Assembly (NCBI RefSeq): GCF_023055435.1
Contig: NW_025964212.1
Coordinates: 1,922,001 to 1,986,000, forward strand
Direction: 5' to 3'
DNA length: 64,000 bases
From: Haliotis rufescens
Taxonomy: Eukaryota
This document shows, one piece after another, positions 1 through 64,000 of this stretch. The notes under the pieces are model-generated. The model saw only the letters and a program-made list of their open reading frames with translations. It made no database searches and was not told the origin of the DNA. Position numbers and translations under genes: made by a program. Numbering within the stretch: the first letter of the stretch is position 1; each line of letters begins with the position of its first letter.

Positions 1-202
1 AAACAACAAACAAGCATAGTCGACATTTGCGGCAAGCATGGGCTGCTGAAGACATATTCTACCCCGGACCTTCACGGGTCAAAATAACATAATACCAACA
101 ATAATAACAAAGCCAACTCAACTCCTGGTCATCTTTCGCGACCACAGATTACAGTACTACAGCCACGAACAGGTACATATATGTATCCTCTGTGTGTTTC
201 AG

Positions 203-3200
203 CCGTCAGATTGTTTTGGTGCACGGGATCCCCTAGAGGTCCTTGTATCGCTAGGCGGCTACAGAACAGAACCCCCCAACACCGTCTACACAATCCTCGT
301 CAAGGAATACGGCGATGTAGGGAATGGTTGTCAGTCGACAGGACGAGTCTTCAGGGCTAGAGATAATCCAAGGTCAGTCTTATTCTACGACACAGTGCTC
401 TATTACCAGTCCAGCGCGATCGAGCAATTCCATCTAATGATATTTTTTCAGCAAATGTAAAGCTTATATTAACAACAAACATGAAGGAAGGCAATTTAAG
501 ATAGCAACACGCTATTGATGCTCCTAATATATTCTATGGCGTAGGATTGACATAAGCATTGCGTTGTGTTCAGCTTACTGTGAGTGAGTATGGCTTAACG
601 CCGCTTTTAGCAATATTCCGGCAATATCACGGCGGGGGACACCGGAAATGGGCTTCACACATTGTACCCATGTCGGGAATCGAACCCAGGTCTGCGACGA
701 GAGAACGCTTTAACCACTAAGCTACCCGACCGCCCCTTCAGCTTACAATGCCCACCATGTGCCAGTGTTGTATTGACGCATGTGTCGAAAGTGTGTTGAT
801 GTCTTGATGAATAGATTGTTTGTTTGTTGTTTGTAGTTGTTCTTGTTGTTGGTTGTTTGTTGGTTGTGTCTTTGTTTGCCTGTTGTTTGACGCCCCACTC
901 AGCAATATTTCAGCTATATGAAGGCGATAAATAATCGCGTCTGGACCAGACAGTCCAATGATTGACATCATGAGCATCTATCCACGCAATTGGGATAAAA
1001 TGACATGCATCAACCAAGTCAGCGGCTTGACCACCTGATCCGTTAGTCGTCCCTTACAAGCATGGTCGCCTTTTACGACAAGCATGGGTTGCTGAAGACC
1101 TATTCTACCCCGGATCTTCACGGGTCTATTGAACAGACTGACAGGGACGGTTTGTGAACCTTGAGTCTTCACATTAATCAAGCATCATCTGTGTTGCTGT
1201 TGATGTATAAAACTCAAACGAAGTTGGATAAAACCCGATTGTTCATATGACTATAGTTAATCTGTCATGGCTGGTAGCAGCCTTCTAATTGTGAGTGTTC
1301 TATAACTTGTTTTGGGGAGTTAATATGTGTACGGGACCGCCTTCGTGCACGTGGTCTAGTGACGCGGGCTCGAGGTCAGTATACTGTGTCTGAGTAGGGT
1401 ATTCTTGTTAAACTGCGGCATGGTATCTCAGTGTGCTAGCACTATAAATCGGCATCAGTCNNNNNNNNNNNNNNNNNNNNNNNNNNNNNNNNNNNNNNNN
1501 NNNNNNNNNNNNNNNNNNNNNNNNNNNNNNNNNNNNNNNNNNNNNNNNNNNNNNNNNNNNNNNNNNNNNNNNNNNNNNNNNNNNNNNNNNNNNNNNNNGC
1601 AATAATCTTGGATGCGACGTATATGTGTACATCTGGGGTATCAATTTGAACTATTTGCTGAACATACTCAGTAAAACTAGTAACTTATCACAGCATGAAA
1701 GGCTCTGTACGCGGATATTTGGCTCAGCAACATGGCTTACAATGCACTGCCAGTTTAACCAAATTGAATTATCAATAACTGGCATTCTTCATTGTATTTG
1801 AGTAAATCAGTGAAATCATCATCATGTTAAAAAATATTGTTGTTGATTACTGATATAGTTACAGTTTTTTCTTACTTTTTAGCCAACTTCTAGAATGCCA
1901 ATCAAACAGTTAGATATAGTTACTGATTACTTAGGCGATTACAATCAAACGTAGCAGCGTTACCAGTTATACTGTCTATATAAGAATTTCTACACGTCTC
2001 TATTTTCAGGAAAGATGGTAAACCTGTGCATGCGCGGCGTAGGAGGCGGAGAATGGCAAAGAATGTGTATGGATTTTGTAGCTCGCTTAAGAATGCCCTT
2101 CTTAATGTCGTTTTGTTACGCTGTTTGTAAGGTGATGCTTGGCGCTTTTAACCGATGCTTGCTTATGCTTGCCGCTGTTTACCGGTGCTTGCTGATACTT
2201 GCAGCTATATAACGGTACTTACCGATGCTTGCTGGTGCTTGTTTGCACGATGCTTGCTGATGCTTTTTGATTTAAAACGTTGCTTACTACATATGCATAC
2301 CGTAGCTTGCTAATGCTCGTCGCTGTTTGCCGGAAGCTTGTTGATACTTGCTGCTGTTTACCAGTGCTTCTTGATGCTTGTCGATGCATACCGTAGCTTG
2401 CTGATGCTTGCCGCTGTTCACCGGTGCTTGTTGATCCTTGCCGATGCATACCGAAGCTTGCTGGTGCTTGTCGCTGTATACAGGTGCTTGCTGATGCTTG
2501 CCGTCGTTTACCGGTGCTTGCTGATGCTTGCCGTCGTTTACCGGTGCTTGTTGATGCTAGCTGTCGTTTACCGGTGCTTGTTGATGCTTACCATAGTTTA
2601 CCGGGGCTTGTTGATGCTTGCCGCCGTTAATGGTGCTCGTTGATGCTTGCCGCTTTTTACCAGTGTTTCTTTATGCTTTACGCTTTATACCGGTGGCTGC
2701 TGATGTTGACGCTCTTTATCGCTGCTTGCCGCTGCTGGCGACCTCTCTCGCAATGCATATGCTTCATGCAAAGGAATAACGAAATATCATGCTTATCATA
2801 CCGAGTATTTAAAGTCATTCCTTCATGAATTTTCAACAAGACATTTATACTCTGTGGTGTAACAGTTTCGTTCAAAATTTATATTATAAATTATCATTAT
2901 TATGTTGTTATTGTCATTCAGTAGAACTCGTGACGTTGTCCTGCTGTAAAAGTGACGTCGATGAATTTAACCAACAGTATATGGGTATCTTTCTGAAATT
3001 TACAGCAGTTACAAAACAAGTATATATTTTAAATGAGCATCGTCATGATGACGGTATCATATAGCCTTAATTCCTACGGACTATCTTGATATAATAGTGA
3101 CAGTGTATTGCATGCCCCGTATTTCCCTACCATATACAGTAAAATACGGTTATAACGAACTCAAAGGGACCACTAATTGTAGTTCGTTATAAACGTAGTT

Positions 3201-6200
3201 CATGTTGAGCATATATACAGCATATATACAGCAAATGGCCTGGACTAAGAAATAAGTTATATCGGTCGGTTCGTTATAAGCGTGTTCGTTATAAAAGTAA
3301 TTTACTGTACATATTGTCTATACAAATGGGTTAATTCAGTTTCAATCCCTGTAACTACTATTAATGATGAACACTCAATGTCATTGAATCCCGGGATTCG
3401 AACCCACAGGCACACAGAGTCAGCCATCTAATCCACTCAGCCACCGAGGCTTCCACAAAATGAAGTCCAGATAATGTACTTTGTGTACCAATCGGACAAG
3501 CGTAAATTGGCACGGCTCCCATGGCCAAAAGTTATGAACACACAAGGTCATTTAGAAAGTGGTCAAATGTAGCAAATGTATATTTGGAATAACACTTTCT
3601 TCGTAAAGTTTGTACCCCTCTGACAATGTACACTTGTCGGAGGGATACACAAAGTATGTGATCTAGACTACCAGTTGTCGGAATTTCATTTTGATGGTAA
3701 GATGGCTGACTATATGAGCTGGCGATTAGGTGCCTCACCCTGACAGTGTGTGTTCGAATCCCGAATGGGACTAAGCTAAAAAAATACTATAATCTGTACT
3801 TCACTAAGAAAGTATTATCCTAAATATGACATTAATGATGTCAATTAAGACAAGGACATTATGAAGGTAAATGAATTATCTTTATTCCCAAGTAACTGTA
3901 TAAAATGGCTGATTTTGTTTTGTATAAATCACCCCTACATATAGTTGTTTAGTGTTTCCTTAAATGAGTTCCATGGCTAAAGTTCTGTAACTTTAAAGTT
4001 CTATATTTCCAGTTGAACAATTGGTCATATGTTAAATCGGGTCAGATCCGGTATTTAAGTAGTGATAAACCAAATGCCTCAGGGGTGTCCTAGGTCAGGA
4101 TAACACCCATGAAGATCCGAGTTGGAATCGTTCCTCAGCAACCCTCTTGTCGTAAGAGGCGACTAGCGGGATTGGGTGGTCAGGCTCGTTGACTTGGTTG
4201 ATGGATGTCATCGTTACCCAGCTCGAGGCTCATGATGTCAATCACTTGATTGTCTGGTCGAGAATCAATATTTACAGACCGCCGCCATATAGCTTGAGTG
4301 CGTTAAACTACAAACAATAGACTAGGTTAATGGCATCAGACGTGATGAACCAGATGCCTCTGAACCTACATACCATGGCCACGTCTACACTCACGTATTA
4401 GTTTTTGACGGTGGTTTTTTTCACTTCATGATTGCAAACCGCTGAAATAAGCATCAGCATCATTACTGCCATGAAGATGCGTATCCATGGGATTCCGGAG
4501 TAGAACAGATCCCCAGCATCCTGTGAATGGCGTACGACCCGTAAATGGATCCGTGGTCTGTTTCGGCAACCTGGATGCCGTTGTACAAAGCGATCTTAGC
4601 GCTGAGGGAATCGTGCTTCCCATACATTAAAATAGACTCACGACAGTCGTAGCGCTACAGCAGCTTGCGTGTCATCGTATTCCAATGGCATATTTAATAT
4701 ATGGTGTCTGACTCGGGTATTCTCAAATAGCTGGAATTGTGGATTATGAGGCGTTAAACAACACGCGAACAAACAAACATGTCTGCGATCAGTTTAATCA
4801 CCATTATATCATTTTCTTTCTAGTCCTACGGGTTTCCTGGCTACCTACAAGAATCCAACCAACCAGGCAATAAGGGCCATTAGTGCTGCCACGCTTGACG
4901 GCCAAAGTTCAATCATTGGACACACACTTGTGGTGGGTACATATTTTACTTTAATAATTTTCTTCATGACTACTGTCCTATGATTTGATTTTTGTTTGAA
5001 TTTAATTTTGGGTACTAAAAACCGTTTAATATTTTTATAATAATAATGAAATTGAGTTCAATGATAATGGTTCATATGACTGTCGAAAAAACTACAAAAT
5101 TACACTTTCCTTCTATATATCTATAAAAATCGTAAACATATCGGGGGCACGGGTGGCCCAGTCGTCTAAGGCGCCGCGATTCACTGTGCAGAGTTGCGTC
5201 CCTTGGGCACGCCAGAAACCTATGATTGTGGGTCCGAATCCCGGTTCGCCCAGATTGTGTTTCTTGGTTTGTCAGCACCATACCCGTGCTCGTGGGTTTC
5301 ACCGAAGTGGTAAACGTCTGAGACCTGCATCACTTGGGGCTTTCCTCCCACATTAAGCTGACACGCCACGATAGAACTGGAATACTGTTAAAAGCGGCGT
5401 TAAACCCAACTCACTCGCGTAAACATATCGAACACAGTTCATCACAAACAATGTTTGTTTGGTTGTTTGGTTGTTGTTCAGCGCCGCACTCAGCAATATT
5501 CCAGCTATATTAAGGCGGTCTGTAAATAATCGAGGCTGGACCAGACAATCCCATTAACATCGATCCACGCAATTGGAATACGATGACATGCATCAACCAA
5601 GTCAGGGAGTCTGGCAACCCGATCCCGTTAGTCCCCTCATGACAAGAGTGACCTCTTGGTTTGCTGAAAACCTATTCTTATCAGGATCTTCGCGGGTTCG
5701 TTTAACAATGAATACTTAGATCATATGTCATCTTTACTATCTGTTTTATATGTACTGAATACAGTGAATATTTTTGGGGGGTATTTTGTCCTCACTGAAA
5801 AAGTAACATCCCAATAGATATTCATGACCCCTAACTTTTTTTGTTCAGCATACTTGATTTTATCTTGCTCTTTGTCTTAACCTACAGGTAACTAGGGGTC
5901 CTAGCAACGACGTACTTGGATGCTGCGTGATTGGCATCTCTGATGGGTTACGATTTGCTGGCACGCCCAAATCACAGCCCGTTCGAGAAGCTCCTTTCGG
6001 CTTCGGGTCAACTTCTTCACAGCCAGTGAAGAGCAACAGTTTCTTTGAAACGCGCCATCCATTCCAAACTCATGCCGCTCAAAGTTTGCCCTTCAGTTCT
6101 CATGATGACCCTAAACCTGCGAGTCCTTCCTTCGGGTTTGACATTTCCTCTCTAGGAAACATCCATTCCCAACCATTTGGAGATCACCAGTTTGGTGGTG

Positions 6201-7684
6201 GTTTTGGGTCGAGCATTGCTGGACCGACCGGGTTGTCTCCCTCAATTTCCAACCTTAAGAAGCCCCCAACACCGCCAGCCTTCCCTGGGGGAATCCATGA
6301 CACGGATACCGGTTCCCCCCTGTTCGGACCTATTGGGGAAGATGCAAATAGAGTTAAAAATACCTTTGGTTTTGATCTCCATGACTTCACGTCACTATCC
6401 GATTCTGATAAATTTATCCCTCGCGATGGTGAGGAAACAGAAGGCCCTGGGTCTGATGGAGGAGATGCTGATCGTGGTCAGGGATATGATGGTAGAGATG
6501 CTGGTCAAGGTAACGGAGCTCGTGGAAATTATGATGAAGGTGGTGAGAGGCAGAGCGATTATGATGATGCAAGGGATGCTCAAAGATATAATCCTGCACG
6601 TAACCAAGATCGTTACGCTGAGGAAAGACCACGTGCTGCTCTTCATCAAGGCGACAACCAGGGTATATCACAAGGGAGTCCTGGTTCAGATGCTAGGAGC
6701 GATCGCGGACAAGATGAAGAATACACTAATGGTCCTGTTTCACCTCAAGCTGGAAGCTATCAACCTGAGAAACAAACAGCTGCTCCTTTAGACGATCTTA
6801 TCACTAGAGCTTCGACTGAATCCGCTGGTAGCAGTGTTAATGACCCACAGCCTAGCACTCAACAGGTTCCACAACAACCAAATGAAGCTAGCTATGCTAG
6901 AGCCACACCAGCTCATCATGCTGACCAACCATATGAAGAAGCTAATGCCAATGTCGTTCACGAACCGACACATCTTGAAAACACACCAGTGCTTCCTCGA
7001 TCTCCCAACAATAACCCAGGCCCAGTGTATGCAGCAATTGCTAAGGCTGTCGTTACAAATGCTGTCTCTCCGCCTGTTCCTCAAACTACCGATGTAACAG
7101 ATGCAACTGAATCTGTTCCTAAGAACGCCCCCGTTGTATCAGATCCGGTTCCGTTGCCAAACCCAACAATCCCAACTCCTAATGCACGTGTCATCACGGC
7201 AGACATTAATCCTGTTACCCCGTCTATCATTACAAAAGCCCCTGTACAATCAACCGGTTATCTAAACCCTGTTGGAAGCTCCCAATCTCAGACTGGATCC
7301 TACGAAGCTTCTCCATCCACAGTCCACAGGGATCAACCCACCAATGACTACTCATCCGACAGCTTCTCTCACAGAGGACACGCCGATGCCAGTCCCGTCC
7401 CAAAAGGATCTGATTCATCCTACACTGGTCCTCAGCCACAAGCAACTGCACCCCCAAATGCATTTGGAAGCAAGTCAGACTTTCACAGTAACCACTTTGA
7501 CCATCCCTCATCGTTTGGTCATGATAGAAATGCCTACGATGAAGCTCACCCTGACATCTCTCAAGACGTTGATGTCCCGAGTCAGGCATACGCTCCTGTC
7601 GAATCATCCCTCGACTCCTCTTCCCATGGAGGTGTCCCTAGGGACATTTACGATGTTCCAGCATCACAGCCCTTCCACGGCTAA
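203..7684 (+). CDS. Cu/Zn superoxide dismutase-fold protein (predicted catalytically inactive) with a long low-complexity C-terminal tail; 5'-partial, spliced
   Basis: Exons 203-372 (tttcag|CCG...CCAAG|gtcagt), probable 2010-2066, 4824-4932 (ttctag|T...CTTGTG|gtgggt), 5888-7684 (ctacag|GTA...TAA); intron phases are mutually consistent (0, 2, 2, 0). The translation contains ILVKEYGDVGNGCQSTG (cf. SOD FHVHEFGDxTNGCxSAG), LDGQSSIIGHTLV (cf. LSGxxSIIGRTLV) and VLGCCVIGI (cf. RLACGVIGI). AATAAA signals lie near 7912 and 8069. Confidence 0.85.
581..736 (-). mobile_element. tRNA-derived SINE family A (~165 bp)
   Basis: Head GGGGCGGTCGGGTAGC(C/T)TAGTGGTTAAAGCGTT...GGGTTCGATTCCC (Pol III A/B boxes), tail GGAATATTGCTAAAAGCGGCGT..(ACTC)n; many copies in the window. 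Confidence 0.8.
870..1126 (-). mobile_element. SINE-like family C (~265 bp, non-tRNA structured head)
   Basis: Consensus GACCCGTGAAGATCCGGGGTAGAATAGGTCTTCAGCAACCCATGCTTG..GTCGTAAGAGGCGACTAACGGGATC...GCTGGAATATTGCTGAGTGCGGCGTTAAAC(AAAC)n. More than 15 full or partial copies, e.g. 4105-4315, 5455-5697, 12507-12780, 15556-15778, 18436-18650, 26240-26476, 30030-30293, 33120-33388, 34165-34420, 41315-41570. Confidence 0.85.
2130..2740. repeat. 30-bp intronic minisatellite (CCGGTGCTTGCTGATGCTTGCCGTCGTTTA)n
   Basis: About 20 degenerate units; they generate the spurious RCLLMLAVVY ORFs. Confidence 0.9.
3137..3307. mobile_element. Tc1/mariner-pogo type MITE
   Basis: TA-flanked TIRs CAGTAAAATACGGTTATAACGAAC / GTTCGTTATAA..TTTACTG with internal TATAACGAAC subrepeats. 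Confidence 0.8.
5144..5417 (+). mobile_element. tRNA(Leu-like)-derived SINE family B (~275 bp) with TSD
   Basis: Head GGTGGCCCAGTCGTCTAAGGCGCC...GG(T/C)CGAATCCC, tail CTGGAATACTGTTAAAAGCGGCGTTAAA(ACTC)n; TSD CGTAAACATATCG (5131-5143 and 5418-5430). Confidence 0.85.
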
Positions 7685-8766
7685 GTCACACACCCTTACA
7701 CCACGCCTAGAAGTTTAGCGGCCGCATCCTTTATTTGAACGGTGATGTATCCAGTGACAAGGTAGCCTTTCAGTCTCACAACATTCATCTATATTGAATA
7801 ACAAACAAAGAACAAACGGAAATAATGAATGATCTTTATTTCTTTCGATGCCTGGTTACTTTCAAGTGTACGAATATTTGTGAGTAAATGTCATGTTAAT
7901 TTACCAATGGGAATAAACATATGACGCACATATATAGAATTAGAACATACAATACATGGTTCAAAGGATGAACCCGGCCAGCAGGTTATGGTTTGTAATA
8001 TGTTGCATAACTATCTTTACTGTGACATTTGTATACATCAATGTTTACAGTTTATTGTGATGTTGCAAAATAAAAAATGTGAAAATAAACTTCGGGTGTT
8101 TTGTTAAACTTGTGATACGTCATGTAAATACATGATCCGTTACCAGGATTGGGTGGTTTAATTACGTCCCTTGAAAAGAAAGTATACTCTTCAAATTTGA
8201 ATTTGACCACAAATAATAAATACAACCGTTATCAATACGCTACTGGGCTGAAAACAGCCTAAAAAACATTAAACACATTAGGCCTAAAACACTGTGACAT
8301 CAACACCAGACACATCACCATCGATTAACCGTTTCTTGTTTTTGTTTCATTTTTTAGCCACCATCAAACATGGGTGTATACTTCATTTTGCCCAGCAGTA
8401 AAAATAACAAAACATGACATGACAGATTAATTGTGGTACTATGAAAGAATCGGGTGTTCTTTAAATTCTTTTGAGTAGAATAATATTGAATATATATCAT
8501 CCACGGGAATAACGGATGCATCGTGATACAAGAAAACCAGAAACAATCTACTGACTTCAATAAACAAGTAATGTACACGTATCTGTCTGCATACGCAGCA
8601 CATAAGTGAGGAAACCAGCCCTCGTGCGAAAGAAAACAAAAACGTCCGGATGTCCGCTGGTCTTGTTTAAAAACATTTAACTTATTTTAGGATGACAGAT
8701 CGAACACCTTATTCATAAGTTAATAGAAAAATAGAACAAAATGGGTTAGTTCGCATTTTATTTGTA

Positions 8767-8927
8767 GGGGCGGGCGTGTAGCCTAGTGACTAAAGCGTTC
8801 GCTCGTCACGCCGAAGACCCGGGTTCAATTCACGACATGGGTACAATGTGAAGCCCATTCCTGGTATCCCCTGTGTTATTGCTGAAATATTGCTCAAAAC
8901 GGCGTAAAACCATACTCACTCACTCAC
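8767..8927 (+). mobile_element. SINE family A copy
   Basis: Same consensus as the other family A copies. Confidence 0.75.
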
Positions 8928-8939
8928 AATTCACATATT

Positions 8940-9320
8940 ATAACTGTATCAAGTGCATTTTTCCTACTCCGAATGCCTTTCACCAAGTGAATTTTCATGG
9001 CGCAACTTGACTATTACCCAGGTCAGTGGTTTAGTGTGCGCTCGGTTTTCATTCTCAGCTTCCTTGGGAGTATACAACCCAAGCTGCCGATGGTGGGTGA
9101 ACAGAGCCATGCGACGAACAAATTCACTTGCCTTAGGAGACTTCAGTGACTGTATGTGGTTCAGTGTGGGGCAGTGCCGGCACCCTAGAAACTCAACACG
9201 GTCACCCATCCAACGACTCTTCGCCACCTATGTTGGTCAACTTCTTCTGATTTTGGACCTGTGCGCTGTGCCCTTGACCACGTGCCACCGTCGATTTTAC
9301 TATAGAGACACGGCACATTA
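8940..9320 (-). mobile_element. Diverged 5S-rRNA-headed SINE (SINE3-like) with CORE/Deu-like body
   Basis: The minus strand has GAAGTTGACCAACATAGGTGGCGAAGAGTCGTTGGATGGGTGACCG (5S internal promoter A box to C box), followed by GTCTCCTAAGGCAAG and GGCAGCTTGGGTTGTATACTCCCAAGGAAGCTGAG. Confidence 0.55.
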
Positions 9321-9612
9321 ACATACAGCGAGTATGTTCACTGAGTTTGAACCCAAAACAAATTCCCTAAATTTCATTGAAACCTCTGATTGACCAATCA
9401 AAATCGAGTATATTCCCAATTCAAGGTCCAATTGATATTAGCCCCTAATTTTCGACGATTTGACCTTTAGTCTAGAATTTTCGACGCATTGGCGTTACAC
9501 TGTGGATTGACTTACACGACAGTTCGAATTGCGCAGTAATCAAAGTCATACTAGCAGACACCCTTTCGAAGATTTGGCTGTTGATAAATGTTCAGTTGAA
9601 AATTGTCACATA

Positions 9613-9786
9613 CAGTAAACTACGCATATAACGAACACGCTTAAAACGAACTGACGGATATAACGAACTGTTTTTTGGCCCCGTCCATTTGCTGTATATA
9701 TACTGTAAATGTGCTTATAACGAACTACGGTTATAACGAACTAAATTTAGTGACCCCTTTGAGTTCGTTATAACCGTAGTTTACTG
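9613..9786. mobile_element. Same MITE family, immediately after the receptor B stop codon (in its 3' UTR)
   Basis: TA-CAGTAAACTACG...CGTAGTTTACTG-TA. Confidence 0.8.
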
Positions 9787-9790
9787 TAAA

Positions 9791-12700
9791 TTAGTCTGAT
9801 GTTTGTTCATTGTCATCCTCCTTCTCAGCAACAACATTGTAAGGGTTCTCTTCGACAGGTTTAGGAGTCGTGTTCTCGTAGATGTTGTCAACCAATGACT
9901 TGTCTTCCGTGTTGCCGTTCAGGTGGTCGTAGGCGACGTCACGCTTGTCCTCATCAGTGTCCCGTGAAGCCGACTCCGTGGTGTCGTACGCCGAGTTGTC
10001 CGTGCCGATTTTGACCATACCGACCAAACATTTGTCATAACCATCACCCTTGTCCTGGTCAACTATCACGTGGCGAAGGTGATCATAGACGCCGACAGCA
10101 GACACGGATGGTGGCTCGTCGGCGAACTTGATGCGGTCGTATATGGGTTCGTCGGTTGATTTAGGTGGAGGGCGGACCTGGAGGGTCACAGACTTCTCAG
10201 AGGTTGTGTCAGGCTGTTGGATTGTCACGTTAAGTGTTTCACTGCAACCGCTCTGGGCGCGGAGCCTCCGCTCGACAGCTTCCTTGGAACAAGAGGCGTT
10301 CAAGGGAATTGTCTGAAGGTATTTTGTGACATTCGCCCTGGAATATAAGGGGTTAAATATATAAATCAGGAGTCACTGATATATACTACTAAATCTATGG
10401 TTAAGGACCACTCGATTATTTTAAATTACCATACTAGTTAATGTGTCATGGCATGGCAGATTAAGTACACTCAGTTATATGAGTGAGTGAGTGAGTTGGA
10501 TTTAACGCCACTTTTAACAGTATTCCAGTTATATCGCGGCGTGTCAGTGAGGAAAGTGATGCAGGTCTCAGACGTTTACCACTTCGGTGAAACCCACGAG
10601 CACGGGTATGGTGCTGACAAACCTAGAAACATAATCGGGGCGAACCGGGATTCGAACCCACAATCATAGGTTTCTGGCGTGCCCAAGGGACGCAACTCTG
10701 CACAGCGAATCGCGGCGCCTTAGACGACTGGGCCACCCGTGCCCCCAAGTAATATGAAAAACTCGAGCGTTCCCTAACTGTTTTAGCAGCATTCCACAAA
10801 CAACTTTGGCTTGGTGAAAACACAATTCATTTATTTGCTGAGGTTACATCTCATCCGAAGACTTGTCACAAATAATACGTGCATCCTGATTGTTCCAGAA
10901 AGGCAATTTCTTTGAAAGGCATTTAAAATTTTGAAGTTGGGGTACAAAGGATAAGAATTTATGGATGAACAACTTCTTTATTACAAGTAAGAGCGACGTT
11001 TCGGTGTAGGTTCTAACACCGTTATCCAGCAAGTGCTTGCTTGATAACGGTGTTAGAACCTACCCCGAGTTACGCCATTGCTCAGCTAGTGTTGATGTGA
11101 CTCGGTTCCTAACAGCAAAGCTTGCATTCGTCACCACTCGCTCCTTTCCGTAACCTGAAAGAAGACTCGTAACCCTATCGATAAATGTTATGTGCGAAAA
11201 TACGACAAACCAATCAGAATGCGCGTATGATTTCAAGATCTTCGTCAAAGAATCCCTGAGAAATAATTTTTGAATTTACATATGGCTTGCATCTAAAAAT
11301 ATACCCAAGACACAGTTAAATATGTTCAAGCATACTGTATAATTCCGCATGTCCCGATGTGCTTTAAATTGCATCTGAAATATACATAATATACGGGGAA
11401 ATATATATGAACCCTTACGCAAAGATTTGACAATTGTTTTAGGTATGCCCGTTTACGCTAAGACGGAACCCGGTCACAAAAATGGCCACGAGAGGGGCAC
11501 GAGTCGCTGTTCGGCTTGTCCCGGAATAACACGAGTTGGTCACGAATGCTTGAGCTTGGTGATGGGTGAAAGGTTGTTATCGGCCTGTGTGCAAAACCCC
11601 TGTCCGATATCATCTCGGGTACCGTCAGTCTTTCTGAACTATTTTTTTACTTAATTACACAAAAGTATAAGAAAGTGAGTTGTATTCAGAAAGAGTAAAT
11701 CAACAATACAAACTTGAACACCAATATGTAATTTGATGACATACTGCCCCATGGTGATTTAAAATGGCCAAATGACTTGTACAAACAGTATTACGTTTAA
11801 AGTGTTAACGCTCCATACAGACGTAACAGCGCTACTAGTGAGTGAGTGAGTATGGTTTTACGCCGCTTTTAGCAATATTCCAGCAATATCACGGCGGGCG
11901 GGCGGGCGGGGGGGAGACACCGGAAATGGGTTTCACACATTGTACCCATGTCGGGAATCGAACCCGGGTCTTCGGCGTGACGAGCGAACGCTTTAACCAC
12001 TAGGCTACCCGACCGCCCCAACAGCGCTACCAGCTCGGGTAGGTGTTGACAGACTGGATGGTTGTAGATGGAAATTATGTTGAAAACTTACCGCCTCTTC
12101 CAAATTATGACACCAGCCAAAACTGCAGCTAGGACCAACAGCACACCCACGCCCCCTATCACCGCCGTCACAGAGGCATTATCTGAAACGTCACAAAATG
12201 GATCAGTGGGTGAATTATGTTTTACGCCGCATGCAGCAATCTGCAAGTTAGTGGTTGATAGCATGAGCAACGATCACGCAGTCGGGACATGTGAGTTCGA
12301 TCCCACACTTTAACCACCTGATCCACAGATTCTGACAAGGGCGTTGTATCAGGGATCATTTTCCCCCTGATTCATTAGGTCGCCATGAGGTAGAACTACT
12401 CACTGAAAATTTAAGTAAAGTCACGCACAGCATGTTGATAAAGCACGTAATAGTTTACGGCTGAATATCAATTTATTTTGACATACTTCGATCAAAAACA
12501 ACCACACCCGTGAACATCCGGGGTAGAATAGGTCTTCAGCAACCCATGCTTGCCGTAAGAGGCGACTATGCTTGTCGTGAGAGGCGCCCGGGATCGGGTG
12601 GTCAGGCTCGCTGACTGGGTTGATGCATGTCATCCTACCCCAATTGCGTAGATCGTTAATGATGGTATCAATCACTGGATGGTCATGATCAGGTCCAGAC

Positions 12701-15700
12701 TCGATTACTAGTATTTATGTACCGCCGCCATATAGCTTGAATATTGCTTAGTGCGGCGTTAAACAGCAAACAAAAAAACAAAAAACCAGTCATGATCTAT
12801 CAACTGACATCGTTCAGTGACGAAACACCCCAAAAACCGTGTTAGTTATGTATTTTCACTGTTAGTGGATATTTTAATTATCTTTTGGTAATTTGGTATG
12901 ACTTTCTTCACAACTAGCTAAATTTGATATATATACCATGACAAATATACCAAATGCCCAATCATGTTAATTGTGTTATTAAATTACTGGTTATAGCAAA
13001 AATGAATTAGGAAATTATCTCAAAATTCATCAAGTACATATTCAATGGTATGAGTAAAGCCAAGTGTGTGTTTTTTTATGAACCTCCATCCGCGTGTATG
13101 TGGTGTACTCAAACATTTACAGTAGGAGTTAAAGATATGTTCATATATTTACCTGTAGTGTTGATAACCTTTCTATCACCAGAGGGCCAATCATCTCCCC
13201 ACCATGCTTTGAAAAAAAACAAATTTTAACTTTTTTAATTGTAACTGTAATAATAATTATTAATTAACAAAATTGTTTATTTATACTCTATATGTCAATG
13301 ATAGGAATGACAGTGTCTTACAAATGAATCAATCATTGATATCATTAGAGTAAGAATGTATCAACAGTATTGTTTTATGGTTAACAGTATGGTGTATAAT
13401 ACATGTGCTATACATACCATTTTCTAGAGATCCACAACGAAGTTCAAGTTCCGTGTCCTCTGAAAAAGATTATTATTAATATGTATTAATATGCGCCAAA
13501 TGTGTGCTGTTTCTAACATACATAAGATAGATATAACACAATTGACCCATTTGTATAACATTGTAAATACAACACTATAACGAATGTCGCTCTTGTACAA
13601 TAAATCAATTGGCGTTACTTTAATGTATAATAAATGTATAATAAGACATATGCATGTAAGCGACTAGCTACGCTGCTTTGGATCATCGATACTTGATACG
13701 GTACGAGTTCAATATTTAAAGGTCACAAAGTTATAAAGATGAAAAGCTGTAAACTTTTACACACCAGCTTCTACATGAATCCACACATATCCAGGAAGAT
13801 TTTCTGGAACTATGTTCAGAAGTAGGTCAATAGGGGTCAAGGACATTCCTATATTTGTTACCGAGGAGAGGAATGTTCGTCTTCCATACGGACCACAGGT
13901 GATATTGGTGACGTGACCTCCACTCTGCCGTATGAGGACACTTGAGCATATCCCTCCAATTTTGTCGAAGCGAACATCGAGAGCGTTGATGGTGACGTTG
14001 ACGGGGGTGGATGACGTTACTGGTTCCACTCTACATGAGAACTGTTTAACTTTGTCAGAGCTACGTATGTAGAGGTCAGGGTCAAAGGCAAGAAACACAG
14101 ACTTTCCTCGGGTTGAGCCAACAGTGTCAAAATCAACCATTTCCGTTTCTGTGTGGAAAGAAATTGTGGTCAAGAAATCATCATAATCATTTTGAAAGTG
14201 TCAACGATTTTACCTGTACTCTATTATAAAAAAATATGAACACAATGTACTTAATTAATAACAATAACGTTTAAACTCGAAAATTCGCAAAAAATGGGTT
14301 ACAATTTATATTATGTTATACTACTCAAAATAAGTTAAAGAACACCCGATTTTCTCATATGACAATAGTTTAACTGTCATATGAAAACATCGGGTGTTCT
14401 TCAACATCTTTTGAGTAGTATAAATCACAGAAACCCCGTAAGGTGGACGTTAACGCTCCCACTGAACGAAGCATTGTTAATACACCTTGTATAGGTGGGA
14501 AAAGTCGTCCGGAAAGCGGAGAGTCTGGAATATCGGGGTGTGGACTAAAAGAGGATTCACTTCAGCATGTGAGTCTTCATTAATAAGAATATTCCGTTGG
14601 CACATTTGTTAAATAAAGCTCAAGTCATGATTGTGACCCGATTGACATTTGAAATAAACTGAATAAATTTTTGTTCAAATATATAACCAAAGAGCTTTCA
14701 AGAAAGCCGTTTCAAAAAGGATATTCCAAAACAAAACTTATATCCCGTCTTGCTAAATTGACATGATGTCATTGTCACGTTACTGTTAAATACTAATATT
14801 TTAAACATCAGTATCAAAACTACATGAAAAAGCGTGAGTGAGTTAGGTTAAGGGCTCTTTTTCTACCATTTCAAATATTTCACGGCGTTGCATGAATAAA
14901 ATGGGGGGGGGGGGGGGGGGGGGGGACAAAATATGCTGAATGGTTAAACGTACACTTTTGACATTACCCGTCAACATGGTAATTACAGATAGTCTTCGAA
15001 CGCTAATTTAAAGCGTTGGTTAATTTCCAACCAAGGCCTACATTTTACGTTGACTATTTTCTCCACACCACACCACACTATTCACGAAAGTTACAACTCA
15101 AGGATATCACTGTGACGTATCAAGGTCACGTGTTCCTTTAGGTCTCCCAACCTTAGGGTATCGATCGATGGCTTCCTCGAAGCCGCGCCCTAGTAACATA
15201 CGGCCTTCGTGGTCTAGTGAAACAGAACGTCTTCCCGGTGAGTGGAATATCAGTGGTTCGATGCCCGGCCGCTTCATACCGTAAGACGTTAAAAGTTGGC
15301 ACTTGTTGTTACCTTGCCTGACGCTCGGTATTAAGGAAATAAAACTCGGACTTGTCGGCTCGTTGTCAGTATACTGTGTCAGAGTGTATTCATGTTAAAA
15401 CAGTGGCATGGTATATCGGGGGCAGGGATGTGTAGAAACGGCTTCATAATTAGTCGAGACAAGAACAAGGACACACACACACTCCAGCGCACGCATGCAC
15501 GCACGTACAATAAAATCCCGCCTCTACACCTGTTGACATACCTGATGACCTGATGACCTGCTTGCCGTAAAAGGCGACTATTCTTGTCGTAATAGGCGAC
15601 TAACGGGATCGGGTGGTCAGGCTCGCTGACTTGGTTGATGCAATCATCGTATCCCAATTGCGTGGATCGATGCTCATGATGTTAATCACTGGATTGTCTG

Positions 15701-17575
15701 GTCCAGACTCGATTATTTACAGACCGCCGTCATACAGCTGTAATAGTGCTGTGTGCGGCACTTAACAACAAACAAACACAGAAAAAACAGTCATGATCTA
15801 TCATACCCAAACCAAACATACCTGATATGCAGCTGAACCTGATCGACGAGAAGGATGACAGTGTACGCGTCGATAACGTGCACGCCTCCTGGACTCTGTC
15901 TGTGTAATAGGAACAGTTGTATTTGCCAGAACAGCGTTCATACAGGGACCTCATGTATATGTTCTTGAAGGGAAAGGTGCAGTCATACACGTCATCTTCT
16001 TTGCAGCAGAACTTGGTGTTGAACTTGCAGGTGTTGACGGCAATGCTTGGACAGAGAGACTCCTTCCTCTTGAAACCGTGGACAGCCGATATGATGGCCA
16101 GTCGGTCAGTCGTTCCACAGGTCAGTTCATGACGAGAACAGGGTCCCTGGCCGTAGCAGGCGTTAGACATGCCAAAATGAAAACCTGGTTTACATTAAGA
16201 CATGGGTTAGTAAATGTTGGTTCACATTATGAGTGAGTGAGTATGGTTTTAAGCCGCTTTTAGCAATATTCCAGTAATATCCTGGCGGGCGACATCAGAA
16301 ATGGGCTTCACACATCGTGGTGAATCGAGTCCGGGATTTCGGCGTGACGAAAGAACACATGCACTACTAGGCTACCCCAGGCTACGTCATTGATAAAATT
16401 ATTGCAACCATGCTACAACATCCTGTAAAGCGGTCAAATCTGGCCCAGACAAATTTGACCTAAGGAGGAAGTGGACATGTTTTCGGGGCACCATGATATA
16501 CAATCTGCCAAGTCACACACTGTAACCTCCCTATCCTCACCATCAGGCACTCGCGACAAGCAATGGGCATTCTGACCGAGTAAGACATGAGTTGGCGACG
16601 GCTGTATTATGACAGTAGTCGACGTACACCTTTAAAGGGGAAGTGTACACGCAAAAATCACTTTCTTTCTTTTTCTAAACAAAACGCAATTTTAGAATTA
16701 GTTAGTATCTGTGTTTGAAAATATACACTCATTTTTTTCACAGTGAAAGTAGGGAGCTCACAATCGTGTGAAAATGATATGGCGTTATGAGGCCTTCGTT
16801 TTTTCAAGCTAAACAGGCCTGAGTTATCTCCCTTAGATTATGACGTAATTGGTGCCATTTCAACTGGGTCCCTGTCTATTCTCAACGCAAAAGATATCAA
16901 GTACCAGTTTGCGGTAAAACAACATGGCCTACGACACACTCCGGCGCAGTGGTGACTCAGCATAACACTATGCTGGCTGGCATCTGAGACGCAAGAATCA
17001 CACGCCTGTACCTACACCACGTGAAGCGGCTCTAACAAAGCATGATGACGTCATAATGTTTATCAATTGGCACCAATGACGTCATATTGAAAGGGGCATA
17101 AGCCATGGTGTTTTTGTTATAGAAATAGAACACTTGATAAATGTGAAAAATATAAATAGTTTTAATGCGAAAAATATGTTAATTAATTGTGATATTTTTA
17201 TATTTTTGTCTATGACATTTCTAGGTTAACATTTTTAATGTGGAAAAAGTACAAGAAAAATAGGTTCATTTCCGTGTGAACTTGCCCTTTGAGGCCTTTG
17301 ACAATGTCGAATCTGGTCCACACAAGCCAATTGCTGACAGCAGGAGAAAGTGGTCATGTTGTTGGGGTTGTGAGCTCGATATTGTCAGCAGCACGGCTCC
17401 AATGAATACTACTACAACTACTACTGCTACTACTACAACTACTACTTCTACTACTACTACTGCTGCTGCTACTACTACCACTGCTACTATTACTACTACT
17501 ATTACTGCTACCACTTTCACTACCACGTCGTCTTGTACTCATACAAATACTGTTATTACTACTGCTACTTATACA

Positions 17576-17608
<33 letters not shown>

Positions 17609-17637
17609 GCCACTACCGTTACTACTTCTCCTCCTCT

Positions 17638-17673
<36 letters not shown>

Positions 17674-18038
17674 AGTACTACTACTACTGCTACTACTACT
17701 ACTTCTGCTTCCACCACTACAATTTTAACTACTACTACTAGAAACAACTACTACTATTACTAGAGTACTAGTAGTTCCACTACAACTGCTACTCCTACAA
17801 CTACTATTACTACGAATTACTAACTACTACAACTGCAACTACAACTATCACAGCTACTACTGCTTCTACTACTACCACTTCAACTACTGCTTCTACTATT
17901 GCTACCACTACTATATCTACGACTACCACTTCTACTATTACTACTGTTTCTACTACTGCTGCTACTACAACTGTACCTCATACTACTGCTACTACTACTT
18001 CTACTTCTTATAATACTTTATTACAGTTATTAACCCTG

Positions 18039-18087
<49 letters not shown>

Positions 18088-21000
18088 GTTGTAATACCAA
18101 CTTTGACATCACATTTTCTTTAATAATAACAACTTAAACCTATTCCTGGTGCCACTGTTGGAACAAAGGACTGCTAACGTGTATTGGATATATATCTAGA
18201 TGGGCTGAAGGCCTCGAGCTTCTGTAACGCATTCAATGATCATCCACGTTCGAGGTGACTTCCTGCGGTTATATGAGAACGAGTTATTTCCTGGCCGGAT
18301 GCCCCCGGGTCGCCTCACACCGTGCTGCACAGACCCATGTGACACTGGCGGTGCACAGCGTGTGACTGTGATTATGACGCCTGACCCACATGTGACAGGT
18401 CTGACTACACACTGTACGCATTCTGAGGACTGTGTGTTTGTTTGGTGTTTAACGCTGCACTCAGCAACATCCCAGCGATCTGTAATTAATCGAGTCTGGA
18501 CCAGACAATCAAGTGATTGACATCATGAGCACCGCATGTGATCGATTAAATGCATCAACCAGGGCAGCGAGCCTAAACACCTGATCCCTTCAGTCGCCTC
18601 TAAGACAAGCATGGGTTGCTTACCAAATCTGACCCGGATCTTCACATGTCTTCTGTATTTGTATTTCAGTTCTCAGAAGACCCGTGAAGATCCGGGGTAG
18701 AATTAGTCTTCAGCAACCCATGCTTGCCGTACAAGGCGAGTATGCTTGTCGTAAGGGGCGACTAACGGGATCGGGTGGTCAGGCTCGCTGACTTGGTTGA
18801 AGCATGTCATCGTATCCCAATTGCGTGGATCGATGCTCATGATGTCATATACTGGACTGTCTGATCTTTCAGACCGCCGTCATATAGCTCGTCATATATG
18901 CTTAGTGCGTCGTTAAACAACAAACAAACAAAAAATAATGGTGTCAGTCAGTGCCGTGTCTGGTTCAGACATTTATTAATAGCTAGCCGTCATATAGCTG
19001 AAATATTGAGTGCGGCTTTAAACAAGAAACAAACTGATAGTTATGTGAGATTGTCAGGCCAAACATGTTAAAACCGGACAATGTTGTGCATTAAAATGTG
19101 AAGAAACAACTACCAGATAGCTAACTGTTCAAAATCGTTAAAGCAGTGTGGCACATACAAAAACATACACTTTGTTGGTTATGAGATTCACATGAAATAT
19201 CCCATGTATGGGCTGGTTCTTTGTTCAGATTAGACCTAGTTTTATATTAGACGACAATAATTAACAATGATGACCATTCCCCAACACTGAATCTTTGTCA
19301 ATTACCAAGATTGTCAGAAGGGATGCAAGCGTGACAATTCGAAAGCAAAGTCCGCATATTTCTCATGTTTTCCCGAATCTTGTCAATGACATTTGTGCCA
19401 AAAGGGACTGAAATTCAGTGATAAAACTGATTTCACTGGATTTATCAAAAAGGACAAGATCAATCTGTTGGCCTGAATAGGTCTGAGACTGTATACGGGC
19501 CTATTCCAAATACGTTTATATTTACTATTTTCCATGACGCCTTCTACATATTCTGGGTCGTACAATGGATGGACATTTGTGTCAAAACCACAAGCATGGC
19601 GAAGACATAAAAAAAAGGATCGAGACACTCCATCATGTCGCTCAGGCTGTGTTTGTGCCAAAGCTGGGCATCCACTGACAATGTGTTGGACAGTCTCATT
19701 AAATTCATTGCATAATCTATTTCATATTGGCATTTTGATGCAAAATCACACATTGACGGTTTCGAGCGGGAAGTGACTGGTCCGGAGCTGCAAACATGAG
19801 CAATTTTTGTTTCACTTTTCAGGCCAGCCGACTTCATCCATGCGAAGGCCTCTGCATGATTGCTCTGTTTCTCAACACACAGCAAATAAACTCGATGCAG
19901 TGGTTGTTCAGTGCGCCTCTCCTTGAAAAACTGAGTATTGGACCGATTTGATATCGCACTTCACTTGGTTGACGCTCATTTCTGTAACGTCCAGCAGTAC
20001 AGAACCATCAACAAAATCTTCATTGACATTGAGGTTATGTCCCACATCCTTGGCTCGTTTAAGTAAACTGAGGAATGCCTTGTTTTCACCATGATTCATG
20101 AGTCATGACATGCTTCACGAGAGAATTCTCAGACCAATAAATGTGTGCAAAGCTGCACGATACAATTCTATGATAAAGAGCTTCCACGTTAATCGAAGCA
20201 CGCTCTCCCGTTATAATTGATGAAATAAGCGAGGGTGGTATATTTGATTTTCACTGTAGACATGTTCAGATATGTACTTGACTGTATACTGTAGACATGT
20301 TCTGATATGTACTTGATTTACAATGTAGACATGTTTGGATATGTACTTGACTGTACAATGTAGACATGGTCTGATATGTACTTGACTGTACAATGTAGAC
20401 ATGTTCAGATATGTACTTGACTTACAATGTAGACATGTTCAGATATATACTTGACTGTACACTGTAGACATGTTCAGATATGTACTTGACTGTACACTGT
20501 AGACATGTTCAGATATATACTTGACTAGCAATGTCGACATGTTCAGATATGTACTTGACTTACAATGTAGACATGTTCAGATATGTACTTGACTTACACT
20601 GTAGACATGTTCAGATATGTACTTGACTGTACACTGTAGACATGTTCAGATATGTACTTGACTAACAATGTCGACATGTTCAGATATGTACTTGACTTAC
20701 AATGTAGACATGTTCAGATATGTACTTGACTTACACTGTAGACATGTTCAGATATGTACTTGACTGTACACTGTAGACATGTTCAGATATGTACTTGACT
20801 GTACACTGTAGACATGTTCATATATGCATTTGACTTACAATGTAGACATGTTCAGATATATACTTGACTTACAATGTAGACATGTTCAGATATGTACTTG
20901 ACTGTACACTGTAGACATGTTCAGATATGTACTTGACTGTACAATGTAGACATGTTCAGATATGTACTTGACTGTACAATATAGACATGTTTAGACATGT

Positions 21001-21784
21001 ACTTGACTGTACACTGTAGACATGTTCAGATATGTACTTGACTTACAATGTAGACATGTTCAGATATGTACTTGACTGTACACTGTAGACATGTTCAGAT
21101 ATGACTTGACTTACAATGTAGACATGTTCAGATATACATTTTGCAAATAGGTTTAAGGTTTCTTAAGATATACATGCTAACCAGCTGCTCACTTTAATAT
21201 ACCAATTAACAACTGGAACGACAGACGCACATATTCGGAATGGAAAAGGATCTAACGAATGCTAGAATGATAGATAAGATAGATAGAAGGATTGGTAGAA
21301 GAAAGTATTGAAGGATATGCATGACATATCGACGATTGATAGACGGATACACATAAGGATTGGTAGAGGTCAATATAGAACGATGTATAATGGCATATAG
21401 AAGATTGACAGACTTGTAGAAGAAAATACAGAATGGTAGAACGACAGATAAGATAATAGACGGATAGAAATATGATTGGTAGAAGGAAATATGGAAGAGT
21501 ATTCTAATACAAAGGAGAGCTTGACGAATAGATGTGTGGATTGTAGAAGGATAAATCAACGGGTAGAATTACACATCGAAAGGTACTGACAGATCGAAGG
21601 AATGACATACAAGTGTGAGATCCATCGAGGCATACACACATGAGCTAACGTTGTCGTATCGCTACAAATTATTGATATTAATTTCGTGAGACACATTGAG
21701 TAAACGTATGAAACTTATTTAACAATGCTTACCTGAACTTTGCCAAAATACTGCAAAAAGTATCACAATAACACAAGTGTCCAT
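9791..21784 (-). CDS. Receptor B: type I membrane protein, signal peptide + divergent SUEL/Gal-lectin-like domain + CUB-like domain + TM + Tyr-motif cytoplasmic tail (~510 aa)
   Basis: Seven exons with GT-AG boundaries and matching phases: 21784-21733 (MDTCVIVILFAVFWQSS), 16184-15822 (12-Cys domain), 14148-13765, 13459-13418 (EDTELELRCGSLEN), 13206-13153 (AWWGDDWPSGDRKVINTT), 12182-12092 (TM VIGGVGVLLVLAAVLAGVIIW then KRR), 10337-9791 (cytoplasmic, stop). The sum is 1533 nt, open throughout. Confidence 0.8.
10481..10746 (-). mobile_element. SINE family B copy
   Basis: Reverse-complement match to 5144-5417. Confidence 0.8.
11837..12019 (-). mobile_element. SINE family A copy with TSD
   Basis: Flanked by direct repeat AACAGCGCTAC (11825-11835 and 12020-12030). 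Confidence 0.85.
14321..14419. mobile_element. Palindromic Tc1-like MITE
   Basis: CTACTCAAAATAAGTTAAAGAACACCCGAT...ATCGGGTGTTCTTCAACATCTTTTGAGTAG; related half-elements at ~1210-1320 and ~8415-8480. Confidence 0.6.
16636..17288. mobile_element. Non-autonomous DNA transposon (Kolobok-like, TTAA target)
   Basis: TTAA-AGGGGAAGTGTACACG ... CGTGTGAACTTGCCCT-TTGA imperfect TIRs; internal inverted TGACGT..ATTGGTGCCA motifs. Confidence 0.55.
17405..18087. repeat. Degenerate (TAC/ACT)n trinucleotide microsatellite
   Basis: Visible directly; lies in intron 1 of receptor B. Confidence 0.95.
18679..18931 (+). mobile_element. SINE-like family C copy, head-to-head with an inverted copy at ~18436-18650
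   Basis: Full-length match to the family C consensus. Confidence 0.8.
20251..21137. repeat. 34-35-bp minisatellite (CTTGACTGTACACTGTAGACATGTTCAGATATGTA)n, ~25 copies
   Basis: Visible directly. Confidence 0.95.
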
Positions 21785-21926
21785 TGTTATGAGTTGCGGT
21801 GGGTGTTTATGTTTTATGGACAGACCTCTGATCCCAAGCTGAAGACGGAAGCATGACCCTGGGGCTACTGTGGCATGCGTTCAACTTTCCTCCTAATTAG
21901 TCCCCGTGAGCACCAAGTGCTTGACT

Positions 21927-21999
21927 CTGAGTCAGTGCTGTATTTATAGAAATGACTTCGTCTGGGAGGACGAATGCACGTGAGGAATGACGTGACGTG
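21927..21999 (-). promoter_or_regulatory. Putative promoter of receptor B (TATA box plus AP-1, CRE-like and E-box motifs)
   Basis: Minus-strand TATAAATA at 21948-21941, about 160 nt upstream of the signal-peptide ATG. TGAGTCA near 21928, CACGTG near 21978 and TGACGT twice near 21988. Confidence 0.4.
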
Positions 22000-22080
22000 G
22001 TTTGTTTTGTTTTTTTACGAATAAATAAACATTAAAGAAAACAACAATATGATATTTGAAAATCCCATTTAAGAAATAAT

Positions 22081-22363
22081 GAGTGAGTGAGTGAGTGAGT
22101 GAGTGAGTTGGGTTTAACGCCGCTTTTAACAGTATTCCAGTTATATCACGGCGTTTCAGCTTAATGTGGGAGGAAAGCCCCAAGCGATGCAGGTCTCAGG
22201 CGTTTACCAATTCGGTGAAACCCACGAGCACGGATATGGTGCTGACAAACCTAGAAACATAATCTGGATTCGAACCCACAATCATAGGTTTCTGGCGAGC
22301 CCAAGGGACGCAACTCTACACATCGAATCGCGGCGCCTTAGACGACTGGGCCACCCGTGCCCA
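22081..22363 (-). mobile_element. SINE family B copy with TSD
   Basis: TSD CCATTTAAGAAATAAT (22065-22080 and 22364-22379). Partial copies also at ~23197-23430, ~27000-27176 and ~37690-37790. Confidence 0.85.
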
Positions 22364-23980
22364 CCATTTAAGAAATAATTCCCACTTGACAGTATATGCG
22401 GAATATTATTTACAAGGGAAACGAAACTGTGGATATATACTTATGATTCATATACAATTTCGCCACTACGTACTTTTGTTTTTAATATTTAAACGCCAGT
22501 TTGCGTTAGCTTTGGCCCGTTCATGTGTTTGTAAGGTTTAAAATCAAACAGAGTTCATTTAAATGCTGCAAGTCTGTGCTATTTTGTCAGTGAAAGCGAC
22601 AAAATCATTTCCATGATCATAAGAAATCTCCACAAAAGTCAATTGTACAAATGCGCTTGTAAAATCTCTGTACACAATCTGTTTATTCTTAATTCCCATT
22701 ACTCAGGAACTGCCGTTTCAAGGACATCGATGTTTAAGTTTAAAGAGGTTCTATCGTTTTGACCCAAATGAACGTATACAAAAACGTCTTCAACGTTCTG
22801 TATAACAAACACTGCCTGTCTTGACAAGCACTTGTTGGCAGCACTGTTGGCAGACTAAACAATCTCAGGAGCCATATACCTTTATAATAAACAGTATAAA
22901 TAGTATCTCTTTGTAGTTGTGACCAGTGTTATTATTTATGGTCCCACGTTACGTGTGTCTGGTTGCGTACAGCATGACGACCTGCACACATAAACATAAA
23001 ACGTCAACGTCACAGAATGAAACGTCAACGTCAGAGAATTACCGTCTCGATTATCCGCCGAAACAGATTCCATTGGGGGTAAAAGGTAACACAGAGGTGA
23101 GAACTATATGAATGGATCACCGAAAATCAGAGATGACACCAGTTGCTCGCGAGAAGGGTAAGCATACACTGCCATCACCGCTCACACAATTTTGTTTCGC
23201 TGTGCAGAGTTGCGTCCCTTGGGCACGCCAGAAACCTATGATTGTGGGTTCGAATCCCGGTTCGCCCCGATTATGTTTCTTGGTTTGTCAACACCATACC
23301 CGTTTCACCGAAGTGGTAAACGTCTGAGACCTGCATCACTTCGGGCTTTCCTCCCACATTAAGCTGACACGCCGTGATATAACTGGAATACTGTTAAAAG
23401 CGGCGTTAAATCCAACTCACTCACTCACTCACACAATTGTCATATGCGTTTGCTGCCTGACGAATGATAAAACGATAGAACAATGTGTATGACACAAATT
23501 TATTAACAATTGACTATCTACAAGATAAATGTCTATTTAAAATTTTTTGCATTTCTTTGCATTCATATGTACATGTGTGACATCTCAAAATGCCTTTTTG
23601 ATGATTGACATGTGACTTGAGTCTATAGGGATTTATTATATACACTGCATCATGTTCAAAGCAATATAATTCACTCGCTAATGGTATTGGATGAAACACA
23701 TTTTTGCGCTATGTACATTATTATGAGGTATAGCATGTGCATCTTTGTGGCTTTGTCATCGGGATATTAACCACAGCCATCAAACCACCACGATGTCGGT
23801 TTTAGCTACATTTCAATCTTTGAGCAACCTCAAATATATCAACATTAAGTTATGCAATTCTTTCAAAATAAACTAAAAAGGTAACTTACGTGAACAAGTA
23901 AGATAGTATAATTAAAACATTTAATTCTTTAATCACACCATCATAGATGAATGAGTGAATATTTCAGTAATATCGCGGTA

Positions 23981-24159
23981 CAGTAAACTACGGTTATAAC
24001 GAACATGCTTATAACGAACTGACGGATATAACGAACTATTTTTTGGGTTCTGTCTATTTGCTATATATATATATTCCGTACATTTGCCTATAACGAACTA
24101 CGGTTATAACGAATTAAAATTAGTGGTCCCATTCAGTTCGTTATAACCGTAGTTTACTG
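23981..24159. mobile_element. Same MITE family
   Basis: CAGTAAACTACGGTTATAACGAAC...GTTCGTTATAACCGTAGTTTACTG. Confidence 0.8.
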
Positions 24160-24337
24160 TCTGTCATTTTACTGTTGGGAGTAAGCACAAATTTTGTATA
24201 TAGCAAGTAGACTTAGATGACACCAACAAGAACTGATTAAGTGACGACAGGCAAGGACATGAATCGCTTTGAATCTGGAACTGGACTCATTCCTAGTGGA
24301 TTCTGTCATGGTTTAGAACGCAAAGTCTTACAGTGAA

Positions 24338-24502
24338 GGGGGGGTCGGGTAGCCTAGTGGTTAAAGCGTTCGCTCGTCACGCCGATGACCCGGGTTCGAT
24401 TCCCGACATGGGTACAATGTGTGAAGCCCATTGCTGGTGTCCCCCGCCGTGATATTGCTGGAATATTGCTAAAAGCTGCGTAAAACCATACTCACTCACT
24501 CA
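24338..24502 (+). mobile_element. SINE family A copy with TSD
   Basis: Flanked by CTTACAGTGAA (24327-24337 and 24503-24513). Further copies at ~16230-16378, ~24777-24932 and ~33600-33775 (all -). Confidence 0.85.
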
Positions 24503-25643
24503 CTTACAGTGAAAACGCGATTCCCTTAACCCCCAAGCAATCCGTCCCCCTATCTACGGCACTGAGTTCATGGTTTTGTTACGTGTGAATATTGTTTGAC
24601 GCCGCAGTCAGCTCTACTCCAGCTGTATCACACGGAGTCTTGTAATACAGACTGGGCTTGCCGAACTAGTGACTGGAATCACAGACAATTATCCAGGGGT
24701 TGGTATCACGCAGTCAGCTGACAAACACGCCGACCACCTGATCCCCACTGTAGTAAGTTCTTACGTCTCGCATAGGTGAGTGAGTGAGTATGGTTTTACG
24801 CCGCTTTTTGCAATATTCCAGCAATATCACGGCGGGGGACACCAGAAATGAGTTTCACACAAAGTACTCATGTTGGGAATCGAACCCGAGCCTTCAGCGA
24901 GACGAGCGAACGACTAAACCACTCGGCTACCGACTCATGAGGTAAAGAGGATATAATCTGAGTACATATGTGAATGCTATTGTTGCATGTTTGCCTCTGC
25001 AGGCAGAGGGACTCCAGTTAATAATGCATGTTTTGGACGAGTACGGGTATGATGCAGACAAACCATTAAAAGAAACATAATCAGGGATTCGAACTTAGAC
25101 ATTCAGCAAATTTCACTTTCCACTCTTGCTATTCGCCAACATGAAGAGAGCAGAAATATTTTTCACGCATTGTACCCATGCGGGGAACTGAAACCAGTGC
25201 CTTCGGCGTGATGAGAGGTCGCTTTCGTCCCTAGGCTACCCATTAACTCCGAAATACTCTTGAAATACCGCTGGCAATCACACTTGGATACCTTGTTGTG
25301 AATGGGGACCTGTGATTTTGTATCGAGGTTAGATATTTTTCAGCTTCAGCTAACAAAAGCAGATATAATTCATATGTAAAACGACGTTTTATTTTAAAAG
25401 AAATACACCTTGCAACAATGTAATTTTTTTGTGGCAGGCAATTTCTTTTTTCAGTCTGAATCATAAGTATTTTGTTCACAGAATTTTCTCTGACAATTGT
25501 TTTTCTAAAATCACTTGAACTTTTAGTTCATGTATATCCCTATTATACATTAAGTCATTCAAATATTACAAATATTGTAACACAATACAAAAAAAGACAA
25601 ATCCCTAACGCACACAACCATTTATCACAATTTGTGTTTCCTA

Positions 25644-28600
25644 TCAAAATATTTTTAAGCTTTCAACTGTTGTCTTAAACCCTGGGTTGTCGTAAAAATC
25701 TCCCGAAGGATTGTCCGAACTGCTATATGGCTTTCCAGCATTTGTGTACCCGTCTGAGTCTCTCGGTTGGCTTACTCGGGGCGGGGACGTATTAGGACCG
25801 CCATCAGAGGACGCAAGCAGTGCCCTTTCCTTTCTCCCCATCTGCCTGCCTCCACTCCGGCTGGTTGGCGTCTTTAGCGGGCTGTTATTGCTGGAGTTGT
25901 TTCCCTTGTGACCTTGACCTGGAGATGGTCCTCCTCTGGACGTGTCGTCTCTTTCCCTGTCTCCATCCGTCTTGTCCCACGAACGTTCTTCTCCATCGGG
26001 GATGTTGCGTTCTTCCTCAACTTTTCTACTTTGGTAACGCCTGTATCTTGAAGGAAAACATGGTCACAGCTTCAGGTCTGGGAGAGCGTAAAGAGAATAT
26101 TCAAATCAAATCCCCAATCTGCAATTAGCATAAACCAAGATAGACTACGTTTGCATATGTGTATATTCAGGCAAAACAGGCAAAACAAAAGATTAATAAT
26201 TACATAACAGCTATAATTGTGTTTCGTACTGACTATCATGTTTGTTTGTATTGTTTAACGCCGCACTCGGAAATCTTCTAACCATATGACCTCAGTCAGT
26301 AAATAATCGACATCATTTGTGTCAATCTGCGCAACTGGGATACGATGACATGCATCAACCAAGTCAGCGAGTCTGACCACCCGATCCCGTTAGTCGCCTC
26401 TTACAACAAGCATAGTCGTCTTTTACGGCAAGTATGGGTTGCTGAAGACCCATTCTACCCCGGATCTTCATGGGTCTCAGCAATATGTATTGCAGACACA
26501 TGTGGACATTAAAAGTAATCCAAATAAGTTCAACGCATATATTAACCTGTTATAACACATGACAATTCTTATCTATTTTCCATTCCAGCAATCAAAGGTC
26601 ATGCCTTTGGTGTCATGAATCGTGACATTTGTGGATGCCCTTACCCTCTGTTAGCAAACCGCGGCTCGCCAAAGTGAATACTCTACATCAAATGACAATA
26701 ATTGTGCCATCATTTGACCGACTAAATAAGCGTTTCAATTTCCATGGGAAGAATAGACTTCATTTGAAAACGCGACCCATTAAGTAGTTATTTTCCGTTT
26801 AGAATAACGAATACTGAGTGAAACATTGAGCTCCTAGTGTCAATGAAGAGACATATTCAAAACATATCAGAAATCATATCACAATTTTTCAATTATCATT
26901 ATGATAATAACTTGTTAGAAGGAACGATTTCCCGAGTCTTCTGTCCGCCGCAATTTGTTGTCTAGAATTTTGCTTCCCGTTAGCGTGACATAGCTATGAT
27001 ACTGGGTTCGAATCCCGTTCGCCCTGGTTTGTTTCGAGGTGTGTAGGCACCATGCCCGTGCTCTTTGATTTGTCTAAGTGATATACGTCTAAGACCTCAC
27101 TTCCGGCTTCCCCAAACACCCCCGTGCTATCTTGAAATATTATTGTTCAAAGCGGCGTTAAACCAAACTAACTCACCCAGAGACAACTGGAAAGTATGTA
27201 TCTTGTAATCTCTAAATGGACTGCAATGCACACTCGGGCATTAAGTAATAATGAGACATGGTTGGTGTATCTGACCTTCTCCTGCGGTAGCACAGGACGG
27301 CGACGATGACGATGATGATGAGAATCAACAGCAGGAGGCCGGTGGCAACCCCGCCGTAAGTTGCAGCGGAGTTGGATCCCGAGGCTGGAAGACCAAATAT
27401 TAAAAGAAAGAAAGAAAAATTATATAAACTGACGGGTAAAAAGAAAGTATACATTGAAAACTTTTTCTGACCAACAATTTACACACGCTATCCAAACGTT
27501 AATTGACTGAAAACATTGCAAACATGGCCCGAAACACAACTATAATATCCGTATCAATTACATCACCGTTCTAATAACCATTTCCTCCTTGTTGCATTAT
27601 TAGCGATCACCAAATATGGGTGGAGACATTTTGCCCGGTAGTTTACGTCTTTTAAACACATCCTCTAACAGGAAGTGATGAAATTTTCGTTACAGTGCCA
27701 CCATGAGTATGAATACTTTTTACCCGTTCCGACACATTTGTGACGTGGGCAATGGTTGTACAAGACAATGAACGACTTCTCTTTTTCCATATCAAAGGTC
27801 ATATATGCATCAGTCCAGCAGGTTCGTTGTGGTTAAAAGTGGAAAAATGTACGAAGAAATCTCTGCTGTATTGAAATTGTTTTTGCCTCGGCCGGTTTAT
27901 GAAATATCAAGTAGCATCACACGATAAAAACTGGGTATCTTGGTGTATCTTGAAAGAGACAGCGGAAGGACACAATATGAACCTGCATTTGAGTATGATT
28001 TTGATGGCATTCTCTATAGACATGAACACTAAGTACAGAATAACTTTCTTGTATTTATTTTGTTTTTTGTTCGTTCTGTAACTGAGAGTGAATCGGATTC
28101 AAACACTTGAATTATGACTCTTGCTATTAATGTGTTTGATTACTCAAGGCTTTGGTAAAGCCTTTTAAAAGGTTCAACAGTGTAGACACGTTAAGACCAT
28201 TTCCAAATCTGAATTTAGTGAAAGCGAGAGAATAGGGTCAGACAAGGGTCAGACAGGGGTCAGACAATGGTTTTATTGTATCATCAATCTTCTTTGGCAT
28301 CACACATAATAGTTGATGTCCTGACGCATTAAGTAAAATAATGAAGTGATTTGCATGTTTTTAAAGACAACAAGCAACAAGTAAGATTTTACGCACTCAA
28401 TCGGGACACAAAATGTCTTATGAGGTGTTTTACATACATTTTACGACTGTGGCACCTTCTTCTGTTTCCGGCACTGAGTTTGATACAGCTGCTGAAGTCA
28501 CGGCTTGGGAGCTGGGTGACGTGTCGCTGTTCGTTCTACTCGGCTCGGGAGTTGAATCCGGTTCTGGTTTCGTCTCTGGCAACGGCTCTGATGTTTGTGA

Positions 28601-31600
28601 CGTTGACGGAGAAGGTGTGCTTGACGGTATGCTTGCCACTGGTGAAAGCATTTGAATATTTGTCATGATCACAAGCCTCAAAAGGGGTCAACATGGCATA
28701 TTGCCATCGTGATTTTTTAGAGTTATATACTTCAAAAGTGAGGCTCTGCCGATATTAAGTCTGTCAATTCTATGTTTAAAAAAATGAATCACGAAGCCTT
28801 GTCAGAGCATTATAAAAAAAATTGATATTCCTAAGTGTAATATTTACGAGACGTAAATACAGGAGGTAAATAATCGTTTCATTATAATGTCATTCTTGGA
28901 GGAATTATATCTAAGCGTGAGAAATGGAAGTATGATGGACAACCGCTTGTGTGTGTACCTTTATAGAAATGCTTAGGATTAACGTTTAGGGGCTGTCGGG
29001 TAGCCTAGTGGTTAAAGCGTTAGCTCGTCACGCCGAAGACCCGGGTTCGATTCCCGACATGGGTACAATGTGTGAAGCCCATTTCTGGTGTCCCCCGCCG
29101 TGATATTGATGGAATATTGCTAAAAGCGGCGTAAAACCATATTCACTCACAAGGATTAACGTTTACTAAATCTCTATCATGGCCAAAACACGTAAAACAC
29201 ACTTCCTTGCAAGCTAAGAAGATTCTTCATGGTGTGTTAAAAGTTTATCAATACTTAAACCATTACCATTTCATTTATTTTGCAAAATATTTGACACCAA
29301 TATGAGCCCAATTTTACGTTTTGGTACACATATGCAAACGTAGTCTATCTTGGTTTATGCTAATTGCAGATTGGGGATTTGATTTGAATATTCTGTACAT
29401 ATGTTGGCCTGTATCCGCTTCCTGACTGTACAATCTACAACTTCAAATCATGTTGCTAGTGGTGAATGTGAAAGATACCCACTATATATTTATGCCTGTA
29501 AACGCGTTGTAAAATATTGGTGTAAAATTTTATATATGCCTGTCTCAAGGTTTTTGAGAAAATCCATACAAAATGCTGTTCACAATGGTTAAACAATCTG
29601 GGTTGGTTGGTTGTTTTACACCGCACTCAGCAATATTCCAGCTGTTTGACGGCATTAATGTATTAATGTCGTCCACTGACGAATACCCGATCAAAGACCT
29701 ATCAATGTACATCTGTAAAGAAATGAGTCCCCGACTACCTGTATTACCTTTGTATCATGGGCCTATGGCATTCAATATTGAATGTACCAAGTTGTTTGAT
29801 TGATATCTTTCTTAAAATATTCGTTCTTCAAGGTGTAACTTCAATCAATTGGGTAACTTTAGAAAGCACATATGAATAGAATCTTTGAGTGACCCTCCCC
29901 ATTTATCATATAGTGCCAGAATGTAAACCCCAGTTTACACCTAAGGAGAAAATAATGGTCAATACTTTAGTGAGCAAGAATGCACTGTATCCATGTATAG
30001 AACATGAAAGTAGTTCCTCCTTGATTGGTTGGTTGGTTTGTTGTTTGACGCCGCACTCAGCAATATTCCAGCTATATGACGGCGGTCTGTAAATAATCGA
30101 GTCTGGACCAGACAATCCAGTGATTGACATCATGAACATTGATCTACGCAGTTGGGATCGATGACATGCATCAACCAAGTCATCGAGTCTGACCACCTGA
30201 TCCCGTTAGTCGCCTTTTACGACACAGCGAAGTCGCCTTTTACGGCAAGCATGGGTTGCTGAAGACCTATTCTACCCTGGATCTTCGTGGGTCAAATCAA
30301 ACTGGGCCTCTAAAGATTGAAACTATCATACAATCAGGATTGGCATGGGGCGTTAACTGATAGCAGAAGTCATATAAATTTAACTTCAATACCAAATACT
30401 TTATCTCAGCCCTTACATGTCATAAATTTAGAAACGCGATGGCACACGTTAGTTGCAGTTTCCATCACCTAAGAATTGAATCAGGAAAATGTTCCAAAGA
30501 AAAGAGAGAAGATAGAATTTGTGTTATTTGTAAACCGAACTATATAGAAGGCGAATATCATTTTATTTTGATGTGTTAAACATATGATGATCTTAGAGCA
30601 AACCTAATAGCACAACATATTATACCTATGCTACTAGACACACGTTTAATGTATTAATGTCGTCCACTGACGAATACCCCATCAAAGACCTATCAATGTA
30701 CATCTGTAAAGAATATCATTTTATTTTGATGTGTTAAACATAATTATGATGATCTTAGAGCAAAACTAATAGCACAACATATTATACCTATGCTATTAGA
30801 CACACGTTTAAAGTATTAATGTCGTCCACTGACGAATATACCATCAAAGACCTATCAATGTACACCTGTAAAGAATATCATTTTATTTTGATGTGTTAAA
30901 CATAATTATGATGATCTTAGAGCAAGACTCATAGCACAACATATTATACCTATGCTACTAGACACACGTTTAATGTATTAATGTCGTCCACTGACGAATA
31001 CCCCATCAAAGACCTATCAATGTACACCTGTAAAGAATATCATTTTATTTTGATGTGTTAAACATAATTATGATGATCTTAGAGCAAAACTAATAGCACA
31101 ACATATTATACCTATGCTACTAGACACACGTTTAATGTATTAATGTCGTCCACTGACGAATACCCCATCAAAGACCTATCAATGTACATCTGTAAAGAAT
31201 ATCATTTTATTTTGATGTGTTAAACATAATTATGATGATCTTAGAGCAAAACTAATAGCACAACATATTATACCTATGCTATTAGACACACGTTTAAAGT
31301 ATTAATGTCGTCCACTGACGAATATACCATCAAAGACCTATCAATGTACACCTGTAAAGAATATCATTTTATTTTGATGTGTTAAACATAATTATGATGA
31401 TCTTAGAGCAAGACTCATAGCACAACATATTATACCTATGCTACTAGACACACGTTTAATGTATTAATGTCGTCCACTGACGAATACCCAATCAAAGACC
31501 TATCAATGTACATCTGTAAAGAATATCATTTTATTTTGATGTGTTAAACATAATTATGATGATCTTAGAGCAAAACTAATAGCACAACATATTATACCTA

Positions 31601-34600
31601 TGCTACTAGACACACGTTTAATGTATTAATGTCGTCCACTGACGAATACCCCATCAAAGACCTATCAATGTACATCTGTACAGAATATCATTTTATTTTG
31701 TTTTGTTAAACATAATTATGATGATCTAAGAGCAAAACTAATAGCGCAACATATTATACCTATGCTACTAGACACACGTTTAATGTATTAATGTCGTCCA
31801 CTGACGAATACCCGATCAAAGACCTATCAATGTACATCTGTACAGAATATCATTTTGTTTGATGTGTTAAACAGAATTATGATGATCTTAGAGCAGAACT
31901 AATAGCACAACATATTATACCTATGCTATTAGACACACGTTTAAAGTATTAATGTCGTCCACTGACGAATACCCCATCAAAGACCTATCAATGTACATCT
32001 GTACAGAATATCATTTTGTTTGATGTGTTAAACAGAATTATGATGATCTTAGAGCAGAACTAATAGCACAACATATTATACCTATGCTATTAGACACACG
32101 TTTAAAGTATTAATGTCGTCCACTGACGAATACCCCATCAAAGACCTATCAATGTACATCTGTACAGAATATCATTTTGTTTGATGTGTTAAATAGAATT
32201 ATGATGATCTTAGAGCAGAACTAATAGCACAACATATTATACCTATGCTATTAGACACACGTTTAAAGTATTAATGTCGTCCACTGACGAATACCCCATC
32301 AAAGACCTATCAATGTACATCTGTACAGAATATCATTTTGTTTGATGTGTTAAACATAATTATGATGATCTTAGAGCAAAACTAATAGCAGATCATATAA
32401 TACCTATGCTACTAGACACACGTTTAATGTATTAATGTCGTCCACTGACGAATACCCCATCAAATACCTATCAATGTACATTTATAAAGAATATCATTTT
32501 ATTTTGATGTGTTAAACATAATTATGATGATCTTAGAGTAAAACTAATAGCGCAACATATTATACCTATGCTACTAGACACACGTTTAATGTATTAATGT
32601 CGTCCACTGACGAATACCCCATCAAAGACCTATCAATGTACATCTGTACAGAATATCATTTTGTTTGATGTGTTAAACATAATTATGATGATCTTAGAGC
32701 AGAACTAATAGCAGATCATATTATACCTATGCTACTAGGCACACGTTTAATGTATTAATGTCGTCCACTGACGAATACCCGATCAAAGACCTATCAATGT
32801 ACATCTGTAAAGAAATGAGTCCCCGACTACCTGTATTACCTTTGTATCATGGGCCTATGGCATTCAATATTGAATGTACCAAGTTGTTTGATTGATATCT
32901 TTCTTAAAATATTCGTTCTTCAAGGTGTAACTTCAATCAATTGGGTAACTTTAGAAAGCACATATGAATAGAATCTTTGAGTGACCCTCCCCATTTATCA
33001 TATAGTGCCAGAATGTAAACCCCAGTTTACACCTAAGGAGAAAATAATGGTCAATACTTTAGTGAGCAAGAATGCACTGTATCCATGTATAGAACATGAA
33101 AGTAGTTCCTCCTTGATTGGTTGGTTGGTTTGTTGTTTGACGCCGCACTCAGCAATATTCCAGCTATATGACGGCGGTCTGTAAATAATCGAGTCTGGAC
33201 CAGACAATCCAGTGATTGATATCATGAGCATCGATCCACGCAATTGGGATCAATGACATGCATCAACCAAGTCATCGAGCCTGACCACCCGATCCCGTTA
33301 GTCGCCTTTTACGACAAGCATAGTCGCCTTTTACGGCAAGCATGGGTTGCTGTTCAAAGACCTATTCTACCCCGGAATCTTCACGGGTCTCCTCCTTGAT
33401 CACTTCGTTTTCACATGTGTTAATCGCATCGATAACACTGTCCATTGTTTGATGAAAGTGAATATCATTGTTCTTTATTCTACACAATATCAATGGAGAC
33501 AATGCACCTTTACTTCCTATTCTGCCTTGTGCCACTGTATTCGGGGGTCGTGTTCTCTGAGTGAGTGAGTGAGTGAGTGGCCGCTGTATTCGGGGGTCTG
33601 AGTGAGTGAGTGAGTGAGTGACTATGGTTTTACGCCGCTTTTAGCAATATTCCAGCAATATCAAGGCGGGGGACACCACAAATGGGCTTCACAGATTGTA
33701 CCCATGTCGGGAATCGAACCCGGGTCTTCGGCGTGACGAGCTAACGCTTTAACCTCTAAGCTACCTGACCGCCCCTGTGTTCTCTGAAGGTGTCATGTCC
33801 TAAAACGGAAATATTCACTGTAATCAGTTCTACCTTACCTGTTGTTGACGTGGCGCTCGACCCCGAGGTTGGTGTTGTTGATTGGGTAGACTGAGTTGTA
33901 GAGGATGCTGATGTTGTTTGTGTCGACGTCAAGGTAGACGATCCAGTTGTCGTAGACGTAGAAAGTGGTACTTTGCGGGTCTCACGTATTTTACCGCAAT
34001 CAACGGTAATATTCCCTCTACCTAAAAACCATTAAAATGTTTAATACGATTGTGTTGCTTAGGAGATGCATACACTTTGCTTTCCATAGAGTTAGAGCTA
34101 ACTTATATTGACAAACGAACGCGCAGCGAACTCTTTGGTGTCACCTAAGGTATAGAGTGATTTTGTTTGTTTGTTTGTTTGTTGTTTGACGCCGCACTCA
34201 GTAAAATTCCAGCTAAATGACGGCGGTCCGTAAATAATAGATTCTGGACCACAAAATCCAGTGTTTGACATCACGAGCATCGATCAACGCAATTGGGATA
34301 CGATGACATGCATCAACCAAGTCAGTGAACCTGACCACCCGGTCCTGTTAGTCGCCTCTTACAACAAGCATAGTCGCCTTTTACGGCAATCATGGGTTGC
34401 TGAAGACCTATTCTACCCCAAATCCAGTATGTGTATCTCTACCCGGATCGGTCTGGGACGTATTGAGTGAAGAGGTGTGGGTTGATGTCAGTGTTTTTGT
34501 TGTATATCCGAATTAATTAAACACCGAGAACAGCCTTTAAACAAAGCATGCCGCTGTATATGCTCAAACATTATTTTCTTTCCACAATTATACTTTACTT

Positions 34601-37521
34601 GCATATAATACGGGCATTGAATTTGTGGAGCACAGCTACATGTACTTCGAAAGAACACATGAAGTTGGCACCCTATACAAAAGAAACATTAGCAAATCGT
34701 GTTAGGTTCTACACCCCACGTCACTATTATGACGTCACATCGAAGATTGTTGTGACGCAAAATATATGAGTCACAGTGGTCTGTAGAAAAGAACAAAATT
34801 TCAGGCTCCATCATAATACAGATGGTGTTCACATGGTCAAAAAATATATAAGGTATTAAATTAGCTGAATTAGGTAATTGCGCAAAACCTTAAAAACACC
34901 AACATGAAATCTTTCGAGGACGCGCTTATTAAGGATGTCTGCATCGAAATCAATTAATTTTGAAGGATAAGTATTTTCCTTTCAAAATAATAAACTCTAA
35001 CTGCCCAAAATGAAATGCAGAAGAGTTCCTGTACATTTTACCGCTTTAGGTGCACTTCAACCAAGTCAGCGAGCCTGACCACCCGATCCCGTTAGTTGCC
35101 TCTTACGACAAGCATAGTCGCCTTTTACGGCAAGCAAGAAGACCTATTCTACCCCAAATCCAGTATGTGTAATAAATATTCGGGACATTAAGTAATGCAC
35201 ATTAAAAGTAAGTGACCCTGTATATAAAATTTTATACATTTTGTACACAATAATAGAATAGGTCATACCAAAGGATGTGCCGGATTCTACTTGAGTGTTT
35301 TCCCCAAGAAGAACAGTGTTTGTTGTGATTAATGACATTCCTTATGCCAGTAAATGCACGACAATATTCATGAAAGTTTCAACTTGTCTCAAAAAAAGTC
35401 GATAATACCCATAACGAATAGCAAGAGACAAACCACCTGAGAACATATATGGTAGTACAAATAGTTAGACATTTGGTAACACAATATGGACATGGATTCG
35501 GATATTGTGTTGGAGCAAATAAAATCGAAGCTCTATATGCATAATCGAAATATATCACTATCAAATAGTGATGATCCCAGGTGTTCGCGAAATGGTTCAC
35601 TCATCCTGCCCCATGAGCCACAGCCGTCATAAAGCTTGAATATTGCTGAGTTCGGCGTTAAACAACAAACAAACCCATGAGCCACACCCGTCACAAACAC
35701 ATGCAAAGGCATGTCAAGCGGTCACCGAAAAATATGGTACAAGTCAAAATTGAGAATTTGCATCAAATTTGGAACATTTCTGCCATAACGCTTATGTCAT
35801 CTCTTACGACCAGCATAATTATATGTCCAGGACGTATTCAAATCCGAAAAACCAATTGGGCGTGTGGTCGGGCTCTTAATTACATTAAGCTCCACTGGTT
35901 ATATTTCAAAGCAAACATACCGTCGGTAACTCACGACACAACGCAGACTCACGGTGCCTACCTTCCAAAAGGACCCAAGCAGCCTGAGGCGGAGTCCCTC
36001 CTACGTCAACTATATTAACAGCAATAGGAACAGCACCATCATACAGCGTTGCTAAGAATCTCAGGTCTGTCCTCTCGCAGGAAAATATAGTCACATCTCC
36101 CTCTTTGTCTATTTCCAATCCTGAACAAGGTCCTCCATTCACGGACACCATTGACACGTCCAGCGCCCTGACCTTGACATTTGCGCCTTCCGGTCCAGTG
36201 ACGTCACATCCGTATACATTTGCTGTTCCTTGTTTCGTCTTGGTGATGGGAATCCGATAGAGTAGATACACTAAGTTGTTGGTGATCTGTGTCTCGACAT
36301 CATAACCGATGATGAGAGTATCTGGATAAATAGACAAAATATGTTGTGCTGAGATTCGGTCTTCAGAGAATTGCCTCGGGGAATACACGTTCAAATATTA
36401 ATGGTGTTTATACATTAACAGTAGTTCGAACATTTTGTGGAAATGTATCTTAATACATCTCTGTACGACGAAGCATACAGACGTTGAACAGGTTCATTTG
36501 GATGCAGGGAAATGATATCTTGTTTCAGATACTCGATCCACAAAACGACAAGAATTAAAATAGTATTGATTTTAAGGCGATCTAAAGTAAACGGTGTCGA
36601 TCATTTAATATTCTGTTGGGATAATGGGGCCTGGGTCATTGTTTGTGGAGACAATGTTTCTTGGTACATGTAATTGTTTCCAGGCATACAAAACGTTTTC
36701 TCCTAATGTATGGTCGAACAATTACATGTTTTTTGTTTGTTTTTTTCCAGGACATCAAACATGGCCAGAGAACAATTATTCAGAAACTGTGACAAAGTAA
36801 TTATGCCATTATGAATACATTTTGTGCTCAATAATAGTCGAAGTCACACAGAAGGATATTCTGGATTCTGCAACAATTAGTTCAGGAAGTGCAGTGTTTG
36901 TTATCGTTGTTGACGCTTGCCGTTTAAATATCGAATGATGGTCGATGCCAAAACCAATAATAATTATTTTGTATCAGAATTAGTCTTCAGCAACCCATGT
37001 TTGTCGTAAGAGGCGACTAACGGGATCGATGGTCAGGCTCGCTGACTTGGTTGTGTCATGTCATCAAAATGCTTTTGATCTTACCTAAAAACCTTAACTA
37101 AAAATCTTAACTAAAAATCTTAACTAAAAATCTTAACTAAAAATCTTACCTAACACACAACGATGAGACACCACAGAGAATGTTGACACAGGAAGTTTCA
37201 GTTGACCACAGTTCTGGTTCTTTTGTGGCGTCATATGGTCACAGGAGCGAGACCCTAAACACGAACGAAGAAGCCTGTCTGCATCAACCCCGGTGTAAGG
37301 CTTGTAACACTGGCGTCCAGTGCGCTTGCAGCAGGCATTGATGTAGCGGTCACTACAAGAGGACAGCTTGCCTCTGGTGCAGGTCGTGGTTCTGGACTGA
37401 TGAGCGTAGAGGGCATCGGTCACTACCACAGTGTGACCTACTGGACAGGACATAGTGTGTTGACCACATCTATTGACATTGCTGTAACACGCGCTTGTTT
37501 CTGTGTCCTTGCCGTGGGATA
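25644..37521 (-). CDS. Receptor C: paralogous type I membrane protein, SUEL-like + CUB-like + Ser/Thr/Pro mucin stalk + TM + cytoplasmic tail; signal-peptide exon not located
   Basis: Exons 37521-37150 (12-Cys domain), 36321-35962 (alternative in-frame donor at 35953), 34021-33839 (GRGNITVDCG + Thr/Ser stalk), 28638-28438 (S/P/T/E stalk), 27384-27276 (TM YGGVATGLLLLILIIIVIVAVLCY then RRR), 26046-25644 (ends DFYDNPGFKTTVESLKIF*). Phases 1-1-1-1-2 are consistent; same Cys pattern and ALDV / W-x3-E motifs as receptor B. Confidence 0.8.
28989..29151 (+). mobile_element. SINE family A copy with TSD
   Basis: Flanked by AGGATTAACGTTTA (28975-28988 and 29152-29165). Confidence 0.85.
30553..32811. 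repeat. 161-162-bp satellite array, ~14 copies
   Basis: The unit start GAATATCATTTT(A)TTTTGATGTGTTAAAC recurs at 30711, 30873, 31035, 31197 and onward. Confidence 0.95.
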
Positions 37522-39439
37522 CTGCAACACAAACTTAACATGCTTCAAAAGGCAAACATATTTCTAAAGGGTGTTATATATGTGTGGTTGAAAAAGCGTT
37601 CAAGCAGACATTTTTTTATATAGTGTATTATATATCACATCATAATATCATAATGAAATGTGGATCACGATCGCCGTTTGGCTGTGACAGAGTGAGTTTG
37701 GTTAAACACCTCTTTGAAAAGCATTTCAGTTAGACCTGCATCACTTCGGGCTTTCCTCCCACATTAAGCTGACACGCCCTGATATAACACTCACACTCAT
37801 CACGGCGTGTTAGCGTGCTGTCGGGGGTAAGAACAAAGGTTTGCAGATTGCGAGTAGACGACGTGGAAACCAACAAGAACATGATGACTGACCAAATAGA
37901 GGAATCGATGTGAATCTGGATTTCGAACTCATGACTCGTTCCCCTCTGACGGCGTTGGAGTTGTAGGTCTATGCACCTTGTAGAACTCATGCCCAGTAGA
38001 TTCTGTCATGGTTTAAGAAATAACTCCACACAGCGAATAGCCATTCCATTGACCAGTAGGCCGCCTGTTCCCCCATGGGGCATTGTGTAAGAATTGCCGT
38101 TTTTATGTCGTTATAATCAGTAACATTATATTATACCATATAAAGGTGGGGACCTACACTGATCCATCTGGGACAAGTCAAAAGCACCAAAGGCTCTCAA
38201 CCTGAAGGTTCAGAACGTCAAGACCTGAGAATAATCAGTCTCGATTATCAAATTTCACTGGGCCTAAAAGGCAAAATAACGATTAAAATCATACGGATGG
38301 ATCACTGAAAATCAGTGATGACACCAGGTGTTCGCGAAAAGGGTCCTGCTCGAGCTCTATCGGTGGAACCCGTCACTCGCACAATTTTCATAAAATAACT
38401 GTTTGTTTGTTGCCTAACTAATCACATCACAGATGTTATAGTTCTCAGGAACTTGTTTGAAAAGATATAGTTTCATATTTCTGAAACGAAACTTGAATAT
38501 GGTGAACGAAAGACATTGGCTAAAGTAACATCTCATTGTGCGACCTAGATGCTTAAATGAACTTGAATATTGACGGCAAACATAGAGCGATTCTTTATCG
38601 CAGCTGCCTATCTGAGCATATACTCACTCTGGAAAAGAACTGCGAAGCTCAAACACAGGTATCCACACCAAAGCACATCTTTCAAGGTATTACATTCCAT
38701 TTTTCTGAACAAGAAACACTTGTAAATAATCCGAGATTCTATTTCCAGGTCACAAGCACCCCAGTGAAGTATATCAGGGCGTGTTAAAGTGACTGCAGCA
38801 TATATATCCTCGCACCCAGCTGATGACCTGGATAGTGACAGTGTTAGTACCTCGGAAGGCATTGCGCGACGGTACAACCATCACTCCGATCCCGTCAACT
38901 TTTGACCTATAACTTACAGATTACGAAGGGGAAGCTCAGCCTAAATAGACTTAAATTGTCTGAAATGTATCTGTTCCGTATGTGAACACCCAATGCACCG
39001 TCTAATTTAGAACGATTGAGCGGATGCCATCATTCCAATTACAGCTTTTGGTGTTTGACTCTACACTCTACATTTGTATGAACGTCAACTATCCGAAAAC
39101 GCTTTTCGTGTCGAGACGAGCAGAGTGTCAAATATATTGACCACTGACAAAAGATTTATGTGTGTAAAAGCAAATAAATACAAGAATCAATTGAAAACGG
39201 TTGGTTTTACAACAAACATGATTTAAGAACATGAATATCAAACTCGCTGCCAAAAGAAATTTTACAAATTTAAAATGAAATTGCAAAAACTTAAAAACAT
39301 AAATTCAAACTAAATCAATGCAAAACACATCATCCAAACACAATAATGCTCTATGCAGAAAGTGATATACATCCACGGCACGTTTTTTTCGTGTGTAGAA
39401 AATGCGAAATTGTGAACAACACGTGTCGCTTGGTCAGTA

Positions 39440-40210
39440 GAAACTACACGTGCAATATGGGTATATAAAGGAACGGCATGTCAGAGACTCACTGATGAAA
39501 AACTCACCACAGAATTGGCACAACTGATGCCCGAACAACGCGAGCGGGCCCTGGGAATGATACAGATTGGAGCTTGCAATGCCCACATACACACCCAGGG
39601 TAACTACGCCCAATGAAGACCCGTACTTAAGTACTTTGCATGTCTGGAATCGATTCCTGACATCAACGTCATCAGCAACGAATGCCTTCGATTCAGGGCT
39701 CAAGGAATTGTGGCTCACATACCTTACATATGACGGTTATTGACACGGGAACATCGTCGTCAGAGATTGAGATGGGCCTGGAGAGATGACTGACTGATGA
39801 AAGCCGGTTTCTGTCTGCTCAGAGCGTGTTTACCGCCGAAAGGGAGAACGAAAGGCGGTGTGTTGCGTTCAGGAGGTCGTGTCGTATGGTGGAGGGGGTG
39901 TTATGGTGTGGGAAAGAATTTGTGGGCAGGAGAGAACACCACTGGTCATCGTTACTGAGAATTTGACAGCTCCGAATTACATGGATGACATTCTTCGTCC
40001 GATTGTCCTGCCATTTCTACAACGGCTTCCACGTGGTATCTTTTATCAGCATGACAAGCCAGACCTCGAATCGTACAGAACGTCAACGTGTTGCCGTGGC
40101 CTGTTACCCCCCCCCCCCCCCCCCCCCCCCCCCGACATATCCCCCCATAGAACAGAACAGCTCTAGGATGTCATGGATCGTCGTGTCCATTACGTTGAAA
40201 GATTGTTTGT
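39440..40210 (+). pseudogene. Degenerate Tc1/mariner transposase
   Basis: Frameshifted pieces: QRERALGMIQ (HTH), HRRQRLRWA, DESRFCL, VYRRKGER, GGGGVMVW..ICGQERTPLVIV..NLTA..YMDDILRPIVLPF..FYQHD (Tc1 DDE motifs). Confidence 0.85.
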
Positions 40211-40819
40211 GATACCCCACCTCAATTCGGGCAACTGTCATGCCAATATCGGATGCTGTATGACTGTCATTTTAAATGTTGATTTCGTTGAGATTTTCAT
40301 TACATTTTACTTCATCTGTCTGTCTGTCTGTCTACTGTGGTTTTTAAACTAGTGTGTTTAATAACTATATGGTATAAGTTTGGCCCTCAGTTTATGTATT
40401 GTAAGCAGCGCTTACACATATCAAACCAGCGAACAGTGACGGTATCTGAAAAGATAAAAAGTGTATAGAAAAGAGTTTAACAGTTTTTTTTATTTATTTG
40501 TTGAGTAATTGCGTTGTGGGAAATTCTATGATACTGAGTTTGCACTTCAAATTTTAGGTAGCATTGTAATCAAAATTCCAAGAGTGATTATGTTGAATTA
40601 TTGGATCGTGAATTAATTAAGTTACAATCCAACCCTCCTGGTTCCCAAATTAAAACATGCAAATATGATTGGATATACTGCTCTATTGTAAACAATGGTC
40701 GGACAGCCAAGGGGTAATAACATTCTCCTGCCACACTGAAGACTCAGGTTCGAATCCCCAAATGACACACTGTGTGAAGCCATTCCTTGTGTTCCATTCA
40801 CTCAAATTCCAGTAGCTGA

Positions 40820-41010
40820 CAGTCAAGTCTCGTTACTCCGACACTCGTTAATCCGACAATCGGCTTTATCCGACACTAAGGATGGGAACCGATTAAATCC
40901 GTGCTATTTAGACCCGTTAATCCGACAGTCTCGCACTCCGACTCCGACACACCTAATTTGCAACGAATTATCGAAATCACTCATTAATCAGTCTCGTTAA
41001 TCCGACACAG
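40820..41010 (+). mobile_element. Pogo-like MITE fragment
   Basis: CAGTCAAGTCTCGTTACTCCGACACTCGTTAATCCGAC with repeated TAATCCGACA subunits. Confidence 0.5.
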
Positions 41011-42178
41011 TGATCAGCGTACTCCGTGGTCATCTGCCCGCGAGTACACAGCCAGTGTTTTGATGCAAGACGAGTCGGCTGGTAGCTGCATATTACAACG
41101 GCTGCAGAGATAAACTTGCTTAGCAATAAACAATTAATGCTTTAAATAAAGAACTACACAAGGTAGACAATCTGTGGTATCGATACACGTAATTCATGAA
41201 AATAAAATCTGACAAATGTGATTGACATTACGTGCTTGTAATATCAAAACGCTATACGTTACAGGAATAAAAACAACACAAACATGAACATGATTTATTC
41301 AGGTGCATGATGTTTGTTTATTTATTGGTTTAACGCCGCACTTAACACGGCAATATTTCATCTATATGACGGCGGTCTGTAAATAATAGAGTCTGGACCA
41401 GATAATCCAGTGATGTACATCATGAGCATCGATCCACGCAATTGGGATACGGTGACATGCACCAACCAAGTCATCGAGCCCGACCACCCCATGCCGTTAG
41501 TCGCCTCTTACGACAAGCATAGTCGCCTTTTACGGCAAGTAAGGGTTGCCGAAGTCCTATTCTACCGGGAATAGTGACATAAAATGACAACTATTGGTAT
41601 ACATCCTACATCCTACATCCTACATCCTACATCTCCGTGGGGTGTTATACCCCGGATCTTCACGGGTCTCAGGAGAAGACCTATTCTACCGGGAATAATG
41701 ACATAAAATGACTACTATTGGTATACATCCTACATCCTACATCCTACTTCCTACATCCTTCATCCTACATCCTACATCTCCGTGGGGTGTTATACCCCGG
41801 ATCTTCACGGGACCTATTCTACCGGGAATAATGACATAAAATGACTACTATTGGTATACATCCTACATCCTACATCCTACATCTCCGTGGGGTGTTATAC
41901 CCCGGATCTTCACGGGTCTCAGGAGAATGAAACGTCCAGCTTGTACTTTTACATTCATGAGCGGTCTGCGGTCTGTCAAACCATGTAATTGCATGTTTCG
42001 GAGCAGTCACTTAAGGTCATAGAGACATCTGTGAAAAGAAAAATCATACGTTCATAAAGTGGTAGATGACAATTACGAAATATGTATCTGGATAATTGGA
42101 GTTTAATTGAATTTTTGGTTTTTCAAAAGTGATTTTGAAGTAGAAGTGTGTTTAATGCCGTCACTGCTCCTAGTATTA

Positions 42179-42520
42179 GACCGTTTCCGTGGTCAAGTGG
42201 TAGAGCGTCCACCCGGAGAGCGGAAGGTCCGGGGTTCGCTCCCCGACCGCGTCAAACCAAAAGATGGTACTTGTTATTACCCTGTCAGGCGCTCGGCATT
42301 AAGGGGAAAAAACAAGGACAGGTCGGCTTTGAGTCAGTATACTGTGTCTGAGTGGGGTATTCATGTTAAACTGCGGCCTGGTATCTCAGTGGACAAGCAC
42401 TATAAATCGGCATCAGTCCAGACCAGTACATGCAGTCACACGCACGCACGCACGCACACGCACGCATGCACACACACACGCACACGCACGCACACATACA
42501 CACACACACATGCAGGTCGC
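42179..42520 (+). mobile_element. tRNA-headed SINE family D (Meta-domain-like) with an internal (CA)n microsatellite
   Basis: A/B boxes (TGGTCAAGTGGTAGAGC...GGTTCGCTCC), then GTCAAACCAAAAGATGGTACTTGTTATTACCCTGTCAGGCGCTCGGCATTAAGGG, which resembles the MetaSINE central domain as I recall it. Other copies at ~1335-1620, ~15200-15510, ~48560-48842, ~55223-55640, ~61285-61670. Confidence 0.75.
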
Positions 42521-43064
42521 ATCACAGTGTCAGCACAAAAAAGCGAGGAAGCTCGTCATTCTTGTTTGTTTTATGTGACCTATATACGAAACACGCTGCC
42601 ACGTATCCTTGATTTATTTTGTTTTTCTACCTTCGCTGAATAAGCGGAATAAAAGATACAGAGTGACGTGCCCTTTATCCACATGGACGTGAGTTTGCGA
42701 ACAGCTCAATAATACTTCGTATTTGTGTAATTTATATGCGAATTTGAGACTGAAACCTACTCATTTTGAAACCTGGTGACGTAGTCATTGTGAAGTAACG
42801 AAGCATGGTATCAATCGAGGTGTACAGGGCCAGGATCGGGTCGTCCTCCCACCCGAGGGCACCCGCCAAATCAAGCTCAACAATGCCACTTACTCACCGT
42901 ACACATCAGGATCGGATATACCACTCAGATGCTTGTTGTGCTCTTTTCTTCTGACGATCCAGGTGCTGTGCTCATTTGGCATTATCAGTATTCTAGAAAA
43001 TTAACTAGATTTCACTAATTTAATACCGGCAGAAAAATAATTCAGTAGCGTATGTTCCATTGTC

Positions 43065-43255
43065 TCGGAATCTTCCAAACACAGACATCCTGTGTTCCTG
43101 TCCGGTGGTAAATATGTTTGCCACAAAGATCAAGTTCAACCTGTCTGTTTGGTCTCGGTAGAAGTGCAGTGCCATCGAATTGTTCAGGCGGCGTTGACCC
43201 ATTGTTGATCTCAGGTAGTTTTTCACCCTCCTCACACTGCTGAATAGCCTTCCAT
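43065..43255 (-). pseudogene. hAT transposase C-terminal dimerisation-domain remnant
   Basis: FSSVRRVKNYLRSTMGQRRLNNSMALH..DRLNLIFVANIF..R..VFG matches the hATC motif (FSxLRRxKTYLRSTMxQxRLN). Confidence 0.8.
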
Positions 43256-43363
43256 TAAATTTGATTACCACCACTTCGTCCCTGAACAGCGGGGATCCAG
43301 TGTAAGAGACGAGTGTCATGATGGTTTCTTGTTTTTGTGTTGGAAATGCTCACCCTCAGAGTT

Positions 43364-43899
43364 TTCCCGAGGCAAGTGAGTTAACTGACTATAAAAGTCC
43401 AGTTTCCACCCTTGCCGAACTAGGCTGGTATTATGGAGTTATATTTTGGCTGGACTAACGAGTCTATGCATAGTCCAATCAAAATCGCGCACCGAAATCG
43501 AAATCCGGTTCGTAGAGTGTCATGCAGATTTCGGTCGACTGCAGGATTTGCAAAGCATGTGCACCGCTAACTCGTTGTCAACAGATATTTTCTAAATCTT
43601 TTCATGTTTTTAATCAAGGTGCTCACGTGATTTGATGCACTTCGCGATGTAAGACTCGTTTAACACAAAATAGATCTTGATTATCGATCAGATCGTCTTG
43701 ACTGGGCGCCACCGTTTTGTTTGAAACAAATGCAAGTGATACGAGAGGTTGAATCTGATTGGTCAATAGGAGAGGCATAGAAAGGACATAACTCGTTATA
43801 GCCACTGGTGGCGCTACGATCGAGCCCAGGAATTCCAGCCTAGTTCGGCAAGGGTGGAAACTGGACTTTCAAAGTCAGTTAACTCTCTTGCCTCGGGAA
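43364..43899. mobile_element. MITE with ~65-bp terminal inverted repeats
   Basis: TTCCCGAGGCAAGTGAGTTAACTGACTATAAAAGTCCAGTTTCCACCCTTGCCGAACTAGGCTGG ... CCAGCCTAGTTCGGCAAGGGTGGAAACTGGACTTTCAAAGTCAGTTAACTCTCTTGCCTCGGGAA. Confidence 0.85.
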
Positions 43900-45320
43900 G
43901 ATGAAAGAAGACTGAATCACCTTTCAAGTAATTTAATCATATTAAAATTGTTCAAATAATTCCAAATACAGTAATTTGTGTTGTCGGGGGACTGTGGCAT
44001 CACTTTGATGTGGCATTTCATTCTGATAAATGTAATGTTTCGAACAATTTAATAATTATATAATTCATTTGGCTCATTAATGATGTTTTCATTGTACCTC
44101 GCGAATCACCTTGTGTTAAAGTCTATTTAAGGCATGCATTTTCAAATTATATGCATGTCCAAGCACAGATCAGTTGAAAGGAATTTGTAAACTTGACTTG
44201 CATCACATTTGTTTTTGTTGTCATTAGTGTAACATTGTTGTCTATCACATGTGCACCGATTCAACAGATTTTGTTTGTTAGATGCATAAAGATTGTTAAT
44301 TTGTTTTCTTGGGCACGTGTAGACTAACATTTAGTCTCTGAAATCTTATATTACACAATATCCTTCTTGACTCTACAAATAAAAAAAATTCCCTATGCTG
44401 TGGAATAGAGCTAGCTTGAGATGGCTAGACTTGCTTTTTGCTTTTTCTAGATTATTATTTTTTCATAAAATAAATATATTCCACGGTCATGGTGCAGGAC
44501 TAGCTTCTCTGCAGAGGGAGCTGTTACCATATTAATCCATCAATATTCAAAATATGTCAATGGTTTATCGGTTAGTGGTGTAATGTTACACTTATGACAA
44601 ATGTTCTAACACCATTCCCCATAACATGATGAATACCATGCAAACATGGTCATTGGACGAAACAATGACTCTTTTGTACGCTTTCTAACGTCGTTATTTG
44701 ACATCAGAATGTACGGCGAGAGAACGATGCGATCAATCTCCTCCCTTTTCTTGATTGACATTGTCAATCAAGCAATAGTGTCTACCGGCTGCTCTATTTC
44801 TCAGATATGATTGGTCAGCTTTCGCGTATTTGGTTACAGACCTGAGTTTGACTGAAGTGCTGAATTCAACCGTTCTTTGCATGCGGATTGTTTAAATGCC
44901 TTGTCCATTTTTTTTCGTTCTATGCATGCGCGATTTCGCGGATCGTTTACTAGATTTATTAGCGTCACTATTTGATAGTAATTTATAAGCACATGCTCTT
45001 GATGTGGTCGGAATCGTACGGTCGACTAAGCTTTTGGAAAGGGTTTTGTCGCTTTTGTTTACAGCACGTACATGATCGGACGCTGCTGTAACCTTTCAAG
45101 CGCATTTTCAACTAACTCACACAATGATAACGGTGGGAATTTGAGTCAAAATAATAAGAAAAGTGCACCGCTGAGGTACTGCTAAAGTATATAAATGGAT
45201 TATTACTTTTGCAGTCACACAATAAAAAAATTAGGAAACTTATATCAAACTGAAACTGAATAATTTGCTGGCTTTCACAACTCATCTTTTTAGAAGGTTG
45301 CCTTGGTATACATTTCCAGA

Positions 45321-45322
<2 letters not shown>

Positions 45323-45403
<81 letters not shown>
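45323..45403. repeat. (TA)n microsatellite
   Basis: Visible directly. Confidence 0.95.
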
Positions 45404-45407
<4 letters not shown>

Positions 45408-45469
45408 TTTCTGATATAACTTGGAATATTCTTTTTTATTCATAATTTTAAGGTACTTGCGCCATCTAA

Positions 45470-45720
45470 TGATTTGGGTGGAACATCAGATGGATTATTT
45501 GCTGTTAGGATTGAAAATGATCGCCTCCAGACAAGTCTTTGTGAACCGACCATGTAAATTCATTAAATAGATTGGTGAAAAATCAACAGCGGAATAGGTG
45601 TTAGTAGCAGGATGTGGATATGTACTTGATCCATCATTGAAAATGCATAAGTTGTTAGCGGAAATGAAATCTTGTATGAATGTCAACACCTCCCCATGGC
45701 CATGATATTGGATTTCCAAC
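45470..45720 (-). pseudogene. Non-LTR retrotransposon endonuclease (EEP) fragment
   Basis: IQDFISANNLCIFNDGSSTYPHPATNTYSAVDFS resembles the I/Nimb-clade APE motif LxxLNDGSxTYxHPxTGxxSxIDLS; frameshifted. Confidence 0.7.
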
Positions 45721-46240
45721 TGCCAGCTCCAAGAATACTGGGATGTACACTACATGCACAATATTACTCTCAAATAATTAAAAGCAACAAAACCCTTTCC
45801 CTAATCAGGAGAACTTAACTTAGTCCACTGTACACTTCAGGCTATATCGTAAGTATGCGTTTGTGGCCCCACCTGTGGCACCCGTCACAACCACAGGCAA
45901 AGGTAAGTCATGTTCACCTGAACAAAAACGGGAACAAATGGGACAAGTCACAGTGAAGAATCGCATGAAAGTGAATCGCATCAGACTTCATAAATATTCG
46001 TCACTGATGCGTCAAATTTGAAAAGGTCCAGCATGTCCACATAAACCGTTTTAATAACTTTCACTTAGGTTTTGAATATTGGGAACATGATCAAAAGTAA
46101 CCAATCGCGACTATTGCAGAGAATGCAGAAATTAATTAAAAGAGAACAAAATCCAAGTTGCTGCACAATATTTATTGATGTGAATAGGCCATCAAGTTTA
46201 CATTCATCAACTATCTATATCGTCATATAATCAGTCAGTC

Positions 46241-49200
46241 CTATTTATCGCAGGGCTGGCTGCAGTCGTCGGAGGTGAGGCTGCTGTCACTGAAACGGGA
46301 AATCGAGAAATAAAGGTTCACCACGATACTCAAGTTTGTATTTCAATATTGAATTAGCTCTGGCATTTTGGTCATTTGAACAATTTAACCCCTCTTTCGT
46401 AAATATTCTTTCGTCATTATTACAATATATCATCAGGCGTATACATTGTAAGTTTGGAGTGAGTGAGTTTGATTGACGCCGCTTTTGGAAATATTCCAGC
46501 AATACCATTGGGGTGTATATTGCAGTCTACATCTATTTGCAGTGGAACCGTGTTCCCACCATCATTGAATTACGCGGAATCTAGGACGAATAATGTATGG
46601 CATGTAATCGGGCAGACATTTGTGTCGAATCATTACTCAAATCCCGGTAGAGACTGCCACAGATGGATTCACGAACTGTGACTATTGGGGATTGGGCGGA
46701 CAAAATGGTAGAAATGTGGGATTTAGTGTATCTTATCCCGTACTATTTCTGCTCCTTAGTTTTCATGAATTCTGCAGGCACAGGCCGACTTGTTATATCA
46801 GTTGATGAACAGACCGCAGGACCCACGGCGGGAGAGACTGCCATAGTTCGATTCATGGACTGAGACAAATTTGGATATGGTGAATTGGGAAAGGTACCCC
46901 ATACTATTACTGCTAATCCATTATGTTCTACTATTTGAATTCAACAGTTACAGAACAGAACAACTTTACAGAACATGAATTCTTCAGTTACAGAACTACT
47001 GGTATATCACTAGTAGAGAATACCACATTCTCATTAATTGAGACAAACGAATTAGGAGAAATGTTGGATTTAGTGTATATTATAATGTTACAGTTATATG
47101 AGTTGGTGATCAAACCAGTCACTAAGTCACACTGAAGTTTGAAGTTATATATCTTACGCGCAAAGCATGCGGTCCCGGATGCAGTTGTCACAGACGACGG
47201 AGCCGTTGGAGATGCAGAATGGACCGTCAAGGTAGCTGAAGCAGTCTGTGGTGGAACAGAAGAAGGCGCTCACACGAGCATCTGTTACCTGGTAGGCAGC
47301 TGGAGGTTGAAAAAAAGTCTGCTATTGGACTGCACTTACAACGATGATAAAGTCTTATTATAACACGTCCCATTTTAATTCTGGAAACCCAAAAGTCCAG
47401 AAACTCTACGGTCTTTGCCCAGTCTCGGTTAAAGGTATTTACAAAATTAAAGATGCTGTTTTCATGGGAACATACCAAGGAAGAAAAAATGAAAATTTTT
47501 TTGTTCAAAACTCAATATTTAGACTATGTCGCCCATGGGCAGGCCCATGGGCGAAGTCTGGCCCATGGGTAGGCCCATTCTATATAACTTAATTCAACGA
47601 TTTTATAGCGATATTGAAATATTTCGCCCATGGGCGAGAAAAAGGTTTGGCCCATGGGCGAGAATACGTTCCTTTACTCAAAACTCATGTTTTTGTTTCG
47701 CAAATACATTTAAATGTATTTATTCAAGTATCATGACACAAAATTTAACTCATTTTAACTTAATTCAACGATTTTATAGCGATATTGAAATATTTCGCCC
47801 ATGGGCGAGAAAAAGGTTTGGCCCATGGGCGAGAATACGTTCCTTTACTCAAAACTCATGTTTTTGTTTCGCAAATACATTTAAATGTATTTATTCAAGT
47901 ATCATGACACAAAATTTGAACTCATTTTAACTTAATTCAACGATTTTATAGCGATATTGAAATATTTCGCCCATGGGCGAGAAAAAGGCTTGGCCCATGG
48001 GCGAAAATATGTTCCTTTACTTAAATCTCATGTTTATATTTCGCAAATACATTAAATGTATTTATTCTAGTATCATGACACAAAATTTAACTCATTTTAA
48101 ATTAATTAAACTATTTTATAGCGATATTGAAATATTTCGCCCATGGGCGAGAAAAGGGTTTTGCCCATCAACTAACTGTGTGCAAAGTATATATTATTTT
48201 TCGATGGCATGTTTGAATCCTGCATTCTGATAGGTCGTTGGCGGTAAGGAATGTACGTTAGACCATGACGTTTGAAGACGATTGCATCAGCCCTACAATG
48301 TTTGAAAGTTCTTCTTTCCTAAACACTCTTTTACTGAGGTAACGTTGTGAAATAAATTCAAACTTTGACTGGACATTCTTTTGTACTTTTATACTATGTG
48401 AGTGACGCACGTGGAATGTGTTGTCTGCGGCTGTTGCACATGCATCAGGAACAGTTGCTAGTTGATCTTCACAATGCATGACACAAGGTTCCTTACAATT
48501 TACAATCGCTTGCACGTTTGGAAAATAGGCTGACGGTGATCACAGGAAATCTTGAATCATGAGGTGAGGTGAGGTGATATGGGGTTTAACGTCGCGTCCA
48601 AGATTATTGCACTTAAATAGCGACCTGCATGCATGTGTGTGTGTGGCTGCTTGTACTAGTCCGGACTGATGCCGATTTATGGTGCTAGCACACTGAGATA
48701 CCATGCCACAGTTTAACATGAATGCCCCACTCGGACACAGTATACTGACTCCGAGCCGACCAGTCCTTGTTTTAGCCCTTTAATGCCGAGCGCAAGACAG
48801 GGAAACAACAAGTACCATCTTTTAACGTCTTTTGGTATGATGGAATCTCGGACACATGCTTTTCGAAAAGAAAATTATTCACTACAATGCCCGTCCAAGC
48901 GTACACTAATTTCAATGTTGGTTCAAAATAATGCAGTTTGCATGTGAGCATTTAATCCAAAGTTTAAAAGAATGAACAGCTTTCAGACACACTGTCCCGA
49001 AGAATTATTTGTATGAAACTCCTAGTCACTGTGAACGAATTGCGCTTGGAAATATACTTCATAAACATGAATTGCGGGACGTTGGTACAGTTCATCGGAT
49101 TACAGGGAGAACTGCACGAACAGCCAATCTTTGGTTAATTCTTAGAAGAAGCAGGATTTGACCACAATTTCAAAACGTTTTCAAATCCTCCATAAAGGCT

Positions 49201-49377
49201 CAATGCACCTTTTGGTATCGTTGTTACTTGCAAAGTACAGTAATTTCAACCTAAATATTTCCAAATATTAACCAATATTAAAAGGGGAACGCATATGAAA
49301 TAGTATTTAAAACAAACAACAGAATCCAAAGACTGCTTACCGAATGCCATAAGAGCGAAGATGACGAGGACCTTCAT
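46241..49377 (-). CDS. Secreted 8-Cys Kazal-like peptide, copy 1 (75 aa)
   Basis: Exons 49377-49341 (MKVLVIFALMAF, donor gtaagc), 47299-47158 (acceptor ttttttcaacctccag, donor gtaaga), 46289-46241 (acceptor ttcccgtttcag, TAG). Protein MKVLVIFALMAFAAYQVTDA-RVSAFFCSTTDCFSYLDGPFCISNGSVVCDNCIRDRMLCADSSLTSDDCSQPCDK. TATAAAA upstream, AATAAA about 70 nt after the stop. Confidence 0.8.
47363..48191. mobile_element. Copy-1-specific intronic insertion containing ~171-bp tandem repeats with GCCCATGGGC palindromes
   Basis: Absent at the equivalent site in units 2 and 3 (unit 2 reads AGTCTTATTA-TA-TTATTTTT); internal units start near 47586, 47757, 47929, 48099. Confidence 0.7.
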
Positions 49378-49456
49378 GATGTCTGTGTTGCTGAGGACGT
49401 TGTTTTGCTTGTCTGTAGAAAATGGAAGTGGCTGGAGTGGAAGGCGAACTCTCGTC

Positions 49457-49600
49457 TTTTATAGGCAAGTCTGATCGGTGGGAACAATCCATTTTCTCTT
49501 GCGTCACAGCATGTAGTAATTTCAAATAATTTCAGAACATACCTACACCATATACCCAGTCAGAAAGCTGCTGTGGCGCCTGCGCACAACAACCTATTGG
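49457..49600 (-). promoter_or_regulatory. Core promoter of peptide gene copy 1 (CCAAT, TGACGCAA, TATAAAA)
   Basis: On the minus strand: CCAAT at 49600-49596, TGACGCAA at 49506-49499 and TATAAAA at 49463-49457, about 80 nt before the ATG. The same elements occur in copy 2 (TATA 56246-56252) and copy 3 (TATA 62275-62281). Confidence 0.65.
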
Positions 49601-50164
49601 CTAATTGCACACCGTTAATTAAACCATGCGGACTTGAACTGTGAACCCCACTTAGACCCGACTCCATACCATGGAGCTATTTGTAGCTGCATTGCTACAT
49701 GATTTGTTTCAATATACCATGAACTTATTGGTATACTTACGATGACCGTCCCAAATCTGCAGCCATATGTGAAAGTGGTGATTTTGATTTTGTTTCAAGA
49801 GGTGTATTGTGAATAAAAGTCACAAAAAACTTTCTATATTCATACGAAATCTCTGTTAAAACATGCAGCATGTGCATGTAATCGATTTCAAACTTCAGGA
49901 AGAATGATTTTTTCCAGCATTTTCGGGAATATGTTTTTAAACCTTTTAGTTGTGCGAAAGTAATTTATTGATGATGCGTTCATGACATGTAAAACAAGCG
50001 TACATGTAAATAGCGTTTTCGAACTTTTAATGAACCATATGGGTAATATTGTCACATACATGTAGGTCAGCGTCTGCAATCATATCCTGTGATGTTATAT
50101 TTGCTGTATTGCGTTACCTCTAAAAAACAGTAGTAATCGTGTTAGAAGTAGTGGTAGTAGTAGT

Positions 50165-50212
<48 letters not shown>

Positions 50213-50969
50213 ACTATTTTGCCGCTTGTGTACAGTTTTTACTGCAAACCAAATGATGCTAATTTGCCATTTCGCTACTCTGAAAGCTCTTATCAAAGCT
50301 AAATATTTCAGGGCATATGTGAAGCCTTGTGTAGACACGTGTTGATTACTACTTCTTTAAGTATTTGTTTCAACAGATCTCTCAACTCTGTTTGCTTCGT
50401 ACATGCACATTATGTCTCAGTCACAGTTGGTACATTACAACTCATCTAGAAAATACAAGATAGTGGTATTTGGTGATGATGGTCCAACGAGACATTATGG
50501 CAACAAGGTAATCATGTTTATCTTCACATGTATTTGGGGATTATCTTCACAACAAACCTGCCAATATCAGAGTCCCAAATTCGACCCGTCTCACGGATTA
50601 AACGTCACTGTAATAATATCTCATTGCCAAAAAGGATTTGGAAAATTTCTTTTGAAATAGTATACACATAATTATATGAAGAATCAATGCAAGAGAATAA
50701 CCAGCCTAGGTTTTCTGCCGAAACAAATTCCAAGAGCGTTAAGGGCAAATAGCTGTGGAAATTATATAAATGGATCACTAATTATCAGTAATGACACCAG
50801 GTGTTCGCGAAATGGGAAAACATCTCNNNNNNNNNNNNNNNNNNNNNNNNNNNNNNNNNNNNNNNNNNNNNNNNNNNNNNNNNNNNNNNNNNNNNNNNNN
50901 NNNNNNNNNNNNNNNNNNNNNNNNNNNNNNNNNNNNNNNNNNNNNNNNNNNNNNNNNNNNNNNNNNNNN

Positions 50970-51580
50970 TTTAGGTGTGTGCGTATCTAGGTGTGTAGGT
51001 GTGTATGTGTCTAGGTGTGTGTGTGTGTCTAGGGGTGGGTGTGGGTGTGTCTAGGTGTGTGTGTGTGTGTGTGTGTGTGTAGGTGTGTGTGTCTAGGTGT
51101 GTATGTTCTGTGTGTGTGTGTCTAGGTGTGTGTGTGTGTGTAGGTGTGTGTGTGTGTGTGTGTGTCTAGGTATCTGTTAGTGTGTGTTTAGGTGTGTAGG
51201 TGTGTGTGTGTCTAGGTGTGTAGGTGTGTATGTGTCTAGGTGTGTGTGTGTGTCTAGGGGTGGGTGTGGGTGTGTCTAGGTGTGTGTGTAGGTGTGTGTG
51301 TCTAGGTGTGTATGTTCTGTGTGTGTGTGTCTAGGTGTGTGTGTGTGTGTGTAGGTGTGTGTGTGTGTGTGTCTAGGTATCTGTTAGTGTGTGTTTAGGT
51401 GTGTAGGTGTGTGTGTGTCTAGGTGTGTGTGTGTGTCTAGGTGTGTAGGAGTATGTGTGTCTAGGAGGGTAGGTGTCTCTAGGTTTGTAGGTGTGTGTGT
51501 GGTGTGTGCGTGTGTGAGTGGGTGTGGGTGTGGATGTGTGTGTTGGTGTGGGTGTATGTCTAGGCGTGTATGTGTGTGTA
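50970..51580. repeat. Complex (GT)n/CTAGGT microsatellite (counterparts at 57813-58182 and 63949-64000)
   Basis: Visible directly; each copy is next to an N gap. Confidence 0.95.
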
Positions 51581-52638
51581 GAAATATAATATGAACAATA
51601 TAAAAGTATCACCATTTTAAAAGAACGAATGATGACTGGTTGACATATGAAATATTTTTCCTAACCTTGAGAGTATAGTGGAATATTTTGGCAGCATCAT
51701 AGCACAAATTTGGGAGATCAGTGATGATAAAACTTACTTTATCCGCATCACTAATTAATATTGGTAAAAATATCTAGAACATTTTCACAGGAATTCGACA
51801 ATGAACTAAAAGCATGAGACTTTGTCTTTTTATTTGGTCAGGGCAGTTAGTTGTTTTAGTAGTTTCTGAGAACTCTTGACCAGTGTCCGCGATAGATTTT
51901 TATGGTGGCTTCCATCCTACGAGAAGTGAAGTTTCACTCTTCTGATCATTTCACGTCTAGTTCTACATGTAGACATCCTGATTGGCCTTTCGTGGGTAAT
52001 ATGAGCCACTCTCTATTTCATGAATGCAATTAGTTATTGGCAGGTTGTATCAGAAGATATTCTCACATTTAGTGATCAGCATTTTTTGTTGAAGATACCA
52101 ATGATAGCTAAGGATAGCATCGTTAACGTGTTCCATAGAAATAAGGGAATATTTTTTTAAACTCTGCCGTCTATCCCATCATGATCAGTCCTCTTTGGGC
52201 TTACAGGTTACAATTGGTTACAAAGACATGGTGGTCAGGCTCGCTGACTTGGTTTACTGTGTGTCGTCATATCCTAACGGTAAGGGACGTTGCTCAAAGT
52301 ATCAATCACTGGTTTTTCTGGTCCAGACCTGATTATTAACAGGCCACCATCATGTAGCTGGACTATTGCTGAATGTGGCGTTGAACAACAAAACATCAGA
52401 TAAAGAGTAGTGGTGTATGCTGTAGCAGCGTCCAGCACATCCTGGGATGTTGCATTCCATGACAAGATACCAAACATACCCCAGCTATATTGCCGCTACT
52501 AGATCCATATCCAATGTCGTAACCTTGGCTTGTTGTTACATGTATGAAAAGGTAAAGGCACGGTGGGGTAGTTTAGTTGTTGAGGGGCTTCTCCTCCCTT
52601 CACAGACCTGGGTTTGAAGCCAATTAATATGTCCCATC

Positions 52639-52903
52639 GACCCGTGAAGATTCCGGGGTAGAATAGGTCTTCAGCAACCCATACTTGCCGTAAAAGGCGA
52701 CTATGCTTGTCGTAAAAGGCGACTAACGGGATCGGGTGGTCAGGCTCGCTGACTTGGTTGATACATGTCATCGATCCCAACAGCGTGGATCGATGCTCAT
52801 GATGTCAATCACTGGATTGTCTGGTCCAGTCTCGATTATTTAACAGACCGCCGTCATATAGCTGGAATATTGCTGAGTGCGGCGTTAAACAACACACAAA
52901 CAA
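52639..52903 (+). mobile_element. SINE-like family C copy
   Basis: Full-length match; the counterpart in unit 2 (from ~59266) is truncated by a deletion. Confidence 0.8.
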
Positions 52904-53749
52904 AATATTATGTCCCATCTCACTTTTATAATTATAGGATATACAATCTTGATGTCTACTATGCGTCTCAATAAGATTGAGGCATACTCCAATAGTGCCT
53001 TCCACTACACTTTTCAAAATATATATTAGTAAGCAACATAAACAAAGAACACTACATGGTTGACAGCATTTCATGATGTAATCAAAACCGAGCAGGATTT
53101 CAAACTGAAGGCATACACCAATAAAGGTTTGCTTGTACGATGGGAACCAGCATGGCACATCTTATCACCTTGCGCTGGTCGTGTTAAGAGTTTGCCAAAG
53201 AGGTCCAGGGTCGACTCGAAGAAAGGGCATATCATGAGAGTCCCTATTTTTATATTTAAATGTCAACTACAATTACTCTCAAATAATTAAAAGCAACAAA
53301 ACCCTTTCCATAATCATGAGAACTTAACTTAGTCCACTGTACACTTCAGGCTATATCGTAAGTATGCGTTTGTGGCCCCACCTGTGGCACCCGTCACAGC
53401 CACAGGCAAAGGTAAGTCATGTTCACCTGAACAAAAACGGGAACAAATGGGACAAGTCACAGTGAAGAATCGCATGAAAGTGAATCGCATCAGACTTCAT
53501 AAATATTCGTCACTGATGCGTCAAATGTGAAAAGGTCCAGCATGTCCACATAAACCGTTTTAAAAACCTTCACTTAGGTTTTGCATATTGTGACCATGAT
53601 CCAAAGTAACCAATCGCGACTATTGCAGAGAATGCAGAAATTAATTGAAAGAGAACAAAATCCAAGTTGCTGCACAATATTTATTGATGTGAATAGGCCA
53701 TCAAGTTTACATTCATCAACTATCTATATCGTCATATAATCAGTCAGTC

Positions 53750-56166
53750 CTATTTATCGCAGGGCTGGATGCAGTAGGAGGAGGTGAGGCTGCTGTCACT
53801 GAAACGGGAAATCGAGAAATAAAGGTTCACCACGATACTCAAGTTTGTATTTCAATATTGAATATAACTCTGGCATTTTGGCCATTTGAACAATTTTAAC
53901 CCTCTTTCATAAAAATTGTTTAGTCATTATTACGATACATCATCAGGCGTATAAGTTTGGAGTGAGTGAGTTTGATTGACGCCGCTTTTGGAAATATTCC
54001 AGCAATACCATTGGGGTGTATATTGCAGTCTACATCTATTTGCAGTGGAACCGTGTTCCCACCATCATTGAATTACGCGGAATCTAGGACGAATAATGTA
54101 TGGCATGTAATCGGGTAGACATGTGTGTCGAATCATTACTCAAACCCCGGTAGAGACTGCCACAGATGGATTCACGAACTGTGACTATTGGGGATTGGGC
54201 GGACAAAATGGTAGAAATGTGGGATTTAGTATATCTTATCCCGTACTATTTCTGCTCCTAAGTTTTCATGAATTCTGCAGGCACAGGCCGACTTGTTATA
54301 TCAGTTGATGAACAGACCGCAGGACCCACGGGAGAGACCGCCATTGTTCGATTCATGGACTAAGACAAATTTGGATAGGATGAATTGGGAAAGATACCCC
54401 ATACTATTACAGCTAATTCATTAAGTTCTACTACTTGACTTCAACAGTTACAGAACAGAACAACTTTACAGAATATGAATTCTTCAGTTACAGAACTACT
54501 GGTATATTACTAGTAGAGAATACCACATTCTCATTAATTTAGACAAACGAATTAGGAGAAATGTTGGATTTAGTGTATATTATGATGGTACAGTTATATT
54601 AGTTGGTGATCAAACCAGTCACTAAGTCACACTGAAATTTGAAGTTATATATCTTACGCGCAAAGCATGCCGTCCCGGATGCAGTTGTCACAGACGACGG
54701 AGCCGTTGGAGATGCAGAATGGACCGTCAAGGTAGCTGAAGCAGGCTTTGCCGGAACAGACGAAGTCTTTCATACGAGCATCTGTTACCTGGTAGGCAGC
54801 TGGAGGTTGAAAAAAGGCTGCTATTGGACTGGACAACGATGATAAAGTCTTATTATATTATTTTTCGATGGCATGTTTGGATGCTGCATTCTGATTGGTC
54901 GTTGGCGGTAAGGAATGTACGTTAGACCATGACGTTTGAAGACGATTGCATCAGCCCTAAAATGTTTGAAAGTTCTTCTTTCCTATGCACTCTTTTACTG
55001 AGGTAACGTTGTGAAATAAATTCAAACTTTGACTGGACATTCTTTTGTACTTTTATACTATGTGAGTGATGCACGTGGAATGTGTTGTCTGCGGCTGTTG
55101 CGCACGCACCAGGAACAGTTGCTAGTTGATCTTCACAATGCATGACACAAGGTTCCTAACAATTTACAATCGCTTGCACGTTTGGAAAATAGGCTGACGT
55201 TGATCACAGGAAATCTTGAATCATGAGGTGAGGTGAGGTGATATGGGGTTTAACGTCGCGTCCAAGATTATTGCACNNNNNNNNNNNNNNNNNNNNNNNN
55301 NNNNNNNNNNNNNNNNNNNNNNNNNNNNNNNNNNNNNNNNNNNNNNNNNNNNNNNNNNNNNNNNNNNNNNNNNNNNNNNNNNNNNNNNNNNNNNNNNNNN
55401 NNNNNNNNNNNNNNNNNNNNNNNNNNNNNNNNNNNNNNNNNNNNNNNNNNNNNNACTGGTGCCGATTTATGGTGCTAGCACACTGAGATACCATGCCACA
55501 GTTTAACATGAATGCCCAACTCAGACACAGTATACTGACTCCGAGCCGACCAGTCCTTGTTTTAGCCCCTTAATGCCGAGCGCCAGACAGGGTAACAACA
55601 AGTACAATCTTTTAACGTCTTTTGGTATGATCGAACCCCGGAGACATGCTTTTCGAAAAGAAAATTATTCACTACAATGCCCGCCCAAGCGTACACTAAT
55701 TTCAATGTTGGTTCAAAATAATGCAGTTTGCATGTGAGCATTTAATCCAAAGTTTAAAAGAATGAACAGCTTTCAGACACACTGTCCCGAAGAATTATTT
55801 GTATGAAACTCCTAGTCACTATGAACGAATTGCGCTTGGAAATATACTTCATAAACATGAATTGCGGGACGTTGGTACAGTTCATCGGATTACAGGGAGA
55901 ACTGCACGAACAGTCAATCTTAGGTTAATTCTCAGAAGAAGCAGGATTTGACCACAATTTCAAAACGTTTTCAAATCCTCCATAAAGCCTCAATGCACCT
56001 TTTGGTATCGTTGGTACTTGCAAAGTACAGTCATTTCAACCTAAATATTTCCAAATATTAACCACTATTAATAGGGTACGCAAATGAAATAGTATTTAAA
56101 ACAAACAACAGAATCCAAAGTCTGCTTACCGAATGCCATAAGAGCGAGGATGACGAGGACCTTCAT
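53750..56166 (-). CDS. Secreted 8-Cys Kazal-like peptide, copy 2 (75 aa)
   Basis: Exons 56166-56130, 54799-54658, 53798-53750. Protein MKVLVILALMAFAAYQVTDA-RMKDFVCSGKACFSYLDGPFCISNGSVVCDNCIRDGMLCADSSLTSSYCIQPCDK; splice sites and frame are intact. Confidence 0.8.
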
Positions 56167-57894
56167 GATGTCTGTGTTGCTGAGGACGTTGTTTTGCTTG
56201 TCTGTAGAAAATGGAAGTGGCTGGAGTGGAAGGCGAACTCTCGTCTTTTATAGGCAAGTCTGATCGGTGGGAACAATCCATTTTCTCTTGCGTCACAGCA
56301 TGTGGTCATTTCAAACAATTTCGGAACATACCTACACCATATACCCAGTCAGAAAGCTTCTGTGGCGCCTACGCACGACGCCCAATTGGCTAATTGCACA
56401 CCGTTAATTAAACCATGCGGACTTGAACTGTGAACCCCACTTTGATCCGACTCCATACCATGGAGCTATTTGTAGCTGCATTGCTACATGATTTATTTGA
56501 ATGTACCATGAACTTATTGGTATACTTACGATGACCGTCTCAAATCTGCAGCCATATGTGAAAGTGGTGATTTTGATTTTGTTTCAAGAGGTGTATTGTG
56601 AATAAAAGTCACAAAAAACTTTCTATATTCATACGAAATCTCTGCATGTGCATATAATCGATTTCAAACTTCAGGAAGAATGATTTTTTTCCAGCATTTT
56701 CGGGAATATGTTTTTGAAACTTTCAGTTGTGCGAAAGTAATTTATTGATGATGCGTTCATGACATGTAAAACAAGCGTACATGTAAATAGCGTTTTCGAA
56801 CTTTTAATGAACCATATGGGTAATATTGTCACATACATGTAGGTCAGCGTCTGCAATTATATCCTGTGATGTTATATTTGCTGTATTGTGTTACCTCTAA
56901 AAAACAGTAGTAATCGTGTTAGAAGTAGTGGTGGTAGTAGTAGCATTAGCAGCAACAGAACTATTTTGCCGCTTGTGTACAGTTTTTATTGCAAACCAAA
57001 TGATGCTAATTTGCCATTTCGCTACTCTGAAAGCTATTATCAAAGCTAAATATTTCAGGGCATATGTGAAGCCTTGTGTAGACACGTGTTGATTAATACT
57101 TCTTTAAGTAATTGTTTCAACAGATCTCTCAACTCTGTTTGCTTCGTAAATGCACATTATGTCTCAGTCACAGTTGGTACATTACAGCAGAGAAAGAACA
57201 TTTTAACTCATTTAGAAAATACAAGATAGTGGTATTTGGTTATATGGTGGTCCAACGAGACATTATGGCAACAAGGTAATCATGTTTATCTTCACGTGTA
57301 TTTGGGGATTATCTTTACAACAAACCTGCCAATATCAGAGTCCCAAATTCGACCCATCTCACGGATTAAACGTCACCGTAATTTCATTTCATTGCCAAAA
57401 AGGATTTGGATAATTTCTTTTTAAATAAACTTTTAGTATACACATAATTATATGAAGTATCAATGCAAGAGAAAAACCAGCCTAGGTTTTCTGCCGAAAC
57501 AAATTCCACTGAGCGTTAAGGGCAAAAAGCTGTGGAAATTATATAAATGGATCACTAATTATCAGTAATGACACCAGGTGTTCGCGAAATGGGAAAGCAT
57601 GCCTTCCNNNNNNNNNNNNNNNNNNNNNNNNNNNNNNNNNNNNNNNNNNNNNNNNNNNNNNNNNNNNNNNNNNNNNNNNNNNNNNNNNNNNNNNNNNNNN
57701 NNNNNNNNNNNNNNNNNNNNNNNNNNNNNNNNNNNNNNNNNNNNNNNNNNNNNNNNNNNNNNNNNNNNNNNNNNNNNNNNNNNNNNNNNNNNNNNNNNNN
57801 NNNNNNNNNNNNAGGTGTGTGTGTGTCTAGCTGTGTAGGTGTGTGTTGTGTGTCTAGGTGTGTACGTGTGTGTGTGTGTGTGTTTCTAGGTGTG

Positions 57895-57932
<38 letters not shown>

Positions 57933-59828
57933 TAGGTGTGTAGGTGTGTGTATGTGTGTGTCTAGGTGTGTGTTGTGTGTGTAGGTGTGTGTGTGTCTAG
58001 CTGTGTAGGTGTGTGTTGTGTGTCTAGGTGTGTACGTGTGTGTGTGTGTGTGTTTCTAGGTGTGTAGGTGTGTGTGTGTCTAGGTGTGTGTGTGTATGTC
58101 TAGGTGTGTAGGTGTGTGTGTCTAGGTGTGTGTGTGTCTAGGTGTGTAGGTGTGTGTATGTCTAGGTGTGTAGGTGTGTGTAGAAATTTTCGAAATAAAT
58201 ACAGATAAAAATATGAACAGTATAAAAGTATCACCATTTTAAAAGAACGAATGATGACTGGTTGACATATGAAATATTTTTCCTAACTTTGAGAGTATAG
58301 TGGAATATTTTGGCAGCATCATAGCACAAATTTGGGAAATCAGTGATGATAAAACTTACTTTATCCGCATCACTAATTAATATTGGTAAAAATATCTAGA
58401 ACATTTTCACAGGAATTCGACAATGAACTAAGAGCATGAGACTTTGTCTTTTTATTTGGTCAGGGCAGTTAAATGTTTTAGTAGTTTCTGAGAACTCTTG
58501 ACCAGTGTCCGCAATAGATTTTTATGGTGGCTTCCATCCTACGAGAAGTGAAGTTTCACTCTTGTGATCATTTCACGTCTAGTTCTACATGTAGACATCC
58601 TGATTGGCGTTTCGTGGGTAATATGAGCCACTCTCTTTTTCATGAATGCAATTAGTTATTGACAGGTTGTATCAGAAGATATTCTCACATTTAGTGATCA
58701 GCATTTTTTGTTGAAGATACCAATGATAGCTAAGGATAGCATCGTTAACGTGTTCCATAGAAATAAGGGAATATTTTTTTAAAACTCTGCCGTATATCCC
58801 ATCATGATCAGTCCTCTTTGGGCTTACAGGTTACAATTGGTTACAAAGACATGGTGGTCAGGCTCGCTTACTTTGTTTACTGTGTGTCATCATGTCCTAA
58901 CGGTAAGGGACGTTGCTCAAAGTATCAATCACTGGTTTTTCGGGTCCAGACCTGATGATTAACAGGCCACCATCATGTAGCTGGACTATTGCTGAATGTG
59001 GCGTTAAACAACAAAACATCAGTTAAAGAGTAGTGGTGTATGCTGTAGCAGCGTCCAGCACATCCTGGGATGTTGCATTCCATGACAAGATACCAAACAT
59101 ACCCCAGCTATAAATATTGCCGCTACTAGATCCATATCCAATGTCGTAACCTTGGCTTATTTTGACATGTATGTGAAGATAAAGGCACGGTGGGGTAGTT
59201 TAGTTGTTGAGGGGCTTCTCCTACCATCACAGACCTGGGTTTGAAGCCAATTGATATGTCCCATCGACCCGTGAAGATTCCGGGGTAGAATAGGTCGTCA
59301 GCAACCCATACTTGCCGTAAAAGGCGGCTATTTTTATATTTAAATGTCAACTACAATTACTCTCATATAAGTAAAAGCATAAAACCCTTTCCATAATCAT
59401 GAGAACTTAACTTAGTCCACTGTACACTTCAGGCTATATCGTAAGTATGCGTTTGTGCTCCCACCTGTGGTACCCGTCATAACCACAGGCAAAGGTAAGT
59501 CATGTTCACCTGAACAAAAACGGGAACAAATGGGACAAGTCACAGTGAAGAATCGCATGAAAGTGAATCGCATCAGACTTCATATATATTCGTCACTGAT
59601 GCGTCAAATGTGAAAAGGTCCAGCATGTCCACATAAACCGTTTTAATAACCTTCACTTAGGTTTTGCATATTGTGACCATGATCAAAAGTAACCAATCGC
59701 GACTATTGCAGAGAATGCAGAAATTAATTGAAAGAGAACAAAATCCAAGTTGCTGCACAATATTTATTGATGTGAATAGGCCATCAAGTTTACATTCATC
59801 AACTATCTATATCGTCATATAATCAGTC

Positions 59829-64000: not shown

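What the first reader, a model, noticed from the sequence alone, without database searches (positions are those of the whole stretch)
203..5945. Cu/Zn-SOD fold with all metal ligands and the electrostatic loop removed (pseudoenzyme)
Seen: the spliced exons give ...YTILVKEYGDVGNGCQSTGRVF...PTGFLATY...LDGQSSIIGHTLV|VTRGPSNDVLGCCVIGI. Known: SOD1 uses H46/H48/H63/H120 (Cu), H63/H71/H80/D83 (Zn) and R143, has a C57-C146 disulfide, and has introns before HVGDLG (phase 2) and after IIGRTLV (phase 0). Here both intron positions and the disulfide Cys are kept, but HxH reads LVK, HVGD reads PTGF, H120 is T, the ~16-residue electrostatic loop is deleted and R143 is V. An extra Cys (PSDC) with the CC pair resembles extracellular SOD. 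Inference: a structural or binding scaffold co-opted from SOD, comparable to SOD-derived bivalve plasma proteins (dominin, cavortin, pernin) but fused to a very long tail. The ORF track misses it entirely.
Basis: partly seen in the sequence, partly recalled or inferred. Interest (0 to 1): 0.75.

Follow-up and report, generated by a model that had tools for sequence, protein, structure and literature searches.

The report
Dead SOD-like domain with long tail
An abalone gene keeps three exons of a copper/zinc superoxide dismutase but has lost every metal-binding residue and two functional loops, and its last exon runs on into a roughly 580-residue disordered tail, so it is a non-enzymatic offshoot of an antioxidant enzyme family, of a kind already known from oysters and mussels.

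Summary
The SOD-like exons are real. Exons 203-372, 4824-4932 and the start of 5888-7684 each match Cu/Zn SOD on their own, in the right order. They sit at the same intron positions and phases as the SOD genes elsewhere in this genome, which the public name of P0001 gives as Haliotis rufescens.

- **Catalytic residues:** every alignable Cu and Zn ligand and the catalytic Arg is replaced. The stretch holding the Zn ligand H71 is deleted.
- **Loops and cysteines:** the Zn sub-loop is 8 residues shorter and the electrostatic loop 16 shorter. The disulfide Cys pair and a second Cys pair are kept.
- **Tail:** 578 residues, single copy, rich in Ser/Pro/Gly/Asp and net acidic. The Atlas model of P0001, which is mostly this tail, has low confidence, suggesting disorder.
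- **Assembly gap:** 1461-1598 lies inside an intron.
unsupported. Exon 203-372 joins 4824 directly in frame, as in the paralogs, and contig ends in one RNA-like run argue against the mini-exon.
- **Transcripts:** contigs show that 203-372 is a spliced exon and confirm the 4932/5888 junction. The 372/4824 link is inferred, not read.
- **Open points:** NCBI's model starts at another small exon (4074-4093) and omits 203-372. The first exon was not found.

I made no joined spliced model and ran no fold prediction. Verdict: a new variant of the known inactive SOD-like proteins of molluscs.

The parts
203..372 (+). E1: SOD-like exon (strands 3-4 and the disulfide sub-loop). The Cu ligands HxH read LVK, the bridging His reads V, and the Zn sub-loop is 8 residues shorter. 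It ends in a split codon AG|.
   Evidence: Translation. PDB phmmer: 2jlp E=2.6e-4. hhalign: P=3.7e-6. Alignment to paralog exon A. X3 contig record 17 lies exactly on 203-370, with 185 letters before and 30 after lying elsewhere. Single copy in the genome.
373..4823 (+). Intron between E1 and E3 (phase 2, the same as in the paralogs).
   Evidence: (very high repeat depth at 501-1500).
2010..2066 (+). It is not supported: absent from the paralog gene structure, not needed for the frame, and its GT end does not fit the contig ends at E3.
4074..4093 (+). Coding part of the alternative first exon used by NCBI model P0001 (MPQGCP + split Ser). It has an in-frame stop just upstream. If spliced in after E1 it would close the frame (read by eye).
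   Evidence: Depth in bin 3901-4100 is 6.03 in X1, 1.87 in X7 and 0 in X2 and X3.
4824..4932 (+). E3: SOD-like exon (strands 5-7). HVGD reads PTGF, and SSIIGHTLV is kept. It has the same start phase, end phase and nearly the same length (36 against 36-39 aa) as SOD exon B.
   Evidence: Single copy. Covered by the same contigs as E4 in X2 and X3.
5888..5947 (+). Head of E4: the last SOD strand (VTRGPSNDVLGCCVIGISDG). H120 is T, R143 is V, the electrostatic loop is 16 residues shorter, and the disulfide Cys plus the second Cys are kept.
   Evidence: Contigs in X2, X3 and X7 start at 5887 and carry further upstream letters that lie elsewhere. P0001 joins 4932 to 5888.
5948..7684 (+). Tail in the same exon: 578 residues plus the TAA stop at 7682-7684. 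The whole exon product is S 12%, P 12%, G 9%, D 9%, net acidic. No Pfam family and no tandem repeat. Single copy. Low-confidence Atlas model.
   Evidence: (pLDDT 0.39, pTM 0.17 for P0001).
7912..7917 (+). AATAAA polyadenylation signal. The X3 contig record 24 has 1820 letters beyond 6100, so it ends near 7920.

Best explanation
This is a lineage-restricted abalone gene that descends from the extracellular-type Cu/Zn SOD genes of the same genome (the cluster on contig C79). Three ancestral SOD exons survive at the ancestral intron positions.

The catalytic apparatus is gone. All four Cu ligands, the Zn ligands that can be aligned and the catalytic Arg are replaced. The Zn sub-loop, which held the remaining Zn ligand H71, has lost 8 residues and the electrostatic loop has lost 16. 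The parts that hold the barrel together are kept: the intramolecular disulfide pair, the GDxxNGC sub-loop, the IIGxTLVV strand and the CCVIGI strand.

The last exon no longer stops about 10 residues after CCVIG, as in the paralogs. It stays open for 578 more codons and encodes an acidic Ser/Pro/Gly-rich tail that is probably disordered.

Most likely mechanism (inferred): the productive mRNA joins a first exon not yet found to 203-372, then directly to 4824-4932, then to 5888-7684. The product would be a metal-free SOD-type beta-barrel head on a long flexible tail. The head cannot dismutate superoxide. It would serve as a stable folded, probably self-associating or binding, module for a probably secreted matrix or plasma protein, as the inactive SOD-like proteins of bivalves do.

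Shown here: SOD ancestry, loss of the ligands and loops, the exon structure, the 4932/5888 junction, and that 203-372 is a spliced exon. Inferred: the 372/4824 junction, secretion, folding and the binding role.
For: - **Per-exon similarity, collinear.** E1 aligns to columns 60-91 of EC-SOD alignment A1 (P=3.7e-6). E3 aligns to 133-145 (P=0.029), and scores 12.0 bits against an exon-B profile with 0 of 5000 shuffles and 0 of 288 intron windows as high. The E4 head aligns to 165-180 (P=7.6e-5). E1 hits human EC-SOD in PDB at E=2.6e-4.
- **Gene structure.** The E1 start (phase 0), the E1 end and E3 start (AG|N) and the E3 end and E4 start (..V|V) match genes g1, g2 and g5 on C79. The last two boundaries also match the SOD1-like gene on C445.
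- **Closest relatives.** The nearest own-genome relatives of E1 are the C79 exons, at 28-42% identity. They share the early Cys and the CC pair.
- **Ligand and loop changes:**
- **Transcripts.** X3 record 17 covers 203-370 exactly, with 185 letters before and 30 after. X2 record 16, X3 record 24 and X7 record 32 begin at 5887. The X2 and X3 contigs also cover 4881.
- **Direct E1 to E3 junction.** It is in frame (AG+T gives Ser), read. In X3 the unspliced contig ends at 4851, the E3-E4 contig carries 110 letters upstream of 5887 (108 plus 2), and the E1 contig carries 30 letters past 370. All three fit a k=31 branch where the paths into E3 share exactly 'AG'. E1 ends AAG and E2 ends TGT. In X1 the depth figure 2.8 applies both to E1 and to position 4881, which suggests one contig.
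- **Open frame.** 578 open tail codons cannot be chance. My calculation gives (61/64)^578, about 1e-12.
- **Differences between X3 and the window.** The two listed in E3 and the E4 head are synonymous. The five listed in the first tail codons change four residues.
Against: - NCBI's model P0001 (641 aa) starts at ATG 4074 and omits E1.
- No predicted protein among 1.84 billion representatives matches E1 at E<=0.001.
- The E1 contig has depth 7 against 51 for the E3-E4 contig in X3. E1 differs from the window at 7 of 168 letters, which is not clearly less than the introns at 44 of 712 (P=0.18). E1 may therefore be weakly constrained or used only in a minor isoform.
- The runs are only guessed to be RNA.
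- The 372/4824 junction was never read as letters.
- The first exon was not found in 50 kb upstream, so neither a signal peptide nor strands 1-2 are shown.
- Pfam Sod_Cu is below its cut-off on every piece.
- No fold prediction of the whole domain was made.
Confidence: 0.6

Rival explanations
1. Vestigial exons. The working product is the P0001-type protein, or another E1-less isoform, that starts at a young, possibly repeat-derived first exon. It would carry only the last 55 SOD-like residues, which cannot form a barrel, in front of the disordered tail. E1 would then be a relic that appears only in minor or non-productive transcripts.
For: - NCBI's model starts at 4074, and no predicted protein holds E1.
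- Depth over 3901-4100 is 6.03 in X1, against about 2.8 for E1.
- In X3 the E1 contig has depth 7 against 51 for E3-E4.
- E1 divergence of 7/168 is not distinguishable from the introns, while E3 plus the E4 head shows 2 listed differences in 167 (P=0.0017, a lower bound on the differences).
- The first exon was not found.
Against: - E1 is intact. It has an open frame, both splice sites, and the conserved Cys and GDxxNGC motif.
- E1 is spliced at exactly the ancestral borders in X3.
- In X3 the alternative exon region has depth 0, yet E3 still has a spliced predecessor ending in xAG with x not T, which fits E1.
- An ATG seven codons before E3, with a stop just upstream, looks like a choice of the longest ORF.
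- P0001 would lack a signal peptide although its parent family is extracellular (inference).
Confidence: 0.28
2. One reading: E1 - mini-exon 2010-2066 - E3 - E4. This would put a 19-residue poly-Arg insert in the former Zn loop.
For: The candidate has an AG acceptor with a pyrimidine tract, a GT donor, 57 nt (a multiple of 3) and no stop. The segment is single copy.
Against: - It is absent from all paralog gene structures, where exon A joins exon B directly with the same AG|N split codon.
- It is not needed for the frame.
- It resembles no SOD sequence.
- In X3 the contig ends at E3 require predecessors ending in AG, not GT.
- Depth in bin 1901-2100 is explained by a repeat at about 1853-1920, with 326 candidates in the genome.
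Confidence: 0.07
3. Chance resemblance, or a dead pseudogene fragment unrelated to any expressed protein.
For: Pfam Sod_Cu is below its cut-off on all pieces. E3 alone finds nothing in PDB.
Against: There are three independent, collinear per-exon matches at identical intron positions and phases. The exons are intact. Spliced contigs appear in several runs. The last exon has a 598-codon open frame, and P0001 is annotated from it.
Confidence: 0.02
4. Still a metalloprotein or enzyme that uses other ligands, for example the His in IIGHTLV, the Cys pair, or the many His and Asp residues of the tail.
For: One His replaces the Arg of IIGRTLV. The E4 product has 22 His and 52 Asp. Bivalve SOD-like proteins bind several metals although they are inactive (passages in PMC6530089).
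Against: None of the four Cu ligands, none of the alignable Zn ligands and not R143 is present, and both active-site loops are shortened. No known SOD chemistry works without them (established knowledge of Cu/Zn SOD, recalled).
Confidence: 0.03

Closest known systems
Extracellular-type Cu/Zn SOD paralogs of the same genome (contig C79, genes at about 26.57, 26.58, 26.59, 26.67 and 26.68 Mb)
   Same: They have the same three intron positions and phases. They share the early Cys at the exon start, the GDLSNGC sub-loop without the SOD1 intron inside it, the ILGRAIV strand, and the ACCVIG end with the CC pair. E1 is 28-40% identical to their exon A.
   Different: The paralogs keep the Cu/Zn ligands and R143, except one gene that reads HVQ. 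They have full-length Zn and electrostatic loops and stop about 8-11 residues after CCVIG. This gene has none of the ligands, loops shorter by 8 and 16 residues, and a 578-residue extension.
Dominin / cavortin (Cg-EcSOD) of oysters and pernin of the green-lipped mussel
   Same: They are mollusc extracellular Cu/Zn SOD homologues without SOD activity, used as plasma, binding or shell-matrix proteins. This rests on passages in PMC13017621, PMC9118643 and PMC6530089.
   Different: [quoted passage not shown] None is described there with total ligand loss, a shortened electrostatic loop or a long disordered C-terminal tail. Orthology was not tested. This gene is in a gastropod, and no relative with a long tail was found.
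[quoted passage not shown]
   Same: They lack the Zn site and the extended loop VII / electrostatic loop but keep the barrel and the disulfide. Some arthropod and tardigrade CSRP domains also lack Cu sites (passages in PMC13017621). This genome has a CSRP-like multi-domain open frame on C323 with a similarly short loop.
   Different: The sequence and exon structure here follow the Cu/Zn EC-SOD paralogs, not the CSRP-like gene. The motif is EYGDVGNGC and LGCCVIG, against YPVP...C and WICANI in the CSRP-like frame. The CSRP-like frame runs 715 aa without an intron. There is a single domain and no Cu site. The loop losses are therefore parallel, not inherited (inference).
CCS domain II (copper chaperone for SOD)
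   Same: It is an SOD-derived domain that lost its Cu site, is fused to other sequence, and is used for protein docking rather than catalysis (passages in PMC13017621). CCS chains are among the weak PDB hits of E1.
   Different: There is no ATX1-like domain and no CXC domain here. CCS is intracellular and ancient, whereas this gene is found only in abalone-like runs.
Human extracellular SOD (SOD3, PDB 2jlp)
   Same: It is the best solved-structure match of E1, at E=2.6e-4 over 43 residues. It is an SOD barrel with a C-terminal extension that anchors it to the matrix (title of reference 59 in PMC13017621, otherwise recalled).
   Different: SOD3 is an active Cu/Zn enzyme with a short basic tail. 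Here the metal sites are gone and the tail is about 580 residues and acidic.

Membership tests
Cu/Zn superoxide dismutase family (Pfam PF00080 Sod_Cu), as homologue | Significant match to the family profile | tested here: inconclusive
   Exon by exon, Pfam gives 12.4 bits (E=0.22, cut-off 28.9) on E1. It gives nothing on E3, on E4, or on P0001. Other tests are significant: PDB phmmer E=2.6e-4, hhalign P=3.7e-6, 0.029 and 7.6e-5, and the exon-B profile with 0 of 5288 controls as high. The joined protein was not searched.
Cu/Zn superoxide dismutase family, as homologue | Shared gene structure with undoubted family members of the same genome | tested here: met
   Three of three intron positions and phases are identical to the C79 genes. 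Two of them are also identical to the C445 SOD1-like gene.
Cu/Zn superoxide dismutase, as enzyme | Four Cu ligands (His46, 48, 63, 120 in human SOD1 numbering; the numbering is recalled) | tested here: not met
   They read L, K, V and T.
Cu/Zn superoxide dismutase, as enzyme | Zn ligands (His63, 71, 80, Asp83) and an intact Zn sub-loop | tested here: not met
   The bridging His is V. There is an 8-residue gap where the paralogs have NPFNMTHG. HVGD reads PTGF at the exon start.
Cu/Zn superoxide dismutase, as enzyme | Catalytic Arg143 and a full electrostatic loop (loop VII) | tested here: not met
   Arg is V, and there is a 16-residue gap relative to four own-genome SOD last exons.
Cu/Zn superoxide dismutase fold | Intramolecular disulfide pair (Cys57-Cys146) | tested here: met
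   Both Cys are invariant columns in the per-exon alignments. Formation of the bond is not testable here.
Cu/Zn superoxide dismutase fold | Complete eight-stranded Greek-key barrel | not tested
   The first exon (strands 1-2) was not found. The joined model was not built or folded, by instruction.
Inactive extracellular SOD-like proteins of molluscs (dominin, cavortin, pernin) | Secreted (signal peptide) | not testable with these tools
   The N-terminal exon is unknown. The X3 contig has 185 letters upstream of E1 that I could not read.
Inactive extracellular SOD-like proteins of molluscs (dominin, cavortin, pernin) | SOD homologue lacking an intact Cu site, and hence without activity | tested here: met
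   The sequence part is met. Activity itself was not assayed.
Inactive extracellular SOD-like proteins of molluscs (dominin, cavortin, pernin) | Orthology with the bivalve proteins | not tested
   No bivalve sequence was fetched. The nearest relatives found are the own-genome C79 genes.
Cu-only SOD / CSRP | Intact Cu site with loss of the Zn site and a short loop VII; tandem repeats in CSRP | tested here: not met
   The Zn site and loop VII are lost, but the Cu site is lost too and there is a single domain. The sequence follows the EC-SOD paralogs, not the CSRP-like frame on C323.
CCS (copper chaperone for SOD) | ATX1-like domain I and CXC domain III flanking the SOD-like domain | tested here: not met
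   There is no Pfam family on the 598-residue last exon or on P0001. The tail has only 2 Cys, both in CCVIG.

The most novel reading that the evidence does not exclude
The metal-free head keeps just those segments that form the subunit interface and disulfide sub-loop of Cu/Zn SODs: GDxxNGC, IIGxTLVV and CCVIGI. That these are the interface segments is recalled from SOD1 structures, not tested here. The head could therefore dock onto itself or onto the active extracellular SOD paralogs, as CCS domain II docks onto SOD1. The roughly 580-residue acidic disordered tail would then tether or concentrate them in an extracellular matrix such as shell matrix, mucus or plasma particles. That would make it a dead-enzyme adaptor that positions live enzymes, born when a last exon ran on past its old stop.
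Probability: 0.1. Interest if true: 0.7.

Novelty: new variant of a known kind. Interest (0 to 1): 0.42.

Why it matters
SOD-derived non-enzymes are an emerging theme: CCS, Cu-less CSRP domains and the oyster and mussel plasma proteins. This case is an extreme and clean one.

- Every alignable catalytic residue and both active-site loops are stripped, while the disulfide, the core strands and all three intron positions are kept.
- The parent paralogs are still present in the same genome for comparison.
- It shows how a folded enzyme domain can be recycled as the head of a long disordered protein simply by extending the last exon.
- It exposes an annotation gap. The public model omits the most SOD-like exon, and no predicted protein contains it.

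If the protein proves to be secreted into shell, mucus or haemolymph, it would extend the dominin-type story from bivalves to gastropods. It adds to a known phenomenon and does not define a new kind of system.

Tried and rejected
**Upstream first exon: not found.**
- tblastn of five SOD-like proteins and of the first exons of paralogs g1 and g2 (recognised in L040 and L039 because they are conserved between the two genes) gave nothing significant. The targets were 50 kb upstream of the window (L031, L032, L042-L044) and the window start.
- A shared 'SPTYL' at L031 7342-7395 looked like a relic of the paralogs' signal peptide, at the expected 2.6 kb distance. The DNA alignment did not support it, so I rejected it as chance.
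- Three pattern scans for ATG plus a hydrophobic stretch plus a phase-0 donor gave no convincing candidate. The best was MKVLVLLVVLAFG... 17 kb upstream, with a poor GTTAAA donor.
- The in-frame 'LCVFQ' just before 203 is the acceptor's pyrimidine tract, not coding. The X3 contig starts at 203.

**Relatives elsewhere: none.**
- The tail and P0001 residues 1-62 found only P0001 itself. Length limits of 0.55-1.75 times the query apply.
- E1 found nothing among 1.84 billion representatives at E<=0.001.
- The tail has no paralog in the genome.
- NCBIfam found nothing. The Atlas gave only weak leads, best feature score 0.77.

**Other checks.**
- Depth over 1901-2100 is not evidence for E2, because it comes from a repeat.
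- I rejected CSRP origin on sequence and exon structure.
- Supplementary tables, for example of the Haliotis laevigata shell proteome (PMC6003135), were not opened. They might list an orthologue.

Full report
**What is there.** The window is G000:C434:1922001-1986000. The only database protein matching its long exon is named 'uncharacterized protein LOC125372830 [Haliotis rufescens]' (P0001).
- 203-372 gives PSDCFG...YTILVKEYGDVGNGCQSTGRVFRARDNP.
- 4824-4932 gives PTGFLATY...LDGQSSIIGHTLV.
- 5888 onward gives VTRGPSNDVLGCCVIGISDG, then an open frame to a TAA at 7682-7684, 598 residues in all.

All borders are canonical. The assembly gap 1461-1598 lies inside the intron between 372 and 4824, so it does not affect any reading frame. 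I did not fill it, and continuity across it stays unchecked.

- E1: Pfam Sod_Cu at 12.4 bits only (E=0.22, cut-off 28.9), but in the right register, residues 26-52 on profile 28-54.
- E1 against PDB: it hits human extracellular SOD 2jlp at E=2.6e-4 over 43 residues, and 14 of the 16 listed chains are SOD, CCS or the SOD-like TIME protein.
- E1 against a four-protein EC-SOD alignment (A1): P=3.7e-6.
- E3: nothing in Pfam or PDB and only P=0.029 by hhalign.
- E3 against a profile of 11 SOD exon-B segments (7 from this genome, 4 proteins): 12.0 bits, the best of 5289 sequences. 0 of 5000 shuffles and 0 of 288 intron windows reach that score.
- E4 head: P=7.6e-5.
- NCBI's own E3+E4 protein aligns over 33 columns with a 16-column gap (P=2.5e-4), but Pfam finds nothing on it.

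The three matches fall in order on columns 60-91, 133-145 and 165-180 of the same alignment.

**Gene structure.** A six-frame Sod_Cu search of the genome found 33 exon matches, none on C434. They comprise:
- an SOD1-like gene on C445;
- clusters on C79 and C146;
- a 715-residue intron-less multi-domain frame on C323 that looks like a Cu-only SOD repeat protein.

In the C79 genes, exon A starts in phase 0 with xC..., ends ...AAAAG|gt, and joins |A CAC GTG GGT GAC. Exon B ends ...ATC GTG|gt and exon C starts ATT CAC GCC GGA. E1, E3 and E4 have exactly these three borders and phases. The last two borders also occur in the SOD1-like gene.

E1 is single copy, and its nearest relatives in the genome are the C79 exons (28-40% identity). 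They share the early Cys and the CC pair. The gene therefore descends from this extracellular-type group.

**What has changed.** In the per-exon alignments:
- H-x-H reads L-V-K.
- The bridging His reads V.
- Eight residues of the Zn sub-loop, including the His of ..THG.., are missing.
- HVGD reads PTGF.
- The His after ..IVV reads T.
- The Arg before LAC reads V.
- Sixteen residues of the electrostatic loop are missing.

Both disulfide Cys, GDxxNGC, SSIIGHTLV and CCVIGI are kept. One C79 paralogue has lost one Cu ligand (HVQ). None shows the wholesale loss seen here.

The paralogues stop 8-11 residues after CCVIG. Here the same exon runs on for 578 codons.

**The tail.** The whole exon product is S 12%, P 12%, G 9%, D 9% and net acidic. 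There is no Pfam or NCBIfam family, no tandem repeat and no paralogue in the genome. The Atlas's own model of P0001 has pLDDT 0.39 and pTM 0.17.

**Transcripts.** Four runs guessed to be RNA, from four coded organisms, were laid on 101-6100. They are Logan contigs, so they can show presence and joints only.
- X3 record 17 (383 letters, depth 7.13) lies on 203-370 exactly, with 185 letters before and 30 after that lie elsewhere. E1 is therefore a spliced internal exon.
- X2 record 16, X3 record 24 (2144 letters, depth 51) and X7 record 32 begin at 5887 and have 106, 110 and 25 more letters upstream. The X2 and X3 contigs also cover 4881. This confirms the 4932/5888 junction, as does P0001.

**The E1 to E3 link (inferred).**
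- E1 (170 nt) joined directly to E3 is in frame (AG+T gives Ser). This is the ancestral arrangement.
- In both junction cases the aligner gave letters shared by an exon end and an intron end to the downstream piece (5887 rather than 5888, and 370 rather than 372). This suggests that E1's partner lies inside the laid stretch.
- In X3 three contig ends fit one k=31 branch point. The unspliced contig, record 20, stops at 4851, which is 28 nt into E3. Record 24 carries 108+2 letters upstream of 5887. Record 17 carries 2+28 letters past 370.
- That pattern is expected if the paths into E3 share exactly 'AG' and differ at the third-last letter.
- In X3 the bin holding NCBI's exon has depth 0.
- In X1 the same depth figure, 2.8, fits E1 (0.98 x 200/70) and position 4881.
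- This reasoning assumes that Logan contigs break at graph branches. I could not read the letters.

**The mini-exon 2010-2066.** It has acceptable splice signals and is single copy. However, it is absent from every paralogue, is not needed for the frame, resembles nothing, and fails the contig-end test. The depth in its bin comes from a repeat at about 1853-1920. I regard it as unsupported.

**Evidence against a full SOD-like protein.**
- P0001 starts at ATG 4074, in a small exon (4074-4093) unique in the window, and skips E1.
- By eye, a stop lies six codons upstream of that ATG. If the exon were used from the acceptor at 4013 after E1, it would close the frame at once.
- No protein among 1.84 billion representatives matches E1 at E<=0.001.
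- E1 differs between X3 and the window at 7 of 168 letters, against 44 of 712 in intron contigs (P=0.18).
- E3 plus the E4 head shows only two listed differences, both synonymous. The first 52 tail codons show five listed differences, which change four residues.
- The list of differences is truncated, so these counts are lower bounds.
- The first exon was not found in 50 kb upstream. The paralogues' first exon codes 51-56 residues (signal peptide plus first strands), which would fit the 185 unread letters of the X3 contig.

**Comparison with what is known.**
- Passages of Peterson and Culotta 2026 (PMC13017621) describe CCS domain II (Cu site lost), Cu-only SODs and CSRP (Zn site and loop VII lost), Cu-less CSRP domains in arthropods and tardigrades, and oyster dominin (no intact Cu site, no activity).
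- Passages of PMC9118643 say that cavortin and dominin lack activity and are linked to immunity, metal handling and biomineralisation.
- Passages of PMC6530089 report dominin in shell matrix, and pernin with three inactive SOD domains.
- PMC6003135 (passages) lists a predicted SOD as a minor protein of abalone shell matrix.

An inactive mollusc SOD-like protein is therefore a known kind. What differs here is the complete removal of ligands together with both loops, in a gene that still has the EC-SOD exon structure, and the long disordered extension. My literature searches turned up no gastropod case of this sort. That is three keyword searches of open-access text, not proof of absence.

**Verdict.** The pseudoenzyme reading is the best one, at about 0.6. 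The main rival, at about 0.28, is that the SOD exons are partly vestigial and the main product lacks E1. This is a new variant of a known kind, of moderate interest.

Noticed in passing
L001 / L010 (G000:C323:906399-910706, minus strand): A 715-residue open frame without introns holds several Sod_Cu-like domains (GGYHVHLYPVP..., VVIHQSTAGAPRWICANI) with a short loop VII. It looks like a Cu-only SOD repeat protein (CSRP) of abalone.
   Followed up: partly
G000:C146:11285484-11378917 (L004, L006-L009, L017-L023, L025): A tandem array of at least five SOD-like genes spaced about 22-25 kb apart, with near-identical exon matches. Each exon-A match is flagged with one stop at its edge, which may be an intron border.
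   Followed up: no
L003 (G000:C79:26675973-26676152): One EC-SOD paralogue reads HGFHVQTYG, so one Cu ligand His is replaced by Gln. It may be a first step towards an inactive copy.
   Followed up: no
window 2133-2736: An intronic minisatellite of about 20 copies of a 30-nt unit, with 60- and 90-nt higher periods. It produces long spurious ORFs on both strands.
   Followed up: no
window 501-1500, 4101-4300, 5101-5700: tRNA-like or SINE-like repeats in the introns attract contig depths of 1e5 to 1e6 in all four runs. The left flank of the assembly gap is such a repeat.
   Followed up: partly
L043 (G000:C434:1882001-1892000, minus strand) and L042: A 355-residue open frame, and two open frames of 172 and 131 residues, that look like Tc1/mariner-type transposases, 20-40 kb upstream of the gene. 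The identification is by eye only.
   Followed up: no
window 4074-4093: The first coding exon of the public model P0001 is only 20 nt of coding sequence. An in-frame stop lies six codons upstream, and a highly repeated element starts just after its donor.
   Followed up: partly
L040 6082-6249 and L039 879-1031: The first exons of two C79 EC-SOD genes are conserved between the two genes (MSP..YLPAVL...NTNPWI..KFSS..NCVPH.GKNIH). They lie 2-3 kb upstream of exon A.
   Followed up: partly

What the first reader, a model, noticed from the sequence alone, without database searches (positions are those of the whole stretch)
9791..37521. Tandem pair of unusual 12-Cys SUEL-like + CUB-like receptors with contrasting stalks and tails (paired-receptor architecture)
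Seen: two same-strand genes whose first ectodomain shares a 12-Cys pattern (ACY..C..C..C..C..CC..C..CxG..C..C..S.FS.....C) and whose second domain shares V-x-V/I-x-ALDV, W-x3-E and 4 Cys split over the same phase-1 introns, although otherwise highly diverged. Known: canonical SUEL/rhamnose-binding lectin domains have 8 Cys with YGR, DPC and KYL sugar-binding motifs; here these read HGF/YAH, EAC/QNC and SFS/TFS, so sugar binding is probably altered. Receptor B has a short stalk and 7 Tyr motifs; receptor C has a ~120-aa mucin stalk and a tail ending FYDNPGF (NPxF/Y endocytosis-like). Inference: a signalling versus uptake/decoy receptor pair from a family I do not recognise as characterised.
Basis: partly seen in the sequence, partly recalled or inferred. 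Interest (0 to 1): 0.78.

Follow-up and report, generated by a model that had tools for sequence, protein, structure and literature searches.

The report
Two abalone lectin-CUB membrane receptor genes
Two neighbouring abalone genes encode cell-surface proteins with a sugar-lectin-like domain and a CUB domain outside the cell and different docking tails inside; they belong to an unstudied family found across snails and bivalves, but they are not a matched on/off receptor pair.

Summary
Two minus-strand genes lie head to tail in an abalone (Haliotis) genome: B at 21784-9791 and C at 38700-25644. Each encodes signal peptide, a 12-Cys domain, a second domain split by a phase-1 intron, stalk, one membrane helix and a tail.

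The domain calls hold too.
- Pfam is silent on the window's exons.
- A profile of 11 abalone copies of domain 1 hits Pfam-positive SUEL-lectin proteins.
- My domain-2 profile falls on a Pfam-positive CUB domain in Lingula.
- AlphaFold models of near-identical or orthologous public proteins match SUEL/rhamnose-lectin and CUB structures.
- Spliced contigs from four runs join B's exons at the predicted sites.

The YGR/DPC/KYL motifs are replaced.

The "paired receptor" reading is not supported. B and C share only 21-27% ectodomain identity. Neither has a closer copy in the genome (best 35%). Neither membrane helix carries a charged residue.

They are old paralogues of an uncharacterised family; every named member of this architecture is a mollusc. 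B's tail has three copies of the family motif Y-[DNS]-[HRKQ]-[LIV]; C has only YDNPGF.

The scan had already noted this family on other DNA of this genome.

The parts
21733..21784 (-). Gene B exon 1: start codon and signal peptide; ends in phase 1
   Evidence: tblastn of H. cracherodii XP_071113781.1 (P0002), residues 1-20 at 90% identity. ATG and GT donor read.
15822..16184 (-). Gene B exon 2: 12-Cys SUEL/rhamnose-lectin-fold domain (D1); phase-1 introns on both sides
   Evidence: Sequence read. 100% identical to P0002. Spliced contigs in 4 of 4 runs. Fold matches ADGRL3 lectin Z 7.9, CSL3 7.7, SUL-I 7.7.
13765..14148 (-). Gene B exon 3: main part of the CUB-fold domain (D2), 3 Cys
   Evidence: The 17 top VIA rows are all CUB-bearing chains, Z 8.1-9.4.
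13418..13459 (-). Gene B exon 4: 14 codons holding the last CUB strand and the fourth Cys
   Evidence: Splice sites read. Modelled as strand 271-277 of D2. Needed to fill the 96 nt between the D2 and membrane-helix pieces of the contigs.
13153..13206 (-). Gene B exon 5: optional 18-codon juxtamembrane exon (isoform X1 of the public orthologue)
   Evidence: 42 + 54 nt equals the 96 nt present in the contigs of all 4 runs.
12092..12182 (-). Gene B exon 6: transmembrane helix without a charged residue, then KRR; ends in phase 2
   Evidence: Helix 284-317 in the model.
9791..10337 (-). Gene B exon 7: cytoplasmic tail with YDRI, YDHL, YDKC, YDTT, YDHL, YENT and YNVV, then the stop codon
   Evidence: 100% identical to P0002. 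Motif counts.
38628..38700 (-).
   Evidence: tblastn of H. rubra XP_046547997.1 (P0005), residues 1-22 at 73% identity. Sequence read.
37150..37521 (-). Gene C exon 2: 12-Cys SUEL/rhamnose-lectin-fold domain
   Evidence: 82% identical to P0005. Orthologue model matches latrophilin lectin Z 7.9, SUL-I 7.5, CSL3 7.4.
35962..36321 (-). Gene C exon 3: main part of the CUB-fold domain
   Evidence: 76% identical. The 19 top VIA rows are all CUB-bearing chains, Z 8.1-10.2.
33839..34021 (-). Gene C exon 4: last CUB strand with the fourth Cys, then the first part of the Ser/Thr-rich stalk
28438..28638 (-). Gene C exon 5: second part of the Ser/Thr/Pro-rich stalk
27276..27384 (-). Gene C exon 6: transmembrane helix without a charged residue, then RRRR
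   Evidence: Helix 402-443 in the orthologue model.
25644..26040 (-). Gene C exon 7: cytoplasmic tail with YDNPGF near its end, then the stop codon; the best-conserved part of C against H. rubra (91%)

Best explanation
B and C are two neighbouring, anciently diverged members of a family of single-pass (type I) membrane glycoproteins whose named members are all molluscs.

Shown:
- The outer part is a fixed two-domain cassette. The first domain has a SUEL/rhamnose-lectin fold, 12 conserved Cys, and its canonical sugar-contact motifs replaced. It is directly followed by a CUB domain.
- A stalk follows. It is short in B and a mucin-like stretch of about 120 residues in C.
- Then come one membrane helix and a disordered tail.

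Inferred:
- The cassette binds an extracellular ligand. A protein ligand seems more likely than the classical rhamnose/galactose ligand, as in the latrophilin and EVA-1 lectin domains and most CUB domains.
- The tail recruits adaptor proteins.
- B keeps three copies of the family's recurrent motif Y-[DNS]-[HRKQ]-[LIV], plus a YxN site. It would therefore act as a phosphotyrosine docking scaffold for SH2 adaptors.
- C has lost these motifs and carries only a [FY]xNPx[FY]-type site. That fits PTB-adaptor binding or clathrin uptake.

They are not a matched activating/inhibitory pair.
For: Genes are real
- Spliced contigs in 4 of 4 runs from 4 studies join B's exons exactly at the predicted sites.
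- Exon lengths sum to 1533 nt for B (one terminal stop) and 1695 nt for C. All junctions are AG/GT.
- Public orthologue models have the same exon structure.

Constraint on B
- 9 of 9 differences in the domain-1 exon among the four runs are synonymous. In the domain-2 exon 4 of 8 are synonymous.

Domain 1 is SUEL-like
- A profile of 11 abalone copies gives 258 hits at E<=1e-3 in 1.84 billion proteins.
- The best hit (E 2e-41) is a protein with 16 Pfam SUEL_Lectin repeats, E 2.5e-283.
- The Lingula hit P0008 is Pfam SUEL_Lectin at E 6.4e-24 over the same residues.
- Fold matches: Z 7.4-7.9 to ADGRL3/ADGRL1 lectin, CSL3 and SUL-I; Foldseek probability 1.00 to 8djg_F.

Domain 2 is CUB
- My domain-2 HMM hits Lingula P0161 at 1092-1189, where Pfam CUB scores 34.6 bits against a cut-off of 21.4.
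- The 17 (B) and 19 (C orthologue) top structural rows are all CUB-bearing chains.

Family
- 55 of 161 stored proteins carry domain 2.
- Named members of the D1-D2-membrane architecture come from 17 mollusc genera.

Tails (32 tails)
- Y[DNS][HRKQ][LIV]: 28 occurrences in 16 of 32 tails, against 2.5 +/- 1.6 in shuffles (0 of 500 shuffles reach it).
- Yxx[LIVM]: 114 against 55.
- YxxP: 45 against 22.
- NPx[YF]: 7 in 6 of 32 tails, against 2.0 (3 of 500 shuffles reach it).
Against: - No ligand, phosphorylation, tissue or localisation data were available.
- The runs are coded and are only guessed to be RNA. The spliced form is what argues that they are RNA.
- The models were made from public orthologues: P0002 is 98-100% identical to B per exon, and P0005 is 67-91% identical to C. 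They were not made from the window's own joined exons.
- The domain-1 Z scores (7.4-7.9) lie in the range the tool calls 'middling'.
- Pfam reaches its cut-off on none of the window's exons. Only 1 of 36 family members matches SUEL weakly and 1 of 36 matches CUB weakly.
- Tail-motif counts come from related proteins and are not independent events.
- ITIM (13 observed against 13.1 in shuffles) and ITAM (3 against 0.8) are not clearly enriched.
- YxxL/I is also the AP-2 sorting signal, so B's motifs could mean trafficking rather than SH2 signalling.
- Loss of YGR/DPC/KYL does not prove loss of sugar binding.
Confidence: 0.45

Rival explanations
1. They are a paired receptor system. B and C would recognise the same ligand with related ectodomains and give opposite outputs: signalling against decoy or uptake.
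For: - The genes are adjacent, on the same strand, and share the same domain order.
- The tails differ sharply: B has 3 family YxxL/I motifs plus YxN, while C has none of these and only YDNPGF.
- Sisterhood of B and C is not rejected (AU p 0.40).
Against: - Ectodomain identity is 21% and 27%, far from the near-identity that defines paired receptors.
- No near-identical partner exists anywhere in the assembly; the best is 35%.
- Neither membrane helix has the charged residue needed to couple to an adaptor.
- In the tree C groups, weakly (SH-aLRT 86), with another paralogue.
- ITIM and ITAM patterns are not enriched.
Confidence: 0.07
2. They are membrane-bound pattern-recognition lectins. Domain 1 would still bind microbial or self glycans through a remodelled site, and the receptors would trigger immune uptake or signalling in haemocytes.
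For: - Domain 1 has the SUEL/rhamnose-lectin fold.
- A passage of PMC8878817 reports a bivalve SUEL-type lectin that agglutinates Gram-negative bacteria through LPS.
- The family is expanded: 14 domain-1 loci at E<0.1 in this genome, taking together.
- NPxY/F plus YxxL tails recall engulfment receptors of the CED-1/Draper type (recalled, not tested).
Against: - The three motifs tied to sugar contact are all replaced in both genes.
- B's domain 1 shows 9 of 9 synonymous differences, which is not the diversifying pattern common in immune recognition domains.
- No expression data are available.
Confidence: 0.2
3. They are adhesion or guidance co-receptors. The lectin-like domain would bind a conserved protein partner, as latrophilin's lectin domain binds teneurin and EVA-1 binds Slit. 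The YDx[LIV] tail motifs would recruit Nck/Crk-type adaptors to actin, as nephrin's YDxV motifs do.
For: - The best domain-1 structural matches are latrophilin lectin domains, including two entries that are teneurin complexes (6vhh, 6ska).
- B's domain 1 is strongly conserved.
- Asp at +1 is enriched 2.1-fold and Leu/Ile at +3 about 2.5-fold around 338 tail Tyr.
- The title of Blasutig et al. 2008 on phosphorylated YDXV motifs and Nck was seen in a reference list.
Against: - Structural similarity does not show a shared ligand.
- SH2 specificity cannot be read from a 4-residue motif.
- C lacks these motifs.
Confidence: 0.2

Closest known systems
SUEL / rhamnose-binding lectin domains (Pfam PF02140; sea-urchin egg lectin, fish CSL3, SUL-I, latrophilin lectin domain)
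   Same: - Same fold (Z 7.4-7.9, 86-92 residues aligned).
- Detectable homology through profiles.
- Shared core Cys and the hydrophobic 'IAI..A.Y' strand.
   Different: - 12 Cys instead of 8: an added N-terminal C-Y-G...C pair and a CC...C group, features also seen in Lingula repeats.
- YGR, DPC and KYL are replaced.
- Below Pfam's cut-off.
- Sits on a membrane protein in front of a CUB domain.
CUB domains (Pfam PF00431; spermadhesins, C1s/MASP, neuropilin, TSG-6, Kremen)
   Same: - Same beta-sandwich (Z 8.1-10.2, about 100-109 residues aligned at rmsd 2.4-3.3).
- Linked by sequence through a Pfam-positive Lingula relative.
   Different: - Below Pfam's cut-off in the window.
- The four Cys are spaced differently: one sits early in the domain and one on the last strand, encoded by the next exon.
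- The calcium-site residues were not examined.
CDCP1 and DCBLD1/2 (vertebrate CUB-domain scaffold receptors with multi-tyrosine tails) and nephrin (YDxV motifs); resemblance recalled, not tested
   Same: Single-pass membrane proteins with CUB or adhesion ectodomains and disordered tails carrying several YxxP or YDx-hydrophobic docking sites. Enrichment of such sites in this family is measured.
   Different: - No sequence relationship was found or sought beyond the CUB fold.
- Different partner domains.
- No phosphorylation data here.
EVA-1 / EVA1C (two SUEL domains plus a membrane helix)
   Same: SUEL-type domain on a single-pass membrane protein with a non-sugar, protein ligand (recalled).
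   Different: - EVA-1 has two SUEL domains and no CUB.
- The only trace of its FAM176 region is a sub-threshold hit over C's membrane helix (E 0.024), which I take as membrane-helix composition.
Paired immune receptors (KIR, LILR, Ly49, PILR type)
   Same: Neighbouring genes of one family with different tails.
   Different: - Ectodomains are only 21-27% identical.
- No charged residue in the membrane helix.
- No enrichment of ITIM or ITAM.

Membership tests
SUEL / rhamnose-binding lectin domain (PF02140) | Characteristic alpha/beta fold of about 95-100 residues | tested here: met
   - VIA Z 7.9 (ADGRL3 lectin), 7.7 (CSL3) and 7.7 (SUL-I) for B's near-identical orthologue.
- Z 7.9, 7.5 and 7.4 for C's orthologue.
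- Foldseek probability 1.00 to 8djg_F.
- The tool warns that Z under 8 alone is middling.
SUEL / rhamnose-binding lectin domain (PF02140) | Sequence homology to family members | tested here: met
   - The abalone-only profile hits a 16-repeat Pfam SUEL protein at E 2e-41 and Lingula SUEL proteins at E 1.9e-21.
- The window's exons themselves score nothing in Pfam.
- A profile against PDB latrophilin lectin sequences gives only E 0.014-0.47.
   - 12 Cys.
- The motif columns read HGF/EAC/SFS in B and YAH/QNC/TFS in C.
SUEL / rhamnose-binding lectin domain (PF02140) | Binding of L-rhamnose or D-galactosides | not testable with these tools
   Needs a glycan array or sugar-inhibition assays.
CUB domain (PF00431) | Beta-sandwich fold of about 110 residues | tested here: met
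   - The 17 top rows for B are all CUB-bearing chains, Z 8.1-9.4.
- The 19 top rows for the C orthologue are all CUB-bearing chains, Z 8.1-10.2.
CUB domain (PF00431) | Sequence match to the family model | tested here: inconclusive
   - No hit on the window's exons.
- 1 of 36 family members at E 0.002.
- The Lingula relative passes the cut-off (34.6 against 21.4 bits) where my domain-2 HMM also matches.
CUB domain (PF00431) | Four Cys in two neighbouring disulfides; calcium-binding acidic residues in many members (recalled) | not tested
   Four Cys are present but with different spacing. Disulfide pairing and the calcium site could not be read, because model coordinates are not returned.
Paired (activating/inhibitory) receptors | Near-identical ectodomains in the two partners | tested here: not met
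   - 21% and 27% identity between B and C.
- The best other copy in the genome is 35% or 32% identical.
Paired (activating/inhibitory) receptors | One partner with an ITIM tail, the other with a short tail and a charged membrane-helix residue | tested here: not met
   - Both tails are long (about 130-190 residues).
- Neither membrane helix has a charged residue.
- B has one ITIM-like VAYDHL.
- ITIM is not enriched in the family (13 observed against 13.1 expected).
Mollusc SUEL-CUB-membrane family (unnamed; this report) | Signal peptide, 12-Cys D1, D2, stalk, one membrane helix and a Tyr-rich tail, in that order | tested here: met
   - Both genes show this order.
- The 36 aligned members were chosen for this order, and their D1 Cys columns are conserved.

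The most novel reading that the evidence does not exclude
The SUEL-like/CUB cassette family would be a mollusc-wide class of phosphotyrosine scaffold receptors. The lectin-like domain would have been converted to a protein-binding module. The conserved Y-D/N/S-H/R/K/Q-L/I/V and YxxP sites would recruit Nck/Crk-type adaptors. That would make it an invertebrate counterpart of nephrin, CDCP1 and DCBLD2. B would be a signalling member and C a mucin-stalked member diverted to PTB-adaptor-driven uptake.
Probability: 0.15. Interest if true: 0.6.

Novelty: new variant of a known kind. Interest (0 to 1): 0.36.

Why it matters
Molluscs have many lineage-specific surface receptors, and almost none has a known ligand or signalling route. 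This report gives exact gene models for two of them. It also shows what their two outer domains are, although Pfam misses both.

It places them in a family present in both snails and bivalves. It identifies a recurrent tail motif that can be tested with phosphopeptide pull-downs.

It also removes an attractive but unsupported label, "paired receptor", which the scan has now proposed more than once for this family.

Tried and rejected
Searches that gave little or nothing
- Pfam on the ten window ORF pieces gave no SUEL or CUB hit even at E<=10.
- A profile of the 11 abalone D1 copies against PDB sequences gave one meaningless hit at E 0.71.
- The full-family profile against PDB sequences gave latrophilin lectin domains only at E 0.014-0.47. 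It gave no CUB. The many other hits are membrane-helix look-alikes.
- Foldseek with the whole B model was noisy. Top rows at rmsd 14-25 A were Cry toxins and birnavirus capsids, which I discarded as multi-domain artefacts. I relied on VIA-align and on the Foldseek rows with sensible target coverage.
- The ESM Atlas gave scores of 0.76-0.80, below its own 0.9 lead level, although two of the three rows were SUEL clusters.
- The search for homologous proteins with C's domain-2 exon found nothing. The length window makes this blank uninformative.

Ideas considered and dropped
- B and C as sister genes: not recovered in the tree, not rejected by the AU test, so left open.
- ITAM and ITIM readings of the tails: rejected as family features.
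- The weak FAM176 (EVA1) hit on C's membrane helix: judged to be membrane-helix composition.
- Pseudogene or mis-joined exons for B: rejected by the spliced contigs and by 9 of 9 synonymous differences in D1.

Limits
- Supplementary files of papers were not consulted. None bears on a claim here.
- I did not search or fold a joined spliced model of the window's exons. Full-length work used public proteins returned by the tools.

Full report
**What is there**

The window is a piece of an abalone genome (G000 contig C434, 1.33 Gb assembly). The closest public proteins come from Haliotis cracherodii, H. rufescens and H. rubra.

Both genes lie on the minus strand, head to tail, with C upstream of B.

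Gene B has seven coding exons: 21784-21733, 16184-15822, 14148-13765, 13459-13418, 13206-13153, 12182-12092 and 10337-9791.
- They were placed by tblastn of the H. cracherodii proteins P0002 and P0151. Per-exon identities were 100% for domain 1, 97.7% for domain 2 and 100% for the tail.
- I read the AG/GT sites directly.

Gene C has seven coding exons: 38700-38628, 37521-37150, 36321-35962, 34021-33839, 28638-28438, 27384-27276 and 26040-25644.
- They were placed with the H. rubra protein P0005, which RefSeq names 'mucin-5AC-like'. Identities were 82% for D1, 76% for D2, 83% and 67% for the stalk, 84% for the membrane helix and 91% for the tail.
- I read the splice sites directly.

Exon lengths sum to 1533 nt (B) and 1695 nt (C), both multiples of three. 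The introns flanking the ectodomain exons are phase 1.

**Are the exons one transcript?**

For B, yes. I laid contigs of four runs from four studies on 10200-16190. In each run one contig carries these pieces back to back:
- 16187/16190-15822;
- 14148-13765;
- 96 further letters, which equal the 42-nt plus the 54-nt exon;
- 12182-12091;
- 10336-10200.

X5 is the exception: two overlapping contigs cover the same junctions. The runs are only guessed to be RNA. A form without 1.2-1.9 kb introns argues that they are.

Its model rests on the orthologue, the splice sites and the open frame.

**The shared pattern**

- B and C domain 1 each have 12 Cys and align at 24/116 identities, E 2e-8.
- Domain 2 aligns at 37/136 identities, E 6e-6. 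It shares V-x-[IV]-x-ALDV and W-x3-E.
- The fourth Cys of domain 2 sits on the next exon in both genes.
- In a 36-protein family alignment the 12 domain-1 Cys columns are invariant or at least 90% conserved.

**What the domains are**

Pfam reports nothing relevant on the window's exons. Only 1 of 36 family members gives a weak SUEL hit and 1 of 36 a weak CUB hit.

Homology nevertheless shows through profiles.
- An alignment of 11 abalone D1 copies was searched against 1.84 billion representatives. It gave 258 hits at E<=1e-3, 57 at E<=1e-10 and 2 at E<=1e-30.
- The top hit (E 2e-41) is a Dimorphilus protein with 16 Pfam SUEL_Lectin repeats, E 2.5e-283.
- Lingula P0008 (E 1.9e-21) is Pfam SUEL_Lectin at E 6.4e-24 over the same residues.
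- An iterated HMM of domain 2, run locally on the 161 stored proteins, found it in 55 of them. In Lingula P0161 its match at 1092-1189 coincides with a Pfam CUB hit that passes the cut-off: 1075-1178, 34.6 against 21.4 bits.

AlphaFold models point the same way. I built them from the public proteins, each with a 36-row family alignment.
- Both ectodomains are confident: block means are mostly 84-97 for B and for the C orthologue.
- In an all-against-48,161-chains structural search, the 17 best rows for B (Z 8.1-9.4) and the 19 best for C (Z 8.1-10.2) are all CUB-bearing chains aligned to domain 2.
- Domain 1 matches latrophilin lectin domains, CSL3 and SUL-I at Z 7.4-7.9.
- Foldseek gives probability 1.00 to the ADGRL3 lectin domain.
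- The domain-1 Z values alone are middling by the tool's own note. Together with the profile links I take the assignment as sound.

**Sugar motifs**

I aligned B and the C orthologue to the D1 HMM together with the canonical Dimorphilus repeats.
- The canonical repeats read ...AVYGR...GDPC...FKYL...
- B reads HGF, EAC and SFS at those columns. C reads YAH, QNC and TFS.

The Lingula repeats are Pfam-positive. They already carry the extra N-terminal C-Y-G and the CC...C group, and they have lost DPC and KYL. The 12-Cys form is therefore an old subtype, not an abalone oddity.

I did not test it.

**The family**

Within this genome, together give 14 domain-1 loci at E<0.1. They lie on C434 (the two here), C445 (ten), C423 and C24.

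Elsewhere, the named proteins with the D1-D2-membrane order come from:
- gastropods: Haliotis, Lottia, Gigantopelta, Biomphalaria, Elysia, Nucella, Littorina and Batillaria;
- bivalves: Dreissena, Mya, Mizuhopecten, Argopecten, Sinanodonta and Potamilus.

Pecten, Lottia, unionids and Lingula also have proteins with two to four cassettes.

All names are 'uncharacterized', 'hypothetical' or automatic labels such as 'CUB domain-containing' or 'SUEL-type lectin domain-containing'.

Four literature searches found no study of this architecture. I read passages of PMC8878817, which state that the role of SUEL lectins in lophotrochozoans remains elusive.

Two earlier notes of this scan describe the same family on other DNA of this genome. 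One calls it abalone-only, which my results contradict.

**Paired receptor?**

No, for the following reasons.
- The ectodomains are 21-27% identical.
- The best other copy in the assembly is 35% for either domain 1 and 32% for B's domain 2. C's domain 2 has none.
- Both tails are long, and neither membrane helix has a charged residue.
- On a quick maximum-likelihood tree of the ectodomains (36 rows, very long branches), C joins H. rufescens LOC124145164 at SH-aLRT 86 and B is unresolved.
- The AU test does not reject a B+C clade (p 0.40). An old tandem duplication therefore remains possible.

**Tails**

In 32 family tails with 338 Tyr:
- Asp is enriched at +1 (2.1-fold), His at +2 (3.0-fold), and Leu, Ile or Pro at +3 (2.1-2.5-fold);
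- Y[DNS][HRKQ][LIV] occurs 28 times in 16 of 32 tails, against 2.5 +/- 1.6 in 500 shuffles, none of which reaches 28;
- Yxx[LIVM] occurs 114 times against 55;
- YxxP occurs 45 times against 22;
- NPx[YF] occurs 7 times in 6 of 32 tails against 2.0, and 3 of 500 shuffles reach it;
- ITIM occurs 13 times against 13.1, and ITAM 3 times against 0.8, with 21 of 500 shuffles reaching it.

The tails are from related proteins, so these are not independent events.

B has YDRI, YDHL and YDHL (the family motif three times) plus YENT. C has none of them and only YDNPGF. C's tail is its best-conserved part against H. rubra, at 91%.

The YDx-hydrophobic form resembles the YDxV sites of nephrin that bind Nck. 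I saw only the title of Blasutig et al. 2008 in a reference list; the rest is recalled.

**Constraint**

One search printed 20 single-letter differences between the four runs' contigs and the window in B's exons. One search classified them:
- domain-1 exon: 9 of 9 synonymous;
- domain-2 exon: 4 of 8 synonymous;
- membrane-helix exon: 0 of 1 synonymous;
- covered part of the tail: 2 of 2 synonymous.

The counts are small. They still argue for strong purifying selection on B's lectin-like domain and against diversifying recognition.

**Verdict**

- The anatomy is confirmed and refined.
- The domain assignments are supported.
- The family is real and widespread in molluscs, and I found no study of it.
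- The pairing idea fails its defining tests.
- Function remains inferred: a surface receptor whose SUEL-like/CUB cassette binds an unknown, probably protein, ligand, and whose tail docks SH2 adaptors (B) or PTB/endocytic adaptors (C).
- This is a new variant of known kinds and of moderate interest.

Noticed in passing
window 30421-32958: A satellite array of about 161-162-bp units, at least 15 head-to-tail copies at 93-100% identity among the close ones. It lies inside the 5.2-kb intron between C's two stalk exons.
   Followed up: partly
window 29655-29954 and 32747-33046: A 100% identical direct repeat spaced 3092 bp that brackets the satellite array. Identical 67-aa ORFs at 29889-30092 and 32981-33184 belong to it. 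It could be a recent segmental duplication or an assembly effect.
   Followed up: partly
window 26094-26163 and 29325-29394: A perfect 70-nt inverted repeat whose arms flank C's second stalk exon and membrane-helix exon, as another first-stage note says. A second pair, 163 nt and 94% complementary, lies at 28988-29150 and 33614-33776.
   Followed up: partly
window 10400-10800, 11800-12200, 12400-12800, 15400-15800 (B introns); similar copies at 26345-26444, 30161-30260, 33253-33352: High-copy interspersed repeats. They share a recurring pseudo-ORF beginning MTCINQVSEPDHPIPLVA, and summed contig depth over these stretches of B's introns in the four runs is about 10,000 to 1,000,000.
   Followed up: no
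window 17266-17763: A long Thr/Val/Tyr-coding low-complexity microsatellite in B's first intron. It is open in several frames and is not part of either gene by the orthologue mapping.
   Followed up: no
window 37090-37148: A short tandem repeat of a 13-nt unit starts right at the donor site of C's domain-1 exon.
   Followed up: no
G000 C445:44257749-44314521 (loci L006, L007, L010, L011): A sub-family in which domain 1 has lost the CC...C group and one more Cys, leaving 8-10 Cys per copy as extracted. In the related public protein P0010 the domain is followed directly by a membrane helix without a CUB domain, and by a tail rich in D-Y-D motifs.
   Followed up: partly
G000 C594:47326493-47329765 (loci L014-L019): Several weak domain-1 matches (E 0.5-2.7) inside long open frames of 387-735 aa. 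This may be a multi-repeat canonical SUEL protein gene.
   Followed up: no
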